Shown here: positions 1 to 64,000 of the stretch, one piece after another | How positions within the stretch are numbered: position 1 is the stretch's first letter | How the letters are laid out: the number at the start of each line of letters is the position of its first letter | The notes under the pieces: generated by a model | Told to the model about the DNA's origin: nothing | What the model saw: the letters and a program-made list of their open reading frames with translations, nothing else | Database searches by the model: none | Source: a virus | Length of the DNA: 64,000 nucleotides | Reading direction: 5' to 3' (one strand) | Virus record (IMG/VR): IMGVR_UViG_3300034358_000044 | Location: 1-64,000 of that record | Program-made: the position numbers and the translations under genes

Positions 1-35
1 TCAGCCTTTGGCTTCGGGTTCGGTTGGTCATAGAG

Positions 36-48
36 CCTTATGCCAAAA
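36..48 (-). promoter_or_regulatory. Phage promoter motif copy (TTTTGGCATAAGG on minus)
   Basis: CCTTATGCC at 36-44, intergenic; one of 8 exact copies found, all minus-oriented. Confidence 0.7.
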
Positions 49-169
49 GGTGGCCCACAATTGAGTCTTCGAGAAGCCCAGTGCTGATAGCTAACCAAAA
101 GAGGGCGACGATACCCACTCCTGGGGGTGCTGGCCCGTGGCGATACGGGCTTACTTCGTTCTGCTTCTT

Positions 170-442
170 CTACTTCTTGCTCTTCTTGGTCGGACCACTG
201 ATGACGACAGTGGGCTCAGCCAGGTCCTTTATCTTCTCCAGCGCTGTTGCTGGAGACTCGAAGTGCTTCGAGAAGCAGTCGTTGTGGTACATCCCCCACT
301 CCCTGGTCTCACTGAACCTCTCAGCGAGGATGGGCGCTCCGGGGATGGGGGACTTCTGCTCCTTCAGCATCTGGCCCTGAAGTACCTTGATGGTCTTCAT
401 CAGGTACTTCAACGGCTTTCCACACGCATTGCAGACGGTCAT
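170..442 (-). CDS. Hypothetical protein, N-terminal CxxC
   Basis: 90 aa ORF, GC3-rich codons, MTVCNACG. Confidence 0.7.
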   Translation of the reverse strand: MTVCNACGKPLKYLMKTIKVLQGQMLKEQKSPIPGAPILAERFSETREWGMYHNDCFSKHFESPATALEKIKDLAEPTVVISGPTKKSKK

Positions 443-481
443 ACGGTCTCCTTCTTCGACTGGGCGGGATGCCCAGGGTGC

Positions 482-742
482 TTACTGCAGGGTACGGCCA
501 CGGATTGAAGAGCACTCTTCGTAGTGCTTCCACACTGCCTCAAAGTCTATGGTGTTGTGGATGTCCTCTTTGGCACAGATGACCTCGACCAAGTCCTCAG
601 GAGTCGAAGCCTTCTTCACCATGCTCATGTAGTTGAGCAACAAGAGGAAGTCGTAACCCTCCTTCATAGGGCTCTCCTCTTTGCTTCTCTTCTCCAGAGT
701 TCGCTCGAAGTGACGAAGCGCCCAGTCGAAGTCAGAGGGCAT
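482..742 (-). CDS. Hypothetical protein
   Basis: 86 aa ORF, host-like codon bias, overlaps upstream gene end. Confidence 0.75.
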   Translation of the reverse strand: MPSDFDWALRHFERTLEKRSKEESPMKEGYDFLLLLNYMSMVKKASTPEDLVEVICAKEDIHNTIDFEAVWKHYEECSSIRGRTLQ

Positions 743-923
743 GGATGGTGCTGACGGTCTCTGTGATGAGCTCCTCTGCCAACTTCACCGCCAACTTCGG
801 AGTCATCGTCCCGTCTATGCCCTTGTAGTGGGCTATGAAGATCCTCGCGGCGATGTCCCCCAGCTTGGCGTTCATCGCCAATATCTGGAGTTCCCTTTCC
901 TTCTCTTTCTGCTTGTCGGTCAC
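732..923 (-). CDS. Hypothetical protein
   Basis: 63 aa, GTG start with AAGGA RBS, 42 bp below promoter motif. Confidence 0.7.
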   Translation of the reverse strand: MTDKQKEKERELQILAMNAKLGDIAARIFIAHYKGIDGTMTPKLAVKLAEELITETVSTIHAL

Positions 924-940
924 GTTGCATCCTTGGCTAA

Positions 941-976
941 GAGAGCAAAAGCGCTCTCATAGAGCCTTATGCCGAA
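941..976 (-). promoter_or_regulatory. Promoter motif TTCGGCATAAGG (965-976) with leader hairpin (941-958)
   Basis: Exact motif; GAGAGC/GCTCTC inverted repeat just downstream. Confidence 0.7.
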
Positions 977-1035
977 TGCCACAGAGGTTTTGAGAGCTAC
1001 ACAGAGAGGGAGCACGGTGGCGCCCTCCCCTGTGA

Positions 1036-1629
1036 CTACGCCTTCTTGATACCCAGCTTCCTCCTGAAAGCAGTGACCTTCTGCACAGGGACGCCCACCG
1101 TCGAAGCGATGATGCTGTCGGGTATCTCACCCAGGAAGGCTGCTACCTTGTCCTCCCAGCCGTGGGTCTGGTCATAGGCGTAGTCCCACCCCTTGGCCTT
1201 GAATGCCTCCTTCACCGTGCCATAGTGGAAGAGCGCCGAGTAGTAGGCCCGTGGATTGGCCTTGCGCAGAGCGGCAGGAGGGAGCCTGGACTCTGCATCT
1301 CCGAGCGCCTCCAGCGTCTGCATGGCGCACATGAAGTGCACCTCGTAGTACGAGTCTCCACCCAATGAGCCTCTGAAGATGGGCTGGAACCTGCAGGCGC
1401 ACTCCGGGCACTTGGTGGTGGTGTCCAGTGGATCGCGCCTGAAGCCCCTGACAATCTCCACAGGCTCCAGCTTGTAGCTGCAGCTGGGGCACTGCGCTTT
1501 GGGAGAGAGGACAACGTCTTCTCCTGAGTGCAGTGCTGCCAGCAGCGCCATTCGCATGTCGAGCTTCTGCTCGATGCTCATGCTCTGGCGCTGGCTGAGG
1601 ACCTGGCGCTGGCCCATCTCCATCCTCAC
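1036..1629 (-). CDS. Zn-ribbon protein with sigma54 Region I-like N-terminus and C-terminal HTH
   Basis: GGAGG RBS; CPSC and CPEC pairs; N-term MRMEMGQRQVLSQRQSMS; C-term IPDSIIASTVGVPVQKVTAFRRKLGI. Confidence 0.8.
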   Translation of the reverse strand: MRMEMGQRQVLSQRQSMSIEQKLDMRMALLAALHSGEDVVLSPKAQCPSCSYKLEPVEIVRGFRRDPLDTTTKCPECACRFQPIFRGSLGGDSYYEVHFMCAMQTLEALGDAESRLPPAALRKANPRAYYSALFHYGTVKEAFKAKGWDYAYDQTHGWEDKVAAFLGEIPDSIIASTVGVPVQKVTAFRRKLGIKKA

Positions 1630-1967
1630 GGCTCCTCCTTCGCGCGCAGCTGGAGGATGACCTCGGTGTGGAGCTTTCCCTTCTTGCGCATTCGCTCAGT
1701 GCGCTTCATGAAGGTGAAGCTGTCGCCGTTCTCCACCTTCGTAGAGGTGAGCGTTCCACGACGGCACACTGGCAACTCGTCCACCTGCACCACGGGGACG
1801 TCCCTGTTGGGCTTCTGCACGCCCACAGTGGGGTCAATCTGCCTGGCGCAGGCAACGCAGTAGTACCGTCCATTCAAGAAGACCTCTTCGATGAACTCGG
1901 TCTTCCCGAAGACTTTCACATCGATGTGGACCCTGATGCCGCACTTCGAACAGATGGTGTGAGCCAC
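1626..1967 (-). CDS. Zn-finger hypothetical protein
   Basis: CSKC...CVAC; GTGA overlap with downstream gene. Confidence 0.75.
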   Translation of the reverse strand: MAHTICSKCGIRVHIDVKVFGKTEFIEEVFLNGRYYCVACARQIDPTVGVQKPNRDVPVVQVDELPVCRRGTLTSTKVENGDSFTFMKRTERMRKKGKLHTEVILQLRAKEEP

Positions 1968-2056
1968 GGTGCTCTCCTAGGTCAGTTTGATGAGAAGCCG
2001 GTGAGCCGCAAGCGCCTGCCCAGGAGTGGGCAAGCACCACTTCCAGAAGAGGCGCC

Positions 2057-2308
2057 TCATCGACGAATGGTGGCAACGATGGTTCCCTCGGACATCTTCG
2101 AGGTCACCATCTTGGGGAAGTACAACGTCCACGACTCCCCAGCCCTCAGCTCCATCGAGCGAAGCTGGTACCGGATGTTCCTCCTGCTCCCACGTCCAGG
2201 CCGCCTCCACCCGGGCATCTGCAGGCTGATGCTCACAGCCTTCCACGTCATGGCACCTGGGCCTTCTGAGCCCTGGGCACGCTTCTGAGCCCTGTTCTTG
2301 TCGGTCAT
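2057..2308 (-). CDS. Hypothetical basic protein
   Basis: AGGAGG RBS; GC3-rich in this frame but not in the overlapping frames. Confidence 0.65.
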   Translation of the reverse strand: MTDKNRAQKRAQGSEGPGAMTWKAVSISLQMPGWRRPGRGSRRNIRYQLRSMELRAGESWTLYFPKMVTSKMSEGTIVATIRR

Positions 2309-2369
2309 TGGAATACCCTCCTTTGAAGGGTCGCTCAGGAAGCAGCTTTATGCTGTTCTCTGGCTATAG

Positions 2370-2381
2370 CCTTATGCCGAA
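2370..2381 (-). promoter_or_regulatory. Promoter motif TTCGGCATAAGG
   Basis: Exact copy, 62 bp above ORF 2057-2308. Confidence 0.7.
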
Positions 2382-2476
2382 TCCCAGCTCTCTTTGGGCG
2401 CAAAGGTGCCTTATAATGGAGCGCAACCAGAAGGCTAAAGGAAGCTGGACAAGCCTTCCCCTTGCTACACCCGCCA

Positions 2477-2644
2477 CTAGGCCTGCATGGGGGTGGTGCC
2501 CGTCAGCTTGACTGGCGGTGGGACCTGGACGTTGATGGTGGCATCCAACATGGCCGCAGCCAGACGGACCAGGCGCAGGTCTGAGCTCTGTTCGACTTCT
2601 CTCAACAGGTCCAACGCCATGTTCACTTTCTCGGTGTCGGTCAT
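2477..2644 (-). CDS. Small hypothetical protein (MTDTEKV...)
   Basis: AGGAGG RBS from the duplicated cassette; start reassigned to 2644. Confidence 0.7.
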   Translation of the reverse strand: MTDTEKVNMALDLLREVEQSSDLRLVRLAAAMLDATINVQVPPPVKLTGTTPMQA

Positions 2645-2700
2645 CGCAGTACCCTCCTTTGAAGGGTGAGGAACAGCGGTATGCCGTTCTCTCGTTATGG

Positions 2701-2712
2701 CCTTATGCCGAG
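2701..2712 (-). promoter_or_regulatory. Promoter motif CTCGGCATAAGG
   Basis: Exact core, 57 bp above ORF start 2644. Confidence 0.7.
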
Positions 2713-3219
2713 TTCCACACTGTTCTTGCTCCAAAGGTGCCCTACAGTGGCGCGCAAGGAGCGGAAACAGGGTTTAAGACATCCTTCACCAGGGAGTAGC
2801 AGGTAGGAGTGTGAGAGTGCCTCATGTGAGGAGTGAGGGGAGTGGAGCAGGCGCATAGGAGGAGTGGGATTTGCCTCTGTGGAGGGTAGGTGGGGTCTGT
2901 GTGAGCACTATGATTCAAGGGCTGGTGAGGCCCTCTAGCCACAAGTGGTATTCCCCTCTGGGATGAAGGATGTGTCCCAGCTTGCGATCCTGAGTAGGAG
3001 CCAGAGCAGGGCGCAAAGGAGCAGCATCAACCTTCACCATCAACCTCGCCTGGCGTTAGGGCTATCTGAACACGAAAGGGAGGGGTGGGGTGGGGCTCAC
3101 TACACAGTGAATCGTTGGGGGCTATAAAACGGTGTTTGCTGGCAGGGAGCAAAAGCAGCACCCTTGAGATTTTCTTGGGGTGTTGTCAAAAACACAGTTC
3201 TGGTGCAGTTTCGGCAGGT

Positions 3220-3720
3220 ATGAGCCCCAGGAAGCACTACATCTGTGAGACGTGTGCTGCAGACCGTCCTGGGGTAGAGCGCAACCTGATGCCGGTCTTC
3301 AACTACTGTTGTTGGTGCGGAGAGGTGACTGCTGGCCAGTTGCTGTTGGCCGAGACAGCGCCATGTGAGGACACGTGCTTTCTGGGAGCGACTGGAGAGG
3401 CTCCAGAAATTCCTGGGGGTGGGCTGGAACGACTCTCGCTGTTATACGTCAAAGGAGGAATGGGGGTTGTCCATGGGGACGTTGATGCCGAAGGGGACGT
3501 ACAGAAGCTCTCGCACTCCAACACCCAGACGAATCAAGAAGGTGACTCTGGTGAAGAAGCCAGTGGTGTGCCCCAGGTGCAAGGGGACGCACAAGGTCTT
3601 CGTCTTCAAGGACCTGATGTTCCCCATCGTGCTTCACCAGTGGATTGTGTCCAGTCGATGGGCGTTGTGCCCAGCCAGGAAAGAGCCGGTGTTCGAGGCG
3701 GAGCTGGAACCCATTCTTGA
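3220..3720 (+). CDS. Cys-rich hypothetical protein (MSPRKHYICETC...), 3' half doubtful
   Basis: CxxC and CCWC in a GC3-rich 5' part; 3' part overlaps the better-coded 3473-3727 frame. Confidence 0.4.
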   Translation: MSPRKHYICETCAADRPGVERNLMPVFNYCCWCGEVTAGQLLLAETAPCEDTCFLGATGEAPEIPGGGLERLSLLYVKGGMGVVHGDVDAEGDVQKLSHSNTQTNQEGDSGEEASGVPQVQGDAQGLRLQGPDVPHRASPVDCVQSMGVVPSQERAGVRGGAGTHS

Positions 3721-3727
3721 ACCCTGA
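3473..3727 (+). CDS. Zn-ribbon hypothetical protein
   Basis: CPRC; strong GC3; followed by a terminator. Confidence 0.6.
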   Translation: MGTLMPKGTYRSSRTPTPRRIKKVTLVKKPVVCPRCKGTHKVFVFKDLMFPIVLHQWIVSSRWALCPARKEPVFEAELEPILEP

Positions 3728-3746
3728 TGCACCTTTCAGGTTTTTT
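3723..3746 (+). terminator. Rho-independent terminator
   Basis: CCTGA/TCAGG stem followed by T6. Confidence 0.55.
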
Positions 3747-3814
3747 GGGTACGAGGGCTAAGAAGAAAGGGGTCGGTCCACCCCCTTCCATCTTTCCTGC
3801 CCTCAACTGGAGAT

Positions 3815-4126
3815 TCACGCCTGCGCGGTGGGAGCTTCCTGCTCCTGAAGCTCTCCCAGCTTCCTGAACGACTTCTTCAGGAGCTTCACCTCGTCCTTGG
3901 TCTCGCGGATCCAGGGAGCCTTCTGGGCCGCCTGCTGCGCATGCATGCCACGGGTGATGAGGTCGCCCATGGCGGACTTCAGGTCGGACTCCTCCAGCCC
4001 CTGGCGGACCTCCTTGATGAGCCTCGGGATGACGCCGCCCTCACGGCTGATGGAGTTGTACATGGCGACCATGATGTCGGTCTCGATGCGGATGAAAGCG
4101 GCGGCGGCGTTGAAAAGGGTCTTCAT
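3815..4126 (-). CDS. Hypothetical helical protein
   Basis: 103 aa, AGGAG RBS, strong codon bias. Confidence 0.8.
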   Translation of the reverse strand: MKTLFNAAAAFIRIETDIMVAMYNSISREGGVIPRLIKEVRQGLEESDLKSAMGDLITRGMHAQQAAQKAPWIRETKDEVKLLKKSFRKLGELQEQEAPTAQA

Positions 4127-4293
4127 GGTGGTGTCTCCTGCCCCGGTGGGGCTGGTGTCGGGGAAAGCTGGATGCTTCCCGTCTACAGCCTTCTCCCAAG
4201 AACCAGCCCGGAATTGCTCTTAAAAGCCATCTTTGCCTCCTCTTCAGGAGGGGCTACCGCCAGAGGAGCCGCTTCTGGTATGAGGCGCCTCCC

Positions 4294-4674
4294 ATGCTCA
4301 CTGTCCGTACCAGGGTCGGGAAGAGCTCGGTTCATGGAAGAGGTCTGTTCGCTGACCAGGACATCAAGGAGGGCCAGCTCGTCTGGGAGTTCGACTCTCA
4401 GTCGGTGCTGGAGTTCCCCTCGAAGTTCATCCGCAACTTGAACCCCAAGTCTCGGGAGATGGTGGAGATTTACGGCTGGTTCCACCGCAATCTCGTCTAC
4501 CTCGATCTGGGGGATGCGAAGTACATGAACCACTCGAAGACGCCCAACCTGCGCTCGGGCCCTGGGAAGACTCCCATGGTGGCCGCCAGGGACATCAAGA
4601 AGGGCGAAGAACTCTTCTGCGACTACAGGGAAATCTGTGACAGTGTTCTGCCCGAGAGCATCGTTGACAGCTAA
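4294..4674 (+). CDS. SET-domain protein (putative lysine methyltransferase)
   Basis: GRGLFA..DIKEG, YMNHSKTPN and AARDIKKGEELFCDY SET signature motifs. Confidence 0.92.
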   Translation: MLTVRTRVGKSSVHGRGLFADQDIKEGQLVWEFDSQSVLEFPSKFIRNLNPKSREMVEIYGWFHRNLVYLDLGDAKYMNHSKTPNLRSGPGKTPMVAARDIKKGEELFCDYREICDSVLPESIVDS

Positions 4675-4682
4675 AAAGAAGA

Positions 4683-4701
4683 AGCCGGCTTCAAGCCGGC
4701 T
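4683..4701. terminator. Bidirectional terminator hairpin between convergent genes
   Basis: AGCCGGCT-TCA-AGCCGGCT flanked by A-rich and T-rich tracts. Confidence 0.6.
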
Positions 4702-4719
4702 CCTCCTCTTCACTCTCTT

Positions 4720-5100
4720 CTACATGTCCCAGGCTGCCAGGACGGGCTCGTGGGCCGGCTTCATGTAGAAGCTCGGTGCGAGAGCCTGGTCGGCCTGGGT
4801 GAAGCCCATCAGCTTGAGCCTGTCTTCGAAGCGCTTGTTCAACACGCATTCGACGTAGAGCCACATCTCGGGGTACTTCTCCCGAAGGTGGTTGAACATC
4901 CTGGTGAAGGCGCCTTGCCCGGGATGTGCAGCCTCCAGGCGGGCGAGATCCAGGACGGGCGAGCGAATCTTCCCATCCAGGACTCTTCGAGTGTACCGGA
5001 CGTAGACCTCGGTGAAGCCAGGGTAGGAGACGAATGTGTTTCGCCTCCAGGCTTTCGAGGCCCCCAGCAAGTAGGCGTCCAGTGTCTCCAACCCTTCCAT
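4720..5100 (-). CDS. GNAT-like acetyltransferase-fold protein
   Basis: VLDLARLEAAHPGQGAFTR (motif A-like) and LYVECVLNKRF...MGF; AGGAG RBS before MEGLET. Confidence 0.65.
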   Translation of the reverse strand: MEGLETLDAYLLGASKAWRRNTFVSYPGFTEVYVRYTRRVLDGKIRSPVLDLARLEAAHPGQGAFTRMFNHLREKYPEMWLYVECVLNKRFEDRLKLMGFTQADQALAPSFYMKPAHEPVLAAWDM

Positions 5101-5111
5101 GGTTTCTCCTT

Positions 5112-6149
5112 CTAGTTCTTCTTGTTCTGCTGCTCTTCTTCGATGGTAGCCCGGATGTGACTCTTCACCATCATCACGACTCCCGGCCCCCAGTAGTTCC
5201 TCCACAGCCTGACATCACCGTAGCCGTCGGAGTACACGGCCACACAGTCGAGCTCAGCGTCGAAGTAGGTGGGGAGCCCAGAAGCGTCCACCAGGGACTT
5301 GATGCCGTTCTCGTCTGCCAGACGCTTGGCCACGTTGTTGGGCAGCTCACGCCCCTTGCTCCGGGCGTAGGCCGTGGTGAACTTCTTCACCTTGTCGCCG
5401 TCCCAGCCGAACTCCCTCCCGATTTCCTCAGACGTGAGGTAGCCGGGGTAGCTGGGGTGCTTGTGGTTGTGAGTCAGGTAGAGGTAGCCAGGCTGAGCCT
5501 GGACGACGGCCTGGCTCTGCGCCTGGGGCACCATGACCATTCCCGGGAGCGTCCGGGTGTAGAGGTCCATGAAGAGCCCGGCGAGCTGCTCTCTGGAGAA
5601 CAGCCCCGAGGTCTGCATCTCCTTGAGGATGAAGAGAGGCACAGCCACTTCCTGCGGAAGAGCAGGAGGCAGCACCACGGGAGGCGTCAGGGGGAAGTGA
5701 ACCTGGACGAGGTCCTCCTTCTTCACTTCCGCCGGCTTCTTCCTCTCCCTGGGAGTCAGCTTCTTCAGGAGCTCGTCGGGCACCAGGCCTTCTCCCACCC
5801 CCGCGAGGAAGGCTCGGAACTCGATCGCGAGCGTCGTCCGACTCCGCAGGAGGATGGCGACAACTCCCTCGACTGTGAGGAAAACCGCAGAGTTGGCCGT
5901 GGGAGGGACTCCCAGACTGGGAGTATCCTTCTTCAGACTGGCGAGGACTTCCCCTTCGAACTGCAGGACCTCCTTGTTGTTCCCCATGCCCCAGCGGTGG
6001 AACATGAGGTCGACCAGCTTCTGGCCGTCATCGGAGTACCCGAGGGCCTTTCCCAGAAGCTTTGCTGGGACAATCCACCTTCCGCCCGTTCCTTGAACGA
6101 AGGTGATGTCCAGGTTGTGAAACGAGAGCGTCTTCGTGTTCAGTGCCAT
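5112..6149 (-). CDS. Bro-N domain (antirepressor-like) DNA-binding protein
   Basis: WIVPAKLLGKALGYSD...FLTVEGVVAILLRSR..LAIEFRAFL is a typical Bro-N pattern. Confidence 0.8.
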   Translation of the reverse strand: MALNTKTLSFHNLDITFVQGTGGRWIVPAKLLGKALGYSDDGQKLVDLMFHRWGMGNNKEVLQFEGEVLASLKKDTPSLGVPPTANSAVFLTVEGVVAILLRSRTTLAIEFRAFLAGVGEGLVPDELLKKLTPRERKKPAEVKKEDLVQVHFPLTPPVVLPPALPQEVAVPLFILKEMQTSGLFSREQLAGLFMDLYTRTLPGMVMVPQAQSQAVVQAQPGYLYLTHNHKHPSYPGYLTSEEIGREFGWDGDKVKKFTTAYARSKGRELPNNVAKRLADENGIKSLVDASGLPTYFDAELDCVAVYSDGYGDVRLWRNYWGPGVVMMVKSHIRATIEEEQQNKKN

Positions 6150-6212
6150 ACGGTGCCTTTCAGGGTTGTGAGGCAGATTCGGTCTACCATGGGGGTCTGA
6201 CATTCCACGGTG

Positions 6213-6485
6213 TCAGCTCTTTTTGTTCAGGTTTCCGAAGGCGGCCTCAATCATCAGCCCCTCGACAATCTTCGACTTCAGGTTCGGATCGCTGAGCAGG
6301 AGCGGCATCAGGAGCAATCGCATCTGCGAGTCGGGAACGATGATGGCGTCGTCTCGCCCGTACTTGGCGATCTTCCCGTCCAGCAACTTCACAGCCTCAG
6401 ACTCTTCGCCGCCAATGGCGGCGCACAGGTCTCGGTACTCACCCAGCGTGGCCGGGCACTCGTTTCCGTTTTCATCCTTGCGCAT
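6213..6485 (-). CDS. Hypothetical protein
   Basis: 90 aa ORF in operon, codon bias. Confidence 0.75.
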   Translation of the reverse strand: MRKDENGNECPATLGEYRDLCAAIGGEESEAVKLLDGKIAKYGRDDAIIVPDSQMRLLLMPLLLSDPNLKSKIVEGLMIEAAFGNLNKKS

Positions 6486-6487
6486 GG

Positions 6488-6925
6488 TTACCCCAGGTCC
6501 GGGTCAGGGTGAGCTCGCTGCGTCTTGAACTCCTTCTTCAGGCGCGCCTGGTTGTCACGCAGGTAGGCCCAGCTGTAGCTCCGTCCCGGCAGCTCCCTGA
6601 CCTCGATGAAGGGGACATTCGCTCCAGCACTCATCGCCGGCTTGACGCTGATGACCTCGGCCAGGCCCCCACAGACGTCGTCTTCCCCGTGGTCGATGTA
6701 GATGGACGTGTCCACGTAGATGTCATCTCCCACCTTGGGAGGTTCGACTCCGGTGTGCAGGTTGGCCGTCTTCAACCGAAGCTTGGCCAGGCGCTCACAC
6801 GCCATGTCCAGGACTTCCTTTCGGGGACCCATCCCCGTGTAGGTGCCGTCCTTGTTCTTCCTCTTCATCGCCGCCTCGACGACGGCCTTCTCCGCGTCTT
6901 CCAGCCTCTTGTCTGATGCTTTCAT
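6488..6925 (-). CDS. Hypothetical protein
   Basis: 145 aa, ATGA overlap, codon bias. Confidence 0.8.
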   Translation of the reverse strand: MKASDKRLEDAEKAVVEAAMKRKNKDGTYTGMGPRKEVLDMACERLAKLRLKTANLHTGVEPPKVGDDIYVDTSIYIDHGEDDVCGGLAEVISVKPAMSAGANVPFIEVRELPGRSYSWAYLRDNQARLKKEFKTQRAHPDPDLG

Positions 6926-7176
6926 GTCGTTGGTCCTTTGTACTTGTTGAACTCTTCCAGCAGTCCCATCAGCAGGGGCTCGCAGTCGAAGCAGTACATC
7001 TTCGCCCCGTGAGGAACTGGTTTGTCGAATGCGACGTGATTGATGGAGATGTAGGGGTCCCCACCTTCAACGGAGATTCCCCCCTTCGTCCAGAAACGTG
7101 TGTTCCTGGAGCTCATGTTGATGTTGGTCTCACAGCGGTCACAGTAGTAGCCGCCTTTCTCTTGGTTCCAGCCCAT
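6922..7176 (-). CDS. Zn-finger hypothetical protein (start uncertain)
   Basis: CDRC...CFDC; in-frame ATGs between 7176 and 7239. Confidence 0.7.
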   Translation of the reverse strand: MGWNQEKGGYYCDRCETNINMSSRNTRFWTKGGISVEGGDPYISINHVAFDKPVPHGAKMYCFDCEPLLMGLLEEFNKYKGPTT

Positions 7177-7237
7177 GGCTGCCATCCTTTCCATTCCGCG
7201 TTGGGTAGGGTACGTTCTTGAGTTGGATCTACCGCTC

Positions 7238-7987
7238 ATGACGAAGAAGAAGACTCCAGGCGAGCTTGGGTCGGACGACACCCAGACTCTCCCAGTCGTT
7301 CCAGACTCGGTCCCCTCGCCACCAGCGCCCAAACCGTCTGCGCCACTTCCTCGTCCATCGACTCCTCGTCCTTCGACCCCCAGGAAGAAGGTTTCGTCTC
7401 CGGTCTATCCGGATGCCCCAGACCCCTCTGCGCCAGTGCCCGTCAGGCCGCCTCCGGAGGACACCCCCAGGCGGAGGCCCCCTCCTGCGCCGAAGACCAT
7501 TCCCTGGGCCGCCCAGGTGGCTCTGGTGGCCATCCCTGCGACCATCTCTGGGGTGGCCAGCTACATGGTTGCCCGTAGCGACTCAGAGACTGGGTACCGT
7601 GCTACCTCAAAGGCCGTGCTGGAGCTCCAGCAGGCCACCAAGGAGCTGGTTCAGCAGCAGGCCTACATGCAGGGAGTCCTCGACGCTCTTCGCGCCGAGA
7701 CGAGCAGGCTGAAGGGTGCGAAGGGGATTGTGGTTCCGCCCCCTCCTCCACCCCTGAACCCCAAGGTGACGCTCACCGACCTACCTTCGACTCTCAAGGC
7801 CGTCGTCCAGGGTGGGGACAGTCACGCAGACTCGACCGTCCTGGCCTTCACACCGGCTCAGAGAGCTGCTCTGGCCGAAGCAGAGGTGAGTAGGACGGCA
7901 GCCATCGAAGCGATGAGGAAGCACGAACTTGAGAAGGAAGCCGCCAAGCAGGGGCAGCTTCCTCCTGGTCCTCCAGCAACTCCCTAG
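7238..7987 (+). CDS. Pro-rich single-pass membrane protein with coiled coil
   Basis: Hydrophobic WAAQVALVAIPATISGVASYMVA followed by a heptad helix; Pro-rich N-terminus. Confidence 0.75.
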   Translation: MTKKKTPGELGSDDTQTLPVVPDSVPSPPAPKPSAPLPRPSTPRPSTPRKKVSSPVYPDAPDPSAPVPVRPPPEDTPRRRPPPAPKTIPWAAQVALVAIPATISGVASYMVARSDSETGYRATSKAVLELQQATKELVQQQAYMQGVLDALRAETSRLKGAKGIVVPPPPPPLNPKVTLTDLPSTLKAVVQGGDSHADSTVLAFTPAQRAALAEAEVSRTAAIEAMRKHELEKEAAKQGQLPPGPPATP

Positions 7988-8793
7988 TTCATGGTCTTCG
8001 CGACAACGTGTTCCGTCCTGTGCTTCGCCTTCTCGAAGAGGTTGACGAAGCGCCCAGAGACGCTTTCCATGTCGGCCTTGACGAGCTCGATGGGTGGATC
8101 GAATCCGATGATGCGTCCTGTCTTGGGGCGGTTCCTGTGGAACTTCACGGAGAGCATCCTGGAGTAGCCTTCCATCTCCAGGATGGTGGTGATGGCTTCG
8201 CAGGCCTTTGGGTTCTGGGACAGGTCCTTCTTCACTTCGATCTTGGCGATTTCATCCGCCGTCTTGTCCCCCAGCTCCTCCTTGTTCATGGAGAGGACCC
8301 AGGTCTCATCCACCTTGACGTACGCGATGGCGTCCGTCTTCTTGATGAGGTTCTTGATGGCCATGGCCACCACGTCCTTGTAGTCCATCTTAGTTCGCTT
8401 GAGGACCACATCGAGGATGACCTCGTCCGGGTTGGGAGCTCTGAAGTCCCTCCCCTTCATCTGCAGGTGGGTGATGATCTTGTCCATCTCCGGACTGGCC
8501 TTCTTGAGGACGTCCAGAGCCTGCTCTGCACCCAGCACCATGTTGGTCATGACGATGATGGTGTCCCCAGGCTTCACCTTCTCGGAGTCGAGCGGTACTT
8601 CGTCGTCGAAGTTTCCTCCCAGGGTGGCGAAGGAGGCCTCGATGATGTCCTGGTCGATGTTCATCTTCTCGGTCATGAAGAAGGCCACCGGCTGAAGCTC
8701 TCCCTCCTCCCGGAGAATCTTCTTGGCGTTCTCCGTGACGCTGTCATGCCACTTCTTCATGTTCTCGATGGAGTATCTGTCATCGGTGTTCAT
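7984..8793 (-). CDS. Hypothetical protein
   Basis: 269 aa, strong codon bias. Confidence 0.85.
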   Translation of the reverse strand: MNTDDRYSIENMKKWHDSVTENAKKILREEGELQPVAFFMTEKMNIDQDIIEASFATLGGNFDDEVPLDSEKVKPGDTIIVMTNMVLGAEQALDVLKKASPEMDKIITHLQMKGRDFRAPNPDEVILDVVLKRTKMDYKDVVAMAIKNLIKKTDAIAYVKVDETWVLSMNKEELGDKTADEIAKIEVKKDLSQNPKACEAITTILEMEGYSRMLSVKFHRNRPKTGRIIGFDPPIELVKADMESVSGRFVNLFEKAKHRTEHVVAKTMN

Positions 8794-9337
8794 CAGGGCT
8801 CCTTGATTTCGCGTACTCTATGGCTACGAGATGCTTGCCGTAGAACATCTCCTCCCAGCTCGTCTGCAGCGCGTTTTCCAGCTTGGGAACCTGCATGTCA
8901 GTGGGCTTCAGTTCGAAGGGCCGCTGACGAGCTCCAGTGTTTCCGGTGTCCTCACACACCTCGCGCTTCTTGTAGCCGAACGGGAACTTGAAGTCCCTGA
9001 AGCAGAACAGGTGGTACTGGTTCGAAGTATCCACCAGTCTGGACTCGGCAGGGTAGAGCTCCACCGCCTCGAACTCCTCACCGACCAGCTCGTTCTTGAT
9101 TCTCTGGAAGTCTCTCCAGTCATGAACTGGAGCCTTGTCCCTGGTCTTGATGCTGAGGTGGATGCAGAGACCGAAGGGCGGTTGAATCTCGAAGAGCGTG
9201 AGATTCACCTGGTAGCGCGAGTTGATGAAGACGTCGATGTCGGGGAACTGCGGAATGCGCCCCCGTTCGAAAGACGTCCAGGGTTTTGTCTCTGCGACTG
9301 ACTTCTTGCGTTTCTCTTTGGTCTTCTTGCCGCTCAT
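8780..9337 (-). CDS. Conserved phage protein (HDWRDFQRIKNELVG...ELYPAESRLVD family)
   Basis: Motif recognised from many phage hypothetical proteins; function unknown. Confidence 0.8.
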   Translation of the reverse strand: MSGKKTKEKRKKSVAETKPWTSFERGRIPQFPDIDVFINSRYQVNLTLFEIQPPFGLCIHLSIKTRDKAPVHDWRDFQRIKNELVGEEFEAVELYPAESRLVDTSNQYHLFCFRDFKFPFGYKKREVCEDTGNTGARQRPFELKPTDMQVPKLENALQTSWEEMFYGKHLVAIEYAKSRSPDEHR

Positions 9338-9344
9338 GGGATTC

Positions 9345-9566
9345 CTAGATGTGGATGGCGTGGCCGCACCGGTTGCAGATGGCGCGGTCAGTTTCGGTGC
9401 GCTGGTTACGGCGATGAGGGCCTCCACTGCCGCACTCCGGGCAGGTGATGCGGATGTGCGTGGGCGGGTCGCCCTCGAATCCGACAGTGCCCTCGGAGAG
9501 CTTCTCCGTGTACGTCTGGAAGGCTTTGACCTTCTCCTTCACCGTGGGCTTCTTGATGTTGTTCAT
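9345..9566 (-). CDS. Zn-ribbon protein
   Basis: CPECG...CNRCG; GGAG RBS. Confidence 0.7.
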   Translation of the reverse strand: MNNIKKPTVKEKVKAFQTYTEKLSEGTVGFEGDPPTHIRITCPECGSGGPHRRNQRTETDRAICNRCGHAIHI

Positions 9567-9576
9567 GTCATCTCCT

Positions 9577-9777
9577 TCAGTCTTTGAGTGCTTCGAGGAC
9601 CTGCTCGACGAGGTCATCCCCATCGCAGCGGCACTCCTCACTTCCGTCCCGTTCCTCTGGAAGTTCACGGGCGCCGATGCAGCCTTCTTCGTGTAGCTGG
9701 TGCTTCCACTGACCGTCATCGTCGATGAAGAACAGGAGAGCCCTCTTCAGTTTCTTGACCTTCTGGTCAATCATCAC
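9577..9777 (-). CDS. Hypothetical protein
   Basis: 66 aa, ATGA overlap. Confidence 0.65.
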   Translation of the reverse strand: MMIDQKVKKLKRALLFFIDDDGQWKHQLHEEGCIGARELPEERDGSEECRCDGDDLVEQVLEALKD

Positions 9778-10037
9778 GCCTCCATACTCGTCATCTTCAT
9801 GGCTTCCCGAGCTCGGGCAATCCGAGCTCCGTGGTGCTGCACCAATGACTGGCGCATGGTGGTGTCTCCCAGTGGAAGATCCGCAATGAGCTTGTCGAAG
9901 TAGTCAATCTCCTCCTGCACCACTTTGCGCAGGAGGAGAACATCCCTCTGGTACTGTTTCAGCACATTCACGGTGATTCTCAGCTTCGAGTTCTCGCTGC
10001 AACCTTCGAGATCACGCTCGTTATACGGAATGCTCAT
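9774..10037 (-). CDS. Hypothetical coiled-coil protein
   Basis: 87 aa, operonic. Confidence 0.7.
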   Translation of the reverse strand: MSIPYNERDLEGCSENSKLRITVNVLKQYQRDVLLLRKVVQEEIDYFDKLIADLPLGDTTMRQSLVQHHGARIARAREAMKMTSMEA

Positions 10038-10569
10038 CGTATTTCCTCAGAACTGCGCAGATAGAGCATTCACAAGAGGTCATGTGGGTGTCGTTCCCGT
10101 TGACGACGACGATGTCCACCAACACCTTCTTGTACGCTGCTGCTTCCTCTTCGGCCAGTAGGAAGACCCTCTCAGCTTCCTTCCACTCAGCAGCGCGAGT
10201 CGTGAATTCAGCCTCCTTCTTCACCAGCTCGCGCAGGCGCTGAAGGTAGTTGATGGGGGACGTAGGGACTCCCCCAGCAGTGCCGCCCACTTCGTAGATG
10301 ACGGCGGTCACGATGCGCTGGCACTCGGCCTGGAGCTCTGCGATCTCCAAGCGAACATGGTCGTAGTCTCTCAACCTCTTGAGATTCCCTTGTTCACCGG
10401 CCAGAGAGGCGTACTCCTTGTCGGTGATGAGGTTGTCCCTGAACAGCTCTCTGCGCTGCTGACGAACGAGGTCGTGCTCGCGCTGGTTCTCTTGGCTCAT
10501 CTCTTTGAGTCGTTCAACCTCAATGCGGAGAGCCATCGTCTCACTGAGTGAGTCATCGAATGTGCTCAC
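10021..10569 (-). CDS. Coiled-coil hypothetical protein
   Basis: GTG start with GGAG RBS and GTGA overlap; IEVERL motif. Confidence 0.7.
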   Translation of the reverse strand: MSTFDDSLSETMALRIEVERLKEMSQENQREHDLVRQQRRELFRDNLITDKEYASLAGEQGNLKRLRDYDHVRLEIAELQAECQRIVTAVIYEVGGTAGGVPTSPINYLQRLRELVKKEAEFTTRAAEWKEAERVFLLAEEEAAAYKKVLVDIVVVNGNDTHMTSCECSICAVLRKYDEHSV

Positions 10570-11027
10570 GGTTTGTCTCCCGGAAGAGGCACTTCGCGGA
10601 TAAAAGTCCCCACAGAGCGTGCCACTGCTTCGGCAATGTCGGGACGGCTCGGATCCCACTTCAAGCACGCCGTGTCAGCAGCGACTGACCCATGTCGCGC
10701 GCACGTCTCACGCAGGGCCACCAGAGCATCGCGATTGACGTGCCCACCTACGCGGCACTCAAGCCACGCCACTGGTGGCAAGTTGGCCTTCTCGATATGC
10801 GCCTTGAGCTGCTTCACCTCTACCCGAAGACGATTCAGTTCGGCGCGCTCTGTCTCTTCGGCCAGCAGTAGTACCCCGAGATGCTGCTGCTTTGGAGTCT
10901 GTAGCCGCTCCACTTCGGCTTGAAGACCGAGAGCCGTGTCCCCGAGTACCTTCTCAACGTGCCGCAGTCTCTCGACCTCGGCCCTCAGCTTCTCCAGCGT
11001 ATGCAGCATGTCGTCTGGATCACTCAT
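10566..11027 (-). CDS. Coiled-coil hypothetical protein (AEVERL repeats)
   Basis: 153 aa, ATGA overlap. Confidence 0.75.
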   Translation of the reverse strand: MSDPDDMLHTLEKLRAEVERLRHVEKVLGDTALGLQAEVERLQTPKQQHLGVLLLAEETERAELNRLRVEVKQLKAHIEKANLPPVAWLECRVGGHVNRDALVALRETCARHGSVAADTACLKWDPSRPDIAEAVARSVGTFIREVPLPGDKP

Positions 11028-11227
11028 TTCATTGCCTCCACGTCAGCGATTGCATCGGCCAAGGCGCGCTCTTGCGATAGGAGTCTGTGCAGGCGAGCCG
11101 ATGCCTGATGCGTCCGCAATAGATCCAACACTCTGTCTTTCTGTGCGGCGAGGGCGGCGGCGTGCTCGGCCTCAAGGCAGTAGGGGCATGGACTCATGAC
11201 GTACCATTGGTGCCGACACTCGCTCAT
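11024..11227 (-). CDS. Small hypothetical protein
   Basis: MSECRH...CPYC; ATGA overlaps at both ends. Confidence 0.65.
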   Translation of the reverse strand: MSECRHQWYVMSPCPYCLEAEHAAALAAQKDRVLDLLRTHQASARLHRLLSQERALADAIADVEAMK

Positions 11228-11469
11228 CGCGCACCTCCCGTAGCGGCGGCGATGGCGGCGCGGGCGTCCTCGCACCATGCCGGTTCGACACAGTCCCCGG
11301 TCCCGTCCATGCCTGCTGCGACGCACCACATCAGTGCGCGCTGCAGTGCCTGTGTCTTCACCGCCGCGTCGGCCTCGGCCTTTTCGGCGCGGGCGATGGC
11401 GCTGTCTCGCTCGGCCTTGAGAGCGTGAATCTCTTTCCAGAGTTTGTCGAACTCTCTGATGTCGCTCAT
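11224..11469 (-). CDS. Small coiled-coil protein
   Basis: RAEKAEA motif; 81 aa. Confidence 0.65.
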   Translation of the reverse strand: MSDIREFDKLWKEIHALKAERDSAIARAEKAEADAAVKTQALQRALMWCVAAGMDGTGDCVEPAWCEDARAAIAAATGGAR

Positions 11470-11488
11470 CGCGCCCCTGCCTTCCTCT

Positions 11489-12145
11489 TCATGGGATTGC
11501 CTCCACTGCGGCTATGACTTCAGTGAGCACTTCCCACCCTTCGCTGTCCTGCCTGACCTCGTCGAGCGCTTCTTGCAGCACTGCCACCACGGCGGCCTTC
11601 TGGACGGCGAGGGCGGCTTCCGCCTTATCGGCCCTGTTGAACACCTTGACGTGTGCCCCATCTGGTGAGTCGGTTGGTTTCACGGCAGAGACTCCGTTGG
11701 GCTCGTTGTGCCAACGCAAGTGCAGCCTCTCCACCTCGGCCTGCGCCTCATCTCGCTCTCGTCGTGCCTCTGCGTAGCACCACGGGCAGGTGCCGCACGG
11801 GCCGCGCCCCTCATCTCGATTGCCCTTGCACCACGCTCCAGTGCGAACGTCGGACTCAGCACGCAGCAGCTCGGCCTCTTTGAGCTTCTCCTCCAGAACG
11901 TGAATGACGTCTCGTTCGTGGTTCTTCTCGGAACTCATCTCCAAGAGCGCGCAGACTCTCGACACGAGCTCCCCCCGGGCTGCATTCACGGCCACGACTG
12001 CAGCGTGCATCTCCAGAGCGGTCGAGGCTGCTGAGCGTGCTTCCTCCAGTGCGGCAACAGTGGCGGCAACCCTGTCCCAGTCGGCGTTCCACCACGTAGG
12101 TGGGACCGGCATTTCTTCCATCGTGTACGGCTGTGGCTTGCTCAT
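11489..12145 (-). CDS. Coiled-coil protein with Cys cluster
   Basis: Start reassigned to MSKPQPY (ATGA overlap); CGTCPWC; AEVERL. Confidence 0.7.
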   Translation of the reverse strand: MSKPQPYTMEEMPVPPTWWNADWDRVAATVAALEEARSAASTALEMHAAVVAVNAARGELVSRVCALLEMSSEKNHERDVIHVLEEKLKEAELLRAESDVRTGAWCKGNRDEGRGPCGTCPWCYAEARRERDEAQAEVERLHLRWHNEPNGVSAVKPTDSPDGAHVKVFNRADKAEAALAVQKAAVVAVLQEALDEVRQDSEGWEVLTEVIAAVEAIP

Positions 12146-12360
12146 CGTGTACTCGGGGGTTGGGGGATCTTGATCGCCATCTCCAGGTCCGCGAGGGTAG
12201 CGGCCTTGGTCTTCATCACTTCCATCACTTGTGGGTTCGGGAAGCCGCCTGCGCGTTCCCAGAAGGACATCATCTGGGCGCCGATGCAGGCGGCATAGAC
12301 GGCGAGCCATTTCTCTTCAGTGACGTGATTCGCCTTGTTGACGCTCCAATTGGTCGTCAT
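12142..12360 (-). CDS. Hypothetical protein
   Basis: 72 aa, operonic. Confidence 0.7.
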   Translation of the reverse strand: MTTNWSVNKANHVTEEKWLAVYAACIGAQMMSFWERAGGFPNPQVMEVMKTKAATLADLEMAIKIPQPPSTR

Positions 12361-12363
12361 GGG

Positions 12364-12549
12364 CTAGTCCGCGTTGGCAGCGTCGATGCGGGCCTGGGCC
12401 TCATCATCGAACTCGTCCACCAGGTTCTCCAGCATCACCACGTAGTCGGACGAGGGGATGTCGTGGAGGAGTGTGTTGATGTCCTTCCAGAACTTCTCTC
12501 GCAGCTCGGTGACTTTCTTCTCCAGCTCTTTCTGCTTTGCCTTGTTCAC
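12364..12549 (-). CDS. Small acidic helical protein
   Basis: GGAGG RBS before GTG. Confidence 0.7.
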   Translation of the reverse strand: MNKAKQKELEKKVTELREKFWKDINTLLHDIPSSDYVVMLENLVDEFDDEAQARIDAANAD

Positions 12550-12565
12550 GTGTGCCTCCAATGAA

Positions 12566-12587
12566 AAGGGCTCCCGAAGGAGCCCTT
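12566..12587 (-). terminator. Rho-independent terminator with UUCG tetraloop
   Basis: AAGGGCTCC-TTCG-GGAGCCCTT followed by T tract on minus. Confidence 0.85.
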
Positions 12588-12611
12588 GGTAGAACGGAAT
12601 GTAGGCCTGAC

Positions 12612-12986
12612 TCAGACTCCGCCAGGGCCTGTTGCAGGGTACATCGCCCCGCCCTGACTGATGTTCGCGGTGGACTGTCCATCGACCGGGGACTGTGACC
12701 TGTCAGGGGAGGCTGCAGCAGCGCTCCCCTGGTCGTAGTCCCGAACGTTGCGCTTCCTGGGGTGGCCAGCAGGCAACCCGAAGAAGGCATTGGCCTTGGA
12801 GGCAGGAGTCTCCGACTGAGGCTGCTGCTTCTGGACGCCAGGCTGTCCGCCCTTCTGCCGCCAGTCAGGGTTCTTGTCCTGGTCATCCTGCGGAGGGATG
12901 GAGGCATTGGTGACCATCTGCGCATCTTGGGAGACGGCGATCTTCACCAGTTCATCTTGGAAAGCAGCGAGGGTGTACGGATTCAT
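12612..12986 (-). CDS. ELxKIA-leader protein, Gln/Pro-rich (putative virion internal protein)
   Basis: MNPYTLAAFQDELVKIA. Confidence 0.75.
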   Translation of the reverse strand: MNPYTLAAFQDELVKIAVSQDAQMVTNASIPPQDDQDKNPDWRQKGGQPGVQKQQPQSETPASKANAFFGLPAGHPRKRNVRDYDQGSAAAASPDRSQSPVDGQSTANISQGGAMYPATGPGGV

Positions 12987-13366
12987 CGTGCTCCTAGTCC
13001 GAGTAGCTTCTTGGCCTTGAGCTTGGCCGCATCCCCGTCTGCCATCTGGCGTACGGCCTTCTCACTCTCCCGCTTGATGCCGAACTTCCGTGCGGAGCTT
13101 CCCGAGAAGTACCCGTCCATGGTCTTGGCGGTATTGGGGAGCGTGTTCCTGTTCGACACCAGCGCCGCCACGTCGGGAACCTTGATGGCGGCGTCTGCAG
13201 CTCGGAGGCCCTTCACCTTCGACAGTGTCTTGGCCGCCTCCCTGCCGGCGTTGTGCGCCTTGAGGCGCTCTGCAGCGTAGCCCACTTGGGACATCATCGC
13301 CCCACGTGAGAGACGTGCAATCTTCTCCAACTCGTTGCTGAACGCAGCCATGGTCTGGGGATGCAT
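12983..13366 (-). CDS. ELxKIA-leader protein, Lys/Ala-rich (putative virion internal protein)
   Basis: MHPQTMAAFSNELEKIA. Confidence 0.75.
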   Translation of the reverse strand: MHPQTMAAFSNELEKIARLSRGAMMSQVGYAAERLKAHNAGREAAKTLSKVKGLRAADAAIKVPDVAALVSNRNTLPNTAKTMDGYFSGSSARKFGIKRESEKAVRQMADGDAAKLKAKKLLGLGAR

Positions 13367-13405
13367 GGGTCGCAGCCTACCCTTGGATGGGTAGAAGAGA
13401 GAAGG

Positions 13406-13579
13406 TTACTTCTTCGCCTGCTTCTTGAGAGCCTTCTTCTCGCGCTTGATGTCCTTGGCGAGGACATTCAGTTTCTTCTCGATGTCCTGGATGTCCTTGT
13501 GGCTCTTGATGGCCAACTGGACCGTGTGGGTGATGAGCTCGTCGAGCGTCATGTTTTCGGGCTTCTTGGGACGTCCCAT
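13406..13579 (-). CDS. Small basic coiled-coil protein
   Basis: MGRPKK; AGGAG RBS. Confidence 0.7.
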   Translation of the reverse strand: MGRPKKPENMTLDELITHTVQLAIKSHKDIQDIEKKLNVLAKDIKREKKALKKQAKK

Positions 13580-14067
13580 TGTAGCTCCTTGAGTTTTAGT
13601 GCCCATTCGTCCATTTCTAGAGCTTCGTCAACATCCTCTATACCGTGGATGAACTCGTATTCCACTGGATCTTTGCTAGTGTCCACCTTGTTGTCGGTTA
13701 GCGTCTTGTGGAAGGCGGCAACGGCGGCGTAGGCCAACTCGCTTCTCAGGTTCTCAAGGGAGGTCAACTCCTCACCGTAGATGGTAGTTGCCCCTGCCGA
13801 CCCGACCCGAAGCTGGACAGAGGGCTTCGTGGGGTTGGGGTCCCACTTGGCGGATCGAAGCTCACTGAGGATGGCGGCGTCTGCCGCATTGAAGGCGACC
13901 TCGTAGGGGTCGAAGAGTGCTTCGGTGTCCGTGATGAACAGGGTGTGCTTCCCCTCGCACTCGTACTTCATCGACTGCGCCTCCCATCCCCCGTCATAGT
14001 CGACGATGCCATGGTCACCCACGTGCTTCATCGGAGTACCGTCCAAGGGACAGAAGAGTGGTTTCAT
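13549..14067 (-). CDS. Hypothetical protein
   Basis: Start MKPLFCP with ATGA overlap and GAAGGA RBS. Confidence 0.7.
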   Translation of the reverse strand: MKPLFCPLDGTPMKHVGDHGIVDYDGGWEAQSMKYECEGKHTLFITDTEALFDPYEVAFNAADAAILSELRSAKWDPNPTKPSVQLRVGSAGATTIYGEELTSLENLRSELAYAAVAAFHKTLTDNKVDTSKDPVEYEFIHGIEDVDEALEMDEWALKLKELQWDVPRSPKT

Positions 14068-14387
14068 TCCTTCTTCTCCTCTGTGACCATGTCGAACAAG
14101 CCCTTGTTGGCGATGATGGGAGGGGACCAGCCCTCCACCACCTGCTTGCGGTAGTCCTCCTCCGCTGGGTTGTACTTCTCCACCCCATCCTTGCCCTTGT
14201 ACCAGTAGCCGATGACGAGGATGTCGAGGGTGTCCGAATCGCCCAGCTTGTGCTTCTCGACCCACTCCTTGTACTCCTTCACGTCGAATCGGATGATGTC
14301 GTTGTAGTCTTCCGGAAGAGGCTCCTCAGTACGCGAGCCATCGTCGTTGATGCTGAAGGCTCCGTGGGAGCCAAAGATTTCAAACAT
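14064..14387 (-). CDS. Acidic hypothetical protein
   Basis: 107 aa, codon bias. Confidence 0.8.
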   Translation of the reverse strand: MFEIFGSHGAFSINDDGSRTEEPLPEDYNDIIRFDVKEYKEWVEKHKLGDSDTLDILVIGYWYKGKDGVEKYNPAEEDYRKQVVEGWSPPIIANKGLFDMVTEEKKE

Positions 14388-14460
14388 TGAGTAGTTCCTC
14401 TGAGGGTTGTTCGTTGGTGGTGTTCCTACTGAACTTCTCCTTCGTCAACTTGGTCAGCAT
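14380..14460 (-). CDS. Putative 26 aa peptide
   Basis: GGGAG RBS; fills the gap in the operon. Confidence 0.35.
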   Translation of the reverse strand: MLTKLTKEKFSRNTTNEQPSEELLNV

Positions 14461-14722
14461 CGAAGTTTCTCCCTTCCCTGTTGTGCATCCTTCGACGCAT
14501 CGTGGTGTCGATGGTGGACCAGATGCTTCTGCACCCGATGCAGCACTTGGTGCTCTCTGGAGCGAGAGACATCCTCGTTTTTCCCATGGAAATGGAGGAG
14601 CCTCCGCAGGCAGAGGTTGGTTCTGGATCATCACCGTAGAAGTAGTGGTACTTCCCAGTGACTTTGGACTCCATCCAGAAGTTGGCGTTTGGATCGGAGC
14701 CAGTTATTCTCTTAGCCATCAT
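14426..14722 (-). CDS. Hypothetical protein
   Basis: MMAKRITG start with GGAGAG RBS; Cys pairs. Confidence 0.6.
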   Translation of the reverse strand: MMAKRITGSDPNANFWMESKVTGKYHYFYGDDPEPTSACGGSSISMGKTRMSLAPESTKCCIGCRSIWSTIDTTMRRRMHNREGRNFDADQVDEGEVQ

Positions 14723-15233
14723 CTCTCCCATCAAGAACTGCTTGAACGCGCTCCTTCGCCTTCTGAACTCCCTCCTCTGGGCCAGTGGCACCAATCCAGG
14801 AGGACGCCGAGCGCAAGGCGAGGAGGAGCTTCTCGACTCTGGCCTCTGCCTTCTCAGCGCGAAGGGTGGACTGCTGGTGGCCCTCACCCCAAGTCTTGGT
14901 GAGCTCCTTCCAGCGTCGGAGCTCGTGCTGCACCATGTGGAGGTGCTTCACCAAGTCGTCCACCCCGTTTGCCTCATTCAGCTTCTGGAGCCTGACGAGC
15001 TCCATCTTCACGACTTCGAGCTCGGCACGGGAAGCATCTCGCTCGGCCTTGTACTGATCCCGGATTTCAGCGAGAGACATCACCTGCGCTTTCCAGATGT
15101 CCCTGTCTGCTTCAACCTCGTCCAGTGATTTGACGGTGGCGTAGAGACGTCCGTACATCGAAGGCTCACAGACGACAGTTCCTGCTCGGACTTCGGAAAC
15201 AGTGAACGGCCCTTGGGACTCTGACTCCGACAT
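14712..15233 (-). CDS. Coiled-coil hypothetical protein
   Basis: 173 aa; RAEKAEA motif. Confidence 0.75.
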   Translation of the reverse strand: MSESESQGPFTVSEVRAGTVVCEPSMYGRLYATVKSLDEVEADRDIWKAQVMSLAEIRDQYKAERDASRAELEVVKMELVRLQKLNEANGVDDLVKHLHMVQHELRRWKELTKTWGEGHQQSTLRAEKAEARVEKLLLALRSASSWIGATGPEEGVQKAKERVQAVLDGRDDG

Positions 15234-15235
15234 GG

Positions 15236-15514
15236 TTACCTCGTTGTTGGTTCAGGAATGGTTCGGAGTGTACTGTCTTCTGTCCGAACCACGCCACCCC
15301 GAAGCTTCTCAAGCTGGTCCTTGGTGATCTCGTAGTCCTGTTCCATGGAGGAGTAGGCCCTGGTTCTTCGGGATGCCTCTCGTTCCAGTGAATAGACCTG
15401 AGCCTGGAGCTCAGTGACTTTTCGAGCAAGGGCCATGACTTTCTCTTTCTGTCCCCCAAACCAGATGTCGCGGTCAACATCTTCTTCGGTGAGCAGCTTC
15501 GGGGTGTCATTCAT
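15236..15514 (-). CDS. Coiled-coil hypothetical protein
   Basis: 92 aa, ATGA overlap. Confidence 0.75.
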   Translation of the reverse strand: MNDTPKLLTEEDVDRDIWFGGQKEKVMALARKVTELQAQVYSLEREASRRTRAYSSMEQDYEITKDQLEKLRGGVVRTEDSTLRTIPEPTTR

Positions 15515-16308
15515 GGGTGTGCTTCTTCCTTGATGTCGTTCTTCTTCATGATGGGGCCTCTAGCCTCGGCCCAGAGGAGAAGGTCTTCGATGGTCCACCA
15601 ACCGAAGTTGTGAATATGCTGTTCCATCGGGTTGAGCCAGAAGACGACGTCGAACTCAGTCTTGATGTCGCCACGGATGGTAGACTTCAGGTTCCGAGAC
15701 CAACGTGGGGAGAGGGCGAACCACTTCTTCCCCGCCTTGTTGAGCGTGTCGATGATGCCAAGGTGCCGAACCTCGCTCTCCAGAAGGTCGTCGTCTAGGT
15801 CCTTGGCCAGAATCTCGACCTTGTCCCTCTCGTCCAACCTGGAGACGATGGCGAGGATGAGGCCACCACCGATGTGGAAGGGGCCGATGTTGATCCAGAA
15901 GGCGACATCGAGATTCTGGAAGGCCTTGTAGAGCTCCTCGACGTTCTTCTTGTCGTCTTCTCCGTAGGCGATGACGCCGAAGGACTTCTGGTCCCAGGCG
16001 CACACCAACGGCCGACCATAGGGCTTGAGCTCCGGGTCTTTGACCCACTCCTTGGGCTGGCGGTAGTAGTCCTCGACCGGGCTGCAGAAGAGGGCAGTGT
16101 AGGACTTCTCAGTGATGAGCCGCAGCCTGTTGGGCAGGTAGCGGATGATGCGCCGCTCGACACCGTACTCCGCCTCATTGAGCTCGAAGATTCGGTGGAG
16201 GTCTCTGATGCCCCACTCGTGTTCGGCGCAGAAGTCGGAGTCCATGGCGATGCCGTAGAGCTCCTTCTTCTCATTGTTGATCCACAGAGGGTTATTTGTT
16301 CTTCGCAT
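15511..16308 (-). CDS. Hypothetical protein
   Basis: 265 aa, strong codon bias. Confidence 0.85.
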   Translation of the reverse strand: MRRTNNPLWINNEKKELYGIAMDSDFCAEHEWGIRDLHRIFELNEAEYGVERRIIRYLPNRLRLITEKSYTALFCSPVEDYYRQPKEWVKDPELKPYGRPLVCAWDQKSFGVIAYGEDDKKNVEELYKAFQNLDVAFWINIGPFHIGGGLILAIVSRLDERDKVEILAKDLDDDLLESEVRHLGIIDTLNKAGKKWFALSPRWSRNLKSTIRGDIKTEFDVVFWLNPMEQHIHNFGWWTIEDLLLWAEARGPIMKKNDIKEEAHP

Positions 16309-17089
16309 GTCGGGATTCCAGTTCTGCAGCTATTTGCTTTCGAAGTTGGGCATCGCGTCTTTTCATCTGGTTGATTTCCTTCTCCACCCACGCGCCCATC
16401 CATCCTCCCTTTTTCAGACTCGTCTGAAACCGGCTCTTGAGCTTCTTGATGTCGGGGAGGCTGTTGAGGGAGATGGTGGGCCAGATGTCGAAGAAGATGA
16501 CATCGTAGTTGTTCTTCGCGGCGGTGTACTCGAAGATGTCGGCCGGAACCATGATGAGCTTCATCTTCTCTTCGTCGGTGAGATGGTTCCCGTAGGTGAA
16601 GGGCATGTAGCAGAGCTGAAGGACATCGGGGTTCTTCTCCACCACGACGACCCGCGTCACCTTGGGGTTCTTCAGGATGGGGACGAGGATCATCCCCAGG
16701 CCGAAGCCGGCGATGAGGACGGACCCTCTGGCCTTCCTGATGGCCTCCCCGCTGGAGCGCGCCTCGTGGGGAGTGTCGGACATCATCACCTGGCCATTGA
16801 CGACCAACCGGACGTACTTGCCCATGGTGATGCCCATGGCTGGCCGTCCGTTGATGGCCTCGGTGAGGTTGTGGAACAGCATGTCCCGCTCGGTGATTTC
16901 GAAGTGTTCGACTCGTGAAGAGCCAGACTCCCCGACCGGAATGATGTTCCTCATGGGAACGAGACCGAAGGGGAGTGGCGAGGCGAGGACCCTGCTGACC
17001 TTGTTCAACTGCTTCTGAGTCCGAACTGCGAACTCTTCCAGCATCTTCATCTGCGCGTCATCGAGAGGTAACGTTGAAGGGCTCGGCAT
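16292..17089 (-). CDS. Class I SAM-dependent methyltransferase (spermidine synthase-like fold)
   Basis: VLIAGFGLG motif I, VVVVEKNPDV, ADIFEY, YDVIFFDIW. Confidence 0.85.
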   Translation of the reverse strand: MPSPSTLPLDDAQMKMLEEFAVRTQKQLNKVSRVLASPLPFGLVPMRNIIPVGESGSSRVEHFEITERDMLFHNLTEAINGRPAMGITMGKYVRLVVNGQVMMSDTPHEARSSGEAIRKARGSVLIAGFGLGMILVPILKNPKVTRVVVVEKNPDVLQLCYMPFTYGNHLTDEEKMKLIMVPADIFEYTAAKNNYDVIFFDIWPTISLNSLPDIKKLKSRFQTSLKKGGWMGAWVEKEINQMKRRDAQLRKQIAAELESRHAKNK

Positions 17090-17098
17090 GTACTCTCC

Positions 17099-17302
17099 CT
17101 ACTTCGGTTCGATGTTGAACTTCTCCATGGTGTCTTCGAGTTCGTAGAAGGCCTCGTCGGAGAGGTCGTCAGTGGCTTTGTCGTGGACCCATCGGAGGTA
17201 GCCGGGGTCCTCTTCGGCTACCTCCTCGATGGTCTTGCCTTGGTACTTCCCGTGCTTGAAGCACCACAGGAAGTTGTTGGGGTCCTTCATCAGGATGGCC
17301 AT
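17099..17302 (-). CDS. Small DUF3820/ExoX C-terminal-like domain protein
   Basis: FKHGKYQGKTIEEVAEEDPGYLRW signature. Confidence 0.7.
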   Translation of the reverse strand: MAILMKDPNNFLWCFKHGKYQGKTIEEVAEEDPGYLRWVHDKATDDLSDEAFYELEDTMEKFNIEPK

Positions 17303-17305
17303 TCG

Positions 17306-17656
17306 CTAGAGGTTCTCCGGCATGAACATCCCTCTGATGAACTGCGAGTACCCGTTGTCGCGCTTCTTCTCCTTCTTGGCCGCCTTGGGGAAGAGCTGCT
17401 CCTTCGCCATGGACTTGCCAGTCAGGATGCCCTCCCGGTACTTGTCGGCCTCGTTCTTCGCCAGAACGCGCAGCACGGCATCCGGGTGGTTGTCCCGGTA
17501 CTCGTTCATCGCGCCATAGGCAGCTTCCTGGCCACGGTGGCACGGGCCTTCGTTCTTCCACTCCCCCGTCACCTGGTCCTTGACCTGAAGCTGGTGGGGG
17601 AGAACCTCGTGCAACACATCCAGCGCGTGCTGGTACTGCTCCTTGGTGACCGTCAT
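17306..17656 (-). CDS. Hypothetical protein
   Basis: 116 aa, AAGGA RBS. Confidence 0.8.
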   Translation of the reverse strand: MTVTKEQYQHALDVLHEVLPHQLQVKDQVTGEWKNEGPCHRGQEAAYGAMNEYRDNHPDAVLRVLAKNEADKYREGILTGKSMAKEQLFPKAAKKEKKRDNGYSQFIRGMFMPENL

Positions 17657-17786
17657 GGTGTAGTCCTTGAATCGTATTGCGGGTTGGAGTACTACTGCGG
17701 GAAGCCGCGCATCGGGACTAAGCGAGAATGAAGGCTCAATTGCCCGATCCGCCCCGATGCAGCGGCTATGTTTTTTGCCTGCAGTT

Positions 17787-17798
17787 CCTTATGCCGAA
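17787..17798 (-). promoter_or_regulatory. Promoter motif TTCGGCATAAGG
   Basis: Exact copy, intergenic, 130 bp above ORF 17306-17656. Confidence 0.7.
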
Positions 17799-17814
17799 TG
17801 GCAAGGCCTTCTTG

Positions 17815-18204
17815 CTACGGCCACAGCCCGCGATTCAGGTACTGCCGAAGTGTCACTGCCCGCTCTTCGATGGAGGAGAGTTCGGACAAGACGAGCTTGA
17901 AGCGGTCCTCTTCGGTGACCTTCTCGCCGTAGTCTCCATTGAAGACCTCGGTAATGTGGACCGCCAGGGTGGAGGCAGCGGTTTCACCCAAGTCCTTCAT
18001 CTGCTGAACGGCGGTGTCGATCCGCTCGTTGTACCAGTCGGGAGGGCCATTCACCGGCACCCCGCTGATTTCGTCCTTCTTCGCTGGAGACTTCGCCATC
18101 ATCTTCTCCAGGTTCTCGTTGAGTTGTTCCAGCCCTCGCGCGATGCGGGGCATAGTGCCGTCGTAGAACTGCCTGCCCATGACGGTCTGGAAGAAATCGG
18201 TCAT
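17815..18204 (-). CDS. Hypothetical protein
   Basis: 129 aa, codon bias. Confidence 0.8.
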   Translation of the reverse strand: MTDFFQTVMGRQFYDGTMPRIARGLEQLNENLEKMMAKSPAKKDEISGVPVNGPPDWYNERIDTAVQQMKDLGETAASTLAVHITEVFNGDYGEKVTEEDRFKLVLSELSSIEERAVTLRQYLNRGLWP

Positions 18205-18205
18205 T

Positions 18206-18433
18206 CTAGAAGCCCTCCGGCCAGATCTTGTTCGTCTTGTGGTAGTGGAGAATCAACTTCTTCAGTGTCTGCATCTCTTCCTTGCTGGCCCCGGCTTTCC
18301 CCTGTGCGGAATCCAAGGCGAGCAGCAGCAGGTCGGCAGAAACGGTGTTACGGATGAGCTCTCCGACGAAGGCAAGGAGGAGCTTGATGGGAAGGGGCTC
18401 TTCTCCTTCCCTGATGGCAAGCCTATCGTTCAC
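18206..18433 (-). CDS. Hypothetical protein
   Basis: 75 aa, GTGA overlap. Confidence 0.7.
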   Translation of the reverse strand: MNDRLAIREGEEPLPIKLLLAFVGELIRNTVSADLLLLALDSAQGKAGASKEEMQTLKKLILHYHKTNKIWPEGF

Positions 18434-18717
18434 GCCCAGAACAGGACTCGTATGGCCCCCTCTTTTGCTGCCTTCTTGTAGGAGTTGATGAACTGCTTGG
18501 AGCAGCCGAAGTCCTTCATGTCGTTTACGGTGTTCAGAACGAAGTTCGGATCTCCGCAGTGGATGATGAACTCGCAGGCACTCTTGTGGGTGAAGGTTGC
18601 GTGCTCGGCGCAGTAGTGCCAGTCGATGCTAACCTGCCCTTCATTATCGAAGAGAATGCCGGCATCTACCTCGGCAGTGACTGAGAGAACGAGTCCCTTT
18701 TTTCTCTTGGTGGTCAT
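18430..18717 (-). CDS. Hypothetical protein
   Basis: MTTKRKK start, ATGA overlap. Confidence 0.75.
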   Translation of the reverse strand: MTTKRKKGLVLSVTAEVDAGILFDNEGQVSIDWHYCAEHATFTHKSACEFIIHCGDPNFVLNTVNDMKDFGCSKQFINSYKKAAKEGAIRVLFWA

Positions 18718-19157
18718 GGGAGGTTCCTCAACTCCAGCTTCTTGGTGTTCTTGGTCACCCACTCGCTCTCGTTGAACCAGATGATCTTCGGAGCCGTGAC
18801 GATGCAGAACCCTCCACCGAACTCGTCAACTCTGGGCTTGCTGCAGGTGTCCGCCCAGCTCATGTGGAAGTAGCCCTTGGGGCAGAACTTCTTGAGATAG
18901 CTCTGCACGAAGTCGGCAATCTGCTCCACGTTGCCGGACTCTCCGCTGTCCCTGAACCAGACGTAGGGAGGCTGGATGATGTCTCCCAGGGTCTTCATGC
19001 CCGTGAGGCCGAAGACGGTCCAATCGTAGTCCGTCATGAGGTTGCCATCCTCATCCTCCGTAATCTTCAGGAGGTCGAGCTCCTTCTGGCACCACTCCGC
19101 TTCCCCGTGGTGTTGCAGCTTCAGTGCGAATGAGAACTGCCTGTAGTTGTTGGCCAC
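18714..19157 (-). CDS. Hypothetical protein
   Basis: 147 aa, codon bias. Confidence 0.8.
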   Translation of the reverse strand: MANNYRQFSFALKLQHHGEAEWCQKELDLLKITEDEDGNLMTDYDWTVFGLTGMKTLGDIIQPPYVWFRDSGESGNVEQIADFVQSYLKKFCPKGYFHMSWADTCSKPRVDEFGGGFCIVTAPKIIWFNESEWVTKNTKKLELRNLP

Positions 19158-19588
19158 TAGACCTCCACTTGCCGGCCGAATCGTTTGTTCCTGACAACGC
19201 TGGACACTTCCTTGGCCCTCTTCCTCTTCTTGAGAAGGAGGATCTCTTTGCGTCTCTCCTTCTCCGCGTCCATGTAGATCTTCCTGTTGTAGAGGTGGAA
19301 GAGCTCCTCCATGACGCGGAGGCCCGCCATCGTGATCTTGATGAGGGCGTACTTCTGGTCATTGACCTGCAGGTAGTCCATGACGTGGTTGATGCTGGGG
19401 GAGTGCGTGGTGTGCTTCTCCACTTCCGTCCTGCGGGGGCCGAGTCTCCTCTCGCAGAGCACCTCGTAGACGGCGTAGACGTCGAAGTCCTTGTGGAAGC
19501 GCCCATGGACCTCGTACCGGTCGAGCGCGACCTTGCTGACCTCTTTCCACCTGGTGGGGTATCGAGCCCTCTTCGCTTTCTTGGCCAT
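19157..19588 (-). CDS. Basic hypothetical protein ending in FGRQVEV
   Basis: 143 aa; carries the shared C-terminal motif. Confidence 0.8.
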   Translation of the reverse strand: MAKKAKRARYPTRWKEVSKVALDRYEVHGRFHKDFDVYAVYEVLCERRLGPRRTEVEKHTTHSPSINHVMDYLQVNDQKYALIKITMAGLRVMEELFHLYNRKIYMDAEKERRKEILLLKKRKRAKEVSSVVRNKRFGRQVEV

Positions 19589-19902
19589 CAGTCCGCCGTG
19601 AGGCTGAGGTCTTCGATCTCATCCAGAGCGACCGTCACCTCATCGCCGTAGTTCTTCTTGGCGAGGAAGAGCGGTTGGTTCGCCAGGGTGCCGTAGAGGA
19701 CACCGTCCTTGTCGCCAAGGATCTTCACCCAGATGTGCTCCCTCTGTGGCCAGTCCTTCTTCTTGTAGTTGACCCTGAACGCCTTCTTCACCCACTTCCC
19801 TTTGAAGAAGGAGAGGGGCTCGGAGGCGTACTTGGACTCGGGCTTGGGGGCGTGGTCGGCGCAGACGAACTGGAGGTTGTCGAGTTGCTTGCTGGAGGGC
19901 AT
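19588..19902 (-). CDS. DUF2314 (YegJ)-like protein
   Basis: EHIWV...GTLANQP...YGDEVTVALDEIED pattern. Confidence 0.6.
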   Translation of the reverse strand: MPSSKQLDNLQFVCADHAPKPESKYASEPLSFFKGKWVKKAFRVNYKKKDWPQREHIWVKILGDKDGVLYGTLANQPLFLAKKNYGDEVTVALDEIEDLSLTAD

Positions 19903-20228
19903 GGCGGTTCCATTGCCTTTCTGATGCGGGTTTCTTCAGCGATGACGCGCTTGTAGTCGGTGATGTTGATGGGGCGGCAGCTCGCGAATATGGGCATGCC
20001 GTTGGCGCTTCTTGGGAGTGCCTCTGTGATGTACTCGTAGAAGTGGGCAATCTGGTCCTTCACGAAGCCCTCGATGACTTCCTTGCTCACCATTGCCAAT
20101 GGGAGGAAGCACATCCTGACGTCTTCTACCCTTCGCAGCCGGTCGGACATGAAGACCTGGTTGGTCACCAGTTCCACCGCCAGCTTGTTGACTTCTGCAT
20201 CTGTCATCTTGGGTTCTGGATCCGTCAT
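19788..20228 (-). CDS. Hypothetical protein (Ser/Pro tail overprints next gene)
   Basis: Start MTDPEPK, ATGA overlap. Confidence 0.65.
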   Translation of the reverse strand: MTDPEPKMTDAEVNKLAVELVTNQVFMSDRLRRVEDVRMCFLPLAMVSKEVIEGFVKDQIAHFYEYITEALPRSANGMPIFASCRPINITDYKRVIAEETRIRKAMEPPCPPASNSTTSSSSAPTTPPSPSPSTPPSPSPSSKGSG

Positions 20229-20509
20229 GGTTTCCCCAGGTAGTCGTCGAACCAGAAGTCGTTGATTTCCAAGTCTTCGGGCATGGGCTTCTCTGACTCG
20301 AAGATGGCTGAGACATCGACCAGTCCGTGCCCAACATGGGCGTACATCGTGAAGCCGTCCGGCTCTTCGTCCGAGTCGCAGTTCTTGATGGTCAGGATGT
20401 GCTGCCACTTGTGCGCCGCGATGAGCTTCCGCTCCTTGGCCCTGTTGATTTCCTTGAAGGGGCCGTAGAGCTCGACGAGTTGCTTGTTGGTGAGCTTCTT
20501 GCTCGTCAT
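20225..20509 (-). CDS. Hypothetical protein
   Basis: MTSKKL start, GGAG RBS. Confidence 0.75.
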   Translation of the reverse strand: MTSKKLTNKQLVELYGPFKEINRAKERKLIAAHKWQHILTIKNCDSDEEPDGFTMYAHVGHGLVDVSAIFESEKPMPEDLEINDFWFDDYLGKP

Positions 20510-20700
20510 GTCTCCTCCCAGTCGATGTTCTTCAGGTCCACTGGGGCTACGCCTGCGGCTTTGCACTTGCCGCACTGGACTTCGACGACCCAGCCGACGA
20601 TGGCATCGTGGTAGAGGCTGTACCTGCCCGCTGTCGGGTAGATGTGGCCGGTGTGCTTGCACGTCTTGACGGGCTTCTTAGGCGGTTGTTTCGCTGACAT
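20506..20700 (-). CDS. Small Zn-binding hypothetical protein
   Basis: CKH...CGKC. Confidence 0.65.
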   Translation of the reverse strand: MSAKQPPKKPVKTCKHTGHIYPTAGRYSLYHDAIVGWVVEVQCGKCKAAGVAPVDLKNIDWEET

Positions 20701-20872
20701 CGTCGGCCTCGATGGTGGAGTCATCCACTCCGTTGTAGACCCAGACGACGTCACCCTTCTGTGCTTTCTCGACGGCGATGTCGGTCGCTTCTTCCGAGCT
20801 TTTCGCCTCCACCTCAACTGTCGCTTCGACGTTGCCGACCGCTGAGAGATAAACCTTGAACTTCTTCTTCAT
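20678..20872 (-). CDS. Small acidic beta-rich protein
   Basis: GGAGG RBS before MKKKFKVY. Confidence 0.7.
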   Translation of the reverse strand: MKKKFKVYLSAVGNVEATVEVEAKSSEEATDIAVEKAQKGDVVWVYNGVDDSTIEADDVSETTA

Positions 20873-20910
20873 GAGCACCTCCAGTGAAGGATACGATTTT
20901 ACGGCCATAT

Positions 20911-20922
20911 CCTTATGCCGAA
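20911..20922 (-). promoter_or_regulatory. Promoter motif TTCGGCATAAGG at strand-switch point
   Basis: Exact copy heading the 1-20.9 kb minus block. Confidence 0.75.
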
Positions 20923-20971
20923 GTACATGCGTAAGTTGACAAGTCGAAATCGACGTGCTTCTGTTCGCGCC

Positions 20972-21274
20972 ATGCAGACTGACTACGTCTCTGACGAGTC
21001 CGCAGCGCAAGCCAAGGCCTACGAGACGGAGCTCCGCAAGCTTCCGCCCGATGCCGGCATCCTCTTCATTGGGGTCAAGGCCGTTCCGTGCCGGGACGGG
21101 AAGAGCAAGTCCTTCGAGGTCAGGCTGGGGACTCACCGAGCGGTGGGACAGTCCGCTAGTGTGGCGCTGGTCAGCTACACCTTCCGTCACGAGATGCAGA
21201 GGGGCATCAAGTTTCTAGTCAGCGCCTACCAAGGCATTTCGGGAGCCGCACGTGCCGACCATGGTGATGCGTAG
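20972..21274 (+). CDS. Hypothetical protein
   Basis: MQTDYV start; first gene of plus block. Confidence 0.7.
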   Translation: MQTDYVSDESAAQAKAYETELRKLPPDAGILFIGVKAVPCRDGKSKSFEVRLGTHRAVGQSASVALVSYTFRHEMQRGIKFLVSAYQGISGAARADHGDA

Positions 21275-21467
21275 GTTGGTACGTCTTCGGCGCAAGAAGA
21301 TGACAGCGTCTGAGGCAGCCCGGAGGATGAAGGTGTCCAGGCAGCAGATCTTCAACATCGAGACGGAGTACCAAGGAGCCCCGAGTATCCTGACCGTGGA
21401 GCGTTACGCGAAGGCCATTGGGGCGAAGGTTGTTGTTCTTGACCGAGCCCACAAGAGCGGTACATAG
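21252..21467 (+). CDS. XRE/Cro-C1 helix-turn-helix regulator
   Basis: LRRKKMTASEAARRMKVSRQQIFNIE...PSILTVERYAKAIG. Confidence 0.85.
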   Translation: MPTMVMRRLVRLRRKKMTASEAARRMKVSRQQIFNIETEYQGAPSILTVERYAKAIGAKVVVLDRAHKSGT

Positions 21468-21494
21468 TCGCCGTACAGACAACGTACAGACACC

Positions 21495-21818
21495 ATGTCA
21501 GACCGAAATCCGATAGTCATCCCGAAGACTGCTGACGCTAGAAGGCGCTGCGCCAAATGTGGCAGCCTTGACTGGTACGGGCGCAACATCTCAGGAGCCG
21601 TCACCTTCAAGTGCAAATGCGGCTATGAGTGGTATGGGGGGCTCGCCCAGGTGCCGATGGATCCACTCGTACCACAGCCCCCTCTGGCTCCTCCCGATCC
21701 CGACATTCAGTTCGTTGAGAATTCGAGGGTCGAGGGTGGTGTAGAAGAGATTCGCAAGAAGCCCGACATGAGGACCGACTTCAGGAAGGGCGCCCCAATT
21801 CCAGGTGACGAGGAGTGA
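21495..21818 (+). CDS. Zn-ribbon protein
   Basis: CAKCG...CKCGYEW. Confidence 0.75.
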   Translation: MSDRNPIVIPKTADARRRCAKCGSLDWYGRNISGAVTFKCKCGYEWYGGLAQVPMDPLVPQPPLAPPDPDIQFVENSRVEGGVEEIRKKPDMRTDFRKGAPIPGDEE

Positions 21819-22681
21819 CAATGGCAGATGTGAGGGAGCAGGAAATCAAGGAGATCTCCTTTGGTCGAAAGGAGCTCGACCCTGAGGAAGAAGCAGCGTA
21901 CCGGGAGAAGATCGCTGCTGCCCGGAAGGGCGGCATTGGGGCACTGAAGGGTTCCACCCCCATCGGCCATGTGGAGCGTCCTCCCATCCCCGACCTCACC
22001 AGTCGGCGGTCGAAGGATGCCCCCTCCGGTCTCACTGCAGAGGGCGGAGTGGCTCCCAGGCCTCCAGGGTCGCCTGCCATCAGTTCGAGCACGGTCGCTC
22101 AACTGGAGGAGATCCAGAAGGTGCAGGCGAAGGAAGCCGTCATCAACGAAGAAGAGGTTAAGAAGGGGGCTGCGGAAGCCGCCAAGGAAGACCTCTTCGA
22201 CATGTTCGACTTCGCCGGCAACAACGAGGCGGAGCGCATCCTCAATAACAAGAAGCGGCGTAAGGAGGTTGAGGACCGCTGCGAGCCAATGAACTTCGAA
22301 GATCTCATCATGAAGGATGAGGTGCGGCAGACGGTGCCCATCATCCCAGGCAAGTTCGAGCCCAGGTTCCGTACTCTGAACCCAGAAGAGAGCCTCTTCC
22401 TCAAGCAGTTCCTGGCGAAGGACCCCTCCCCGAATGAAGCCTACTCGGTGGAGAAGTTCTCTCTCTGTCAGCTCACGTGCGCGCTGGTCTCCCTCAACGG
22501 GCAGGACTTCCCGGACCATCGCAAGCCGGACGGCACCCCGGACGAGGAGCTCTTCAAGATCAAGCTGAAGAGGCTGATGAAGAAGTCTGGGTACATCATC
22601 GCGGACCTGGCCATCAACTACTACTGGTTCGACATTCGAGTTCGGAAGCTCATCGCTCCGGACAGACTGGGAAATGGCTAG
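21815..22681 (+). CDS. Putative tail assembly chaperone (short form)
   Basis: Helical, TAC-like C-terminal half; ends LGNG* over slippery G GGA AAT. Confidence 0.65.
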   Translation: MTMADVREQEIKEISFGRKELDPEEEAAYREKIAAARKGGIGALKGSTPIGHVERPPIPDLTSRRSKDAPSGLTAEGGVAPRPPGSPAISSSTVAQLEEIQKVQAKEAVINEEEVKKGAAEAAKEDLFDMFDFAGNNEAERILNNKKRRKEVEDRCEPMNFEDLIMKDEVRQTVPIIPGKFEPRFRTLNPEESLFLKQFLAKDPSPNEAYSVEKFSLCQLTCALVSLNGQDFPDHRKPDGTPDEELFKIKLKRLMKKSGYIIADLAINYYWFDIRVRKLIAPDRLGNG

Positions 22682-23088
22682 ACACCGCTGAGGGGTGGGC
22701 TAGGGCGAACGTCCTCTACGACAAGGAAGATCGCGCTCCCAAAGCGGGAAGTTTGAGAGAAGCACTCTTCCTGCACGTTTGGCTCAAACGTCAGGAGCAG
22801 AAGGTAGCGGAGATGCGAATCCTCGCACAGGGGCTGGCGAATGGAGAGCTCGTAGGGAAGGCGTTCCAGGACTACGTCCAGACGGTGTACCCATTCATGA
22901 AGCAAGAGAAGGTAGCGTCGGACAAGGAGCTGATGAAGCGGGTCGAACAGGAAGTAGCAAAGGGCGTCATCACCTTCGCTCCGGCACCTACAAGATTCCT
23001 GGGAGATGCGGCCAAGAAGTACACGATGGCAGATGAAGACGTGAAGCGATTCAGGGATTCTGCTAGTAGACGGAAAGGTCTCAAATGA
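22669..23088 (+). CDS. -1 frameshift extension of the tail assembly chaperone
   Basis: Open -1 frame continues GKWLDTAEGW... from the heptamer; GC3-rich; no clear RBS and start seen at the junction. Confidence 0.65.
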   Translation, partial: GKWLDTAEGWARANVLYDKEDRAPKAGSLREALFLHVWLKRQEQKVAEMRILAQGLANGELVGKAFQDYVQTVYPFMKQEKVASDKELMKRVEQEVAKGVITFAPAPTRFLGDAAKKYTMADEDVKRFRDSASRRKGLK

Positions 23089-23387
23089 GTCTGATGCTCA
23101 CAAGGTTCTCGCAGGAAGTTGACGTGGGCTCGGGCTCCCTGGACGTCACGTTCTTCGCCATCTTCAAGTCGGAGGATGGACGCGAGATGAAGATGCCCAT
23201 CTCCGAGGAAGCCTCCAGGGCCATCATCGCCTTCTTCGCGGACACTCCCGTCAAGGAAACACACACCGCTCCAGCCCCAGAGGCAGATGCGACGGTCTTC
23301 GAGTCCGAGGACCACCAAGATGAGTCCTACCAGACAGATGAAGGGGAAGGCCTCATCGACAATGAGGAGGATGTTCCTTCCCTATGA
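23085..23387 (+). CDS. Acidic hypothetical protein
   Basis: 100 aa, ATGA overlap. Confidence 0.75.
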   Translation: MSLMLTRFSQEVDVGSGSLDVTFFAIFKSEDGREMKMPISEEASRAIIAFFADTPVKETHTAPAPEADATVFESEDHQDESYQTDEGEGLIDNEEDVPSL

Positions 23388-23842
23388 TCATCAACTCGCT
23401 CTGCAACAAGTGCTTCCAGCCCTTCAAGCTCCTGGTTCAGACAAGTGATGCAGGCTTGCTGAGTGAGGTGACACAGGATGATGGCCGGTCCTGCCTGTGT
23501 CCGCGCCTCTGCGGCGGGGTCATCAACCTCACGGGAGATGCTCATGGGCCTGAAGGAGTACATCTCCGAGAGCCTCTCGAAATCACTGCCGGGGAGCTCT
23601 ACCGTGCGGTCAACGGTCTCGGACTCCCAGACGAGATCCCAAAGGACGGGATTGTGGTAGCAGCTCTTCTCAAGTCCTATCCGGTCGAGGATGTCGTCAC
23701 TCATGAGTTCCGAGGAGGCCTCTACCTGGAAGAGCTTCGTCTCAAGGGCGGGGTCACCATCCATCTGACGTCGGGAGCGGTAGGAGCACGCATCTTGAAG
23801 ATCACGAAGGAGAAACCCAATGGGCCTGTCAATTCTGGCTGA
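23384..23842 (+). CDS. Cys-containing hypothetical protein
   Basis: CNKC...CLCPRLC. Confidence 0.8.
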   Translation: MIINSLCNKCFQPFKLLVQTSDAGLLSEVTQDDGRSCLCPRLCGGVINLTGDAHGPEGVHLREPLEITAGELYRAVNGLGLPDEIPKDGIVVAALLKSYPVEDVVTHEFRGGLYLEELRLKGGVTIHLTSGAVGARILKITKEKPNGPVNSG

Positions 23843-24143
23843 AGCTCTCGCTCGGATCGAACACAAGCTGGACAGCCTGCTTCGTCACAGCGGGACTCCG
23901 GTTCTCCCGATGCACTTCGTCGGAAACGTCTGCCCTGTGTGTAGTCAGATGGTGGACTACCAGATAGACATTCAGCATCAAGTCGTTGTCCGTCGATGTG
24001 GCTGCCGCACCGGGAAGGTTCCCTCGACGATCCCTCTCCTTCCCCTCTCACCCACCCCAGGAGCACCCAATGGCTACCCCTCTCCAGATGAGCCCGAGCG
24101 ACCTGAACCAGCCGAGGACAGTTCTCGGCGCAAAGCGCGTTGA
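23820..24143 (+). CDS. Zn-ribbon hypothetical protein
   Basis: CPVC...CGC; AGGAG RBS. Confidence 0.65.
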   Translation: MGLSILAEALARIEHKLDSLLRHSGTPVLPMHFVGNVCPVCSQMVDYQIDIQHQVVVRRCGCRTGKVPSTIPLLPLSPTPGAPNGYPSPDEPERPEPAEDSSRRKAR

Positions 24144-24339
24144 GATCGCGCTGGTGACGTACACCGACGAGACCAACACGCCCCAGACGCAGCTCGCCAT
24201 CATCGGTGAGAACAACGTCCACCTGCTGGAGGGCCGCGCCATGGGGCTCTCGAAGGTCACCACTCCGCAGGGCAACGCCTCCTCCTGGCTGCGTGATGCC
24301 ATCATGGCGAAGTTGGCTGCCGGCAAGGTGAAGAAGTAG
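24070..24339 (+). CDS. Hypothetical protein
   Basis: AGGAG RBS before MATPLQ. Confidence 0.75.
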   Translation: MATPLQMSPSDLNQPRTVLGAKRVEIALVTYTDETNTPQTQLAIIGENNVHLLEGRAMGLSKVTTPQGNASSWLRDAIMAKLAAGKVKK

Positions 24340-24708
24340 ATGTTCACCGCCGATCCTCACAACATCCGGCCGAAGAGGGATTGGGCCATCATCCTTCAGG
24401 ACCCCAGGAAGAGTGTGCTCTCTTCCGGCATCCTTCTGCCGATGGAGACGAACGACGAGAAGCTCCATGAGGGCTCTGGCATCGTCATCCGTCTCGGAGT
24501 TGGCCCCAAGGTGACTGGTACGAGTCTTCGTGAGGGAGACCGGGTTCTCTACCGGACCTATCTACGCCACGCCGTCACCATCGACTCTGACAAGAAGTGG
24601 TCAGACGGTTCGCGCATGGAGTTCTTCTTCATGGACGTCACCGACATTGCCGCAGTCATCAGTACTGATCTAGAAGTAGGCGCACTCTCTGAAAGGAAGC
24701 TCTCGTGA
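24340..24708 (+). CDS. groES: GroES/Cpn10-like co-chaperonin
   Basis: IRPKRDWAII...SSGILLP...GIVIRLGVG...LREGDRVLY. Confidence 0.8.
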   Translation: MFTADPHNIRPKRDWAIILQDPRKSVLSSGILLPMETNDEKLHEGSGIVIRLGVGPKVTGTSLREGDRVLYRTYLRHAVTIDSDKKWSDGSRMEFFFMDVTDIAAVISTDLEVGALSERKLS

Positions 24709-24968
24709 AGATGAGCATGTTGAAGCACCTCCCTACTGGGTGGAAGGACGAGGCCGACGCGATGGGCGAAGCACAGCTTCGAGCTGTCATCGTCGAAAGC
24801 TCGAACAACCTCCGCACCATCGACGATGAGATGGCGGAGAACGACGCCCTCCAGCGCCTGAAGACCAAGGTGAAGGACGCCTCTCAGGGGTACAACGACG
24901 CGAAGAAGGCCCAGAAGGCGAAGGTGGCCTACGCGCTGCACTGCTTGGAGCAGGCGGGGAAGATCTGA
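24705..24968 (+). CDS. Coiled-coil hypothetical protein
   Basis: 87 aa, operonic. Confidence 0.75.
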   Translation: MKMSMLKHLPTGWKDEADAMGEAQLRAVIVESSNNLRTIDDEMAENDALQRLKTKVKDASQGYNDAKKAQKAKVAYALHCLEQAGKI

Positions 24969-25606
24969 TGAAAGTCCTCACTCCAATCCTGGTGTTCTTC
25001 GGACGGCTGTTCTCGTTCTCCTACATGGGATCGGGGCTCTACAAGCGGTGGTCCTACGTCTACCGCTGGCTGTACGAGAGGAAGTACAAGGACGTGCAGC
25101 TCGCCACGTTCGACACCCTCCCCCGGCTCGCCACCTGGGTGAACCGGCAGAAGTGGAAGGCGGACTCCTGGAAGGAGATGTGGGACGCCATCAGCACCCC
25201 ACAGAAGGTTCAGGCCATCGGTCAGGACAAGGACGGAGACCACTTCATCGGGGACTGCGACGAATTCGCCATCTACAGCGTCGCTGCTATCCAGGGGAGT
25301 CTCGCTGCAGGCCTGATGAAGGGCGAGAACATCGCAGCCGCCTACATCCTCTCCGTCACCTGGTTCAACCCGACGAAGATGAAGACGCTCTTCGGCTTCG
25401 GTGGGCACAACGTGTGCCTCATTGAGTTCTCTGACATGGGGCCGAAGTACGCCTACATGGACTACTACCTGCCCTCGAAGAGAGCCGGGTCCATCGCGGA
25501 CATCGCTGAGGTGGTGCGCCAGAGGTACTCGGGCGAGGGTGTCATCCCGTTGGTGTGGCATGTCGCCAAGCTCGACCTCACTCCTGTGCAGACTCGCTGG
25601 GGATGA
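24968..25606 (+). CDS. Transglutaminase-like cysteine peptidase-fold protein
   Basis: GDCDEFA nucleophile motif and GGHNVC His; hydrophobic N-terminus. Confidence 0.7.
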   Translation: MKVLTPILVFFGRLFSFSYMGSGLYKRWSYVYRWLYERKYKDVQLATFDTLPRLATWVNRQKWKADSWKEMWDAISTPQKVQAIGQDKDGDHFIGDCDEFAIYSVAAIQGSLAAGLMKGENIAAAYILSVTWFNPTKMKTLFGFGGHNVCLIEFSDMGPKYAYMDYYLPSKRAGSIADIAEVVRQRYSGEGVIPLVWHVAKLDLTPVQTRWG

Positions 25607-25824
25607 CTGTCTCGTTCTTCAAGGCAACGACGCCAGATGGGCGGACAGTTGTCGAGGTCAAGGTCCCTGGAGACTCTGTCTCCGAGGTAGGGTTGGAGTT
25701 CTCCTGTTCCGTCGTCTTGGATGGACGGCTGCCGGCGTTGGAAGAGCTGGCGACGACGGACAAGCACGAAATGGTGCTGTGGGTGAAGAAGCAGATGAAG
25801 GAAGCCATGAGGAGATCTCGATGA
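25603..25824 (+). CDS. Hypothetical protein
   Basis: ATGA overlap. Confidence 0.65.
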   Translation: MTVSFFKATTPDGRTVVEVKVPGDSVSEVGLEFSCSVVLDGRLPALEELATTDKHEMVLWVKKQMKEAMRRSR

Positions 25825-26114
25825 GCGCGCCGTTTCCAGAGAGGGAAAGCCCCTTCGCCGGCAGGATGCCTCAGTTGGCGGAGATCATTCGGCAAGAGAA
25901 CTTCCAGGAGAAGTTCGATGCCCTGCTCAAGTGGTACAGGGACTCCCGCTTCAAGGTCTACAGCGTGAAGATCGTCATCGATGCAGAATCAGAGGGTATG
26001 CCTCGACAGACGAGGGAGATGGTCCTGGAAGGCGGCAACATCCTCTACGAAGGGACCAATGGGACGTCCGAGGGGATGGAGATGATGGGAATCGTAGTGC
26101 TCAAGGAGAGATGA
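25821..26114 (+). CDS. Hypothetical protein
   Basis: GAGGAG RBS, ATGA overlap. Confidence 0.75.
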   Translation: MSAPFPERESPFAGRMPQLAEIIRQENFQEKFDALLKWYRDSRFKVYSVKIVIDAESEGMPRQTREMVLEGGNILYEGTNGTSEGMEMMGIVVLKER

Positions 26115-26584
26115 ACATGGCCTGGATTTCAATCAACCTCGACGACACCCTGGTGCAGAAGCTCCCCGACCCGATGACCGGTGAGGAGGCGGAGCAGCCC
26201 ATCGAGGGTGCAGTCGAGTCGATGATGCAGTTGGTCCAGGAGGGCCACAGGCTCACCGTCTTCACTTCCCGTTTCGCGCCCATGCCGGACACGGAGAAGC
26301 AGCGGCTCAAGGAGCAGATTGAGCAGGAGCTGCAGGGCTACGGCTTCCCGCCCATGGAGGTCTGGACGGGGACCACCAAGCCTGCAGCGGACGTCTACAT
26401 CGGTGGAGAGGCCATCACCTTCGACCAGGACTGGGGCCTTGCCCTAGCGCAGCTCCAGTACATGCTGGAAGAGCGCGGGCTGGTGGAGATTCCTCAGGAG
26501 GGTGGGGGCGAGCTTCCTCCAGAAGAAGAGCCTCCTCCCGAGGAAGGCCAGTCTGAGGAAGACCCGAACGGAGGTGGCCAGTGA
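26111..26584 (+). CDS. HAD-fold protein with degenerate catalytic motifs
   Basis: INLDDTL (motif I), VFTSR (II), TKP (III), YIGGE (IV). Confidence 0.7.
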   Translation: MNMAWISINLDDTLVQKLPDPMTGEEAEQPIEGAVESMMQLVQEGHRLTVFTSRFAPMPDTEKQRLKEQIEQELQGYGFPPMEVWTGTTKPAADVYIGGEAITFDQDWGLALAQLQYMLEERGLVEIPQEGGGELPPEEEPPPEEGQSEEDPNGGGQ

Positions 26585-27162
26585 TTGGAAACGTGAACGC
26601 CTGGGTTCCCCTCAACCCGTCAGAGGTGCCCTTCCGCAGCGATGAGCACATCCGGGCCTCGCAGTCCGTTTCGGATCGCGTTGCCTCCTACAAGGCCATC
26701 ACGAGGCAACTCGATGTATCCAGCAACCCACGGTACAAGAGGGGGCACAACAACGACCCCAAGGATGGTGAGGAGACGTACTGCAACATCTACCTCTGCG
26801 ACTTCATGTGGTGCATGGGCGTGGTGCTGCCGCACTGGGTTGACCCTGCCACTGGAGCTCCAGTCGGAATGGGCAAGGGAGTCGAGACCAGCGCCAACGG
26901 CATCTGCAAGTGGATCTTCGATCACGGCATGATGTACCACTGGATGGAGTGCAGTCAGGCCAAGGCCAGAGAGCGGGCCAGTTCAGGGTGGCCCACTGCC
27001 TGCTTCTGGCTCAACCCCAAGGGCATTGGACATGTCGTCGTCGTGATGCCGGGGATGGAGTTCACGCACATCTCCCAGGCTGGTGCGACCAACTACTACG
27101 ACGTCCCTCTCCAGAAGGGCTACGGCGGCATTCCCGGCCTGCGGTTCTTCACGCACGACTGA
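26581..27162 (+). CDS. Papain-like (NlpC/P60/CHAP-type) hydrolase, candidate endolysin
   Basis: TYCNIY Cys, GIGHVVVV His, ISQAG. Confidence 0.65.
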   Translation: MIGNVNAWVPLNPSEVPFRSDEHIRASQSVSDRVASYKAITRQLDVSSNPRYKRGHNNDPKDGEETYCNIYLCDFMWCMGVVLPHWVDPATGAPVGMGKGVETSANGICKWIFDHGMMYHWMECSQAKARERASSGWPTACFWLNPKGIGHVVVVMPGMEFTHISQAGATNYYDVPLQKGYGGIPGLRFFTHD

Positions 27163-27170
27163 GGACTAAG

Positions 27171-27347
27171 ATGGCTGCTTCGAAACAGAAGGCCAAGAAG
27201 GAGAGGAAGCCCAAGGTCCGGGTCAACATCCGGATTCCCTCCTACCTCGTGGACTGGGCCAAGGACTACGCCAAGGCCAGGAACACCACGTTCACCCAGG
27301 TCGTCGTGGATAGACTCACCGATCTTCAAGCAGAGGAATCAGCATGA
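27171..27347 (+). CDS. Ribbon-helix-helix DNA-binding protein
   Basis: VRVNIRIPSYLVDWAKDYAKARNTTFTQVV. Confidence 0.8.
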   Translation: MAASKQKAKKERKPKVRVNIRIPSYLVDWAKDYAKARNTTFTQVVVDRLTDLQAEESA

Positions 27348-27895
27348 GCTCGACACCTTCAATCGGTGACTCTGGAGGCTCCTCCCTCACTCGGCATCAG
27401 GAGTCCTACCCTCTTCCGAAGTCGAGGAAGGAGGTGGTGACTGCCTTCGAGCGCATTCTCAACCTGGGAGGGGTCCAGAAGGTCACCATCGAGCTCGGGC
27501 TTCCCATCAAGGTGGTGCGACTCGCAGAGAGTGGACCTGAGGTTCCAGAGGACATTCAGGATGACGACCTGGTCTCTGCAGCCAGGAATGCTCCCATGGA
27601 GGAGTTCGTCTTCCCCGAGGAGCTCCCTCCCACCGTCTACCTCTTCAGGGCCTTTCGTCTGCTGAGCAGCAAGCGTCTGAGAGGGAAGGGGATGGTGGTC
27701 AACAGCCTGACGACACTTCGAGAGTGGTTCAGGGTGGACGCAGACTTTGACCTCTCTGAAGTCTTCGGCGTGCCTGTCACGGTCCACAAAGAGATTCCCG
27801 ATGGGGCGCTGCTCTTCGTGGCCAGTCCCATTGATGATGCAGACCTCGTTTCCTTCAGCCTGCGGCTGGAGCTTCCTGTGGAGAAGAACTCGTGA
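27344..27895 (+). CDS. Hypothetical protein
   Basis: 183 aa, ATGA overlap. Confidence 0.8.
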   Translation: MSSTPSIGDSGGSSLTRHQESYPLPKSRKEVVTAFERILNLGGVQKVTIELGLPIKVVRLAESGPEVPEDIQDDDLVSAARNAPMEEFVFPEELPPTVYLFRAFRLLSSKRLRGKGMVVNSLTTLREWFRVDADFDLSEVFGVPVTVHKEIPDGALLFVASPIDDADLVSFSLRLELPVEKNS

Positions 27896-28152
27896 TTTTC
27901 GAACAGAGTCGGCTTCCTCCTGTCGTGAAGTCGCGGGCGGAGCTCGAAGCAGAACTGGCTTACGCCTTTCAGGGCATCCTGGGGAGTGGTGTCACCCCTG
28001 GAGCGCTTCACAATCCAAGTCGAATGACCTACGACGACATCCATGCCAACCAGCATCTCTACGAGAGACTGGGGACGGCGATGGCTGCCTTGGGCGCTCT
28101 TCGGGGCTACAGGGACTTGCCCAGAGGGTTCACTGTCAGGGAGGGATCATGA
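27892..28152 (+). CDS. Hypothetical protein
   Basis: 86 aa, GTGA overlap. Confidence 0.65.
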   Translation: MIFEQSRLPPVVKSRAELEAELAYAFQGILGSGVTPGALHNPSRMTYDDIHANQHLYERLGTAMAALGALRGYRDLPRGFTVREGS

Positions 28153-28646
28153 AGCCAATCGTCGAGAAGGTGTTGGCCAGCGGTCTGGTGGACAAGGCCA
28201 CTGCAGAGCTCATGGAGAAGTGGGGCTATCTGCCTGAAGGCTCCGTGGACAAGGTCAACGAGGACAAGCTGAAGAACGCCACCCAGGAGACGTTGAAGGC
28301 TCTGGCCAACGATCTCGCCATCGAGGTGGAGAAGGAGCACGCCCTTCGAGAGACCGTTCTCGACCTGGAGCGACTCAAGTGGCCCGTCTCGCGCATCTCC
28401 ATCTTCAAGCCCGACCCAGAGCCAGGAGAGATGGTTAGCTACCTGGCAGAGGACCTGGTGGCGATGGTGGATCGAATGGGGCGCTACTTCTTCCGCCTGC
28501 AGGACGTGAACAAGGACTGGTTCGTTCCTGGCTACCATCTGCGTCGAGGCGACCCGGCATTCGCTCCGGAGACCATCCTCCAGTCCCAGGTGCTCTTCAT
28601 CGGGGAGCAGGGTGTCTGCGTCCAGGTCTCCACGGATAGGGGCTAG
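28149..28646 (+). CDS. Hypothetical protein
   Basis: MKPIVEK start, GGAGG RBS. Confidence 0.8.
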   Translation: MKPIVEKVLASGLVDKATAELMEKWGYLPEGSVDKVNEDKLKNATQETLKALANDLAIEVEKEHALRETVLDLERLKWPVSRISIFKPDPEPGEMVSYLAEDLVAMVDRMGRYFFRLQDVNKDWFVPGYHLRRGDPAFAPETILQSQVLFIGEQGVCVQVSTDRG

Positions 28647-28652
28647 TAGGAC

Positions 28653-28925
28653 GTGACCCGTCAAGAACTAGAGGCGGAGATTGAGGAGAAGAGTCTCGAC
28701 CTTCAGGCATTCACCCGTGCGCGGGAGATTGTCCGAGCTCGGGTGCTGGAGGTAGCTGACTCCACCAGTCCTCTCACTCCGCTTCCACATTGGTCCGGGA
28801 CGGATGCCGTACTCGGCTCTCTCGACCTTTCCATTCACGCCATGGAGAGGACCCTCGACGAGCTGCGACAGACACTGGCGGCCTCGAAGCCGGAATTGCG
28901 ACTCCTCACCAAGGACGAATCATGA
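28653..28925 (+). CDS. Coiled-coil hypothetical protein
   Basis: 90 aa. Confidence 0.7.
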   Translation: MTRQELEAEIEEKSLDLQAFTRAREIVRARVLEVADSTSPLTPLPHWSGTDAVLGSLDLSIHAMERTLDELRQTLAASKPELRLLTKDES

Positions 28926-29581
28926 GCAAGAAGACTCTCCAGTTCCAGCAGGCCCTGATGTCCACGGGACTGGTGCAGCCTCTCTCTGAGAAGTCCAAGG
29001 GCGGCCACATCGAGTTCCTCTGCCGCCAGGTGCCAGGCCAGGAGCGGGGCTGGCTCCAGGCAGTGGACGGCTTCCTGAAGTGTGAGGAGGAGCTGGCAGA
29101 CTCCCCCAAGCCCTTCACCCTCCATCTCTGCCGGCGCTACCTCCGCAGGGAGGGACAGATGGTCTTCGGCTGGCATGTCGGCATCGATGCCAAGTCCGCG
29201 AAAGACCTGGAGCTGGTGCTGGACACCCTCACCGTGGAGGTCTTGGAGGGGCTCAAGCCCTCCTTGGTGACGTCTCAAACCGGTCCAGTCGGCCCGCCAG
29301 AGCCGCCTGTAGCCGTCGCTGTGGCCCATCAGGAGCCCCTGTCGCCCGGCAGGCACCCTCCGCCGCGCCCGGCCACCCCACGGGCTCCCAACGCGCCAGG
29401 GACGGTCATCGGGACGCCTCCGCAGGACTTCTCTCCGACACTCCGGGTCGTGCAGAACTCCAGGGATGACCACGGCAAGGTGACCATCGTCGAGGAGATG
29501 CCCCTGCCCCACGTCTACTCCGACATGAACAAACCGAACGCGAAGGGCAGAGGCGCCAAGCTGACAGGAGGAGGTTCATGA
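28922..29581 (+). CDS. Hypothetical protein with Pro-rich linker
   Basis: MSKKTL start, ATGA overlap. Confidence 0.8.
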   Translation: MSKKTLQFQQALMSTGLVQPLSEKSKGGHIEFLCRQVPGQERGWLQAVDGFLKCEEELADSPKPFTLHLCRRYLRREGQMVFGWHVGIDAKSAKDLELVLDTLTVEVLEGLKPSLVTSQTGPVGPPEPPVAVAVAHQEPLSPGRHPPPRPATPRAPNAPGTVIGTPPQDFSPTLRVVQNSRDDHGKVTIVEEMPLPHVYSDMNKPNAKGRGAKLTGGGS

Positions 29582-30009
29582 AGAAGTTCCATCTGCAGAG
29601 GCTGGAAGACGAGTCGGGAGTCAGTGGTACAGGCTGGGTCGCTGAAGGGGTCGAGTTCGCCAACGGGAAGTGTGTCGTCTCCTGGCTGACGAAGTACACT
29701 TCGGTGGCGGTCTACGAGAACATGCTCTCGTTGGAGGCCATCCATGGTCACAACGGGAAGACCGTCGTTCGAAGAGACGGTGACGAGTACGCAGGACCCA
29801 ACTGCTTGGGCTGCCATCACCCTGTCGAATTCCACGACCTCGACAACTGCGGTGGCTGCAGCGTCGGAGTCTGCAACTGCAACCTGATGGAACACCCTGA
29901 GAGAGCCCCCAAGGAGGCCAAGCGTGTCACGCGAACAAGAGCAGCTCGACGACCAGCAGGAAAGAGTTCGAAAGCTACTTCAGAGTCCAGCGCTGCCGCT
30001 GGTCGGTGA
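29578..30009 (+). CDS. Conserved phage hypothetical protein (DESGVSGTG..AEGVEF family) with Cys/His cluster
   Basis: Recognisable widespread phage motif; GGAGG RBS. Confidence 0.75.
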   Translation: MKKFHLQRLEDESGVSGTGWVAEGVEFANGKCVVSWLTKYTSVAVYENMLSLEAIHGHNGKTVVRRDGDEYAGPNCLGCHHPVEFHDLDNCGGCSVGVCNCNLMEHPERAPKEAKRVTRTRAARRPAGKSSKATSESSAAAGR

Positions 30010-30709
30010 AGGCAGCTTCGAACTGAGTAAGGCGAGTCCGAATGAGAAGAAGGCCATCGAGGTGGCCCGCAGGAATGCAGGAGTCGTCCCTGTCTCATCG
30101 GACTGGGAACGGACAGCCACGGCTGAGCAGCGGGCAGCTCGTCAGCGGGCCACCATGCTCAGGGAGAAGACGGTCACCCTGGGCGTGGAGGAGGTTCGGG
30201 CCAAGTACAAGATCGAAGTCACCTTCGTGAAGAACCGCTCCGTCACCGGGCTCAACGCGGTGGGCATCTCCATCTGGGAGTCCGGCAAGCGATTCCACGG
30301 CGGCGGCGATGAGCTCATGTACTGGTGCAAGGACAACCGCAAGGGAGAGGATGGAGGGTGCTGGTCGCCCATCCCGGCCGACAACATCAGCGGCGGAGTG
30401 GCGGTGTGTCCGTCCTGCAAGAAGGCCGTCAACCCCGAGCTCCTCACCAACATGCGAATCGGGAACGTCACCGCACAGACCCTTGCTGCTGAGCTGGTGA
30501 AGATCTTCCACTCCCTGAGCTCGAACGCGGACATCTACCTCAAGTTCCATACGACCGATGTTCGGTACATCGCCATGGAGCGCGACAAGGGACCTGATGT
30601 GGCTCGACGGCTGAAGGGAATGGCGATCTATCCGCTGAAGAATATTCTCAAAGACACCTCTTCTGGGGCAGACTTGGGAAAGCGGTTCTTCGCCTTCCTC
30701 ACATCCTGA
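29924..30709 (+). CDS. Hypothetical protein with Zn ribbon
   Basis: YWC...CW...CPSC; AGGAGG RBS before GTG. Confidence 0.8.
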   Translation: MSREQEQLDDQQERVRKLLQSPALPLVGEGSFELSKASPNEKKAIEVARRNAGVVPVSSDWERTATAEQRAARQRATMLREKTVTLGVEEVRAKYKIEVTFVKNRSVTGLNAVGISIWESGKRFHGGGDELMYWCKDNRKGEDGGCWSPIPADNISGGVAVCPSCKKAVNPELLTNMRIGNVTAQTLAAELVKIFHSLSSNADIYLKFHTTDVRYIAMERDKGPDVARRLKGMAIYPLKNILKDTSSGADLGKRFFAFLTS

Positions 30710-30715
30710 GCTCCG

Positions 30716-32095
30716 ATGGCTATCCCCATGACCATGTTCCGAGCCTTCGTGGACGAGCTCACCAAGATCGCTTCTACGAAGGAGGCCATGCATTGGACCA
30801 AGGACCTCGACCGGGACATCATGAACGGTCGGAAGTATCCAGGGAGCTACCTCACCGGAGAGTTGAAGGAGCTTGGGGAGGCCATCAAGGAGCGGAACTG
30901 GAACCACATCAAGGAAGAGGCAGGAGATTCCGCATACGCAGCTCAGATGATTGTTGGACAGCGCACCGGTCTCAACCTTCCAGTAGTGGGTGCTGATAGG
31001 GTCATCAAGAAGTTCTACGATCGTATTGGAACCTGGAAGAAGGCGTTCAAGGAACAAGACGTTCCATTCTCCCACGACTACCTTGCTGGGGGTAGCAACT
31101 ACGCCAAGCCGGAAAAGGTTCAAGCAGCTTTCGCGTTGGCGAATCACCACCTCTCCGATGATGAGGCTCGTCGAATCTCTCAGAGCCTTGTCGGCAAGGT
31201 GAAGACCTCTACGGTGGTGGCGCACATCGATGGTCCTATGGGTTCCGGGAAGACGACACTCATTCGGAAGATCGGCAAGGACTTCCCTGGGTTGGTAGTG
31301 AAAGACGTTGACGAGTTCAAGAGAGACGCCGCCCACATCGTCCGGCTAGAGCTTGGAGACCGTCCTCAAAACGCAGGCCCCAAGGACGACGAACTCTTCA
31401 AGCAGAAGGTCATGGCTATGCGCCAGAAGCTCACGGATGACTTCCTTGAGAAGCACAAGGACCGTCCCGTGGTGCTGGCAGGTATGAAGGTTGGTCTCAG
31501 CAAGTTCCCATTCGAGTTCCCAGAAGAAGGGCAGGCCAAGTACCGTCTCGACGACGTAGGCCCTCTTCGTTCGACCTACCGTGCCTACAAGAGGAACCTG
31601 GATCTCGACAAGCCGCGTCGATGGCCCCTCTCTGATACTCCTCGGCGCTACCGAGAAGCCAGAGAACACATCAAGCTCCTCGACAGCATGGGGTATAGAC
31701 CTGCATCCTCGAAGGCCATCATCGAGGAACTGGGGAAGGTGAAGACCTCTGCTCTCTCCAAGGCCCAGGCTCAGGAGCGGGTGGACATGCACCACCAGAC
31801 CCGCGACTGGAACCTCTTCGAGAAGAACCTGAAGGCCAAGGCCTTCCGGCAGGCAGTGGTCTCTCATCCAGAGTCCGACGCCAAGCTGAAGCGCTACACG
31901 AAGAACTTCGGAGAGTACACCAGCTCCAAGAAGGTGCTTGGTGTGGTGCCGAGTCGGACCAGCAACAAGCTGTACAAAATCAAAGAGCTCTCCAACGGTC
32001 GGCTGGCCTGTGGATGTGGGGACTGGCAATATCTCCACTCACACAAGAAGACGGACTGCGACCACATCAAGGAATTCAAGGGGGGATTGTCATGA
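30716..32095 (+). CDS. ELxKIA-leader multidomain protein: MazG-like + P-loop kinase + SWIM Zn finger
   Basis: FVDELTKIA; ELKELGEAI...KEEAGD; GPMGSGKTT; CGCGDW...CDH; two GKVKTS linkers. Confidence 0.8.
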   Translation: MAIPMTMFRAFVDELTKIASTKEAMHWTKDLDRDIMNGRKYPGSYLTGELKELGEAIKERNWNHIKEEAGDSAYAAQMIVGQRTGLNLPVVGADRVIKKFYDRIGTWKKAFKEQDVPFSHDYLAGGSNYAKPEKVQAAFALANHHLSDDEARRISQSLVGKVKTSTVVAHIDGPMGSGKTTLIRKIGKDFPGLVVKDVDEFKRDAAHIVRLELGDRPQNAGPKDDELFKQKVMAMRQKLTDDFLEKHKDRPVVLAGMKVGLSKFPFEFPEEGQAKYRLDDVGPLRSTYRAYKRNLDLDKPRRWPLSDTPRRYREAREHIKLLDSMGYRPASSKAIIEELGKVKTSALSKAQAQERVDMHHQTRDWNLFEKNLKAKAFRQAVVSHPESDAKLKRYTKNFGEYTSSKKVLGVVPSRTSNKLYKIKELSNGRLACGCGDWQYLHSHKKTDCDHIKEFKGGLS

Positions 32096-32691
32096 TGGAG
32101 AAGGAGGCCAGGGAGCAGGACCCGGAGCTCAACAAGGCCAAGGCTGAACGAGATGCCCAGGCAGGCCTTCGTCTTCATCTGAACATCGACGACATCCGCC
32201 AGAAGGCGTTGGAGATGGCCGTCCACATCCTTGCCGAGTTCAAGGGGTGGCCTACTGTCGTCGTCACTGGCGGTGCAGGCTCAGGGAAGACGACCTTCTC
32301 CAAGGAGATGGCCATCTTCCTCGGAGTGAAGCATCTCGACTTCGACACCTACATTCCCGGGGGCTACACGCCCGACAAGAACGAGTACGAGCGCCGCTTC
32401 AACAAGGGACTCTACGAGATGTGGGAGGATGTCCCTCCGAAGCAGGGGTGGGTCATCGAGCACGTCGAGAGCTGCAATGAGGACTTGGTTGGGCTCTACC
32501 GCCCTGAGTACGCCATCCTCCTAGATCCGGGGGAAGAATGGTTGAGCAAAGCGGTAGAGGCCCGAGGAAACCGTAATGGTCTTTCTCGCGCCCTGCAATC
32601 GTCTTCAACAGCCCGTTCTCAATTCAGAGAGCTGTCAGGAGAGGTGGTAGCAAAGCTACACGGCCTCACCCTCAAGAAGCTTGAGAGCTAA
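32092..32691 (+). CDS. P-loop nucleotide/NMP kinase-like protein
   Basis: VVVTGGAGSGKTTFS...LGVKHLDFD. Confidence 0.8.
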   Translation: MMEKEAREQDPELNKAKAERDAQAGLRLHLNIDDIRQKALEMAVHILAEFKGWPTVVVTGGAGSGKTTFSKEMAIFLGVKHLDFDTYIPGGYTPDKNEYERRFNKGLYEMWEDVPPKQGWVIEHVESCNEDLVGLYRPEYAILLDPGEEWLSKAVEARGNRNGLSRALQSSSTARSQFRELSGEVVAKLHGLTLKKLES

Positions 32692-32829
32692 AAAGATTCA
32701 CTGACCGTCCGGGATCGGGGAACGCACCCCTCATTCATCCGGCGGCCGACCTCCGTACTCAGTGGTGAGTGGCCGGGTCGCGTAAGTACAGCGATACACT
32801 CTTGTGCCGAAGTTTCGAAAGGAATTGCA

Positions 32830-33129
32830 ATGCCCACTTTCAAAGAGCTGTCCGAACAACTGGCGGCGGTGAAGCTCAAGAGGACCGTCATCCAGCACCT
32901 CATCGAGTACATCGATACCAACTTCCGCCCCATCGCTGGTGGTGAGTCGAAGAGCAAGCTGCTGACCGAGGACAAGGTCCCTGTCCCTCCCGCCATCTTC
33001 GAGGCGGTGGTCTCAGAAGTTCTTCTTCAAGTCGATGGAGAGCTCGAAACCCTGATGACAAGCATTCTGGATTCGAGTATTCAGTCGCCGTCACCCACCC
33101 CAGTCAGCACTACCCAGGAAGCGAACTAA
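32830..33129 (+). CDS. Hypothetical helical protein
   Basis: AAAGGA RBS, 99 aa. Confidence 0.75.
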   Translation: MPTFKELSEQLAAVKLKRTVIQHLIEYIDTNFRPIAGGESKSKLLTEDKVPVPPAIFEAVVSEVLLQVDGELETLMTSILDSSIQSPSPTPVSTTQEAN

Positions 33130-33131
33130 CC

Positions 33132-33911
33132 GTGAGCGAGAACATCCCGCTGAACTCTGAAGCCGGCCAGCAGACTGTCGATGAGCTGATGGCCAAGATG
33201 ACCCCTGCCGACCAGGAGCTCTTCAAGAAGGCTCTTCAGGGCAAGACGCCCGTTCAGGTCGTGGTGGACCAGGATGGAACGGTCAGGCCGGCCTTCGAAG
33301 AGACTCCTGTCATCGACGCCGACCCGACGTCTCCTGCCGTGGAGCCTGTTCCTCTGGAGCCGGCACCGGAGAACGCCATCCCGGTTCAGAAGTTCCCCAA
33401 GGGTGCGGCCAAGCTGGAGGCCAAGAGGCAGCAGATTCTTCAGGACCGGATGCGCCGGCACATGGGCAGGGGTCTGAGCCAGGAGCAGGCGTGGCAGGCC
33501 ATCCAGAAGGAGGACTTCGACGCCCTCCCGATGGACAAGAAGTTCGCCCGGCTGGAGAACATGGTGTCGAACACCTTCCGCCAGCTGGCCCAGGAAATCG
33601 TCAACCTGGGGCAGGGGCATGCAGCGGTGGCCGACGCCTTCGACATCAACTACCGTGCGGTCCACAAGATCTTCGTCAAGCTGGGGGTGTCTCCTGAAGA
33701 GCAGCAGCTTCTCATTGCGGAGGCTCAAGGAGAGGTCGCTGAGATCCGGCGGCGCCAGCAGGAGGGACGTGCCGTTGCAGAGAAGGCTTTCAACGATGCA
33801 CAGGAGAAGCAGAGGGTCGAAGCCGAGCTCGCCTCCGCCGAGTCCCCCAACCAGGCTCCCTCCTCAGTCGGGGCGGAGCCTCCTCCGGAAGCTACGGTCT
33901 TCGGTGGGTAG
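33132..33911 (+). CDS. Coiled-coil hypothetical protein
   Basis: 259 aa, strong codon bias. Confidence 0.85.
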   Translation: MSENIPLNSEAGQQTVDELMAKMTPADQELFKKALQGKTPVQVVVDQDGTVRPAFEETPVIDADPTSPAVEPVPLEPAPENAIPVQKFPKGAAKLEAKRQQILQDRMRRHMGRGLSQEQAWQAIQKEDFDALPMDKKFARLENMVSNTFRQLAQEIVNLGQGHAAVADAFDINYRAVHKIFVKLGVSPEEQQLLIAEAQGEVAEIRRRQQEGRAVAEKAFNDAQEKQRVEAELASAESPNQAPSSVGAEPPPEATVFGG

Positions 33912-33963
33912 GAAGCTCCTCTTCGCACTGCGCTTTCTTGGAGAGGTCACCACCCTCTGGGAC

Positions 33964-34125
33964 ATGGCCAACTCATCGACCTACAGAGCTCTATGGGGAG
34001 GCCGCTGGGAACAGTGGTGGATTGGCTCCCCAGTGAATTCCTACGTGTGGTTGAACGACCTCAAGGTCGGAGAACGTCCCGGCCTGGGTGAGTATCGTGA
34101 GAAAGTTGAAGACTACTCCTACTGA
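33964..34125 (+). CDS. Possible small Trp-rich protein
   Basis: 53 aa before the terminator; weak RBS. Confidence 0.35.
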   Translation: MANSSTYRALWGGRWEQWWIGSPVNSYVWLNDLKVGERPGLGEYREKVEDYSY

Positions 34126-34133
34126 GGGCTAAC

Positions 34134-34160
34134 GAAGGAGGGCGGACCTGCCCCTCCTTC
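34134..34160. terminator. Hairpin between convergent blocks
   Basis: GAAGGAGGG/CCCTCCTTC 9-bp stem. Confidence 0.65.
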
Positions 34161-34162
34161 TG

Positions 34163-35287
34163 TTACTCGTCGAGCTCGGTGGAGACGACGACCTTCGTCC
34201 GCACCTTGACCTCGCGGAAGACACGGATGTCCTCTCTCTTCACCCCGACCACATCGACCAGGCGGTCGATGCTCTGGGAGAGATGCTCCTTGCTGGTGAA
34301 CTCCGGCTGGCCGCAACCGGGCCAGTAGAGCAGCATCGGGAGCGGCGTGACAGGGCCGACCACCGGGGGAACATACACCGGCACAGCCTGTGCTTCCTGC
34401 GGAACCAGTTTCATCTCTTCCTCTTCCTCTTCACGCTCTTGGGTTGCGAGACGCTTTCCTCGGTAGGGGAGCCCGCTGAGCTCCCTCACCTGTTTCATGA
34501 TGTCGAGGACGATACGCTGGTCGCGGCTGATGCTGAAAACTGACTGCAGCACCATAGATGCGTCCCAGGAGTTGGCCTCAGGATTCTTCAAGAAGAAGTC
34601 CTCCAGCCAGTGGTCCCGAACCTTTCGACCCTCTTCGGAGTCCTGAGACCCCTGAGCAACCTGCTCTGTCGTCGTGGTGGGGAGTGTGAGGGTCGAGAGC
34701 CTCTCAAGCACCTGCTGCTTGTAGTCTCTCACCAACTCGACCACCTTTGACTGCGGAGCCTCTGCAGACTTCAGGGCCTGCTGCTTGGCTTCTTCGGCCC
34801 TCTCCTTGGCCCACTGCTCCTCCTTCGCCTTGCTGCGTTCCAACTGCTCAGCCTCCCGCTCTTCCCGCACCTTCTTGCGCCGCTCGCGCTCCTCCTGATC
34901 TTCTTGGAGTTTCTCTGCCCCACCCTGCTGAAGGGTGACCCGAAGTGGGGTGGGGGCGGCCATCAACTTCTCTGACACCTTCTCCAAGACCCCATCGGTT
35001 GCTGCCTTCGCCCATTCCTTGGATGAGACTCCGAGTTGGGCCAATATGGCCCCTTCCCGAACCAGCTCGTCACTCGGGAACCCTTGAAGGGCGGTGTACG
35101 CGCCCTTCTTCAGTTGACGGCGGATGGCGACGAGTTCGTCCTTGTTTGCCGGGATTCCGTCCTTCAACAGCTCTCGGATGAGGGCGTTGATTCCGAGGTT
35201 GGGGTGTTTGACGATGTAGGACCTTATCTGTTGGACACGTTTCTCGTTGTCCTTGGTGATGTTCGTCATGTACTTCCGTGATGACAT
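34163..35287 (-). CDS. Coiled-coil protein with HTH-like segments
   Basis: 374 aa, charged central helix; directly under a promoter motif. Confidence 0.8.
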   Translation of the reverse strand: MSSRKYMTNITKDNEKRVQQIRSYIVKHPNLGINALIRELLKDGIPANKDELVAIRRQLKKGAYTALQGFPSDELVREGAILAQLGVSSKEWAKAATDGVLEKVSEKLMAAPTPLRVTLQQGGAEKLQEDQEERERRKKVREEREAEQLERSKAKEEQWAKERAEEAKQQALKSAEAPQSKVVELVRDYKQQVLERLSTLTLPTTTTEQVAQGSQDSEEGRKVRDHWLEDFFLKNPEANSWDASMVLQSVFSISRDQRIVLDIMKQVRELSGLPYRGKRLATQEREEEEEEMKLVPQEAQAVPVYVPPVVGPVTPLPMLLYWPGCGQPEFTSKEHLSQSIDRLVDVVGVKREDIRVFREVKVRTKVVVSTELDE

Positions 35288-35317
35288 GTTTTTCTCCTTA
35301 CCGTTGGTGAAGAGATT

Positions 35318-35349
35318 CAGCAGAGAGTCTGCTGTATCCTTATGCCGAA
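35318..35349 (-). promoter_or_regulatory. Promoter motif TTCGGCATAAGG (35338-35349) with leader hairpin (35318-35334)
   Basis: Exact motif; CAGCAGA-GAG-TCTGCTG. Confidence 0.75.
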
Positions 35350-35379
35350 ATGGAGGAGAGAATAACCAAGGGCTAAGAG

Positions 35380-35406
35380 GAGTCCCCCGGCTCTCGCCGG
35401 GGGCTC
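35380..35406 (-). terminator. Terminator with GAGA (GNRA) tetraloop
   Basis: GAGCCCCCGGC-GAGA-GCCGGGGGACTC on minus, after DUF3150-like gene. Confidence 0.75.
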
Positions 35407-35415
35407 TTGGTTCTC

Positions 35416-36489
35416 TTAGACCTCCAGGAATCGTGCGAAGCCCTTCGTCTTGGCGAGGGCAACCCGCCCAGCTTCTTCTGCAGTCTGCTCCAGTGCAAGG
35501 CTCCCGATGGAGTTCAGCAAGTTCTTGAACTCAGTCGTGGCGAAGCTGGTGCCATTGATGCTCTCCGAGGTGAGCTCGAAGTTGATGCTGCCGTCCGCAT
35601 TGCGACGGATGAAACGCTCTCGTGCATCATCCACCTGCTTCCTCCAGTCCGATGAACCGGTGAAATCGATGGCGTTGAAAGTCTCGAAGGCCTCGAAGAG
35701 AGGCCTCAGGTTCTTCGGGTTGAGCTTGCCCTGCTTCTCCAGCATGTTCTTCGCCTGGGCAGCAGCCTCCCCGAGTGCGCGGTGCATGTCGGAGGTGGCA
35801 GTCCTCACCCAGCTCTGCAGGTCCGCCCTGAGGGCTTCCCGTGCAGCCAGCAGCTCATCCTGTTGCAGGGTGTTGAGCTCTTCCAGCCCCTCCACTGCGC
35901 TCACCTTGAACATCCTCCAGGTGAAGCGGAACATCTGCGGGAGCTCATCCACGGGTGGGTAGAGCTTCCGGTGCTGCAGCTTCTGCATCTCCAGCCACTC
36001 CTCCAGCTCCTTCTGCCTCTCCGCCCTCTGGGAACTCACTGGGGTGCCTGGCCCCTTGGCCAGTTCCCGCATCATCAGGTCCTCGCTCTGGGAGTCGAGG
36101 ATGGAGAGCTGACGGGCCTTGAGCTCGGGGTAGTTGTCCACCAGGTCCTGCACTGCGCTGTTCCAGTCCCTCTGGAGGCTCCTCAGGCGCACCAGGAGGT
36201 CCGGCAGGGCACGGAAGTACACGAACCTGGCCCCGGACAGGGGGAATTCCAGGGAACGACCAGCCAGGGCCGTACGAGCCAGCCCCTCCAGCGTGACGAG
36301 CCGGCCCATCGCTTCCTTGGGGAGCAGCTTCTTGTGTCCCAGATAGATGGCGTCGTCGTTGATGCTGCCCTCCAACAACACGTCGTTCGACCTCAACTTC
36401 TTCTGGAAGGTAGGCTTGCCCACGAAGAGGTCGAACAGGGTCCCCTTGTCGAAGAGGATTTCAGTCGGTTGAGACTCTTGAGTCGTCAT
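35416..36489 (-). CDS. DUF3150-like protein
   Basis: KKLR..D, LG.K, DLVDNY, P..DE...F.F.W..F.V pattern; ends FARFLEV; start MTTQES with GGAG RBS. Confidence 0.65.
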   Translation of the reverse strand: MTTQESQPTEILFDKGTLFDLFVGKPTFQKKLRSNDVLLEGSINDDAIYLGHKKLLPKEAMGRLVTLEGLARTALAGRSLEFPLSGARFVYFRALPDLLVRLRSLQRDWNSAVQDLVDNYPELKARQLSILDSQSEDLMMRELAKGPGTPVSSQRAERQKELEEWLEMQKLQHRKLYPPVDELPQMFRFTWRMFKVSAVEGLEELNTLQQDELLAAREALRADLQSWVRTATSDMHRALGEAAAQAKNMLEKQGKLNPKNLRPLFEAFETFNAIDFTGSSDWRKQVDDARERFIRRNADGSINFELTSESINGTSFATTEFKNLLNSIGSLALEQTAEEAGRVALAKTKGFARFLEV

Positions 36490-36506
36490 TGATACTCCAA
36501 AGAGAA

Positions 36507-36539
36507 AGCCCCCACACAGCACGAGGCCGTGTGGGGGCT
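36507..36539 (-). terminator. Terminator/attenuator hairpin inside AAA operon
   Basis: AGCCCCCACAC/GTGTGGGGGCT 11-bp stem followed by TTTCTCTTT on minus. Confidence 0.7.
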
Positions 36540-36553
36540 GATGGGAGGTGGAC

Positions 36554-36763
36554 TCAGTTGCCGGTCTTCAGCTTGTCCTTGACGACTTCCTTGTCGAAGA
36601 ACTCCGGCTTCTTCTTCCTGCTGGTGACGTCGCCGCCGAGAGCCTCCTCGATGGACTTGGTGATGTCGGTGCAGACGGAGCCCTTGGCTCCATCGACCTC
36701 GATCTTCACGTCGGCCGCCCCGGGGGGAATCAACAGCGTGACGGTGTGGTAGTTGTTTGCCAT
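36554..36763 (-). CDS. DUF2997-family protein
   Basis: VKIEVDGAKGSVCTDITKSIEEALGG...KKPEFF. Confidence 0.8.
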   Translation of the reverse strand: MANNYHTVTLLIPPGAADVKIEVDGAKGSVCTDITKSIEEALGGDVTSRKKKPEFFDKEVVKDKLKTGN

Positions 36764-36765
36764 GG

Positions 36766-37191
36766 TCAGTACTCCACCACTCGGTTGAACTTGATCTTCG
36801 TGTCGGACTGCTTGACCTTCACCTTGCCTGGGCTGGTAGTCGATGCAGCGGAGGCGGGGACGGAAGGCTGAAGGTTGAACTCCTTCACCTCGAACGTTTC
36901 CCCGTTACGCCAGGACTTCAGAATCTCCGGCACATCACCTTGGACGGTGTCGGTGTGCTTGCAGCGACGCGACTGCCCCTTCTTCACGAAGCGCCAGCCG
37001 GGGCAGTTGCAGCTCACGGTGCCGTCCTGGTTGAGCTGTGCGACGTAGTCGAACATCACGCCGCCAGCCAGTGGGGTCTTGCTGGACTTGAAGCCCCACG
37101 TGAAGACCGGGGTCTTGTCCTCTGCCTTCTTCGGTGCCTTGATGCGTGCCATGTAGAGTTTCCTTCTTGGGCGTTGCAGTGGTTGGAACAT
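36766..37191 (-). CDS. SWIM zinc-finger protein
   Basis: VSCNCPGW...RRCKH; ends FNRVVEY; TGATG coupling. Confidence 0.8.
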   Translation of the reverse strand: MFQPLQRPRRKLYMARIKAPKKAEDKTPVFTWGFKSSKTPLAGGVMFDYVAQLNQDGTVSCNCPGWRFVKKGQSRRCKHTDTVQGDVPEILKSWRNGETFEVKEFNLQPSVPASAASTTSPGKVKVKQSDTKIKFNRVVEY

Positions 37192-37607
37192 CAGCCGTAC
37201 TTGGTCGCCACGAGCTTGACGACGCCGTCCTTCATCACTTCGCGCTTCAGGGTGTAGCCCTGGGCCTTCAACTTCTTCGAGGCCACGCGCTCGGCGTAGT
37301 CCTGGGCGATGCGGTTCTGGCTCTCGACGGGGAAGTCGGTCGGGTCGGCGTACAGGTTGTACGTCCCGTCCTCCTGCCTCTCGTAGCCGATGTCGTTCCA
37401 GCCGTAGTTGTGGAACGTCTTCTTCACGGCGTCCTTGCGCACGACGATATGCGCCTTCTTGGCGGCCGACCGGTCGTAGCCCTCCATCCTGACAGGGGTG
37501 TCGTGGACTTCGACCGAGTTCTCCCCGAAGACCTGCCTCAGGGAGTTGATGAGCTCGGTCTCGGACTTCTGGAGGAACTTCGGCTTCAATTCAGTGAGGT
37601 GTGACAT
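37191..37607 (-). CDS. DUF1257 (Ycf35)-family protein
   Basis: MSHLTE...NDIGYERQEDGTYNLYAD...QDYA...QGY...KLV. Confidence 0.8.
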   Translation of the reverse strand: MSHLTELKPKFLQKSETELINSLRQVFGENSVEVHDTPVRMEGYDRSAAKKAHIVVRKDAVKKTFHNYGWNDIGYERQEDGTYNLYADPTDFPVESQNRIAQDYAERVASKKLKAQGYTLKREVMKDGVVKLVATKYG

Positions 37608-37648
37608 GGGTTCTCCTTGAGGCGAGTTGTACCAGACGGGTCTGACAT

Positions 37649-39283
37649 TCAGACCTGAACGGAGCGTCCAGAGGCGGAAGGCGGAGGGACGGCCACCTCG
37701 GGGGTGTTGGCCGGGCGGGTACGGCGCTCGCACCAACGACGGATGGCGTCGATCTTCTCCTTCATCGTCTTGGACAGGGGGTTGGTGCTGTCGAAGCTGT
37801 GCTGCAGGTCGAAGTCGTTGAGGTCCTTCTCCCCATCGAATGCTGCGTACATGGCGTCGTTGATGGCTGCCTCGATCTCTGCCCCGGTGAAGCCTTCGGT
37901 GGTCTCCCCAGCGAAGTGGTCGAGCTTGATCTTCCCGCTCATGATGAGGTGACCACGGTTCTTCTTCTTGATGTGAATCTCCAGGATTTCCTTCCGCTCA
38001 GCCTGGTTGGGGAGATCCACCGAGAACATCTCGTCGAAGCGGCCCTTCCGAAGGAGCTCGGGAGGGATGCCGGTGACGTCGTTGGCCGTGGCGAACACGA
38101 ACACCGGGCTCTTCTTCTCCTGCATCCAGGTGAGGATGGTACCCATCACGCGGGCTCCCACACCAGAGTCCAGGTTGCCTGCCCCGCTGCCGGCAGTGCC
38201 CTTCTCGATTTCGTCCACCCACAGGATGCAGGGGCTGATGGTCTCTGCCACCTGCAGGGCGTTGCGGATGTTGGCCTCTGACTGCCCCACCAGGCTCCCG
38301 AACATCTTGCCCATGTCGAGGCGCAGGAGGGGCATGGCGAGCTCACTGGAGGCAGCCTTGGCCGTCAGGGACTTCCCGCAGCCGGGAGGCCCCACGAGGA
38401 TGATGCCCTTCGGAGCAGGCAGCCCGAAGTCCTTGGCCTTCTGGGTGAAGGCGTTCTTCCGCTTGGAGAGCCAGCTCTTGAGGTTCTGCAGGCCTCCGAC
38501 GTCCTTCAGGCCCGAGGGGGAGACCGGGATGTACTCCAGCAACCCCGTCTTCTTCAGCGCCTGGCACTTCTCCTCCATGACGATGCGGGGGTCCCAGATG
38601 TCCTTGCTCTTGGCGATGCGAGGACGGATGAGGGAGAGCGACAGTGCGTTCTCAGCCTCGCTGGTGGTGAGACCCAAGGCCGCCTCGATGAGCTCCTCCT
38701 TGCGCCCCTCGGAGGGCACCATGTCCCCCTTGAGCTGAGAGCCCTCGATGATGCCGTTCAGCACGTCGTGGAGCTGCTGCTCTCCGGGGAGCTGCGTCTC
38801 CACCAGGGCGAACTCCTTCTCCAGCTCCATCGGCAGCTTGGAGACCGGGGTGAGGACGACCAGCATGCGCTGCGTCATCTTGTACTCCGGGATGATGTCC
38901 AGCAGCAGCGACTGCACCAACGGGTCATCCAGGAAGTGGTGGAAGAGGCGCAGCACCACGATGGACTTGCTGGGGATGACGTACCGCTTGTCCTTCGCCT
39001 TCGGATCCACCACGCCGGTGAGGGCGTTGAGCAACCCAGGTGGGAGCTCGGTGTCCGCGATGGGGTCCTTCTTGCCGTCCTCCAGGATGCCCTTGCCGAA
39101 GGTCCAGGTGAACAGCTTGCGGTCCAGCTCGTGGGCCGCAGACTGAATCTCCTTCTGGCTCCTCATGTCCTCGGCGGACACGAGGTAGAGCGCGGCGTAG
39201 CCGGCCCGAGCCTTCTCGAAGATGGTCCTGGCGGTTGCTGGCTTCTCTTCCTTCTTCAGCGTGTCCTTCTTCTCATCAGCCAT
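37649..39283 (-). CDS. Ycf46-like AAA+ ATPase (degenerate N-terminal AAA + active AAA)
   Basis: VGGLQNLKSWL, GLPAPKGIILVGPPGCGKS, ILWVDEIEK, ATAN...PPELLRKGRFDE. Confidence 0.9.
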   Translation of the reverse strand: MADEKKDTLKKEEKPATARTIFEKARAGYAALYLVSAEDMRSQKEIQSAAHELDRKLFTWTFGKGILEDGKKDPIADTELPPGLLNALTGVVDPKAKDKRYVIPSKSIVVLRLFHHFLDDPLVQSLLLDIIPEYKMTQRMLVVLTPVSKLPMELEKEFALVETQLPGEQQLHDVLNGIIEGSQLKGDMVPSEGRKEELIEAALGLTTSEAENALSLSLIRPRIAKSKDIWDPRIVMEEKCQALKKTGLLEYIPVSPSGLKDVGGLQNLKSWLSKRKNAFTQKAKDFGLPAPKGIILVGPPGCGKSLTAKAASSELAMPLLRLDMGKMFGSLVGQSEANIRNALQVAETISPCILWVDEIEKGTAGSGAGNLDSGVGARVMGTILTWMQEKKSPVFVFATANDVTGIPPELLRKGRFDEMFSVDLPNQAERKEILEIHIKKKNRGHLIMSGKIKLDHFAGETTEGFTGAEIEAAINDAMYAAFDGEKDLNDFDLQHSFDSTNPLSKTMKEKIDAIRRWCERRTRPANTPEVAVPPPSASGRSVQV

Positions 39284-39611
39284 TGCGGAGCTCCCAGAAG
39301 AATCTGACTTCGAGTTCCAACGCTTCCTTGCGGGTCTTGAAGAAGTGCAAGGCGTCGGTGCGGTTGCAGTAGAAAGCAGTGATGTTACCCTTCGTCTCGG
39401 ACCTGATGGCGAGAGTGCGGTCCTTCACTGACCGAACGACCCAGCCCTGCATGCCCTCCCAATCGGACCACTCCTCCCACTCCACGTCAGAGACGCGGCA
39501 AGAGCGAGTCACATCGGCTCCGATGGTTTCAGCGAACGCCTCGATGCCCTCTTGGTAGATGGTCTCGATGGTTCCGTCCGCCCCTATCTTCAGGTCGAAT
39601 TCTTGTTTCAT
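39276..39611 (-). CDS. Hypothetical protein (I..DGT..TIY.E...R.S.VE family) heading the AAA module
   Basis: Pattern recalled from proteins neighbouring DUF1257/DUF2997/AAA in bacteria. Confidence 0.7.
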   Translation of the reverse strand: MKQEFDLKIGADGTIETIYQEGIEAFAETIGADVTRSCRVSDVEWEEWSDWEGMQGWVVRSVKDRTLAIRSETKGNITAFYCNRTDALHFFKTRKEALELEVRFFWELRNG

Positions 39612-39707
39612 AGCCGCCTCGGTTTCCACCTGTAGAGGCACGCGGCCATCGCGGTCAGGTCATTCAACGGCTTCCCGCAAGTTTCACACAAGCGGTCGTC
39701 GAAGTAG

Positions 39708-40292
39708 CTACTTCCAGGTGATGTGGGGGAGCTCGATGCTGGGCTTTCCGGCGTAGCCGACTTCCCAGATGAAGCATCCGTACTCGTTGGTGTCATTGAC
39801 AGCCTTTGCTCCTTTCACGAAGCTGGGACGTCCCACAATGGGGATGACCCATCTGAGCTGGCCCTGGTTCCAGAGGGTCGCAGCTCGGGCCTTGCCACCG
39901 AAGAAGTTCATCTTCAAGAGGAAGGCTATGTGACTGCCGGGGAGAAGATACTCAAGTCCAGCGAAGATGTGATCCTCAGCCAGACTGAATGGTGGGTTGC
40001 CTACTACGAGGGTCGGCCCCTCCACCTTGTACTGCTTGACCCATTGGACCCAATCGGCCTTGTGGACGTCATCAGCGCCAGCTTTATGGAGCGCCTTCAC
40101 ACTTGGATGAGTGTCGATGGCGATGAGCGGAGGTAAGCTCCAGAGCTGCCTCAAGGGTCGTACGAAGACCCCAGTTCCGGCAGACGGCTCAATGACTTCG
40201 AAGTGCCCTATGGGCAACAGCTCCGAGAGTCTCTTGCAGATGGCTTCAGCTAGTGCTGGTGGCGTCGGGTAGTTGTCAACCCGTGCGCCCAT
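39708..40292 (-). CDS. DNA N6-adenine methyltransferase
   Basis: DNYPTP, VIEPSAGTGVF (SAM motif), VVGNPPF (catalytic). Confidence 0.88.
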   Translation of the reverse strand: MGARVDNYPTPPALAEAICKRLSELLPIGHFEVIEPSAGTGVFVRPLRQLWSLPPLIAIDTHPSVKALHKAGADDVHKADWVQWVKQYKVEGPTLVVGNPPFSLAEDHIFAGLEYLLPGSHIAFLLKMNFFGGKARAATLWNQGQLRWVIPIVGRPSFVKGAKAVNDTNEYGCFIWEVGYAGKPSIELPHITWK

Positions 40293-40725
40293 TTCTACCT
40301 CTTGTCATCTTTGGTGGTGGGGGTGGGATTACCAACCCGGTGGACTTCTTTGCAGGCCTGCGACGCATCGAAACTGCCTTCTCGAACCAGCGAATCTTCC
40401 TGGCCCGGATGTCGATGACCTTGAAGGACGAGCGCCAGTCAGGGCACTGGATGTCGTACCTGCGGTCTGGGCACATCTCGTGGGCGATGACGAACTCGTC
40501 CTTGATGGCTACCCGGCTGTCATCGGTGTTGTCGTCCTTGTAGTAGACGAGAGTCGATGCCCCGCACCCGTGGCAGCAGAGCTCGATCTTCCCGTAGCCC
40601 AGCTCCTCGTACTCCGTGGTGTCCGTCATGTAGTGCAGGTGAATCTGGGGTGCCTTGGTGATGGTGTCGATGGCGAACAGGCCCAGGTGTGACGTGTGTC
40701 CGCAGCCTAGAACGGTCGCGCTCAT
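40276..40725 (-). CDS. Cys-rich hypothetical protein
   Basis: 149 aa, AGGAG RBS. Confidence 0.75.
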   Translation of the reverse strand: MSATVLGCGHTSHLGLFAIDTITKAPQIHLHYMTDTTEYEELGYGKIELCCHGCGASTLVYYKDDNTDDSRVAIKDEFVIAHEMCPDRRYDIQCPDWRSSFKVIDIRARKIRWFEKAVSMRRRPAKKSTGLVIPPPPPKMTRGRNGRTG

Positions 40726-40753
40726 TGGTGCTCCTCAGTCGAGTTGGGCTGAT

Positions 40754-41425
40754 TCATTCTGGCTCATCATCCCCTATTTCGACGTGTCTGCGAAACGTAA
40801 TCGTGTCGTTCTTCTTGGGTGATTCTTTCGGTGGAGGAGGCTTCCGTACAGGTCGTACAGGCTCTCCCCTCCATACTGGAGCGGGTCGGTTCGCCTTGTC
40901 CTGCAGGAGGCCCATCTCGATCTCCATGGCGAGGTTCCAAATCTCTCGTGGGAGGGAAAGTTGGTAGACCCCTTTGCCAGTCTGCACAGCTTTCTGCTGG
41001 GCATAGCGGACACACGACGCGGTCCCTCCGCTGTTCTGACCGTCCCACACCGCAAGAAGAGCATCGCTGTGGTCTACCATCCATGCGTTGCGGTCGTGGA
41101 GAAGCTGGGGGCTGTAGTATCCCTCACTGAGAGTCACGACGCTGGCTGCCTCTTGCAGGAGCATGTTGTAGTGCTGTCTGGATCTCATGGGCCACTTCGA
41201 GTCGTAGCCCTCGAAAGGAACGATGGCGTCGAATGGTATCTTCATCCTGATGCAGAGGGAGGCGACCCATTGGTCAGTGCCAAGAGCCATTCCAGTGAGT
41301 ACCTTGTCGATCTTCAGGACACCGAAGGACTCCTCCAGCTTCTGCATCACCGCGTTGTAGATAGGATTCGGAATGTTGTAGCCACCGAGCCGAGAAGGCC
41401 GATGGCCGGTGACTGCGAGGATCAT
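40754..41425 (-). CDS. YspA/DUF1273-like SLOG-family protein
   Basis: AVTGHRP, GMALGTDQW, RNAWMVDHSDALLAVWDG..SGGT. Confidence 0.88.
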   Translation of the reverse strand: MILAVTGHRPSRLGGYNIPNPIYNAVMQKLEESFGVLKIDKVLTGMALGTDQWVASLCIRMKIPFDAIVPFEGYDSKWPMRSRQHYNMLLQEAASVVTLSEGYYSPQLLHDRNAWMVDHSDALLAVWDGQNSGGTASCVRYAQQKAVQTGKGVYQLSLPREIWNLAMEIEMGLLQDKANRPAPVWRGEPVRPVRKPPPPKESPKKNDTITFRRHVEIGDDEPE

Positions 41426-41432
41426 AGGACTC

Positions 41433-41651
41433 CTAGACGTGAGGTAGTATTCGCTGAGAGTGTTGTTCGGCTCCCAGAGCTTTCTTCTGGGAATTGATAG
41501 CGTGGCCGTGTTCGTGAACCAGGGCGACCTTCTTCGTCCACTCGTAGTCGTGGGGGGGAAGCCACCGCCTCTTTGCTACTTTCGTCCAACCGTGAGCTCT
41601 GAGGAAGAGGCCCTCGACGAAGTACAGCAGTACTTGAGTGATTCTACGCAT
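41433..41651 (-). CDS. Small hypothetical protein
   Basis: GC3-rich from MRRITQ. Confidence 0.55.
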   Translation of the reverse strand: MRRITQVLLYFVEGLFLRAHGWTKVAKRRWLPPHDYEWTKKVALVHEHGHAINSQKKALGAEQHSQRILPHV

Positions 41652-41753
41652 GGTTACCTGAGAGAGTTGTACATCTTGATGAGCCAGAATCCAATGGTGA
41701 GAAGACTGGTCAAGAAGACGATGAGAGCTGCGAGCCACATAGTTCGGCTCCGT

Positions 41754-43172
41754 TTAGAGCTGGGGGTTCACACATTCCTGCGGACTCTTGTCCGTTCGTT
41801 CTTCGATGAAGGCGGCGAAGGTGAGGGCATTGGTGTCGTCGCCCTCGGAGATGTAGGTGCGCTCCTTGTACTCGACTCGCCACACCCTAGGCCACAACTT
41901 GACGTCGGCCATCTCCGTCTTCATCTGCTCCGTCATACCGCTGTTGAGGTTCGAGATGTACACCAGCTCGCCAGCACTGTTGTACTGGAAGAGCGCCACG
42001 CACTTGATGCCGTTGCCACCATACCGGCCCTTGGTGGAGAACTCACCTTGGCCTGATGCCGGGTTCCAGATGGCGATGAAATCGTCCTCGAAGGACGGCT
42101 TCAGCTTGGCGCAGAAGCTCCCAGGCCTGTCCGGCTTGCCCTTGAAGTTGAAGGCCTTGTCGCCGTACACGCCGTCCGGGTCCACCAGCACGAAGCCCTC
42201 CCACCCGTGGTGCTTCGCGATGGTCAGGGCTGCGTCAGTGGTAGGGAAGTGGTCGGCGGTGAAGATCTGCACCGGCCCTAGAGCGGTGCCCTGGTAGTCG
42301 AGCTCGTGTATGAGATCGAGCCGAGCTCTCACTGGCTGCTTGGAGACGAAGTCTTCTCCATTCCAGAAGGCAATGTCCCAGATGATGAAGGTCACGAACT
42401 TGCCCTCTCCATGGAGGAGCTCGTGCTGCTTCGACCGGCTCTCCATTGAGAGGCTCTTGGTGACACTCTGGATGGCCTTGAAATCCTCCAGCCCATTGGG
42501 GCCTTGGACTATCATCTCACCCAGTAGGATGCTGTTGGGAGGCATCAGGACCGAGGCAGCCTCGACAACGTAGGGGAACCTGTCATTCCAGGTGAGGTTG
42601 GTACCGGCCTCATCGTCATGCTGGCGCAGCATGCGCCGACTGTAGATTTGAATCGCCCCTTGGGCGTCTGAGACGATGACGTGCATCATCCCGTTCATCT
42701 TCCGGGTGTACCAGGCGTCACCATTCTCAGCCTTCTTGAGGAGGCCTGCTCCTGCCGCATTGAGAGGCTTGTAGAAGGCCAGGCTCTGCGGCAGGGGCTT
42801 GGTGAAGTCGATGGCAGGAGCCTCGATTGGATCGAGAGTCGTGTACTCCATCGTATCGTGGATGAAGGCGGAGACTTGAACCTCCCTGTAGCCCTCCCTG
42901 TACTTCAGCTCCATCTTCCTGAGCCCGAGAGCTAAGGCATTAGCGTTGGCGCTGACTTCGTTCTTCTTCCCTGCGTTGACGACGGGGGCCTTCTCGTTGA
43001 CCTCCTGCATGGCACCACCGAGCTGCCCCCACTTGCAGTAGAGGGTATCGTCGATTGCCCAAACTGTCCAAATTCTTGGAGAAGTGCTACGAGAGGCGAG
43101 CTGGATGAACTCCCTCTTCTCTCCCTTCCACTGGGCGTTGCGGTCTTGAAAAGTCACTGAGCTTCCTTTCAT
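41754..43172 (-). CDS. ATP-dependent DNA ligase with N-terminal WGR domain
   Basis: WGQLG..EGY (WGR); RKMNG (I), LLGE (III), IWDI (IIIa), WEGFV (IV), KLK (V); OB-fold tail. Confidence 0.85.
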   Translation of the reverse strand: MKGSSVTFQDRNAQWKGEKREFIQLASRSTSPRIWTVWAIDDTLYCKWGQLGGAMQEVNEKAPVVNAGKKNEVSANANALALGLRKMELKYREGYREVQVSAFIHDTMEYTTLDPIEAPAIDFTKPLPQSLAFYKPLNAAGAGLLKKAENGDAWYTRKMNGMMHVIVSDAQGAIQIYSRRMLRQHDDEAGTNLTWNDRFPYVVEAASVLMPPNSILLGEMIVQGPNGLEDFKAIQSVTKSLSMESRSKQHELLHGEGKFVTFIIWDIAFWNGEDFVSKQPVRARLDLIHELDYQGTALGPVQIFTADHFPTTDAALTIAKHHGWEGFVLVDPDGVYGDKAFNFKGKPDRPGSFCAKLKPSFEDDFIAIWNPASGQGEFSTKGRYGGNGIKCVALFQYNSAGELVYISNLNSGMTEQMKTEMADVKLWPRVWRVEYKERTYISEGDDTNALTFAAFIEERTDKSPQECVNPQL

Positions 43173-43199
43173 GGGACGTAAACTTCTACGTTGACACTG

Positions 43200-43211
43200 T
43201 CTTATCCCGAA
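43200..43211 (-). promoter_or_regulatory. Variant promoter motif TTCGGGATAAGA
   Basis: 10/12 match, 28 bp above the ligase start. Confidence 0.5.
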
Positions 43212-43224
43212 GATCAGGGAGGTA

Positions 43225-43455
43225 TTGACTATGGGCGATGGCGATGTAAGAATAGCTTCAATGGTCAGCGTGACCGTAGTAGACGCGGACAAGAAGACCA
43301 AAGAAGAGCTGTTGGGGTTGGTGGACTCGGAGGTGGAGAAGTTCTCCGACTTCATGGCCGCACTGGAGGACTGGCGGGCAAGAGGTGCCCTGAACAGCCC
43401 CGAGAAAGCTCTACTTCGTACGTACTTGATTCAGAAGATTCAAGGGAGACTCTGA
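43225..43455 (+). CDS. Hypothetical protein
   Basis: GGAGG RBS; 76 aa. Confidence 0.7.
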   Translation: MTMGDGDVRIASMVSVTVVDADKKTKEELLGLVDSEVEKFSDFMAALEDWRARGALNSPEKALLRTYLIQKIQGRL

Positions 43456-43766
43456 TGTCCCGTCTCGAAGTCATTCAGATTCGATGTGACAGGTGCAAGC
43501 GGGTCGAGCTCCAGCCCCCAGCCCCTGTCAAGGCCAGGGCGGACTTCGAAGCAAGAATCTTCGACAAGTACGTCAAGTACGAGGATCTCTGCTCGTCATG
43601 CAAGGAAGCCCTCGGTCGCATCTGGGACGACATGAGGGAATGGACCAGGGAAATCAAGCAGCAGTTCGGTCCCACTGTTGCAGACAACAAGTCAGTTCCC
43701 CTGGCTCCGGCTCCTGACTATTCGCCGCCAAAGCCGCACTCATTGGCTGCAGCGTCAAAGAAGTAG
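43455..43766 (+). CDS. Zn-finger protein
   Basis: CDRC...CSSC; TGATG coupling. Confidence 0.75.
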   Translation: MSRLEVIQIRCDRCKRVELQPPAPVKARADFEARIFDKYVKYEDLCSSCKEALGRIWDDMREWTREIKQQFGPTVADNKSVPLAPAPDYSPPKPHSLAAASKK

Positions 43767-43802
43767 GCTCGGCTGCCCGTCCCCACGGCTTCGAAGCCTG
43801 CA

Positions 43803-43836
43803 GCCCCGGGGGTTCCTTGCAGGGGATCCCCGGGGC
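43803..43836. terminator. GC-rich hairpin between convergent genes
   Basis: GCCCCGGGG...CCCCGGGGC. Confidence 0.65.
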
Positions 43837-43845
43837 GAGTTGTCT

Positions 43846-45972
43846 CTACGGCATCATGGGGGAGTAGTTGGTCGGGCACCCGCCGACGCACTCCATCTCC
43901 AAGACCATCACTTCCTTTTGACCGGGATGTGCATCAAACTGAGCTTTGGTGATGGGCTGAATGGGGGCGTTCTTCCGGCTCTTGTCGGGGAAGACAGTAG
44001 TTCCCTTCAAGTCGGGAAGAGCATCGATGAGCTGCTTCTCCATCTCCTCTTCGGTGAGGGACATCTGAGCCGGTAGGTTGATGGTGAAGGACACAGCGTT
44101 GTCCGCGAAGAACTCCTGGAACATCTTCTGGACCTGAAGGCTGTCCGCGAAGGAGATGTCGTACTGACCTTCCAGGACTTCGGCAGGGTCCCAGCCGGCG
44201 GCGCGAACCTTGGCCACCAGTGGATCCTCGAACCAGTAGACGACGATGTCGGTGTTCTTGGCGTCCTCGTCCGGGAAGACCTCGTAGCCTTCCGCACGTT
44301 TCACGGCGAGCTCAGCGTCATCCGAGGAGTAGCGCACCAGGCGCTTGCCCCAGGGCGTCATCATGCACTGGCCACTGGAAGTCGTCCCTGGGAGCATCGC
44401 CGTCGTGCCCGTGGGGGCCAGGGCGGTGTTCTTCACCGGAGGAGGGTAGCCGAGCTGGATGGAGTACGTGGTGGCCTCGGCCATCACGACGCCCTTGGCG
44501 GACATCAGCATGGTGTGGATCTTCGGGTCCTTCCAGCTCTCCGAGTACTTGATGCCGCGAAGAGCCAGGTAGGCGTGGAAGCCGAAGAAGCCGACCGCGA
44601 TGCGCCGGTTCCGGTCCACCACTGCACGCTGTCGAGGCTGGGGGATGTCCCCGTTGGTGGCCCTGACGAGCCAGCGCGTCATGAGGCGGAAGGCCTCCAT
44701 CATCTCCTTCTGTGGCCTCTTGGCGAAGGCCTCCAAGTTGACGTGGCCCAGGCAGCAGTTCTCCCACATCTGCAGGCCGATCTCTCCGCAGGGGTTGGGG
44801 CAGAACATGAGTTCCGGCTCCCGCTCTCCCTGCATGGCGAGGGTGCGATTCCAGAAGCCCGGCTCCCCGTTGGCCCTCTTGCCCAGAACGACTGCCCTCA
44901 TGACCTCTGAGGCAACGTGGTGGAGACTGGCATCAGGGTTCCGGTAGGCCTCGAAGAACTCGTCATCGACTTCGACTGAGATGTTCGAGCTCCACTGGGC
45001 GCCATCCGTGCGCTTGCAGTTGATGAACTCCATGATGTCCACGTCCGCCCAGTTCTTCACGGCGATGCGGCTGGAGCGCCTCTTGCCGCCTGCAACGACG
45101 CAGGCAGCCACGGTGTGGTCCAGGGTCATCGCGTCGAGGCTGGTGAGGTTCCTGCCGACGCAGCCGTTGAGGTGCTTGACGTAGTCCACCAGCATGGTGA
45201 CCAGGGGCTCTGGACCAGCAGCCGTTCCGCCACCAGCGCGCAGCGGGGCACCACGGCGTCGCACCCCGGAGACGTCGATGGTCAGGATGATGTCCTTCTC
45301 CCTGCGGTAGGGCTGGAAGGCGGCACGGGTGACCGTGTCGAGCGCCTTCACCCAACCCTCACGGCTGTCGGCCACGTTCATGTAGCTGGAGTCGCGCTCC
45401 CCGACGTGCTTCGAGAGGAGGTGGGCGAACTCGTGGTGGTCCGGGTGGGACTCGTTGCAGATGATGTGGAGGTCGATGGGGTTGGTGACCCTGGGCATGC
45501 CGTGCATGTACCGGTTCGAGTAGTTCGAGCCGACACCGCCGCCCATCATGAGCTCGTCGAAGGTGAAGGTGAAGTGGGCGGTAGGGTCCAGAGGATCCCA
45601 GCCAGCCGCGTGGCAGTTGAAGAGGTACTGACGGTCCTTCATCCCTGAAGCATTGAGATGGCGACCAGCAGGGAGAGCAGCGAAGGGCAGCAAAAGACCG
45701 ATGAGCTTGTTGCGCTCATCGGCCTCGATGAATGACTCTGGAACCAGTCCGAGGTTGCCATCGACGGCCCTCACGACTGTTTCGGCCCAGGTCTCTTTGT
45801 TTCCGTCTTCCTTCGTCTGGCTGTAGGTCCTCTTGAAGACCTGCTCACCCATGGGACCGAAGGGGATGCGTACGTCGTGGAACTGGGCCGGGAGAAAACC
45901 CTTCTCATGCATGGCAACTCCAGAACAATAGAAGCCCATCGGTGGCGACACCGTAGGGAGGAGGTTGGACAT
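43846..45972 (-). CDS. nrdJ: Class II (adenosylcobalamin-dependent) ribonucleotide reductase
   Basis: FKRTYS, PAGRHL, FNC, GGGVG, DSREGW, NPCGEI, RRIAVG, APTGT, C-terminal Cys pair; no NrdB partner nearby. Confidence 0.9.
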   Translation of the reverse strand: MSNLLPTVSPPMGFYCSGVAMHEKGFLPAQFHDVRIPFGPMGEQVFKRTYSQTKEDGNKETWAETVVRAVDGNLGLVPESFIEADERNKLIGLLLPFAALPAGRHLNASGMKDRQYLFNCHAAGWDPLDPTAHFTFTFDELMMGGGVGSNYSNRYMHGMPRVTNPIDLHIICNESHPDHHEFAHLLSKHVGERDSSYMNVADSREGWVKALDTVTRAAFQPYRREKDIILTIDVSGVRRRGAPLRAGGGTAAGPEPLVTMLVDYVKHLNGCVGRNLTSLDAMTLDHTVAACVVAGGKRRSSRIAVKNWADVDIMEFINCKRTDGAQWSSNISVEVDDEFFEAYRNPDASLHHVASEVMRAVVLGKRANGEPGFWNRTLAMQGEREPELMFCPNPCGEIGLQMWENCCLGHVNLEAFAKRPQKEMMEAFRLMTRWLVRATNGDIPQPRQRAVVDRNRRIAVGFFGFHAYLALRGIKYSESWKDPKIHTMLMSAKGVVMAEATTYSIQLGYPPPVKNTALAPTGTTAMLPGTTSSGQCMMTPWGKRLVRYSSDDAELAVKRAEGYEVFPDEDAKNTDIVVYWFEDPLVAKVRAAGWDPAEVLEGQYDISFADSLQVQKMFQEFFADNAVSFTINLPAQMSLTEEEMEKQLIDALPDLKGTTVFPDKSRKNAPIQPITKAQFDAHPGQKEVMVLEMECVGGCPTNYSPMMP

Positions 45973-46053
45973 CTATGTGGTTAGGCGAGTAGTTCGGTCC
46001 CCAGTGCGTTAGAGCGGACGCTGGTGCCTTGCAGGGCTCCAGACGGTCCCTCT

Positions 46054-46082
46054 GTTATACGCCTGGCACATGAACCTGCCAA
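46054..46082 (-). promoter_or_regulatory. Host sigma70-type promoter for nrdJ
   Basis: TTGGCA-N17-TATAAC on minus (5/6 and 5/6 to consensus). Confidence 0.55.
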
Positions 46083-46157
46083 GGGTTTGGCGCTGAGAGC
46101 TAAAGGATGCGGCGGAACACGAGTTACGTTTCGTGACCGCCGGTCCTTGTACCGTCT

Positions 46158-46658
46158 CTAGGCCTGCTTTTTCCCAAGACCTCTCATCTGGAGGATGGGG
46201 TCGTTGAGGCGGTTCTTGGAGAGCCACATCAATTCTTCGATCCCTCTTATCGACGTTGCTGTGTCCGCAATGAGGTCTTCAAACTCGTCCACAGGGATGT
46301 TAGCCCTTCGACAGAGATCGGCCACTTTCTCTGCGTAGTTACCCTTACCGAGTTTGAGCATCTGGTACATCAACATCGCATTCAATCGTGTTCTCTCAGT
46401 GAGAGTCAGGCAGAACTCCATTTTGAGATCGTCTTCCCATCCCTCTGGGATGAGATCCGCCGTCAGGGTGAAGATGACGAACTCTTCAGTACTCCTCCGC
46501 GCGAACTCAGAGTTCGTTCCCAGACGGAGCTCTCTCCTCAACATGTAGTTCTTCTTCGTCAGCCCAAGAGGGTAGGCGACGAGAAGAGTTGAGACGCCCG
46601 CTTTTACGGTACCAAAGGTCCAGGCAACAGACCCCACAGCAATGAGAATGGACAGCAT
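46158..46658 (-). CDS. Hypothetical protein with hydrophobic N-terminus
   Basis: GGGAG RBS before MLSILIAV. Confidence 0.65.
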   Translation of the reverse strand: MLSILIAVGSVAWTFGTVKAGVSTLLVAYPLGLTKKNYMLRRELRLGTNSEFARRSTEEFVIFTLTADLIPEGWEDDLKMEFCLTLTERTRLNAMLMYQMLKLGKGNYAEKVADLCRRANIPVDEFEDLIADTATSIRGIEELMWLSKNRLNDPILQMRGLGKKQA

Positions 46659-46679
46659 GTTGAACTCCCTTTGAGAGTT

Positions 46680-46709
46680 GGGAAGATTCCCGTACATCCT
46701 TATGCCTAA
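46680..46709 (-). promoter_or_regulatory. Promoter motif TTAGGCATAAGG (46698-46709) at strand-switch point
   Basis: Exact core 46698-46706; short GGGA/TCCC hairpin downstream. Confidence 0.7.
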
Positions 46710-46786
46710 AACGTCCTAGCTCTTGCTGCAGTATGGGTGCTACCTTCCCGCCACGCACTTCACAGGCTCCTGGAGACGTGTAGCCA

Positions 46787-49700
46787 ATGCTCAGCTCTAG
46801 TGACATCAGTGCCCTCATCAACGCCCAGAACCAGCAGTTCATGGGGCAGGCGCAGTATGCGCAGCAAGTGGGCATCTCGAATCCCAGTATGAGTCTTTCC
46901 TCTTGGGGTTCGGATCCACGTCAACGTGCTTTTGGGAGCCAAGGTACAGTGATGGGGCATGCTCCCATCAGCTACGCGCCAGGAGGGTATGCAGGTCCCT
47001 CTCACGGAGCAGGAAACAAGTTCGCTGGCGGTGCAATGGCTCTTGGAGGTGGAATAGCGTCCGCTGTAGCCATGACGGCGTTCGATCCGCTCTCTGCTTT
47101 CATGAAAGCTGGGGGCTACATGCCCAGCCTCTTTGGTGGAGTGGCTGGTGGTGGGGTGGGTGCTGGACTTGCTGCGACCGCAGCTCCACTGGCCCTGGGT
47201 ACTGCTGCTTCCGCTTATATCGGCGCCGGTATGCACGGAGCTCAGCAGCAACATCAGATTCAAGGACAGCTGGGGCAGTTCGGTTTTGCGAACTCGGCCT
47301 CTCGTACTGGGCAGGGGTTCACGAGGGATGACGCGCTGAGTATCGGAAATCAGATTCGGCATCTGGCGCACATCCCCGAGATGATGACCTCAGTGGATGA
47401 GCTCACCAAGCTCATCCCCAGGCTCAAGGCCTCTGGCATCATGCAGGGGGTCAAAGACGCGACGGAGTTCAACTCCCGGTTCAAGGATGCGGTGAAGACG
47501 ATTCGAGAGGTCTCCAAGGTCATCGGATCGACCATGGAAGAGGCCTCAGCCTTCTTCGAGCACAGTCGTTCTGTCGGCTTTCTAGGGAAGAATGACCAGC
47601 TCAAGAATGCCATGAACGTCCAGTTCACGGCGGCCCAGACTGGGATGTCTTCTGGGCAGGTGATGCAGGTTCAGCAGGCTGGTGCGCAGATGGCGGTTGG
47701 GCGGGGATTGCAGCGGAAGACCGGAACCACTGCCATCACCAACATCATGCAGGGGCTCGGAGCAGGAATGCAGTCTGGGCGTATCTCACAGGATCAGTTG
47801 GAGGACGTCACAGGGGTAGCTGGAGAGGGAGCAGTAGGTGCTGCTGCCCAGCAGATGGCCGAGAAGATGGCCAGGTTCGCAGAAGGTACTGCTGCAGGTC
47901 GTGCCTCCATGATGGGGTTGGCCAAGTTCGACGCCAATGGTCGCTTCGTCGGTATCGACCAGGACCTTGCAGACCGCTACGCCAGAGGTGAGGTCTCCAA
48001 GTCCGAGCTGATGGAGAGGATCGGCAAGTTCTCGAACCAGCAGAAGATCTCCGCCTCCAGGAAGACTGGGTCCATGGCCATGGAGTTCGCCGGCAAGGCG
48101 GGCCTGGGAGGTATCGGCGCCTTCATGAAGAACGTCTTGGCCGAGGGCGGACACACTGGGGAGTCGATGAAGTACATGCTCGGCCAGTACGGGTTCGGTG
48201 AGACCGAGCAGGACCTCATGGAGAATATGGCCGGGATGGGCAACATCGACAACACGAGTACTCGAACTGCCTACGAGAGAAAGCAGAAGATCGAGGCTGA
48301 AATTGCCGAGAGGACAGACCCCTCGAAGATCATGAAGCGCATTGGAACTCGTCTGAGCAATACGCTCGGATTTTCAGCTATCGGACATGCGGGTGCAGAA
48401 GGATTCGAGGCCATAGGTCGGGCCTACGATGAGTTCGTTGACGACCTTGTTGGCCGCTACGCCATCGGTCTTTCAGCGAAGGGCTCCCAGCACATGGCTG
48501 AGGCGCTATCTTCGGCAGAGGGGAGAGCTGGTCTCAAAAAGGTCTTCGCGCTGCACTCTCAGTTGCCGACGAGAGATGCACGAGCTGCTTCTTCTCTGGG
48601 AAGAGGGCTGGCTCAGGTGGCATCCTTGACCCCCTTCCATGGAGCCGTCGTAGGGGCCGGAGGTATTGAGGGAGCTGGTCGTCAAATCGACAAGATGATG
48701 CGTGGTGTTCATAGGACCCTCAACAGCGCCAGCTACGATGGTGCAGGGAGCTTTGAAGACCAGGTCGAGATCATGCAGGACAACTTCGGCATGAAGAAGG
48801 CCAGTGTCTCTCAGCTTCAGGATCGATTCACGGATCTTCGGAAGATGGGTGAGGGTGGGGTTGGAACCGATGTCGAAGACTTCACCAACCAGATGATAAA
48901 CCAGATTGGCAGGACGAAGTACGAGGAGGCCAATCAGGCGAACAAGATAGACATGCTCAGGAACATGTTCGAGGTACGGAGCTTCACCAACGCTGGGGTG
49001 GACAAGGGGGCAGACGCCTACAATGCGTTGATCAAGGCAAAGGGACTTGGTGCCAACGGAGCCAACGCTCATGCCGAAGCTGCCATGCTCATCAGTGGAG
49101 CGATGAAGATAGGTGTTGAAGGAAAGATGGAAGGCAGCTCCTACGCTGAGAAGGTCAAGAGGCACGCAGTCAGCGTTCAAGTAGCTGACAAAGACCTTCG
49201 AGATTCTCTTGGGTACAGTGGTGGATCTGAGGTCTCCTCAGCAATCGCTTCTGACTGGCAGGTGGGGGTCAATCTTCACAGCGCCCTGGTCGGAACCAAT
49301 GCTAGGAAGATTACCGACATCCTTCATGAGGATCCGACCCCAGAGAACAGGGAAGCTCTCGGTAAGCTTCTTGGAAGACCTACCCTTTCTGAGGACGAGT
49401 TCAACAAGACCAAAGCGGCGCATAAGAGTGTCGAGCTGCAGATCGACTCTGGAAATCCAGACAGCACCGAGCGGAGCAAGAGAAAGGCGAAGATCGCTGA
49501 CGCCATTGCTGGAAGGGTCAATGCCGAAGGTCAGAAGGATGTTGGAGCACTGCAGATTGCTGCTCGTGACGTAGTTCAAGGCATGGGGAAGGGCGAGCTA
49601 CGCGATGCCATGGAGGCTTTCGGACGCGAGTCGAATTCTGATAAGGCTATCGACAAGAGTGGGGAGCTCTACAAGACTATTGGGAAGAAGTCACGTCAGC

Positions 49701-50206
49701 TCACGGATCTGCAGGCGAGGCGTAAGGCCGAGAAGGACCCGGCAAAGCGGAAGAAGCTGGACGAGGAGCTGGAGTCCCTGTCCAAGGAGCTGGGCCCGGA
49801 AGTCATAAGCAAGATTCGGAGCTCTGCTTCGCAGGTGGAGAACTCCATCGGTAAGGTGGGTACCTCCACCACGGTCGAAAAACTGATGAGCGATACCGGT
49901 CTTACTGACGATCAAATCGGTCTTGGAAAGAAGGACACCAAGGTTCAAATCACCGACAAGATTCTCTCTGACATCAAGGCAAAGGTGGCCGAGGCTGGTG
50001 GGGCAGGGATCATCAACCCCACCAAGAACCAGAAGAAGGAAGCGCTTGACGAGAAGCTCAACACGACCTTGGTTGAGATAGGCGGTACCTTGAAGCAGGT
50101 GAACACCGGCCTTGCTCTTCAGGGAGCAGACAAGGATCAGCGCGCTGCGTACTACAAGAAGCATGGCGACACGTATCGCCTGGCTGTAGATGGAGACAAG
50201 CCATGA
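46787..50206 (+). CDS. Tape measure-like virion protein
   Basis: 1139 aa, Gly/Ala/Met-rich helical, heads the structural block. Confidence 0.65.
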   Translation: MLSSSDISALINAQNQQFMGQAQYAQQVGISNPSMSLSSWGSDPRQRAFGSQGTVMGHAPISYAPGGYAGPSHGAGNKFAGGAMALGGGIASAVAMTAFDPLSAFMKAGGYMPSLFGGVAGGGVGAGLAATAAPLALGTAASAYIGAGMHGAQQQHQIQGQLGQFGFANSASRTGQGFTRDDALSIGNQIRHLAHIPEMMTSVDELTKLIPRLKASGIMQGVKDATEFNSRFKDAVKTIREVSKVIGSTMEEASAFFEHSRSVGFLGKNDQLKNAMNVQFTAAQTGMSSGQVMQVQQAGAQMAVGRGLQRKTGTTAITNIMQGLGAGMQSGRISQDQLEDVTGVAGEGAVGAAAQQMAEKMARFAEGTAAGRASMMGLAKFDANGRFVGIDQDLADRYARGEVSKSELMERIGKFSNQQKISASRKTGSMAMEFAGKAGLGGIGAFMKNVLAEGGHTGESMKYMLGQYGFGETEQDLMENMAGMGNIDNTSTRTAYERKQKIEAEIAERTDPSKIMKRIGTRLSNTLGFSAIGHAGAEGFEAIGRAYDEFVDDLVGRYAIGLSAKGSQHMAEALSSAEGRAGLKKVFALHSQLPTRDARAASSLGRGLAQVASLTPFHGAVVGAGGIEGAGRQIDKMMRGVHRTLNSASYDGAGSFEDQVEIMQDNFGMKKASVSQLQDRFTDLRKMGEGGVGTDVEDFTNQMINQIGRTKYEEANQANKIDMLRNMFEVRSFTNAGVDKGADAYNALIKAKGLGANGANAHAEAAMLISGAMKIGVEGKMEGSSYAEKVKRHAVSVQVADKDLRDSLGYSGGSEVSSAIASDWQVGVNLHSALVGTNARKITDILHEDPTPENREALGKLLGRPTLSEDEFNKTKAAHKSVELQIDSGNPDSTERSKRKAKIADAIAGRVNAEGQKDVGALQIAARDVVQGMGKGELRDAMEAFGRESNSDKAIDKSGELYKTIGKKSRQLTDLQARRKAEKDPAKRKKLDEELESLSKELGPEVISKIRSSASQVENSIGKVGTSTTVEKLMSDTGLTDDQIGLGKKDTKVQITDKILSDIKAKVAEAGGAGIINPTKNQKKEALDEKLNTTLVEIGGTLKQVNTGLALQGADKDQRAAYYKKHGDTYRLAVDGDKP

Positions 50207-50418
50207 GCATCCAAGTTGTCATCTCCCAGAAGATGATTCTGGACGGGAAGCCGTGGACTGTATCGCTCATCCAGAACCCCACCATCGACGATGTTCTCGT
50301 CACGGAGGCACGACTTCAGGCGCACAACGTCGAGCAGGGAGCTGTCGTAACGAGTGATGACAGACGGGTAGCCAGGGACATCAGGGACTACCTCATTCGC
50401 TTCGGGGTGGAACACTAA
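50203..50418 (+). CDS. Small hypothetical protein
   Basis: 71 aa, ATGA overlap. Confidence 0.7.
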   Translation: MSIQVVISQKMILDGKPWTVSLIQNPTIDDVLVTEARLQAHNVEQGAVVTSDDRRVARDIRDYLIRFGVEH

Positions 50419-51845
50419 TGGGCGTTTTCGTGCAGGTCATACCAGATCGCTGGGGTTCCGCTTCGCAGGTGGCCAAGAAGGACACTGCTGGGAGAGGACA
50501 GGCCTCGGAGCCCTTCATCAGGCGACCCACGAATGGGATTCAGTTGAAGGAAGAGACCTTCGCCACGCTTCGGTTGGTGACGGCTGTCAACGGACAGAAC
50601 CAGCTCTTGGTGGATGCAGGTTCCAGAAGGAAGGGAATCATCAACTCGGAGGATGGGGAGCAGTTCCTCACCATTGGTGAGAAGCGCGCTACCGACATCT
50701 ACTCGAACTTCCTGTTGCAGTCGGTTCAAGAAGAGAGAACCGAGAAGCAGCAGATTCTGGAGACCTTCGGAGAGGCCTACATCTTTCTCTTCGGGCAGCG
50801 AGCCAGGGTCATCACCTTCTCCGGGATCCTAGCCAACACCTTCGACTTCAACTGGGAGGCGGAGTGGTGGGAGAACTACGATACCTATCTTCGAGGTACT
50901 CGCTGCGTGGAGAGCCAGGCGCAGGTGTTCATCTCCTACGACAACACCCTGGTGGGCGGCTACATCATCGCCACCTCATCCTCGAAGGACTCGACGACGC
51001 AGAACTACGTCCAGTTCACCTTCCAACTCTTCGTCACCTACTACAGCAACTTCTCGAACGTAGGAAACCCTTCAGCATTCCCACCAGGGGTGTCGTCTCC
51101 AGTTCAGTATTCAACAGAGGATCTGAAGAAGATGAGGCCCCATCTGGTAGACGACATACCAATTCAGAACTGGCCTCTTCTTGGAAACGGGTCTGAGCCT
51201 GGTCTCTTCGATGCGATTTCCAACGGGATCTCTCTGGTCTCGAACGCATGGAACTCGGCAGGAGCTATCGTCAACTCTGGAGTCAACAAGCTCTCCGCTT
51301 CACTCAATCTCGATGGCGTGAGAATCCCCATCGGATTTGCTGGAAGTCTTGTCTACGATGGAGCCCAACAGACGGCCGACAGTGAGTTGGTGGAGCTCAA
51401 GCAGAGGGCCTGGATCAACGGAAGGGTCTACTACACTACCTTCGACAAGAACGCTGAGGAGTACGTAGGGAAGGGGAGCCACTACGGGTCCTCTGCTGTT
51501 TCCAACTTCGGCAAGGATTCGGGATTGTACTTCTTCGGAGAGGATCCCTACTATCTCGACAACGCCTACACGAAGATCCAGACGGCAACGGAGATATGGG
51601 CAAAGAACGGGTACACCATGCCTCCAGAGGGATTGGGGACCATCTCGGGAGTTCTGGCGAACAACGTCGTTGGACTTGTAGGAGTTGGGGCTACTGAGGT
51701 GTGGAGGAGTGCCACGAGCTCTGGGGAGCAGGGCACCGCCACCTCGCCTACTTTCGCCGTAGGGTCTACTTCCAGTGGGCCCCCTTCTACTGGAGTAGTG
51801 ACCAAGGACCTCTCCAACATCAACGTGCCCAATGCCAGCAGCTAA
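50418..51845 (+). CDS. Putative tail tube-initiator/baseplate protein
   Basis: Beta-rich N-terminal half (LQSVQEERTEKQQILETFG...ITFSG...VQFTFQLFV) following the TMP-like gene. Confidence 0.55.
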   Translation: MGVFVQVIPDRWGSASQVAKKDTAGRGQASEPFIRRPTNGIQLKEETFATLRLVTAVNGQNQLLVDAGSRRKGIINSEDGEQFLTIGEKRATDIYSNFLLQSVQEERTEKQQILETFGEAYIFLFGQRARVITFSGILANTFDFNWEAEWWENYDTYLRGTRCVESQAQVFISYDNTLVGGYIIATSSSKDSTTQNYVQFTFQLFVTYYSNFSNVGNPSAFPPGVSSPVQYSTEDLKKMRPHLVDDIPIQNWPLLGNGSEPGLFDAISNGISLVSNAWNSAGAIVNSGVNKLSASLNLDGVRIPIGFAGSLVYDGAQQTADSELVELKQRAWINGRVYYTTFDKNAEEYVGKGSHYGSSAVSNFGKDSGLYFFGEDPYYLDNAYTKIQTATEIWAKNGYTMPPEGLGTISGVLANNVVGLVGVGATEVWRSATSSGEQGTATSPTFAVGSTSSGPPSTGVVTKDLSNINVPNASS

Positions 51846-54800
51846 GCTTCTCCGTCTGAGACTCCTCTTGGAAGGTGAGGAGGTGCCAGTCATCTCGGCC
51901 CAGGTCATGATCAACATTGGAGCCCCCGCTACGGCCTCCATTCAGATTATCCCTCTCGACTCAGCATTGGACTTCTTCCCACGGACGATGGTCCATCTCT
52001 TCTTCTTGGACGTCCAAGGAGTAGGGGAGGAGCAGACTTCGGAGTACAAGCTGCTTTTCGCTGGGGAGGTGGTGGGGTTCGCCTACTCTCAGACCCCGGC
52101 CAGCCGAGGGACCGTCCTTCAGTGCCTGGACTTCTCCAACTACTGGGATTCCTGCAACGCGATGGCAGTCTCCTACGGGCCCGGCGGCAACGCCTTCACC
52201 AACGATGGGTCCATCAATGGTGCCTCCATCGGCATGTTTACCGACATCCCAGGCGACAGCGCGGCTGAACACCTGGTCCGTTGGGTCCGTTCGCCTCCGG
52301 TTACGGCAGGACTCACGGGTGTGAGTGGACTCGCGGGGGGTATCATCCACATCATGGAGGCCATGGGGGGTGTTCCAGGGCACTTCAAGGGCATCAACGA
52401 TTTCTACACCGTGGCAGAGCTCCGCTGCCGGTTGATGAATCAAATCACGGCGGAAGAGAACGACTCCACGGCGTCCAGAGTTCTGAGCATCAAGGTCTTC
52501 GAGGAGTGGCTCAAGGGAGGTCTTCAGCAGGCGGGAGGGAACATCACCTTCCGCGACATCATGAACCTGCTCTTCTCCCACATCTTCTACGAGTTCGTTC
52601 CCAACCCAGCCCCCAAGTTCGACAATGGAAATGGTAGTAAGTCCACGAAGACGAACTCCATCGCACTCACGTCGAATTCAAAGGTAGCCGGTATAAGGAC
52701 TCGGCTGGATGAGATGAGAATGTCCCTCATTCTCCTCAATGGCCAAATCACTTTGATGGCGACAGGGGATATGATCCCCACAGTGACAGGTCTTTCTACT
52801 ATTCTTTCAGACATTCTCAAGGACTTGATCGCTCTCGGACAAAGCCCCTCTGAATTGACCAAGGCAAGAGCTTCTGTTCAGCAGGCGTCGAACGCTCTTA
52901 CGAAGCTCAAGACGGTAACTTCGTCATCCATCGAGAGCCGTCTCGCTTCGTTGCCAGAGGCTTGGAAGGCTATTGAGGATGCCATCGGGTTCCTTGACGC
53001 CGGCAAGGTCACGTCGATCTCTACTGAGTATTCAAGTCAACGACTCAAGGCGCACATCGTTCGTCCTGACTGCTGGTTTTCCTCGCCTCCCGTCTGCAAC
53101 GTCATCTTCCCAGAGATGTACGCCTCTCTCAGTTTCGACAGGAACTTCCTTCAGGAGACGACGAGGTTGCTCGTACACTCGTTCGACACGCTCATCGGAC
53201 GTGACCACCTGATGGCGAACCACATTCTCTCCCCCTTCATTGGGTTCGATGCGACCAAGTTGGCTAAGTACAAGGGGGCTGCGAGCTTCCGTATCCTGAT
53301 GGACCACGAGATTCACGTCGGTATCGTTTCGAAGACGGAGTGGATTCCCAACAGCGCTGGCATCAGTACGGACCTCGACGCCGAGCAGCTCAAGAAGGTC
53401 TCCTCAGGAAGGCTCTCCTGGCTCATCAAGGCGTCCCTCTACCACTTCTTCAAGGCTCGCTTCTCGGCACGACAGGTCTCCATCAACGGGCGCTTCAACC
53501 CTTCCCTGGTCTGTGGCTTCCCAGGGGCGGTCATCACCAGGCCCTACTACATCGACGGGGGGGCGGCTGCCCTTCGAAGGGCACACGGTGGCACTGACGT
53601 TCCTGACTCTGACATCAGTGGGCTCATTCACGAGAAGGCTGGGGAGTTCAACGCCCCTGCTCATTTCGTTGGACTGATTGGGGCGATTCAGCACTCCATC
53701 GATCAGTCCGGAGGAACAACTTCTGCTGTTCTCCACTACGCCCGGAAGCATCGTGGAATCGATGATGAGTTCATCGGCTACATGGTGGGCATGAAGGAGA
53801 ACACGGGAACTCGCGTCCTCAAGTACGAGTTGGAAATCGAGAAGGCTCTGGAGCTGGCAAGTCCTACGACCACGACCCCCAACATCAAGCCCATTGCTCT
53901 TTTGATGGGCGTGACCCCATCAAAGGATGAAGTGGAGAAGCCCAAGAAGACTGCCGGCAAGACCAGCTCGGTGAGGCCGAAGGTGTCCTCTCAGGAAGTG
54001 TCAGCAGCCTCGAAAGACCCAAAGGCTCAGGCCAGCGCCATCACTGCTTTCGTCTTCTCGACCAATACTGAGAGTGACACGGCTGGACAGGATAAGGTCG
54101 ATGAGAAGCCACCACGTACACATGTCGGGTCTATTTCAGAGGCCAATCGGACGAACGTGTTCATTCCTTTTGGCTCTTCGGCCAGCATCAAGGTGAACAG
54201 CAAGGAGGGGCTCTTCGGTGGGCGAATCGTGGGGATTGAGGTCCCCAAGGGTGCTACCCTTCAAACAGTAGCCTACGGGATCAGTGGGACGGTGCCGGTC
54301 TACGTAGCTCTCACTCCAACGAGAGATGGAACGGTCTACAAGTTCCAGACCGGTTCTCAGACCTTCAAGGCCAACAAGAGAGGAGACGCATTCACGCGCG
54401 TCATCATCTATGAGGAAGTCTCCTTCGCCGTGTCCGGATCACTTCCGATTGAAGAGATACTCAGGCCTTCCTGGTTTTCTACCGGTTACTCCAGTCAGCG
54501 CATCGGGAAGCAAATCTACCAGCCGTTCTTCGGGTGCGATGCTGTTGTTGACAACCTGGTTGTTTCCCCTGACTCCGCACCCCCTGCCGATGACGGTTCG
54601 GATCCTGAGCCGGTCGATGCTGCTACTTCGGCGCAAGACATGATGAAGAGGGTGTCAGCAGCGGAGTCTCAATCCAGGGCCATCTCAATCGAGAAGTCCC
54701 TCAACGTATTGGCCTACGAGTACGGCCAAGTGAAACTTCATGCGAGAGACGTCGAGTCTTTCATCGAGAGCTACACCAAGCGTCCCATCGCCACCTACCG

Positions 54801-55113
54801 GGACATCTTTGGTGACGCCCAACTGGACTTCACCATCAACAAGAAGGCTGTTGGTGGGGATGCACAGGTGAAGAAGAGGGAGGATGGAACGACTCCGAGG
54901 GTCGGGTTCCATACCGGAGCCACCCACAGTACGTTGGTGGACGTGGGGAACCTGGTTGGGCTGGCAACGGATCTTCAGTTGGGGTTCAAGAGGGTAGACA
55001 ACCTTGGAGCTTCAGAGCCTATGGTGACTCAGTACGATGTTCGCAAGCCCAAGAAGGATAGAGTGCGGACGTACATCGCGGACTTGACCAAGGGCCCCGG
55101 GTTCGTTGGATAG
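51832..55113 (+). CDS. Putative baseplate hub protein (gp27/VgrG-like)
   Basis: 1093 aa; LFAGEVVG...VLQCLDFSNY; SING.FNPSL.CGFP pattern typical of hubs; synteny. Confidence 0.6.
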   Translation: MPAAKLLRLRLLLEGEEVPVISAQVMINIGAPATASIQIIPLDSALDFFPRTMVHLFFLDVQGVGEEQTSEYKLLFAGEVVGFAYSQTPASRGTVLQCLDFSNYWDSCNAMAVSYGPGGNAFTNDGSINGASIGMFTDIPGDSAAEHLVRWVRSPPVTAGLTGVSGLAGGIIHIMEAMGGVPGHFKGINDFYTVAELRCRLMNQITAEENDSTASRVLSIKVFEEWLKGGLQQAGGNITFRDIMNLLFSHIFYEFVPNPAPKFDNGNGSKSTKTNSIALTSNSKVAGIRTRLDEMRMSLILLNGQITLMATGDMIPTVTGLSTILSDILKDLIALGQSPSELTKARASVQQASNALTKLKTVTSSSIESRLASLPEAWKAIEDAIGFLDAGKVTSISTEYSSQRLKAHIVRPDCWFSSPPVCNVIFPEMYASLSFDRNFLQETTRLLVHSFDTLIGRDHLMANHILSPFIGFDATKLAKYKGAASFRILMDHEIHVGIVSKTEWIPNSAGISTDLDAEQLKKVSSGRLSWLIKASLYHFFKARFSARQVSINGRFNPSLVCGFPGAVITRPYYIDGGAAALRRAHGGTDVPDSDISGLIHEKAGEFNAPAHFVGLIGAIQHSIDQSGGTTSAVLHYARKHRGIDDEFIGYMVGMKENTGTRVLKYELEIEKALELASPTTTTPNIKPIALLMGVTPSKDEVEKPKKTAGKTSSVRPKVSSQEVSAASKDPKAQASAITAFVFSTNTESDTAGQDKVDEKPPRTHVGSISEANRTNVFIPFGSSASIKVNSKEGLFGGRIVGIEVPKGATLQTVAYGISGTVPVYVALTPTRDGTVYKFQTGSQTFKANKRGDAFTRVIIYEEVSFAVSGSLPIEEILRPSWFSTGYSSQRIGKQIYQPFFGCDAVVDNLVVSPDSAPPADDGSDPEPVDAATSAQDMMKRVSAAESQSRAISIEKSLNVLAYEYGQVKLHARDVESFIESYTKRPIATYRDIFGDAQLDFTINKKAVGGDAQVKKREDGTTPRVGFHTGATHSTLVDVGNLVGLATDLQLGFKRVDNLGASEPMVTQYDVRKPKKDRVRTYIADLTKGPGFVG

Positions 55114-55170
55114 TACCACTTCTTCTCACCCTTACTCCCCTTGGTGTAGGGTCGAGCCTTGGAGACCCAC

Positions 55171-55491
55171 ATGAACTACTCCGACATGATGAAACAGGCA
55201 ATGCGGGGAGAGCTCCGCAAGATTGCCTTCTCTCGTATTGGGCGCAAGCCTATTGGCATCGATCGCCTTCTTGAGAGGGAGTCTGAGTCTCAGGAGACGC
55301 CGAGCAATGTCTTCGGCAAGGTGGATATCACTCCTGAGCAGTTCCAGGCGGACATCGAGAAGGTCTCTGGTATTGGGAAATCCATCGCTCTGATGGGCGT
55401 CGGGTCTCTCGGTACTCTTGGAGCCCAAAAAGCCAACAACGATCGCAAGATGGGCAAGATGATGCGGATGCAGCAGCAGCAGGGCTACTGA
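55171..55491 (+). CDS. ELxKIA-leader protein
   Basis: QAMRGELRKIA; C-terminal Gly-rich hydrophobic segment. Confidence 0.75.
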   Translation: MNYSDMMKQAMRGELRKIAFSRIGRKPIGIDRLLERESESQETPSNVFGKVDITPEQFQADIEKVSGIGKSIALMGVGSLGTLGAQKANNDRKMGKMMRMQQQQGY

Positions 55492-55499
55492 GAGGCCAC

Positions 55500-56186
55500 A
55501 TGGACTGGGCTGGAATTCGGGCTGGTCTTCAGGACGAGCTGGAGAAGATCGCTGCCTTCAGCTTGCAGGGACTGTCACCAGAGACGGTGATGGAGAAGAG
55601 TATCCCTCCTCCACCAATGGAGACTCCTGGTTTCAGCAAGGCTCGTGACATTCTTGAGCGAGCTTCTCAAGCCCAGGTGAAGACTGCGGCGAAGGCCTCA
55701 AAGTCTTCGAAGAAGGTACAGCAGGCCCTTCCCCAGCAGCTCGGTCTTGGCAAGATGGTGAACCAGGGGGATGATTCCCTCAACGAGAAGGCCAAGAGTG
55801 TTGCTGGGTACGGCTTGGCCGGTCTTGGTACTGGAGGGGCTCTTCATAAGGCCTACTCTTCGATTCCCAGTGTCCACGAGTCTGTCCGCCATCACTCCAT
55901 CAAGGACGAAGCAAAGTGGTTGGCCGAAGCGAAGCTGAACAACATCGGAAACAAGTTGATGGTCGGTGGGGCTCTCGTTGGCCTCGGCTATGGGGCCAAT
56001 CGTCTTCGTCAGAAGGCCAAGGCAAAGACCGGTACCATCACCAAGACCGCAACCCTGACGACTCCTGGGCAGTCACTGAAGGCTTCCAAGCAGGTGGGAA
56101 GCCTTAAGACCGCCCCAAGTTTGGCGGGACCAAGTACGACCTCACAGATTCGTGGTCAATTCATCGGCAAGAAGGGTATCCCATGA
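55500..56186 (+). CDS. ELxKIA-leader protein with glycine-zipper segments
   Basis: GLQDELEKIA; GYGLAGLGTGG; VGGALVGLGYG. Confidence 0.8.
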   Translation: MDWAGIRAGLQDELEKIAAFSLQGLSPETVMEKSIPPPPMETPGFSKARDILERASQAQVKTAAKASKSSKKVQQALPQQLGLGKMVNQGDDSLNEKAKSVAGYGLAGLGTGGALHKAYSSIPSVHESVRHHSIKDEAKWLAEAKLNNIGNKLMVGGALVGLGYGANRLRQKAKAKTGTITKTATLTTPGQSLKASKQVGSLKTAPSLAGPSTTSQIRGQFIGKKGIP

Positions 56187-57193
56187 AAAAGAAGATTGCA
56201 GTTGGAAACGGTGGGGAAGAGGAGCTGGAGCAGCTTCAGCGAATCGTCCTGACCCGCAACGACACCCGTGCTGCTGCCGATGTACTCTTCGGTGCTCCTG
56301 CCGCTGCTGCCAGGAAGGTGGACAGGGGGCTGCTGGAGAAGCTCTTCGTTCAGACGCCGGCTGCGGTGGTCATGGCGCCCAATCTCCAGAAGACCAGTGC
56401 GGTCCACGAGAAGATCGCCCGAGTCTTTGGGGAGTCACCCCCAGGCAACTCGATCGAGGGGGAGATTCCGTATCACGTTCGGAGGAAGGAGTACGAGTCC
56501 TACGCCAACAAGAAGTCCAGGGAGGCGCCGACTCCCTACAGCACGTCGGTTCCAACTGGGGCGCTGGTAGGCGGTCTCGGAGGGGCGGCGGTAGGTGCTG
56601 GGCACGCGGGTGTTCGCGGAGCTGCCATCGGCGGTCTCGGTGGGGCACTACTCGGCGGCCTGACTGGGGCAGGCCTGAGCGCCTCGGACAAGGCGCACAT
56701 CGAGTCCGCGAAGAAGGCCATCAAGTCCAGAGAGAACTTGGACAGTGCCTTGGCCGGGCACATTCATGCGGTCAAGCAGCATGCCCGGACGACCGAGGCA
56801 ATGGAGAGGGCCTCTGAGCGCATGTCGGCTGAGAGGAGGCACCAGGACACCATGTCCGCTCTGGGCGGTCTTGCAGATCGGGGACCGAGAGAGGTCAACG
56901 TCAATCACCACTACGAGGCCAAGAAGACCTCTGGGAAGTGCCTCAACTGCGGAGCTCCTGCTACTGGGGGCCTCTGCGAGTACTGCGGAGCGAACGACTT
57001 CTCCAAGACCTCTCATGTGGCCGCCTTCTTCGAGAAGCTGTCAGCTCCAACTGAAGCCCAGCAGCGGTACCCCGAGCTCCTGAAGGCTGCGGAGATGGAC
57101 ACCAAGAAGGTGCTCTCCATCAAGCCTCGGGTGACCACGGACACGACGGGTACTACCCCCACTCGGTCGTCTCTTTCTGGTGGAAGCGCGTAG
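56183..57193 (+). CDS. Glycine-zipper protein with Zn ribbon and KIA/KTS motifs
   Basis: MKKKIA, QKTSAVHEKIA, GGLGGAAVGAG...GGLTGAG, CLNCG...CEYCG. Confidence 0.8.
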   Translation: MKKKIAVGNGGEEELEQLQRIVLTRNDTRAAADVLFGAPAAAARKVDRGLLEKLFVQTPAAVVMAPNLQKTSAVHEKIARVFGESPPGNSIEGEIPYHVRRKEYESYANKKSREAPTPYSTSVPTGALVGGLGGAAVGAGHAGVRGAAIGGLGGALLGGLTGAGLSASDKAHIESAKKAIKSRENLDSALAGHIHAVKQHARTTEAMERASERMSAERRHQDTMSALGGLADRGPREVNVNHHYEAKKTSGKCLNCGAPATGGLCEYCGANDFSKTSHVAAFFEKLSAPTEAQQRYPELLKAAEMDTKKVLSIKPRVTTDTTGTTPTRSSLSGGSA

Positions 57194-57196
57194 CCG

Positions 57197-58102
57197 ATGC
57201 CCGGCCTGGAAGACAGGGGCCAGGCCCTAGAATGGGTTCTGGGTAAGATTGCTGCAGCCTCGAAGAAGGCTCCGGCGAAGCCTGCCTACAGCATTCCCAA
57301 GTTCGAGCCTTCCAAGCCTGCTTCCTTTCAACCAGCGGCCCCTCTCGGTGCCGAGAGGAAGCAGAAGGAGGTCGATCTCTGGCACCAGTGGAACAACAAC
57401 GGTCGGAAGCCAAAGGACTTGGATCCGCTTCTCAAGTCCTTCAGCAACGTGATTCAGAAGAGGATGAACTCTTTTCGTGGTGCAGAAGTCCCGAAGTCAG
57501 CCATCCAGCACAAGCTCAAGACATTTGCTGTCGAGGCCTTCAAGACGTGGGATCCCAAGAAGGGTGGAGCTCTCAATACCTGGGTCACCATCAAGTTGAA
57601 ACCTGGTGAGCGATACGTCAACTCGAACAAGAATCAGACGTACTCCCCAGAGAACATCACGCAGCACATCGGTTCGTACAATACCCTCAAGTCTGAGCTC
57701 CACGAGAAGCTTGGGTACGAACCTGATGCCCACTACATCCATGACCACCTGTTGGAATTCGGTCATCCCAAGGAGACTTTCGCTGCCCTCTCCTTGAAGG
57801 ACATCAAGCGCCTGGAGAAGGAACAGCGTCGAAGCCTGGTGGCCTCCTCTCATGACTCAGAGGAGATTACCGGAGTCCCCAACATGTCTTCTCGGGCAGA
57901 AGAGGTGAAGCACCTCATCATTCCCGAGCTGACCCACGAGGAGAGGGCAGTCCACGAGTTCAGCTTCGGTCTCAACGGGAAGGCACAGTTGAAACCCGGG
58001 GAGATTGCCAAGAAGTTGAAGATGGACAACAGCAAGGTCTCGAAGTTGAGGTCCTCCATCCTGAGGAAGATGCAGAAGCACATGGGAGGAGAAGATGAGT
58101 GA
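57197..58102 (+). CDS. Sigma70-family (group 3, FliA/WhiG-like) RNA polymerase sigma factor
   Basis: Region 2 AFKTWDPKKGGALNTWV; region 3 KLGYEPD; region 4 LTHEERAVHEFSFGLNG..LKPGEIAKKLKMDNSKVSKL. Confidence 0.8.
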   Translation: MPGLEDRGQALEWVLGKIAAASKKAPAKPAYSIPKFEPSKPASFQPAAPLGAERKQKEVDLWHQWNNNGRKPKDLDPLLKSFSNVIQKRMNSFRGAEVPKSAIQHKLKTFAVEAFKTWDPKKGGALNTWVTIKLKPGERYVNSNKNQTYSPENITQHIGSYNTLKSELHEKLGYEPDAHYIHDHLLEFGHPKETFAALSLKDIKRLEKEQRRSLVASSHDSEEITGVPNMSSRAEEVKHLIIPELTHEERAVHEFSFGLNGKAQLKPGEIAKKLKMDNSKVSKLRSSILRKMQKHMGGEDE

Positions 58103-58304
58103 TCGACTCTCCCGGGTGAAGAAGCTGGCTGAAGCAGTCCAGAAGTACGCAGATGACGAGAAGAAGAGAATTGAGAATGAGGTCAAGGTTCTTGAAGCCA
58201 TTCTGGAGAAGAGGACTGGAGGGAACGGCATCCAGGCCGTGAGTCTGAGGGTGGTCAGTGCTGCGGCCGAGAACGATCTCAAGGCCTACCTGGAGGACGC
58301 ATAA
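58095..58304 (+). CDS. Small coiled-coil protein
   Basis: GGAGGAG RBS. Confidence 0.75.
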   Translation: MSDRLSRVKKLAEAVQKYADDEKKRIENEVKVLEAILEKRTGGNGIQAVSLRVVSAAAENDLKAYLEDA

Positions 58305-58634
58305 GTGGAGGAACTTCTCACCCTCATCTACAAGACCTACGGAATCGTGGGCTTGTTGATTATCTCGCCAGTCGTGGCGTGCATCTACTTGTGGCGTGAG
58401 AACAAGACGAACCACCGCGAGAGCAATCGTCAGGTTCAGGCTGCAAATGACAGGGTAGCCGCTGCTCTTCAGCAGCGAGTCGTTGATGCGCAGTCCATCA
58501 CCAACAAGCTCGTCGAGATTGTCTCCGAGCAGGCTGCCGTCAACAGAGAGACCAGTCTCGCCCTGGCCCAGCTTGAGAACAAGCTCTCCACCATGAGTCT
58601 CAAGACCAGATCTGGCCCCAAGCCTCAAGAGTAG
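58305..58634 (+). CDS. Single-TM membrane protein (holin/antiholin-like)
   Basis: YGIVGLLIISPVVACIYLW followed by coiled coil. Confidence 0.6.
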   Translation: MEELLTLIYKTYGIVGLLIISPVVACIYLWRENKTNHRESNRQVQAANDRVAAALQQRVVDAQSITNKLVEIVSEQAAVNRETSLALAQLENKLSTMSLKTRSGPKPQE

Positions 58635-58690
58635 AACCTTGCGTTTCATGTAGTGCTGATGCAGTCTGCCGCCCTCGAAGGAGCGCCGAG

Positions 58691-59668
58691 ATGATTTCTC
58701 AGTTGACCATCACAGCGGCGCACGTGAACTACCTCAAGGCCAACGGCTATACGACTATCGAGGTGTGGGCTTCGGACGACTACGGCAACTCCTGGGAGGA
58801 AATCACCGCCTCGGTGCAGAAGCCGGCACAGCTCTTCTCCTACCCTGCCCAGAACACCTTCCAGATGGGCGGGAAGCTCATCCGGTTGTCCATCAACGGC
58901 ACGTCAGAGGTCTCCTTCCCGTTCAACACGGTCGTGGACCGGTACACGCCGGCCCAGGTAGCGAGTCGTCTCAATGAGGTTGTTCCTCTTCTCGGGTCGG
59001 TCCAAGGGAAGAAGGTCGTTCTCACCTCTGCCTTCGTCGGGCGCATCAGTTCCATCAAGGTGGCCTACAACGACGCTCATGAGCTCGGGTGGGAAGCCAA
59101 CTCCATCATCTACGGGAGAGAAGCCCGACTCCCGTTGATCACCGACCACCGCATCTATTCCTTCACGGATGTCGCAGGGAAGGGCATCACCAGGTACAAG
59201 TGGAGGTTCTCCGGCAACGGGGTCGACCCCATCTCGGATTTCTCGGACTACGTGCTAGGAAGTTCTCCTCCTGTCGAGGGCATCCCACTCTCCATCGGTA
59301 CGGCTATGTTCGTCGGAGTGGATGGGCGACCACTCAAGACCCGACTCATTGTGGTCACCGACACGGCTCCTCAAGGCATCGTGAACCTGGTGGACATCGA
59401 CCCGGGACCGAACGCCTCCATCATCCTCTCCCATGCAGGAGTTGGGTCCGAGATTCCCACCATCGTTGACTCCGACAACGAAGGGTTCGTTGCTCTGCGT
59501 CTGGTGCAGGGCACCAAGATTCGGGTGGCCATTGAGGGGACTTCCTTCGTGCGCGAGTTCGTCGTTCCCATGGTCCCGCACTTCAACCTGCTGCAGGTGA
59601 TGGCTGACGCACCGGATCCGTTCGCGATTCAGGTACCAGCGCAGTCCATCATTCGCAGAGCTTTGTGA
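58691..59668 (+). CDS. Putative virion structural protein
   Basis: Beta-rich, Ig/prealbumin-like segments; structural block. Confidence 0.6.
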   Translation: MISQLTITAAHVNYLKANGYTTIEVWASDDYGNSWEEITASVQKPAQLFSYPAQNTFQMGGKLIRLSINGTSEVSFPFNTVVDRYTPAQVASRLNEVVPLLGSVQGKKVVLTSAFVGRISSIKVAYNDAHELGWEANSIIYGREARLPLITDHRIYSFTDVAGKGITRYKWRFSGNGVDPISDFSDYVLGSSPPVEGIPLSIGTAMFVGVDGRPLKTRLIVVTDTAPQGIVNLVDIDPGPNASIILSHAGVGSEIPTIVDSDNEGFVALRLVQGTKIRVAIEGTSFVREFVVPMVPHFNLLQVMADAPDPFAIQVPAQSIIRRAL

Positions 59669-59675
59669 GGTCGAG

Positions 59676-60608
59676 ATGACGGTCCCTGTCGACATCTACC
59701 TGAAGGACCGCAGTGCCTACTCCACTCCCATTCGGGGTGTGGTGGTCTCCATCGTGGACCCCCAGACGTTCATGGTGTTGGCCACGGGGATGACGGACAT
59801 CACTGGTCGGGCCGCCTTCCTTCTCCCTGGGTCCCCAATGGGGCTTGGGACGATGTACGAGGTCCGCTTCTTCAAGTTGGGGGTCTTGTTCCCCAACCCC
59901 CAGAAGATCTACGTTCAGGAACCAGTACAGACGACGAACAAGTTTGACATGACCGGTACGCTGCTGCTGTTGCCAGCGGCGACGGATCCGAGGGTCTGCC
60001 GTTGTACGGGCCGGTTCATGTCACTCTCGAACAGGCCGGTGGTGGGGGCGACTGTTCGAGTGATGGCCAAGGTGGAGACGGGGTTCCAGACACCGAAGAT
60101 GGTAGATGGGAACCTCGTCTCCGCTGAGGCCTTGGCCGCTCAGACGGACGGAGATGGCTTCGTCTCCCTCGACCTCATTCGTGGGGCCGAGTACTACATC
60201 ACCTTCTCCGGCGAAGACGACACCCTGTGGAACATCAAGGTGCCGAACATGCCGATGATGAACCTCATCGACCTCATCCACCCAGCCCCTGTGATGCTCA
60301 AGTGGAACAACGCGGTGGCCCCCACCGCAGCCGTCACGGTGGTGAAGGGGCAGTACATCAACGTTCCCTTCACCCTCATCTACAGTGACTTCGAGGAGCT
60401 GGCGGAGGGCTCGTCGAAGTGGGTCCGCTTCATGAACTCCGACGACACGAAGATCGAGGTCTCGTACAACTCAGGAGTGGTCTCGGTGAGGGGAGTAGCA
60501 CCTGGAGTGGCCAACGTGCAGGCCGAGCTCCTCCCAGATCTCAAGCCTGCCAGGGTTCCTGACTACTCCCTCTCCGCCTACCCTCTGACGGTGACTGTCA
60601 CGCCATGA
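59676..60608 (+). CDS. Putative virion protein with prealbumin-like and Ig-like domains
   Basis: TGMTDITGRAAF and QTDGDGFVSL repeats; C-terminal VVSVRGVAPGVANV. Confidence 0.6.
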   Translation: MTVPVDIYLKDRSAYSTPIRGVVVSIVDPQTFMVLATGMTDITGRAAFLLPGSPMGLGTMYEVRFFKLGVLFPNPQKIYVQEPVQTTNKFDMTGTLLLLPAATDPRVCRCTGRFMSLSNRPVVGATVRVMAKVETGFQTPKMVDGNLVSAEALAAQTDGDGFVSLDLIRGAEYYITFSGEDDTLWNIKVPNMPMMNLIDLIHPAPVMLKWNNAVAPTAAVTVVKGQYINVPFTLIYSDFEELAEGSSKWVRFMNSDDTKIEVSYNSGVVSVRGVAPGVANVQAELLPDLKPARVPDYSLSAYPLTVTVTP

Positions 60609-61054
60609 TGGAAGAAGAGCAGGAGTTCGACTCAACGGACGGAGACGCCCTCCCCTCCTCCACCCCCTCTGACCGACGCTATGCCGGTGTTCGAGCTCTC
60701 TGGATGAAGGTCATCATCCGGGCAGTCTTCGATTGGGTGACCTACAGGGACAGCACGAAGATTGACAAGCTCAAGTATGCGGAGAGCGCCCACGACTGGC
60801 TCTTCGAAAAGAATGTCCTCTTCAACAGCTTCGAGAACGTCTGTCGTCACCTGGACATCGATCCTATCGTCATTCGACAGCATGCCAGGAAGATGACCAA
60901 GGACGACGTTGCCAAGATAGAGCACCTGGAGAGGGACTACGAAGTTGTGAAGGGGCCTGTCGGCAAGCTTCTTCCAATGGCTCCTCCAAGTCGAGTTCCT
61001 TGGGCTGCAGGTCGCAAGGTCTACAAGGAGCAGGTTCTCAGTGGGGGCTTCTGA
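60605..61054 (+). CDS. Conserved phage hypothetical protein
   Basis: LWMKVIIRAVFD...A.DWLF...SFENVC..LDIDP pattern. Confidence 0.75.
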   Translation: MMEEEQEFDSTDGDALPSSTPSDRRYAGVRALWMKVIIRAVFDWVTYRDSTKIDKLKYAESAHDWLFEKNVLFNSFENVCRHLDIDPIVIRQHARKMTKDDVAKIEHLERDYEVVKGPVGKLLPMAPPSRVPWAAGRKVYKEQVLSGGF

Positions 61055-63231
61055 TGGCTGCGACCCTACAGGACCGCGTTACAAATCTCCTGAGCAAGGA
61101 CATCGTCCAACCCAAGATCCGAGGAGTGCCCAGGCCCGACATCGAGACTGCCTCCGTTGTCGAAAGCCTGGCCCTGACGATGATGCTGCATCCACGTTCC
61201 GCCCTCTACGCGCACTACCTGGCCAAGAACGGGCTGGTCATTGCCATCGATGCAGAGGTCGCCGCCATCGATGTCCTGAAGAAGTCGATTCAGGATCTCA
61301 GCAACGTGACCTACGCCATCAAGGACACCAAGGCGCTGGGTCGAGCTCGATCGGCTCTCTTGCAGCTTGCTACCCAGGGAAGGGTGTCCGCCGAGAGTAG
61401 CGCCTTCACCCGGTACAGTGATGCTGTCGATGACTTCCTGACTCTCCAGCTCGCCAAGAACGTCAGGCGTCCTGGAGCTACGGAGCTTTCGAGGCCCGGT
61501 CAGGAAGCCGCCATTGCCCTACCTTCGGACCTGGAAGCGGTGAAGACGGCGCACATGGATCTCCTGGACAGGCTCTACGCCCTGGCTGTGGGGGCGCAGA
61601 ACTTCCTCTCCATCCCCTTCAACGCCATGGTCGGGGCCAATGCCGTCTACAGGACGAAGAAAGACCTCGACGTCCTCTTGGCGGAACTTGCCGAAGACGA
61701 CTCCGGAACGCAGTCCAGAGACGCAGTGACGAGGCTCCTGGCTGGAAGAGCCACCATCCGCACGCTCAGCACTTCAGTGGTCATGGAGGGGGCCGTCGTC
61801 GACACCCTTCGTCAGCTCCCGGGTGGGAGGCGCCTGAGTGGGGTCACGCCTTCTGTACCCCCATCGGTCACGTCTACCCCAGGGCCGTTCCTCAACATGG
61901 CCATGGGGATGTTCTGCACCGTCAATGGGGAGGGAGGTGGTGGAACCCTCATGAGCCAGGCCAGCAACGCCCCAGCGGTCCTCAGTGAGGAGATTGCCTA
62001 CCCGGTGGCGGTATCGACAGGGGCTACCCTCCTGCTGCACCTGGAGGCCATCCCAGGGCTCACCTGGACCCAGGTTGGTGACTACTACTCGGAGCCAACC
62101 CTGGGAGGGGGTTGGTCGGTGTTCGGAACGACCTACGGCAAGGTGATTTCGGTCAACCTGAATACGGACCCAACGATGCCTTTGAAGAGCCTCCCCATGA
62201 TCCTGGCCAGCATCACGTCAGGGCTGGGTCTGTACGGCTCAGCAGTGGAGTTCGTCTCGGACACCAATCGCATCCTGGTCATCGCCTCTGAGCCGAAGAT
62301 TCAGACTCTCTCAGTGGTGCCCCCCTCAGGCCCACTTCTGGGATTCGTCTCCGACGTCGTGGGGGTTCACGGTACTCCGGCGAAGCGGGTCGTCTACGCC
62401 ATGAACGAGCTCTTCAACGGGCTCATCATCGTGACGCTCAACTCGGACCAGTCAATCACCCTGACCTCCACGGATTCGACTCCTGGTGCGAAGATGCACC
62501 TCTGGGGAACTGCGGTGACGGAGATGGGCTTCTCGACTGAGTTCGACTACTCGTTCGTGGCCTACTCGGATTCTGTCATGCTGGTGGAAGACGGGGTGTC
62601 GGTCTCGCCCATTGGGCTTGTTGACGTGGGGGATGTCCTGTCGAGCCCAACCGGCTCGTCCACCATCAAGTCTCTGAGCTCGACGGTCATCACGCTGGAT
62701 ACCCCCATCCCGACCTTCTTGGGCCCCGTCACCGTCACCAGTGGGCTCTACCTCGTGTGGGAGGAGCTGACTCGACAGCTCGATTCCTTCCTCGGGTCAT
62801 GGGTCATCGGTCCCTATGCGTCCGACCTCACGGCACTCGACCAGGTCATCGCAGTCCTTGTTGGGTCGCCAACCTCCCCTAGGAGAAGTGAGGCAGTTGT
62901 TCTCTTGGACGACTTGAGGACCAAGCTTCTCTCTTTGAGGGCAGGGCTTACCTCGACTACGGCTACACTTCCTGCTGGAGGAGGGTCGCAGGAGAAGGTT
63001 GTCGTGCAGGGCATCCTCGACATCTTCACCGAGAGAAAGTTCACCAGGGCAATAGACCTCTTCCTGAGGTGCAAGCTGCAGGAGGTCTTCCAGATTGACT
63101 GGCAGACCGCCTCCTACAGCGGTGACCTGATGAAGGCGGCAGAGGCAATCGCGCAGAACGACATCAAGTTCCCTGACAGCTCAAAGGATGAGGGCTTCGA
63201 GGTTCTTGGGGTCAGAGAGGTCTCTCGATGA
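61054..63231 (+). CDS. Putative virion structural protein
   Basis: 725 aa; helical termini, beta-rich core; TGATG coupling. Confidence 0.7.
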   Translation: MAATLQDRVTNLLSKDIVQPKIRGVPRPDIETASVVESLALTMMLHPRSALYAHYLAKNGLVIAIDAEVAAIDVLKKSIQDLSNVTYAIKDTKALGRARSALLQLATQGRVSAESSAFTRYSDAVDDFLTLQLAKNVRRPGATELSRPGQEAAIALPSDLEAVKTAHMDLLDRLYALAVGAQNFLSIPFNAMVGANAVYRTKKDLDVLLAELAEDDSGTQSRDAVTRLLAGRATIRTLSTSVVMEGAVVDTLRQLPGGRRLSGVTPSVPPSVTSTPGPFLNMAMGMFCTVNGEGGGGTLMSQASNAPAVLSEEIAYPVAVSTGATLLLHLEAIPGLTWTQVGDYYSEPTLGGGWSVFGTTYGKVISVNLNTDPTMPLKSLPMILASITSGLGLYGSAVEFVSDTNRILVIASEPKIQTLSVVPPSGPLLGFVSDVVGVHGTPAKRVVYAMNELFNGLIIVTLNSDQSITLTSTDSTPGAKMHLWGTAVTEMGFSTEFDYSFVAYSDSVMLVEDGVSVSPIGLVDVGDVLSSPTGSSTIKSLSSTVITLDTPIPTFLGPVTVTSGLYLVWEELTRQLDSFLGSWVIGPYASDLTALDQVIAVLVGSPTSPRRSEAVVLLDDLRTKLLSLRAGLTSTTATLPAGGGSQEKVVVQGILDIFTERKFTRAIDLFLRCKLQEVFQIDWQTASYSGDLMKAAEAIAQNDIKFPDSSKDEGFEVLGVREVSR

Positions 63232-63590
63232 CCGTCAAGTTCCAGCCGGAGAACTTCCGTCAGATTCTGCACTCTGGGTACTCGGCTCTTCGTGGGCTGG
63301 AGGTCTCCAAGGCCCTCTCTGGTGTGACTCTGAACCACGTCATCAAGGGGCACATCGACTCCCTGAAGAGGGACTCACTCAGAGCTTCCTTTCTGGTGGA
63401 TGATCGTGGGGAGTCCTTGGGAGACCGCATCTCCCAGTGGGATCGTATCGACGAGATCGAGAAGATGTTCAAGGATGCCGTGAAGGCTCTGGAAGCTGCA
63501 GGGGATAGCACCGAGTCTCTCAATGCCCTGGGCATCACCTCTACCAAGGGAGACTACCTCTCCTCGTCTGGCACGAGTTCCAAGCTATGA
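63228..63590 (+). CDS. Hypothetical helical protein
   Basis: 120 aa, ATGA overlap. Confidence 0.75.
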   Translation: MTVKFQPENFRQILHSGYSALRGLEVSKALSGVTLNHVIKGHIDSLKRDSLRASFLVDDRGESLGDRISQWDRIDEIEKMFKDAVKALEAAGDSTESLNALGITSTKGDYLSSSGTSSKL

Positions 63591-64000
63591 AAGACTTCAG
63601 CATCATCTCGGCCAGGGTTCTCCTGCCAGTTCACTCGATTGCTCCCATTCGTGGGTTCAGGCCCCCCTCCATTGTGGTTCTTGGGTCCAAGCTCGATCTC
63701 ACGCAGGAGGTCTTCTACAACGAGATCAAGGTCTCGGAGTTCGCAGTAACGTCCTCCACCAGACTCATCGTTCGAATCCCTGAGTCGCAGATTGGAAGGG
63801 ACTTCACTGGTATTCAGATCTTCTCTTCCGTCAACCTGACACGCTCGACGGCCGCCCTCTCCTTTGAGCTCCCGCAACCGATGAAGCAGGTGGAGGGGTT
63901 GGAGAGGCTGATTCAGGCCTGGATGATTGTGTTCTTCACCACCCCTGGCTCTGACGTTTTTGATCCTAGTAGTGGCGGCGGAGTTCGAAGCATCATTGGG
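63587..64000 (+). CDS. Putative baseplate wedge gp25-like protein with N-terminal IPT/TIG-like domain (truncated by window)
   Basis: MKDFSII...LIVRIP...; GLERLIQ..I.FFTTPGSDVFDPSSGGG is gp25-like. Confidence 0.6.
   Translation, partial: MKDFSIISARVLLPVHSIAPIRGFRPPSIVVLGSKLDLTQEVFYNEIKVSEFAVTSSTRLIVRIPESQIGRDFTGIQIFSSVNLTRSTAALSFELPQPMKQVEGLERLIQAWMIVFFTTPGSDVFDPSSGGGVRSIIG

Follow-up and report, generated by a model that had tools for sequence, protein, structure and literature searches.

The N-terminal leader described here is best read, with a probability of about 0.6, as a capsid-targeting propeptide resembling the capsid-targeting sequence (CTS) of phage T4 and ending in a Lys-type cleavage site. 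It is carried by proteins of an uncultured myovirus with a genome of 195,735 bp. In the window, the whole stretch of 64,000 nucleotides of this phage that was analysed, M-x5-A-F-x-D-E-L-x-K-I-A opens five ORFs, and a looser form stands on a sixth, which encodes a sigma factor. A T4-like N-terminal targeting peptide followed by a K-x-A protease site fits all the indirect tests that were run; what we infer is that the proteins dock, are cleaved, remain in the head and are ejected.

In the mechanism that we propose, the 17-residue leader would act in two halves. The first, M-x-P-x-T-L-A-A-F-x-D-E, probably forms one face of a short helix and would let a freshly synthesised protein dock on the scaffold core while the prohead assembles, and the second, L-x-K-I-A, would repeat the phi-x-K-x-A site at which the gp21/assemblin-fold protease of the phage is predicted to cut itself, scaffold-like proteins and the capsid protein. 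After shell closure, the protease would remove the leader by a cut after K or after A, and the basic mature protein would stay with the DNA and enter the next host along with it. The cargo would include a MazG-kinase enzyme and an SNF2 helicase, small proteins whose function is unknown and, by way of its looser leader, the sigma factor.

Leader-bearing genes in the window

All six leader-type N-termini listed in the initial annotation were found in place, with the lysine at residue 15-17 as described there (15, 15, 17, 17, 16 and 17, in the order of the genes below), and the sequences downstream of the leader are indeed unrelated to one another, the best blastp E value (0.31) not being significant. 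Two of the ORFs lie on the minus strand. The one at 12612-12986 encodes a protein of 124 aa that begins with MNPYTLAAFQDELVKIA (leader residues 1-17, nt 12936-12986; profile score 27.6) and continues into a Q-rich mature part unrelated to those of the other carriers, and the one at 12983-13366 encodes a protein of 127 aa that begins with MHPQTMAAFSNELEKIA (leader residues 1-17, nt 13316-13366; profile score 28.0) and has a mature part with a pI of 10.7. The remaining four are on the plus strand. The 459-aa protein encoded at 30716-32095 starts with MAIPMTMFRAFVDELTKIA (leader nt 30716-30772, with an alternative start possibly at 30728), and its mature part comprises a MazG-like pyrophosphohydrolase (E 7e-5, above the curated cut-off) and a P-loop NTPase or kinase-like region (thymidylate-kinase PHROG match, E 3e-4), which bears out the claim that enzymes are found among the carriers. 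A weaker copy of the leader, A-M-R-G-E-L-R-K-I-A, is found in the 106-aa protein at 55171-55491 (MNYSDMMKQAMRGELRKIA; leader nt 55171-55227; profile score 14.9), which is followed at 55500-56186 by a protein of 228 aa (MDWAGIRAGLQDELEKIA; leader nt 55500-55553; profile score 12.9) with internal sites VKTAA (61), TKTAT (182) and LKTAP (203).

The sixth ORF (57197-58102), whose degenerate leader reads MPGLEDRGQALEWVLGKIA, encodes a sigma70-family sigma factor of 301 aa, an ortholog of gp10 of the cultured phage Arash. Residues 5-23 of this protein form an N-terminal helix that closes with V-L-G-K-I-A-A, and a flexible linker (24-49) leads from it to the sigma core. The presence of a sigma factor among the carriers is confirmed by the fold, since Foldseek matches the protein to sigmaS, sigmaA and sigmaB chains (E 2e-6, probability 1.00, over about 250-280 columns), and the helical sigma2-sigma4 domain architecture is present. 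The leader profile search did not pick up this protein, whose N-terminus is a member of a looser class of extensions ending in phi-x-K-x-A-A.

A search of the window's DNA for the pattern encoding E-L-x-K-I-A gave 5 matches, where 100 shuffles gave 0.02 ± 0.14, and each of the five has a start codon 12-14 codons ahead of it. Related K-[IT]-[AS] sites had also been described inside the proteins, and they are present in 55500-56186, 30716-32095 and 56183-57193, but within the six proteins their excess is marginal (5 vs 1.96 ± 1.36 expected, P 0.046). The plus-strand ORF at 56183-57193, which encodes a 336-aa protein between two leader genes, has six K-[ILVTM]-[AS] sites, counting MKKKIA at its N-terminus, and is a candidate protease substrate. 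Upstream, the 475-aa protein encoded at 50418-51845 on the plus strand is a homolog of gp6 of Arash, which mass spectrometry identified as a virion protein, and this homology marks the block around it as a virion-protein module.

Conservation of the leader and the level of selection

The genome-wide motif scan suggested with the initial annotation yielded 15 copies of the leader, with enrichment of a shorter motif as well, and in 15/15 of these copies the start codon lies 10-14 codons before the leucine of E-L-x-K. The leader is found in 18/18 near-complete related genomes (2-11 copies each), and of the 179 instances in related contigs 143 lie 8-16 codons behind a start codon, the commonest distance being 11. 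The leader is near-invariant in well over a hundred contigs, whose hosts have very different G+C contents. No match to the leader motif strings was found in the full-text literature. When 596 Gb of prokaryote genomes were scanned for the bare 10-residue core, most hits fell within cellular proteins, namely PhoU, PAC2, AAA+ ATPases, DXP synthase and aminotransferase, those in PhoU, AAA+ ATPases and DXP synthase being coincidental. The bare core alone is therefore not diagnostic, and a single transketolase-type leader protein may be a coincidence too.

A conserved element that always stands at the 5' end of an ORF could in principle act as nucleic acid, that is, as a translation-initiation or regulatory RNA/DNA motif at the start of late genes. 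Some copies, however, are internal in long ORFs, and synonymous positions are free to vary: leader copies have an identity of 0.587 at third codon positions, where codon usage predicts 0.607, and all codons for Leu, Ile, Ala, Glu and Lys are in use. Selection on the leader is at the level of the protein, not of the DNA, and an RNA-level element, contradicted by the variation at synonymous positions, is hardly conceivable and was rejected.

Several carriers are arranged in tandem (12612/12983, 55171/55500 and 157989/158825), as could be seen if the shared N-terminus were the remnant of one duplicated and otherwise diverged gene family, with no common function. Such an origin is very improbable, given that the carriers range from 73 to 748 aa, that their Pfam domains differ (MazG, SNF2 and others), and that the Arash orthologs begin exactly at the conserved core, without the leader. 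The near-invariance of 17 residues on proteins whose remainders share nothing argues for selection on the tag itself, and the remnant was rejected because the mature parts are unrelated.

The head protease, its candidate site and the cargo

A prohead protease, which had been sought elsewhere in the genome, was found by its fold at 147148-148758. This protein (PHROG 18299 match) gave no match in Pfam or in a PDB sequence search and was weak in Foldseek (best relevant E 0.07), a clear match to gp21 coming from VIA-align only (T4 gp21, 5jbl_A: VIA Z 9.8, rmsd 2.9 Å over 133 residues; VZV protease: VIA Z 8.8). In 21 homologs the residues K29/A31 and K242/A244 of phi-x-K-x-A are invariant, with extra copies of the motif in the variable C-terminal linker, and the HHxNKD and SMG blocks are conserved; a homolog is encoded by all 18 near-complete leader-bearing genomes. 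The phi-x-K-x-A motif is common to the end of the leader, both ends of the protease, the scaffold-like proteins (among them g169, which is acidic, with a pI of 4.7) and the N-terminus of the capsid protein. In the form [LMFIV]-x-K-[ILVTMQ]-A it occurs 59 times in the genome (25.7 ± 5.1 expected) and 22 times within the first 40 residues (4.1 ± 1.9 expected). This distribution makes phi-x-K-x-A the candidate site at which the protease would cut.

The residues upstream of this site bear on whether the leader does more than offer a bond to the protease. If it were a protease-site propeptide only, the carriers would enter the prohead otherwise, by charge or by binding of the mature part to DNA, RNA polymerase or scaffold, and the extra conserved residues would merely improve the substrate. 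The uniformly basic cargo could itself associate with the acidic scaffold, and the sigma orthologs, 15/20 of which have an N-terminal extension ending in phi-x-K-x-A-A or a close variant, differ greatly upstream of the site. Moreover, orthologs of the sigma factor (gp10) and of the helicase (gp217) were detected by mass spectrometry in virions of Arash, which packages them without the leader; the leader is therefore not the sole route into the head. Against a role in cleavage alone, A8, F9, D11 and E12 are 87-100% conserved in leaders, and not at generic phi-x-K-x-A sites, and they equal the site residues in conservation among phages that share only 28-60% identity in their capsid proteins. 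In addition, a fixed distance from the start codon would be unnecessary for a mere cleavage site, and targeting in T4 sits in the equivalent upstream residues (PMC9026906). The restriction of these four conserved residues to leaders points to a bipartite tag like the T4 CTS, and a propeptide with no targeting role appears unlikely.

The cargo has a common chemistry. Among the mature parts encoded by the phage, 13/14 have a pI above 9.5, as compared with 10% of its other genes (P = 4e-8), and the carriers of its relatives have a median pI of 10.2 and a median length of 134 aa. A Pfam search with 125 carriers assigned no family to most of them and scattered enzyme domains to a few; an SNF2 helicase is found besides the MazG protein, and the domains differ from carrier to carrier. 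The description of the cargo as membrane-active fell on a Kyte-Doolittle scan, which placed a hydrophobic span in 0/14 of the phage's own carriers and in 9/127 of those of its relatives, so that membrane activity was rejected as a general property; glycine-zipper patterns are seen in some carriers only. A Sec, Tat or lipoprotein signal peptide, which would have a hydrophobic core of about 10-20 residues behind a basic N-region, was likewise rejected, the leader holding D, E and K and no hydrophobic run. As to the proposed amphipathic helix, 13/14 leaders have a hydrophobic moment larger than the mean of their shuffles, but only four reach the nominal 5% level against shuffles. The leader helix is only moderately amphipathic, and an amphipathic helix is no more than plausible.

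The sigma factor and the SNF2 helicase are, by family, partners of RNA polymerase, and near-invariance across hosts requires a conserved partner of whichever kind. On these grounds the leader could be a docking tag for a partner outside the prohead (the phage RNA polymerase, a chaperone, or an unfoldase or degradation machine) or a signal for timing or degradation. The majority of carriers, however, are small and basic with no known family, or else unrelated enzymes, and the closing motif of the leader is the one by which the protease, scaffold and capsid proteins are marked. The leader genes are also co-oriented with the virion modules, and often embedded in them: 13/15 of the phage's own lie on the head-gene strand (P = 0.003), as do 89/94 pattern matches in the 18 related genomes, the exceptions in the window being the two carriers at 12612-13366, which are on the opposite strand among small genes. 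A function away from the prohead is accordingly quite improbable, and targeting to the capsid remains our preferred reading.

Relation to known systems and significance

In T4, the CTS is found on IPI, IPII and IPIII, all internal proteins, and on Alt and is removed by the prohead protease gp21 (PMC9026906; citing Mullaney and Black 1996), its residues 4 and 7 serving in targeting and residues 8 and 10 being needed for processing (PMC9026906). The likeness lies in a short N-terminal propeptide (10-19 aa in T4, 17 aa here) on unrelated and mostly small basic proteins, in a bipartite layout that places the residues for targeting upstream of a terminal protease site, at which cleavage would take place, in a gp21/assemblin-fold protease with its own site motifs at both ends together with an acidic scaffold, and in a cargo set that differs between related phages. 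In contrast, the leader has no sequence similarity to the CTS (its consensus being A-F-x-D-E-L-x-K-I-A, with an invariant Lys), its candidate site is phi-x-K-x-A instead of (L/I)-x-E, it is far more strongly conserved, and among its cargo are a sigma factor and an SNF2 helicase, the clade being one in which a multisubunit RNA polymerase is packaged. The leader thus appears to act like a CTS but is no sequence member of the T4 CTS family.

In phiKZ, 201phi2-1 and SPN3US, propeptides of head and ejection proteins are cut by gp175/gp245 at (A/S/G)-x-E (PMC10052503). There too a gp21-type protease removes N-terminal propeptides, some of only 20-24 residues, from packaged proteins, as would be the case here, the propeptides contain multiple copies of the motif, and the protease processes itself at its C-terminus. 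Those propeptides have no leader sequence in common and are cleaved after Glu, whereas the present phage puts a single stereotyped leader on many proteins, its key position being occupied by Lys; the comparison with phiKZ drawn in the initial annotation therefore holds for the principle and not for the motif. In encapsulins, a short conserved peptide tethers diverse cargo enzymes inside an HK97-fold shell, but that peptide is usually C-terminal, stays uncleaved and needs neither protease nor scaffold, whereas the present leader belongs to a tailed phage, is N-terminal and has a motif of protease type at its end.

The closest cultured relatives are Salmonella phage Arash and Vibrio phages D69, D148 and D181 (PMC10585845). 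Their capsid protein (about 30% identity) is homologous, as are their protease, sigma factor, helicase and RNA polymerase, and a short phi-x-K-x-A stands close to the N-terminus in the protease, in scaffold-like proteins and in the capsid protein. They differ in having 0 matches to the E-L-x-K-I-A leader, with at most one leader-like N-terminus in Arash, and their sigma factor and helicase begin with the core itself. Mass spectrometry of Arash reached 100% coverage for several proteins with K-x-A sites; the virion preparation, for which 116 proteins are listed, was probably not clean, as ligase and primase are among them. For Phage G, a multi-omics paper reports no cleavage sites, and the solved capsid chain 6wkk, with 280 aa for a gene of 282 aa, is uninformative on a propeptide.

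A stronger proposal, to which we give slightly less than even odds, is that the leader is a self-sufficient and portable capsid-loading tag of an uncultured clade of phages of about 170-210 kb, and that the protease represents a new specificity class among gp21/assemblin-fold enzymes, one that recognises Lys-x-Ala in place of cleavage after Glu. If this is true, the injected proteome of hundreds of uncultured phages (including a sigma factor, an RNA-polymerase-associated helicase and nucleotide enzymes) would become readable from sequence. If the capsid-targeting reading is right, the 17-residue tag would name the proteins that a large group of uncultured phages deliver with their DNA, among them transcription factors and enzymes at work ahead of phage gene expression. 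The T4 principle of "target, then clip" would then hold in a distant lineage too, under another protease code, and a compact, highly conserved tag would be at hand for loading foreign proteins into phage heads.

A recurrent N-terminal leader in a complete myovirus genome

The window (bases 1-64000) belongs to an IMG/VR virus record of 195,735 bp, rated complete, whose PHROG matches identify a myovirus with a large terminase (142158-143951), a head-maturation-protease-like gene (147148-148758), a major head protein (152444-153565) and a tail sheath (165744-169133; here and below, coordinates beyond the window are those of the whole genome). Salmonella phage Arash and the Vibrio phages D69, D148 and D181 are the nearest relatives in culture, with capsid proteins of ~30% identity. 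The six N-termini that the initial annotation had listed in the window were recovered by translation, with the Lys at residue 15-17 in each, and the E-L-x-K-I-A pattern occurs there five times at the DNA level, against 0.02 expected from shuffles. The genome-wide motif scan that had been proposed, carried out by pattern matching and with a profile derived from 121 copies, yielded 15 carriers of the leader, those outside the window starting at 120985, 122415, 139045, 149841, 155208, 155704, 157989, 158825 and 164610. E12 and K15 do not vary at all in this profile; next come I16 (99%), A17 (96%), L13 (95%), F9 (93%) and A8 and D11 (both 87%). The sixth window protein, a sigma factor (57197-58102), had been described as bearing a degenerate leader; its N-terminus is present as described, but it is missed by the profile and carries a looser extension ending V-L-G-K-I-A-A.

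A degenerate DNA search of IMG/VR gave matches on more than 118 contigs, on which a start codon lies 8-16 codons upstream in 143 of 179 motif instances, the commonest distance being exactly 11. The sequences following the leader are unrelated, as had been claimed (best blastp E 0.31 among the mature parts), and range from 73 to 748 residues, so that a shared gene family was rejected as the source of the leader. A nucleic-acid motif was rejected as well: among the genome's own copies, first and second codon positions are 99% identical at the conserved residues, while third-position identity is 0.587, compared to 0.607 predicted from codon usage. On these sequence comparisons, the leader is a protein-level tag, neither a gene family nor a nucleic-acid motif. 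The bare 10-residue core is also found in cellular PhoU, PAC2, AAA+ ATPases, DXP synthase and an aminotransferase; the core alone is not diagnostic, but its constant place at the N-terminus and its repeated use within one phage are.

Internal cores make up about one tenth of the cores in relatives. In a 150-aa ORF at 149610-150062 (L013:5610-6062 of this genome) the leader lies at about residues 78-92, as in its ortholog on locus L095, and this ORF could represent two genes or a single protein cut mid-way. In a related contig (L022:9164-11539), a 792-aa ORF has an ATP-dependent DNA ligase domain, then the core at residue 576, then 217 further residues. Arash gp225 (OQ632216.1, ~149650-149700; loci L137/L138) holds an internal M-N-T-D-L-I-R-N-R-A-G-D-L-S-K-I-A with exactly leader-like spacing, and its true start may, judging from the sequence, lie further downstream than annotated.

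Carrier proteins are basic and mostly lack known domains

Most of 125 carriers have no Pfam family match; the few domains found are SNF2 helicase, C92 peptidase, histidine phosphatase, GNAT, glyoxalase and MazG, the last of these occurring together with a P-loop in the window protein 30716-32095, and a transketolase-type carrier among the relatives may be a coincidence. The SNF2 helicase gene (155704-157950; L013:11704-13950), located in the virion module, encodes the leader variant MHVATLTAFEDELEKEA, with K-E-A replacing K-I-A, and its true start is 155704, which includes the leader copy. The isoelectric point of the mature part exceeds 9.5 in 13 of 14 carriers, a value surpassed by 10% of the remaining genes (Mann-Whitney P = 4e-8), and has a median of 10.2 in the carriers of relatives; the earlier description of some carriers as membrane-active found no support. 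Of the 15 leader genes, 13 share their strand with the head genes, vs 49% of all genes (P = 0.003); those at 12612-13366 in the window are on the opposite strand. The leader pattern matched 94 times in 18 near-complete genomes of relatives, 89 times in the same orientation as the protease gene, and a reversed control pattern gave two matches.

A gp21-like head protease and its putative cleavage motif

The head protease, which the initial annotation expected elsewhere in the genome, was found at 147148-148758, where the predicted structure has the fold of the T4 prohead protease gp21. Its sequence has no match in Pfam or PDB; the model, built from 21 homologs and with a core pLDDT above 90, aligns with T4 gp21 (5jbl_A) at Z 9.8 and 2.9 Å rmsd over 133 residues, followed by the herpesvirus proteases of VZV (Z 8.8) and HCMV (Z 6.3). 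The protease is encoded in all 18 near-complete leader-bearing related genomes. In the relatives G004, G015, G017, G022 and G025 (e.g., L153:10806-14798), the protease ORFs measure 935-1679 aa, against 536 aa here, with the match split in pieces; these genes are interrupted by large insertions, possibly inteins.

The short motif phi-x-K-x-A, in which phi is a hydrophobic residue, recurs in the protease itself: in the 21-homolog alignment K29 and A31 are invariant just N-terminal of the catalytic domain, as are K242 and A244 just after it, and further copies lie in the otherwise variable C-terminal linker. Scaffold-like proteins are encoded at 145263-146306, 148815-149594 and 150055-151440. The motif is conserved near the N-termini of scaffold-like proteins (e.g., D-L-E-K-L-A-A in 148815-149594), occurs six times in 145263-146306 and appears as G-K-D-K-I-A-E at the capsid protein N-terminus; the proteases and adjoining head proteins of Arash, D69 and Bacillus phage G show it too. 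Proteome-wide, 59 instances were counted (25.7 +/- 5.1 expected), 22 of them within the first 40 residues (4.1 +/- 1.9 expected). The tag has two halves, since the leader ends in L-x-K-I-A, itself a copy of this generic motif, and the A-F-x-D-E upstream of it is specific to the leader. The scaffold-like protein 148815-149594 (L013:4815-5594) is acidic (pI 4.7), and its N-terminus, M-D-P-x-L-A-x-I-Y-G-T ... D-L-E-K-L-A-A, resembles the leader with a short insertion; sequence similarity suggests that the cargo leader may be a copy of the scaffold's own propeptide.

Comparison with Arash virions and phage T4

The sigma factor (57197-58102) is the ortholog of Arash gp10, and the helicase at 155704 that of gp217 (36% identity, E 3e-75). 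Of 20 sigma orthologs, 15 have ~15-25 variable residues added at the N-terminus, which end in phi-x-K-x-A-A or a close variant and abut the conserved core; this extension is absent from five orthologs (L176, L180, L182, L183 and L184) and from Arash. In the sigma model, residues 5-23 form a helix, which a flexible linker (24-49) joins to a sigma70-family core (Foldseek E 2e-6). Both gp10 and gp217 begin at the conserved core, and the leader is therefore a clean add-on. In Arash virion mass spectrometry, gp10 gave 467 spectra and gp217, among the most abundant proteins, 1148; as Arash packages sigma factor and helicase without the leader, the head can be entered by other routes as well. The preparation lists 116 proteins, replication enzymes among them, and several K-x-A-site proteins are 100% covered, so that these data prove neither specific packaging nor processing.

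The window's ~50 to 58 kb block shows partial synteny with Arash gp4-gp12, through gp6 and gp10. Three large ORFs without PHROG match (46787-55113; 1139, 475 and 1093 aa) agree in size and order with the Arash virion proteins gp4, gp6 and gp8, the latter a cell-wall hydrolase, with homology to Arash detectable among the three for the 475-aa protein only. Directly preceding this virion-protein block are minus-strand genes for a ribonucleotide reductase (43846-45972; PHROG 367, E 5e-170) and an ATP-dependent DNA ligase (41754-43355).

In the capsid targeting sequence (CTS) of T4, residues 4 and 7 target, while residues 8 and 10 are required for processing (PMC9026906), a two-part build like that of the leader. 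The T4 internal proteins are basic, as the carriers are, and co-purify with the scaffold gp22 (PMC9026906). The processing of propeptides in SPN3US and phiKZ also resembles the system described here (PMC10052503). The tag is distinct in sequence from both, its key residue being Lys instead of Glu, and it belongs to neither by sequence. We give the leader a probability of roughly 60% of being a capsid targeting and cleavage signal, and the narrower claim, that the carriers are head-protease substrates, is somewhat more probable. In the phages that carry the leader, all uncultured, the system would be functionally like the T4 CTS and gp21 (PMC9026906).

Follow-up and report, generated by a model that had tools for sequence, protein, structure and literature searches.

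Gene content of the locus

The 196-kb phage genome (195,735 bp, 202 genes called) encodes six unrelated proteins, including a p97-like AAA+ ATPase, that share one short C-terminal peptide. Five of the carriers, an ORFan, a DUF3150-like protein, a SWIM-like protein, the AAA+ ATPase and a YpsA-SLOG protein, lie within the window, the 64,000-nt stretch of DNA that was analyzed (Table 1), and their tails were found in the sequence where a preliminary description had placed them. The sixth, the 189972 protein, is encoded outside the window.

Table 1. Tail-bearing genes and adjoining features, in window coordinates
Feature	Position	Strand	Tail or motif (codons)	Basis
ORFan, 143 aa, Lys/Arg-rich	19157..19588	(-)	FGRQVEV (19160-19180)	translation
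G+C-rich hairpin just 3' of DUF3150 stop	35383..35404 (approximate)	(-)		read from sequence
DUF3150-like protein, 357 aa	35416..36489	(-)	FARFLEV (35419-35439)	Pfam PF11348, E 2.7e-6
DUF2997 protein, 69 aa	36554..36763	(-)		Pfam PF11211, E 3e-12
SWIM-like Zn-finger protein, 141 aa	36766..37191	(-)	FNRVVEY (36769-36789)	CxC...CxH pattern
DUF1257 (Ycf35-like) protein, 138 aa	37191..37607	(-)		Pfam PF06868, E 1e-8; AF2 pLDDT 87.8
Ycf46-type p97-like AAA+ ATPase, 544 aa	37649..39283	(-)	SGRSVQV (37652-37672)	Pfam AAA PF00004, E 7e-29
Small conserved protein, 121 aa, tail-less	39276..39641	(-)		orthologues in G001, L025
YpsA/YoqJ SLOG protein, 223 aa	40754..41425	(-)	FRRHVEI (40775-40795)	Pfam PF06908, E 9e-23

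The most likely start of the DUF3150 gene is 36489, not 36522, and the hairpin beyond its stop codon is likely a terminator closing the gene cluster. The Zn-finger protein, previously labeled SWIM, does have the CxC...CxH pattern, but its match to PF04434 (E 0.085, 12.9 bits) is under the curated cut-off of 19.6, so it is named SWIM-like here; its true start may be at an internal Met. The small gene upstream of the ATPase overlaps the ATPase start by 8 nt, and its product is confined to this phage lineage, with likely counterparts in the same position in L106-L112. The ORFan matched no Pfam or PHROG family, had no homologue among the 5.8 billion clusters searched and had no orthologue in the closest complete relative. 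Genes for DNA ligase, ribonucleotide reductase and methyltransferase-like proteins neighbor the module.

Most tails had been described as following a flexible linker, which holds for four of the five: their linkers are Lys-, Pro- or Ser-rich, being Pro-rich in the ATPase, Ser/Pro/Lys-rich in the SWIM-like protein and Pro/Lys-rich in YpsA-SLOG, where the motif is also trailed by an acidic GDDEPE. The exception is DUF3150, whose tail comes a few residues after a helix.

The tail is non-random and conserved as a peptide

The strict motif F-x-R-x-[VL]-E-[VIY] was searched in all 202 called proteins of the genome. It occurred four times, each no more than 6 residues from a C-terminus and nowhere else, whereas 200 residue shuffles gave an expectation of 0.15 matches anywhere and 0.005 near the C-terminus, bearing out the predicted excess over a shuffled null. 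None of the ends of 3,521 non-coding ORFs carried it. The chance that the resemblance is accidental, or a by-product of DNA signals at gene ends such as ribosome-binding sites, terminators or repeats, is vanishingly small. GAGGT within the Glu-Val codons does look like a Shine-Dalgarno motif, and for two of the carriers the next gene follows directly. However, the five copies use different codons for Arg (CGG, CGA, CGA, CGC, AGA) and for position 5 (GTG, CTG, GTG, GTT, GTC), and the distance from carrier to next gene ranges from an overlap up to 128 nt; the tail is therefore no DNA repeat or Shine-Dalgarno by-product. The shuffle expectation and the retention of the peptide over hundreds of homologues likewise refute this origin.

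Orthologues also keep the tail, as the preliminary description had required. The complete relative G001 shares 91 orthologue pairs with the phage at a median of 47% identity, and most C-termini have diverged, yet G001 retains the tail on DUF3150, SWIM, AAA+ and YpsA, as do seven further loci of the family. All 119 DUF3150 homologues (40-78% identity) keep x-x-R-x-hydrophobic within their last 12 residues, with Arg in 119/119, F or Y in 114/119 and E or D in 114/119; one or two extra residues follow the tail in 42/119. The SWIM equivalents of eight relatives (G001, L025, L107-L112) have [FY]-x-R-x-[VIL]-[ED]-hydrophobic, or a close variant of it, as their C-terminus, with 0-2 extra residues after the motif and, in one case, Ile in place of the acid. 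For the 189972 protein, the terminal sequence is R-x-[VIL]-E-P or a close variant in 14 of the 16 homologues.

YpsA homologues fall into two forms. Linker and tail are present in 27/84 (median 256 aa), whereas the other 57/84 are short (median 167 aa) and tail-less. Nearly all of the YpsA tails are trailed by 1-6 mostly acidic residues. Every long-form contig examined has the AAA+/DUF2997 module a few kb away, with DUF1257 annotated in two and a small unannotated gene in its place elsewhere. In the YpsA long forms and the ORFan, the tail was acquired together with the linker.

The ATPase tail recurs across bacterial phyla

The ATPase belongs to PHROG 8638 (E 8e-134), and a sequence search of the PDB returned the p97 D2 domain (E 6e-58). 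It combines a degenerate D1-like first half with an active D2, and its AF2 model (pLDDT 88.8) aligns over the whole chain to the D1-D2 of p97, Cdc48, NVL and Rix7 in Foldseek. It is a classical-clade AAA ATPase, and its length, within ~500-560 aa, and its non-catalytic N-terminal half are those of the Ycf46-type family. DUF1257 and DUF2997 genes are its same-strand neighbors, with relatives arranged alike, as in Ycf46 modules. Its end, SGRSVQV, has the form R-x-hydrophobic-[DEQ]-hydrophobic, a criterion that is proposed here rather than published.

Orthologous ATPases end in TGRAIEV, TGRSVQV, GRAIEA, GRVLEA or GRNVEA. Homologues of 40-52% identity align full-length, and the tails of those at ~40% read GGR-x-[VIL]-D-[FI], AEYQR[ML]EF (cyanobacteria), DLRQIEL, ERKLEL and the like. 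More broadly, Ycf46-type ATPases of many phyla, among them cyanobacteria, Myxococcota, Verrucomicrobiota and Firmicutes, end in R-x-hydrophobic-[DE]-hydrophobic. This pattern is the ancestral C-terminus of Ycf46-type AAA+ proteins, so that SGRSVQV, earlier treated as a variant, is instead the prototype. The ATPase tail lacks the aromatic at position 1 that the other carriers add.

Operon neighbors copy the ATPase tail in several unrelated loci as well, indicating that a tail common to the ATPase and its operon partners occurs in independent lineages and is not part of a phage-specific targeting system, as had been proposed. Tail-bearing helix-hairpin-helix proteins are found in L067, L080, L094 (two), L095 and L098, a tail-bearing DUF6744 protein in L041, DUF3150 in L105, and others in L144, L180 and L191. 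The type of acid agrees within a locus, Asp being paired with Asp in these bacterial loci. No tail-bearing neighbor was seen alongside cyanobacterial Ycf46 genes.

Related tails were found in most ATPase homologues with an adjacent DUF1257. In contigs from one genome per species, the ATPase tail was associated with DUF1257 within 4 kb of the ATPase (38:1 versus 8:25, Fisher p 2e-11), and the association persisted when cyanobacteria were removed (9:1 versus 8:25, p 3e-4). The tail is thus statistically tied to an adjacent DUF1257, with phylogeny as a confounder, as a few large clades supply most of the counts. One clade apparently without DUF1257 holds a divergent DUF1257-like gene (hhalign 90%). 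Outside cyanobacteria, DUF2997 lies beside the ATPase at most of the tail-bearing loci, making it a candidate part of a receptor.

A proposed docking tag for a protein-remodeling machine

The heptapeptide most likely serves as an address tag, so far undescribed, on the partners of a protein-remodeling machine. Our preferred reading, which we hold to be probable though well short of certain, is that it is a beta-strand docking tag through which the ATPase and its partners meet on a single receptor within the AAA+/DUF1257/DUF2997 core. The tag would be a short linear motif with the consensus [FY]-x-R-x-[VIL]-[ED]-[VILY], either C-terminal or followed by a few acidic residues, and would be a partner-borne copy of the ATPase's own tail, G-R-x-hydrophobic-[EQD]-hydrophobic. 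Positions 1, 3, 5 and 7 (aromatic, Arg, hydrophobic, hydrophobic) would form one face added to the partner's sheet or groove, an alternation expected for an added beta strand, and the terminal carboxylate or an Asp/Glu would supply negative charge after the motif. The AF2 monomer model shows the ATPase tail at low confidence (pLDDT 56-59) and without secondary structure, as expected of a tail that binds something else. The tail, borne on a flexible linker, would tether the ATPase to a receptor site that it shares with a variable set of partners, here DUF3150, the SWIM-like Zn finger, YpsA-SLOG, the ORFan and the 189972 protein; the partners would either assemble with the ATPase or compete with it on one platform.

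The most likely receptor, and our leading candidate, is DUF1257, with or without DUF2997. That the tail binds anything, which protein receives it and what task the machine performs are inferences. The earlier idea of a docking tag with a DUF1257/DUF2997 hub has come through the conservation and shuffle tests, with the hub a candidate and its host-factor version unlikely. Some observations weigh against this reading. The same tie between tail and DUF1257 would be seen were the tail to bind the ATPase itself, but only in systems that contain DUF1257, and the DUF3150 tail, nearly linker-less after its helix, could partly be a structural strand of its own fold. Cyanobacterial Ycf46 tails (Y-x-R-[ML]-E-F) have one residue fewer from Arg to the acid, so that the register is not the same everywhere. 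The DUF1257 fold gives weak matches, at Z 5.8-6.1, a commonly seen range, to two peptide-binding platforms, the KA1 domain and the AP-2 appendage.

The ATPase itself might read the tail, through its degenerate D1-like half or its central pore, as an adaptor or substrate tag in the way of the SspB tail on ClpX or of ssrA-type tags, its own weaker tail being an autoinhibitory or ring-stabilizing pseudo-ligand displaced by partner tails. The ATPase is the one component found in every locus, the missing position-1 aromatic fits a weaker competitor, numerous short cofactor motifs are bound by the non-catalytic domains of p97-type ATPases, and a contact in trans would be invisible in a monomer model. 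We nevertheless consider this unlikely: homologues without a nearby DUF1257 or DUF2997 also lack the tail, which is unexpected if the ATPase only contacts itself, and an unfoldase bearing its own recognition tag risks engaging itself. It is quite improbable that the tail is instead recognized or modified by an enzyme, with its Asp/Glu or the C-terminus modified or trimmed and the ATPase unfolding tagged proteins for that enzyme. Fer4_12/Radical_SAM genes do adjoin a tail-bearing protein in L080 and L094, as they often do in bacterial modules, but the phage genome keeps six tails with no radical-SAM gene (the control matched 14/14 genomes), no radical-SAM gene lies within 4 kb of the cyanobacterial ATPase, and the pathway would have to act on its own ATPase as a substrate.

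We give still less weight to a host factor as the docking site of the phage proteins, an option that the preliminary description had named; it could be a protease, a sliding clamp or a PDZ protein of the host. In its last three residues, hydrophobic-x-hydrophobic at the C-terminus, the tail looks like a class II PDZ ligand, and an ORFan and a distant gene carry the tail too. Such a hub is nevertheless unlikely because the same tail, on chromosomal ATPases and their neighbors across unrelated phyla, tracks the adjacent DUF1257. A free C-terminus is also dispensable, as the extended DUF3150 and YpsA tails demonstrate; these tails violate the need of a PDZ class II ligand for a carboxylate directly after the last hydrophobic residue. 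The phage encodes no PDZ_2 domain, the PDZ_2 model finding no match in its genome, and no proteasome subunit (PF00227, 20S proteasome, gave no match, while the control matched 10/14 genomes).

Comparison with known systems

A close parallel in logic to tethered docking on a common receptor is that of the HbYX/GQYL activators (Mpa/ARC, Bpa, PAN, Rpt subunits, Blm10, Cdc48), in which AAA+ and unrelated proteins share a short linker-borne tail, conservation is confined to the tail and does not extend to the linker, and all carriers dock on one ring-shaped hub. Mpa and the unrelated Bpa both dock on the 20S proteasome through a shared C-terminal GQYL, and Bpa was discovered by a proteome search for the tail of the ATPase Mpa (PMC4254994). 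The phage motif differs in its Arg and acid, its seven-residue alternation and its tolerance of extra acidic residues. It is not an HbYX tail (hydrophobic-Tyr-X end), as the phage tails end in VEV, LEV, VEY or VQV and Tyr is never penultimate.

With p97/Cdc48 the phage ATPase shares, besides the whole-chain D1-D2 alignment, a disordered C-terminal extension with a conserved short motif and the logic of many cofactors bound through short motifs. Its first half, however, is degenerate, it lacks the p97 N domain and its motif is unrelated to the p97 tail; we know of no PUB or PUL domain partner for it. In SspB-ClpX, too, a C-terminal linker-borne peptide tethers a partner to an AAA+ machine, but ClpX itself lacks the peptide whereas the phage ATPase carries its own. 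An SspB-type ClpX tail can be set aside, the ATPase having an AAA-like alpha/beta N-terminal half and no ClpX-type zinc-binding N-domain.

Ycf46, Ycf35 (DUF1257) and DUF2997 occur widely, not only in cyanobacteria and red-lineage plastids but also in many bacterial phyla and in large phages, and to our knowledge have no known mechanism. The cyanobacterial and plastid module has the same families in the same adjacency, and the cyanobacterial Ycf46 genes, which DUF1257 follows, encode the related tail AEYQR[ML]EF; the phage adds DUF3150, the SWIM-like protein and YpsA. We found no paper on Ycf46, Ycf35 or DUF2997 that mentions the tail, nor any that describes its sharing among proteins. A tail common to the ATPase and its neighbors is a testable handle that predicts the machine's binding partners, offers a peptide to use in pull-downs and structural work, and permits genome-wide searches for partners, much as the Mpa tail led to Bpa.

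More tentatively, and with some doubt, R-x-hydrophobic-[DE]-hydrophobic may be a universal portable tag of Ycf46-type machines, from those of cyanobacteria and plastids through to those of large phages, with a DUF1257 + DUF2997 platform offering equivalent pockets to ATPase and partner tails, much like the alpha ring of the proteasome with HbYX tails. If such a tag exists, a machine's partner set could be read from the C-termini of any genome, and new partners would arise simply by addition of a linker and tag. In this phage, the tail links a DNA-metabolism cluster (YpsA-SLOG, the SWIM-like Zn finger and DUF3150, with ligase and ribonucleotide reductase adjacent) to a p97-like motor, which hints at a segregase working on DNA-bound proteins during infection; action on such proteins is suggested only by the partner types (SLOG, helix-hairpin-helix, Zn finger) and the neighboring genes.

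Tail carriers in the phage genome

The window is the opening 64 kb of a one-contig virus record of 195,735 bp. All five C-terminal tails attributed to it in the preliminary description were found in place by translation and a check at the DNA level (see table). Four of their carriers belong to a nine-gene co-directional run (YpsA, unknown, methyltransferase-like, small conserved gene, AAA+, DUF1257, SWIM-like, DUF2997, DUF3150) that ends at a G+C-rich hairpin and has a DNA ligase and a class II ribonucleotide reductase immediately upstream. ORF 19157 is an ORFan bearing the tag, for which homologue searches returned none anywhere. The methyltransferase-like protein (194 aa) shows an NPPF motif typical of N6-adenine/N4-cytosine methyltransferases and matches no Pfam family at E <= 0.01; two related loci, L025 (71% identity) and L108, keep it between YpsA and the ATPase.

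Tail carriers and neighbouring features (window positions unless stated)
Feature	Position	Strand	C-terminal end
ORF 19157	19157-19588	-	FGRQVEV
100-aa protein	23085-23387	+	EEDVPSL (acidic run, then V-P-S-L)
Protein with a third conserved tail	33132-33911	+	A-T-V-F-G-G after a variable Pro/Glu-rich stretch
DUF3150-like	35416-36489	-	FARFLEV
DUF2997	36554-36763	-	hydrophobic-x-hydrophobic-G pattern
SWIM-like	36766-37191	-	FNRVVEY
DUF1257	37191-37607	-	
AAA+ ATPase	37649-39283	-	SGRSVQV
Methyltransferase-like	39708-40292	-	
YpsA-SLOG	40754-41425	-	FRRHVEI at 40775-40795, six residues short of the C-terminus
Sixth carrier	189972-190640 (genome, beyond the window)		YGRVLEP

Chance resemblance and a DNA-level origin were both weighed as explanations for the tails. 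Genome-wide gene calling with a codon-usage model gave 202 genes, in which the strict form of the tail pattern (F-x-R-x-[VL]-E-[VIY]) occurs four times, each within six residues of the C-terminus and none elsewhere, and it was found at the ends of 0 of 3,521 non-coding ORFs. Residue shuffles (n = 200) gave a mean of 0.15 matches anywhere and 0.005 near the C-terminus, confirming an excess over the shuffled null that the preliminary description had named as a check. Because the Arg codons differ between tail copies (CGG, CGA, CGA, CGC and AGA) and the distance from carrier to next gene varies between an overlap and 128 nt, a Shine-Dalgarno/ribosome-binding site or a DNA repeat was rejected as their source. 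The tails are not due to chance or to a DNA-level effect.

Conservation of the tail

Sequence comparison shows that the tail is conserved. The closest complete relative, G001 (196,807 bp), was compared as a whole genome; its 91 orthologue pairs with this phage have a median identity of 47% and mostly unconserved C-termini, and its tails read YKRTVTVD (DUF3150), YGRVIELD (SWIM-like), TGRAIEV (ATPase) and YKRIVDLDD (YpsA). The same genes bear the same tail pattern in seven more loci of this ~200-kb phage family. Across 119 DUF3150 homologues (40-78% identity) the tail Arg is invariant, position 1 is F/Y in 114, position 5 is V/I/L/M in all 119 and position 6 is E/D in 114. YpsA/YoqJ proteins occur as long forms (n = 27, median 256 aa), in which a low-complexity linker leads to the motif and the end is acidic, and as short forms (n = 57, median 167 aa) with neither linker nor motif. 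All inspected long-form contigs have the AAA+/DUF2997 module within a few kb, with DUF1257 annotated in two and a small unannotated gene at the same place elsewhere. The check on orthologues proposed in the preliminary description was thus borne out in G001, the seven family loci and the DUF3150 and YpsA homologue sets. Of the 16 detectable homologues of the sixth carrier, 14 have R-x-[VIL]-E-P, or something close to it, at the C-terminus.

Asp and Glu make up 66% of the residues after the motif, so a negative charge always comes after the motif, supplied by the terminal carboxylate or by an acidic side chain. An FPRFIEV found 15 residues before the end of the G001 DNA ligase was rejected as a tail, since this ligase segment is conserved in all relatives. 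The nearest annotated phage, Rhizobium phage RHph_I4 (34% identity), has the AAA+/DUF1257/DUF2997 trio and no clear tail of this type.

Tails in the ATPase family

The catalytic half of the ATPase has its closest match in the p97/Cdc48 D2 domain (E 6e-58). An AF2 model (pLDDT 88.8) aligns over its full length to the D1-D2 tandem of p97, Cdc48, NVL and Rix7, from which the N-terminal half is predicted to be a degenerate AAA-like domain.

A metagenome scan gave 80 ATPase loci at ~40% identity, and a one-genome-per-species scan gave 80 further loci. Many of these homologues bear like tails (GGR-x-[VIL]-D-[FI], DLRQIEL, ERSIDI), among them ERKLEL in Myxococcota, GRQLDI in Verrucomicrobiota and GGRMLDY in a Ruminococcus. 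The cyanobacterial ATPase (Ycf46) ends in AEYQR[ML]EF, shorter by one residue, and in other clades the chain stops directly after the last helix without a tail. The ATPase's SGRSVQV, labelled a variant in the preliminary description, is therefore best read as the prototype of the shared tag.

In unrelated loci, the ATPase's own tail is also found on its same-strand neighbours. These include ComEA-like helix-hairpin-helix proteins (L067, L080, L094 with two, L095 and L098), a DUF6744 protein in L041, a DUF3150 protein and an 85-aa protein in L105, and additional neighbours in L144, L180 and L191. The metagenome loci contain 4,247 ORFs that reach 50 aa, of which 27 fit the tail pattern, nearly all being ATPases or same-strand neighbours, and in bacterial tail-sharing loci the acid type is concordant, Asp with Asp. 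Judged from these loci, tail-sharing between the ATPase and its neighbours is general.

The tail was also compared with the presence of DUF1257 within 4 kb, using species-representative ATPase loci whose downstream sequence reaches 1.5 kb or more. In raw counts uncorrected for phylogeny, 38 loci had both, 1 the tail alone, 8 DUF1257 alone and 25 neither (Fisher p 2e-11), and without the cyanobacterial clade the corresponding counts were 9, 1, 8 and 25 (p 3e-4). In the one clade that apparently lacked DUF1257, there is a divergent DUF1257-like gene, extended by a hydrophobic N-terminus (hhalign probability 90%).

Different conserved tails also occur in the ATPase family, either N-P-F-[IV] or a string of acidic residues with a final Leu (EEEL) (L002, L064, L079, L082, L083, L085, L087, L088, L091, L096; L003, L006-L008), and several neighbour proteins in L006-L008 likewise have acidic-hydrophobic C-terminal tails. 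Since other clades thus have their own conserved tails, in L006-L008 on neighbours too, docking by tails may be a general trait of this family, each clade using its own code. Two relatives have a split ATPase gene (the contig of homologue P0013; L012, 9893-11332 and 12243-12944). One of them has an HNH endonuclease gene separating a 422-aa AAA piece from a 158-aa lid piece, which suggests a homing element or intron within the gene.

Docking-tag model and alternatives

The alternating conserved positions 1, 3, 5 and 7 suit a beta strand turning one face to a partner. The tail sits on flexible linkers, and linker and tail are gained as one unit. We propose that the tail is a docking tag by which motor and neighbours alike would reach a single receptor within the conserved core. 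Strand alternation, flexible linkers, gain as a unit, sharing by motor and neighbours and the tie to DUF1257 all fit together in this reading, and a functional shared docking motif is very likely. The best analogy is the Mpa/Bpa proteasome system, in which Mpa, an ATPase, and Bpa, which is unrelated to it, dock on the 20S particle by a common C-terminal GQYL and where Bpa was discovered through the tail it shares with Mpa (PMC4254994). That proteins around an AAA+ machine can share C-terminal docking tails is established; this motif, the system that uses it and how widely it occurs are new: we found no paper describing a C-terminal motif in the literature on Ycf46, Ycf35, DUF1257, DUF2997 and DUF3150.

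The receptor is likely to lie within the module, as DUF1257 with or without DUF2997 or as the ATPase itself, rather than to be a host factor. Self-docking of the ATPase's tail finds no sign in the AF2 monomer, where residues 525-544 (the last 20) have pLDDT 56-59 and no secondary structure; a monomer says nothing on inter-subunit contacts. DUF1257/DUF2997 specifically is the receptor with a probability that we put near the midpoint. Less probably, the tail could be a modification site, in keeping with the radical-SAM genes included in bacterial versions of the module, but a radical-SAM gene was not found in the phage genome.

Candidate receptors

Complex prediction for DUF1257, DUF2997 and a 34-residue C-terminal piece of the SWIM-like protein scored 0.00 in a run without controls, which counts neither way. 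DUF1257 gave no match in the PDB by Foldseek (E <= 0.001) or by sequence search, and its best VIA-align hits, a KA1 domain (Z 6.1) and the AP-2 appendage (Z 5.8), are within the common range and a lead only. ESM Atlas look-ups gave clusters of DUF1257 and DUF3150 only.

DUF1257 begins with a near-invariant Met-Ser-His (in alignment A4, all 21 sequences share the Met and the Ser, and at least 90% have the His). Such conservation at the very start of a protein is unusual and may point to a functional site. After a variable spacer, DUF2997 ends in hydrophobic-x-hydrophobic-G then G/K/R/N/H (KLKTGN, VTIGRK, LKVGGK), in the window and in L011, L106-L112, L079, L087 and L095; this pattern may be a second docking peptide of the same system. 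Genes for rIIA-like (HATPase_c_3) and rIIB-like proteins lie between DUF2997 and DUF3150 in L109 (6925-9994), L111 (6785-10004) and the P0131 contig, and L109 and L110 encode a ~890-aa protein with major-vault-protein shoulder and repeat domains.

Other possible peptide tags

Several peptide tags seem to be in use in this phage family. Two further window proteins, both without a Pfam family, have conserved tails of other kinds. The V-P-S-L acidic tail, in style like SSB-type acidic tails, is kept in G001, L107, L108, L110 and L111, where the C-terminal region otherwise diverges, and A-T-V-F-G-G recurs, slightly altered, in G001, L106-L110 and L112. G001 proteins at L011 15068-15976 (-) and 16541-17317 (-) have a near-N-terminal leader, x-F-[LS]-x-E-L-x-K-I-A.

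Follow-up and report, generated by a model that had tools for sequence, protein, structure and literature searches.

A leader-bearing MazG-like, kinase-fold and SWIM protein as a candidate capsid-packaged polyprotein of a large tailed phage

Introduction

The head protease of bacteriophage T4 cuts after (Leu/Ile)-x-Glu, and the maturation and release sites of the herpesvirus protease assemblin (S21) have the form (V/L/I)-x-Ala-Ser, with the cut between Ala and Ser. MazG-type enzymes are also known from phages, cyanophage MazG and the T4 dCTPase gp56 being examples. A capsid targeting sequence (CTS) is present on the T4 proteins IPI-III and Alt and is removed by the prohead protease gp21 (Mullaney & Black 1996, cited in PMC10052503; reviews PMC3012670, PMC9026906). 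With SPN3US gp245 and in phiKZ-like phages, head proteins are cut after A-x-E (PMC10052503, PMC5694885). Polyvalent proteins have been described from phages and conjugative elements (Iyer, Burroughs, Anand, de Souza, Aravind 2017; PMC5512222); that description leaves MazG unmentioned, names SWIM once and contains no regular linker code. We found no account of Lys-x-Ala-linked cargo polyproteins in the literature.

Here we analysed an open reading frame at 30716..32095 (+), whose product we call P0001, in a window of 64,000 nucleotides (the whole stretch studied) that forms the initial 64 kb of a 195,735-bp virus record. The original prediction, made from the letters of the window, had read this frame as a cleavable cargo polyprotein that delivers nucleotide-metabolising enzymes at injection. 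In our estimate, the chances are even that P0001 is a cargo polyprotein which is packaged in the capsid and cleaved there by the head protease, following a T4-like logic written in a different code.

Results

Genome setting and anatomy of P0001

The source record has 58.6% G+C and a CheckV completeness of 100%, and it is a tailed phage with genes for a large terminase, a capsid protein, a class II ribonucleotide reductase, a ligase and helicases. Its only cultured kin in the phage collection were Salmonella phage Arash and Vibrio phages D69, D148 and D181, whose capsid proteins share 29-31% identity with that of this genome. The virion proteome of Arash comprises 116 proteins, possible contaminants among them, and includes a dNMP kinase and pyrophosphohydrolases (PMC10585845). 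We considered these Arash enzymes as support for packaging and set them aside, since they carry no leader of the kind described below.

The frame is open over 459 amino acids with a coding signature that matches the genome (GC3 0.72), and it is located far from the head genes. The leader, the MazG motif, the two GKVKTS hexapeptides, the Walker A sequence and the SWIM pattern listed in the original prediction were all found in place, in the order DELTKIA leader, MazG-like module, GKVKTS, P-loop kinase-fold module, GKVKTS and SWIM zinc-finger module. The N-terminal leader (MAIPMTMFRAFVDELTKIA; residues 1-19, 30716..30772, +) carries D13-E-L-T-K-I-A19, with ..FVDELTKIA at residues 11-19, and ends Lys17-Ile-Ala19, followed by Ser20. 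A second Lys-x-Ala site, K22-E-A24, is found immediately before M25 and the MazG module in the segment S20-T-K-E-A24 (30773..30787, +), and relatives have KEA or KKA-EY ahead of the same module at the matching position.

Module A, a predicted MazG-like all-alpha NTP pyrophosphohydrolase, spans residues 25-159 (30788..31192, +). It is followed by linker 1 (GKVKTS, residues 160-165, 31193..31210, +), module B, a P-loop protein with a predicted NMP-kinase fold (residues 166-339, 31211..31732, +), and linker 2 (GKVKTS, residues 340-345, 31733..31750, +). Module C (31751..32092, +) consists of a helical domain and a SWIM-type zinc finger, the finger itself lying at nt 32009-32065.

The second kinase gene expected directly downstream is present: a 199-aa P-loop kinase-like protein is encoded at 32092..32691 (+), overlapping the stop of P0001 by ATGA. 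Its start, MMEKEA, is a short Lys-Glu-Ala tag and matches 'GGKMEKEA', the usual junction 3' of module A in relatives. Loss of a single stop codon would append a fourth module to P0001. We also considered module B as a close paralogue of this downstream product and ruled this out, the likeness being confined to the P-loop.

Identities of the three modules

The MazG motif (ELKELGEAI...KEEAGD) is found at residues 49-71 of P0001. The match to Pfam MazG reached 23.5 bits, a small margin above the cut-off of 22, and covered residues 44-73 only. The acidic metal-binding residues of the ExxE...ExxD pattern (E49, E52, E68, D71) were invariant in 19 homologues, and the family profile matched the solved structures of a MazG-related protein (2yxh, 1.8e-7) and E. 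coli MazG (3cra, 3.7e-7). In these four residues and profile matches module A resembles MazG and the all-alpha NTP pyrophosphohydrolases, and it is a predicted MazG-like NTP pyrophosphohydrolase. Unlike known MazG proteins, it has an additional conserved C-terminal half (R, G-x-N and K invariant) outside the matches, as well as a leader in front.

Structure predictions were made for modules B and C. Module B contains Walker A (GPMGSGKTT) at residues 173-181. With its AF2 model (pLDDT 83), Foldseek matched adenylate kinase 3adk (1.5e-5); TM values were 0.5-0.6 for adenylate kinase as well as for kinases of UMP/CMP, dephospho-CoA and shikimate. No Pfam family reached its cut-off, the sub-threshold P-loop matches being TsaE, cobW, AAA_18 and dNK, and the profile matches in the PDB span the P-loop only. 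As modelled, module B has an NMP-type kinase fold.

In module C, the pattern C432-x-C434-x13-C448-x-H450 forms part of a beta-beta-alpha finger that follows the helical domain, and the residues C, C, W, S, C and H were invariant in 18 homologues. Pfam SWIM was matched by 13 of these 18 family members (best 1.2e-5); the copy in the window gave no match of its own. Some of the Atlas neighbours of the module are labelled SWIM. The AF2 model has a pLDDT of 89.6; against solved structures Foldseek returned nothing at E <=0.001 and the best VIA-align match had a Z of 4.1, a lack of structural matches that does not show the fold to be novel.

The modules recur separately and in other orders

An exhaustive HMMER protein search of 1.84 billion representative proteins identified 517 relatives of P0001. 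Among the matches listed, each covers one of three classes, with query ranges of 12/25-151/166, 159/164-333/350 or 323/361-452/458. Since these homology classes are bounded by the linkers, the two GKVKTS hexapeptides mark the borders of three evolutionary units; the placement of the linkers at domain boundaries, originally predicted from the sequence, coincides with borders that HMMER found independently. Linker 1 is accordingly the border of classes A and B.

The A-B-C order of P0001 was found in none of the relatives among the matches listed. Each of the three modules also occurs free-standing behind an N-terminal leader of the "..DELxKIA" type (M..LLPSFxDELxKIA), and other polyproteins, the longest of 1853 aa, contain the modules in different orders; another carrier of module C has 1893 aa. 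The domain-order variation in homologues, proposed earlier as something to look for, is wide in both order and content. In G+C-poor relatives, the same MazG module is part of polyproteins of 341-1449 aa whose modules are separated by ..VSKLAG/S/A, a linker that aligns with the N-terminal ELTKIAS of the window.

The partner modules in relatives are nucleotide-directed (NUDIX, 2H phosphoesterase, Acb1-like). In relative P0029, an Acb1-like domain above the Pfam cut-off is fused to modules B and A, and MazG and AAA_18-type kinase modules co-occur in P0029, P0053 and P0060. A tblastn search with the whole of P0001 against 50,697 phage records gave no match. A word-based search with module B alone returned the window's own fragment and nothing else, and scans of viral contigs using relatives P0017 and P0003 as queries gave no matches. 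Taken together, the data support P0001 as a chain of three independently mobile modules joined at true domain borders.

The linkers align with the leaders of free-standing modules

MAFFT aligned the window's AIIEELGKVKTSA with the N-terminal leaders (..SFxDELxKIA) that 17 free-standing module C proteins carry. The free-standing form reads MLQSLLPSFCDELIKLA followed by ALSPAQAR and the window AIIEELGKVKTS followed by ALSKAQAQ, so that linker 2 is the end of an internalised leader. For module B, the free-standing MLDSATVSAFFDEMEKCA followed by RVIGHIAG compares with SLVGKVKTS followed by TVVAHIDG in the window, and other free-standing copies start ..AFFDEMEKCA/RVIGHIAG or ..LPKIA/GVIAHIAG. Because linker 2 aligns with the leader column for column, we read the linkers as internalised leaders ending Lys-x-(Ala/Ser), and the alignments support their homology to the N-terminal leader of free-standing module copies.

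In homologues, a K-x-[A/S] ends close to the module start (-14..+4 residues) in 92% of cases for module A, 100% for module B and 90% for module C, compared with 23-33% at random positions in the same homologues. In the structure models, linker 1 is a coil with a pLDDT of about 50 (module B model) and linker 2 has a pLDDT <50. Modelled as low-confidence coil outside the compact domains, the linkers would be open to protease attack. Modules of the unrelated relatives P0095, P0134 and P0159 likewise end in VKTS. In relatives with internal VSKLA linkers the residues are kept and the codons vary; constant residues with synonymous drift indicate that, in general, selection acts on the peptide. The question of linker conservation raised with the original prediction is thereby answered for the peptide, which relatives keep, and not for the DNA. 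The middle residue of the tag appears to covary with the genome, being K-L-A in relatives with a G+C content of 44% versus K-T-A/K-I-A here; this is only suggestive, as both genomes use many residues at that place.

These comparisons bear on a simpler reading, in which P0001 is an uncut multidomain enzyme of the cytoplasmic nucleotide pool and the linkers are relics of gene fusion that now serve as flexible spacers. T4 pairs its dCTPase gp56 with the dNMP kinase gp1, and the MazG-like and kinase-fold identities would make a plausible pathway of this kind, all the more as MazG and AAA_18-type kinase modules are repeatedly found together in the three relatives named above. The distance of the gene from the head genes fits as well, and over its full length P0001 shows no enrichment of K-x-[A/S] (4 observed, 2.4 expected). 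However, the modules join unrelated partners in any order, which is unlike a fixed pathway, the internal linkers of relatives are conserved as peptides with synonymous drift, and the N-terminal leader is common to unrelated proteins. The genome also has canonical dNMP-kinase-like and ThyX-like genes in a replication block (judged on N-terminal sequences only). We regard an uncut enzyme as rather unlikely, yet a fair alternative.

The Lys-x-Ala/Ser motif is concentrated in head proteins

An [AF]x DELxKIA leader is found at the N-terminus of five genes in the genome, including those at 12612..12986 (-), which begins MNPYTLAAFQDELVKIAV.., and 55500..56186 (+), which begins MDWAGIRAGLQDELEKIAAF... 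In four proteins of the head module, the density of K[TIVLME][AS] was 2.01 per 100 aa, about 6-fold higher than the 0.32 found elsewhere. The 536-aa product of genome positions 147148-148758 has 12 such sites versus 2.7 expected and contains six K-T-A sites, and the 347-aa protein preceding it has 12 versus 2.6 expected. The N-terminus of the capsid protein reads ..LFFEKIG/SAEGKDKIA/E. In a distant relative, K-x-A is equally dense in the proteins around the protease and capsid genes.

We consider the 536-aa product a probable prohead protease on the basis of one PHROG match, its gene position and a language-model lead. Its N-terminal part matches phrog_18299 (head-maturation proteases) at 1.3e-7, and the language model pointed to Peptidase_S77/S78 at 0.90-0.91; sequence searches of Pfam and the PDB with its N-terminal 261 aa gave no match. 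The tags between the modules of P0001 match the signal of the head-assembly proteins, so P0001 probably enters the head and is cleaved there to three products. The motif is short, and the linkers are Ser-ending (K-V-K-T-S) as opposed to the K-I-A of the leader. What stands of the predicted cargo polyprotein is a modular chain of mobile units, with linkers homologous to a leader and a motif enriched in head proteins; packaging, cleavage, ejection and enzymatic targets we infer.

The leader and linkers could also be real signals with another reader, serving as a docking helix for another structure or compartment or as the site of a different phage or host peptidase in the cytoplasm, in which case the modules would be localised or set free but stay unpackaged. 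The full leader of about 17 residues (hydrophobic-acidic-K-I-A) is longer than a cleavage site, which together with the weak assignment of the protease gives this reading some ground. Against it, the motif is concentrated in the protease, in scaffold-like proteins and at the N-terminus of the capsid protein, with the same K-x-A density around the protease and capsid genes of the distant relative, and we consider a reader other than the head protease improbable.

A 15-mer shared by both linkers and a head gene

GKVKTS is absent elsewhere from the six frames of the window, which contain the two linker copies only. The linkers are identical at 17 of 18 nt and share the exact 15-mer AAGGTGAAGACCTCT, in agreement with the 15 identical nucleotides of the original prediction. 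A repeated hexapeptide arose in 0.5% of shuffles of P0001. Given identical residues and the codon usage of the genome, the probability of identical KVKTS codons is about 0.016 for two copies and about 4e-4 for three (the latter a hand estimate from the same codon table). AAGGTGAAGACCTCT is the only 15-mer with at least three copies in the 196-kb genome on either strand, and its third copy lies in frame, as KVKTS, in the 347-aa head-module protein (..LPQKVKTS followed by SAE).

Module B and one linker are flanked by exact 15-nt direct repeats, which agrees with the suggested growth of the chain by insertion of linker-flanked modules. The repeats are exactly 540 nt apart, so a recombination event that removes or adds the cassette would keep the reading frame. 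Most likely, the identity of the linker DNA records recent copying. An internal translation start at linker 1 (AAGGTGA, then GTG) was tried as a general reading of the 15-mer and rejected, the other two copies being without a start codon.

It is very unlikely that the 15-mer acts first of all as nucleic acid, for instance in internal ribosome binding (AAGGTGA), RNA processing or recombination, with the peptide identity secondary: its unique copy number, a codon identity above expectation and an in-frame GTG GTG 11 nt after linker 1 would suit such an element, but no start codon stands 3' of the other two copies, all three are in frame as KVKTS, relatives conserve the linker peptides and not the linker DNA, and unrelated relatives have modules that end in VKTS. 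Use of the repeat as microhomology for recombination would agree with the cargo polyprotein and is hence no rival to it.

Discussion

For the cargo polyprotein that we favor, the following course can be proposed. Three once separate leader-bearing genes, for a MazG-like protein, an NMP-kinase-fold protein and a SWIM zinc-finger protein, would have fused head to tail, and at every fusion the last part of the leader of the downstream gene would have been retained as a linker. The phage's own prohead protease (genome 147148-148758) would recognise Lys-x-(Ala/Ser). By means of its leader P0001 would enter the assembling prohead, where the protease would cut after A19 (and/or A24), S165 and S345 to give three small proteins. 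The released modules may then travel in the capsid, exit with the DNA and target nucleotides at an early stage of infection. An anti-defence role is our guess from the identities of the modules and from P0029, which joins modules B and A to an Acb1-like phosphoesterase.

A broader proposal, which we put forward as speculative and on balance unlikely, gives the Lys-x-Ala/Ser tag a dual role. The peptide would serve as capsid address and cut site, through which any small gene could turn into capsid cargo, and the DNA as microhomology for in-frame insertion, deletion or exchange of cassettes, as suggested by the 15-nt repeats around module B and the third copy in a head gene, making the clade a combinatorial plug-in system for injected nucleotide-directed counter-defence enzymes (MazG, kinases, NUDIX, Acb1-like).

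If the tags are cut, the clade, including Arash, D69, D148 and D181, loads enzymes as polyproteins that are freed by the head protease. Capsid targeting of the T4 type would then cover a new cleavage code and also modular, fast-shuffled cargo. It would also flag dozens of small modules as probable effectors of the first minute of infection, some of them beside recognisable counter-defence domains (Acb1-like, NUDIX), and would provide a portable tag for packaging foreign proteins in the heads of large phages.

Comparison with known systems

Like assemblin, the protease proposed here would cut after a small residue (Ala) followed by Ser, and the product of genome 147148-148758 is likewise a probable protease fused to a scaffold-like C-terminal part with sites of its own. 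Unlike for the Lys-x-Ala/Ser motif, we know of no Lys requirement for assemblin.

As with the T4 CTS, a short N-terminal peptide is found on unrelated proteins (the five ..DELxKIA genes), the tag ends in a proposed head-protease site, and the cargo consists of enzymes or effectors thought to exit with the DNA. Unlike in T4, the signal ends Lys-x-Ala/Ser (K-I-A, K-T-S) and not (L/I)-x-E. Each T4 cargo protein is a single unit; here one chain carries the tag repeatedly, as a predicted beads-on-a-string polyprotein.

The proposed use of one prohead protease with a short motif on many internal head (ejection) proteins resembles the giant phages, as do multiple copies of the motif in propeptides. 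In SPN3US, however, the identified cuts all give N-terminal propeptides, self-cleavage of the protease excepted, with no separation of enzyme modules (PMC10052503).

Polyvalent proteins likewise combine unrelated, shuffled enzymatic domains in one polypeptide (2-15, compared with three in P0001), and they have been proposed to enter together with the DNA, with processing in some cases (PMC5512222). Their domains include MuF, MPTase peptidases, ARTs and a truncated protein-kinase domain, and autoproteolysis is attributed to a peptidase within the chain (PMC5512222). Pfam searches of P0001 found none of the signature domains (MuF, MPTase or other in-chain peptidase, ART). Having no peptidase domain, P0001, unlike polyvalent proteins, would have to be cut in trans by the head protease. 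To these systems our analysis adds a column-level proof that the linkers are leaders, a unique 15-mer whose three copies connect the linkers with a head gene, and an Acb1-like partner of the modules in a relative.

Recurrence of the linker sequence in the genome

Counted over the 196-kb genome, AAGGTGAAGACCTCT was the sole 15-mer with at least three copies. Two lie in the linkers of the polyprotein (window 31196-31210 and 31736-31750) and the third at genome positions 145635-145649 (L006:1635-1649), inside a 347-aa head-module protein rich in K-x-A sites, the putative prohead-protease cleavage signal. All three copies encode KVKTS in frame.

Neighboring genes and further candidate cargo

The gene directly after the polyprotein (window 32092-32691), overlapping its stop codon through ATGA, encodes a second P-loop kinase-like protein with the N-terminus MMEKEA, and looks one stop codon short of being the fourth module of the polyprotein. 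Its product was rejected as a close paralogue of the kinase-fold module B, with which it shares similarity only in the P-loop. A small ORF (29578-30009) lies two genes upstream of the polyprotein gene; its first 65 aa match phrog_7499 (1.7e-25), annotated as of unknown function.

Elsewhere in the window, the 336-aa protein of 56183-57193 may be further cargo, because its gene immediately follows the leader-bearing gene 55500-56186. It contains six K[TIVLME][AS] sites against 1.7 expected, a number matched by 0.7% of shuffles, and has a sub-threshold YidB-like match.

Related polyproteins in other sequences

In the 891-aa metagenomic protein P0029, module B and the MazG-like module A are fused to a 2H phosphoesterase at the C-terminus (32.8 bits against Pfam Acb1, anti-CBASS; cut-off 27), with the junctions K-K-A, K-S-A and K-V-A. 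On another viral contig, L047:21-5702 (+) encodes a 1893-aa protein with the SWIM module C. This protein starts with MGKEKTA↓LNER (↓, predicted cut or module border) and carries ..GLEKTA↓LNER at residue 1050; the N-terminal tag therefore recurs within the giant chain.

A 728-aa polyprotein in another sequence (L009:10001-12187) joins, in this order, a 2H-SAK-like module (weak match), one without known identity, NUDIX and DUF4269 through VSKLAG/S/A linkers. The N-termini of its neighbors (L009:8709-9997 and 12198-13301), MNRLEKAAAFGAMMGKLAAG and MRSFNKLAN, belong to the putative tag family of these linkers.

Probable prohead protease

The probable prohead protease (genome 147148-148758; L006:3148-4758) bears a long C-terminal extension with six K-T-A sites, including EKTA↓G, DKTA↓K, QKTA↓S, HKTA↓S and SKTA↓S, a layout similar to that of protease-scaffold fusions.
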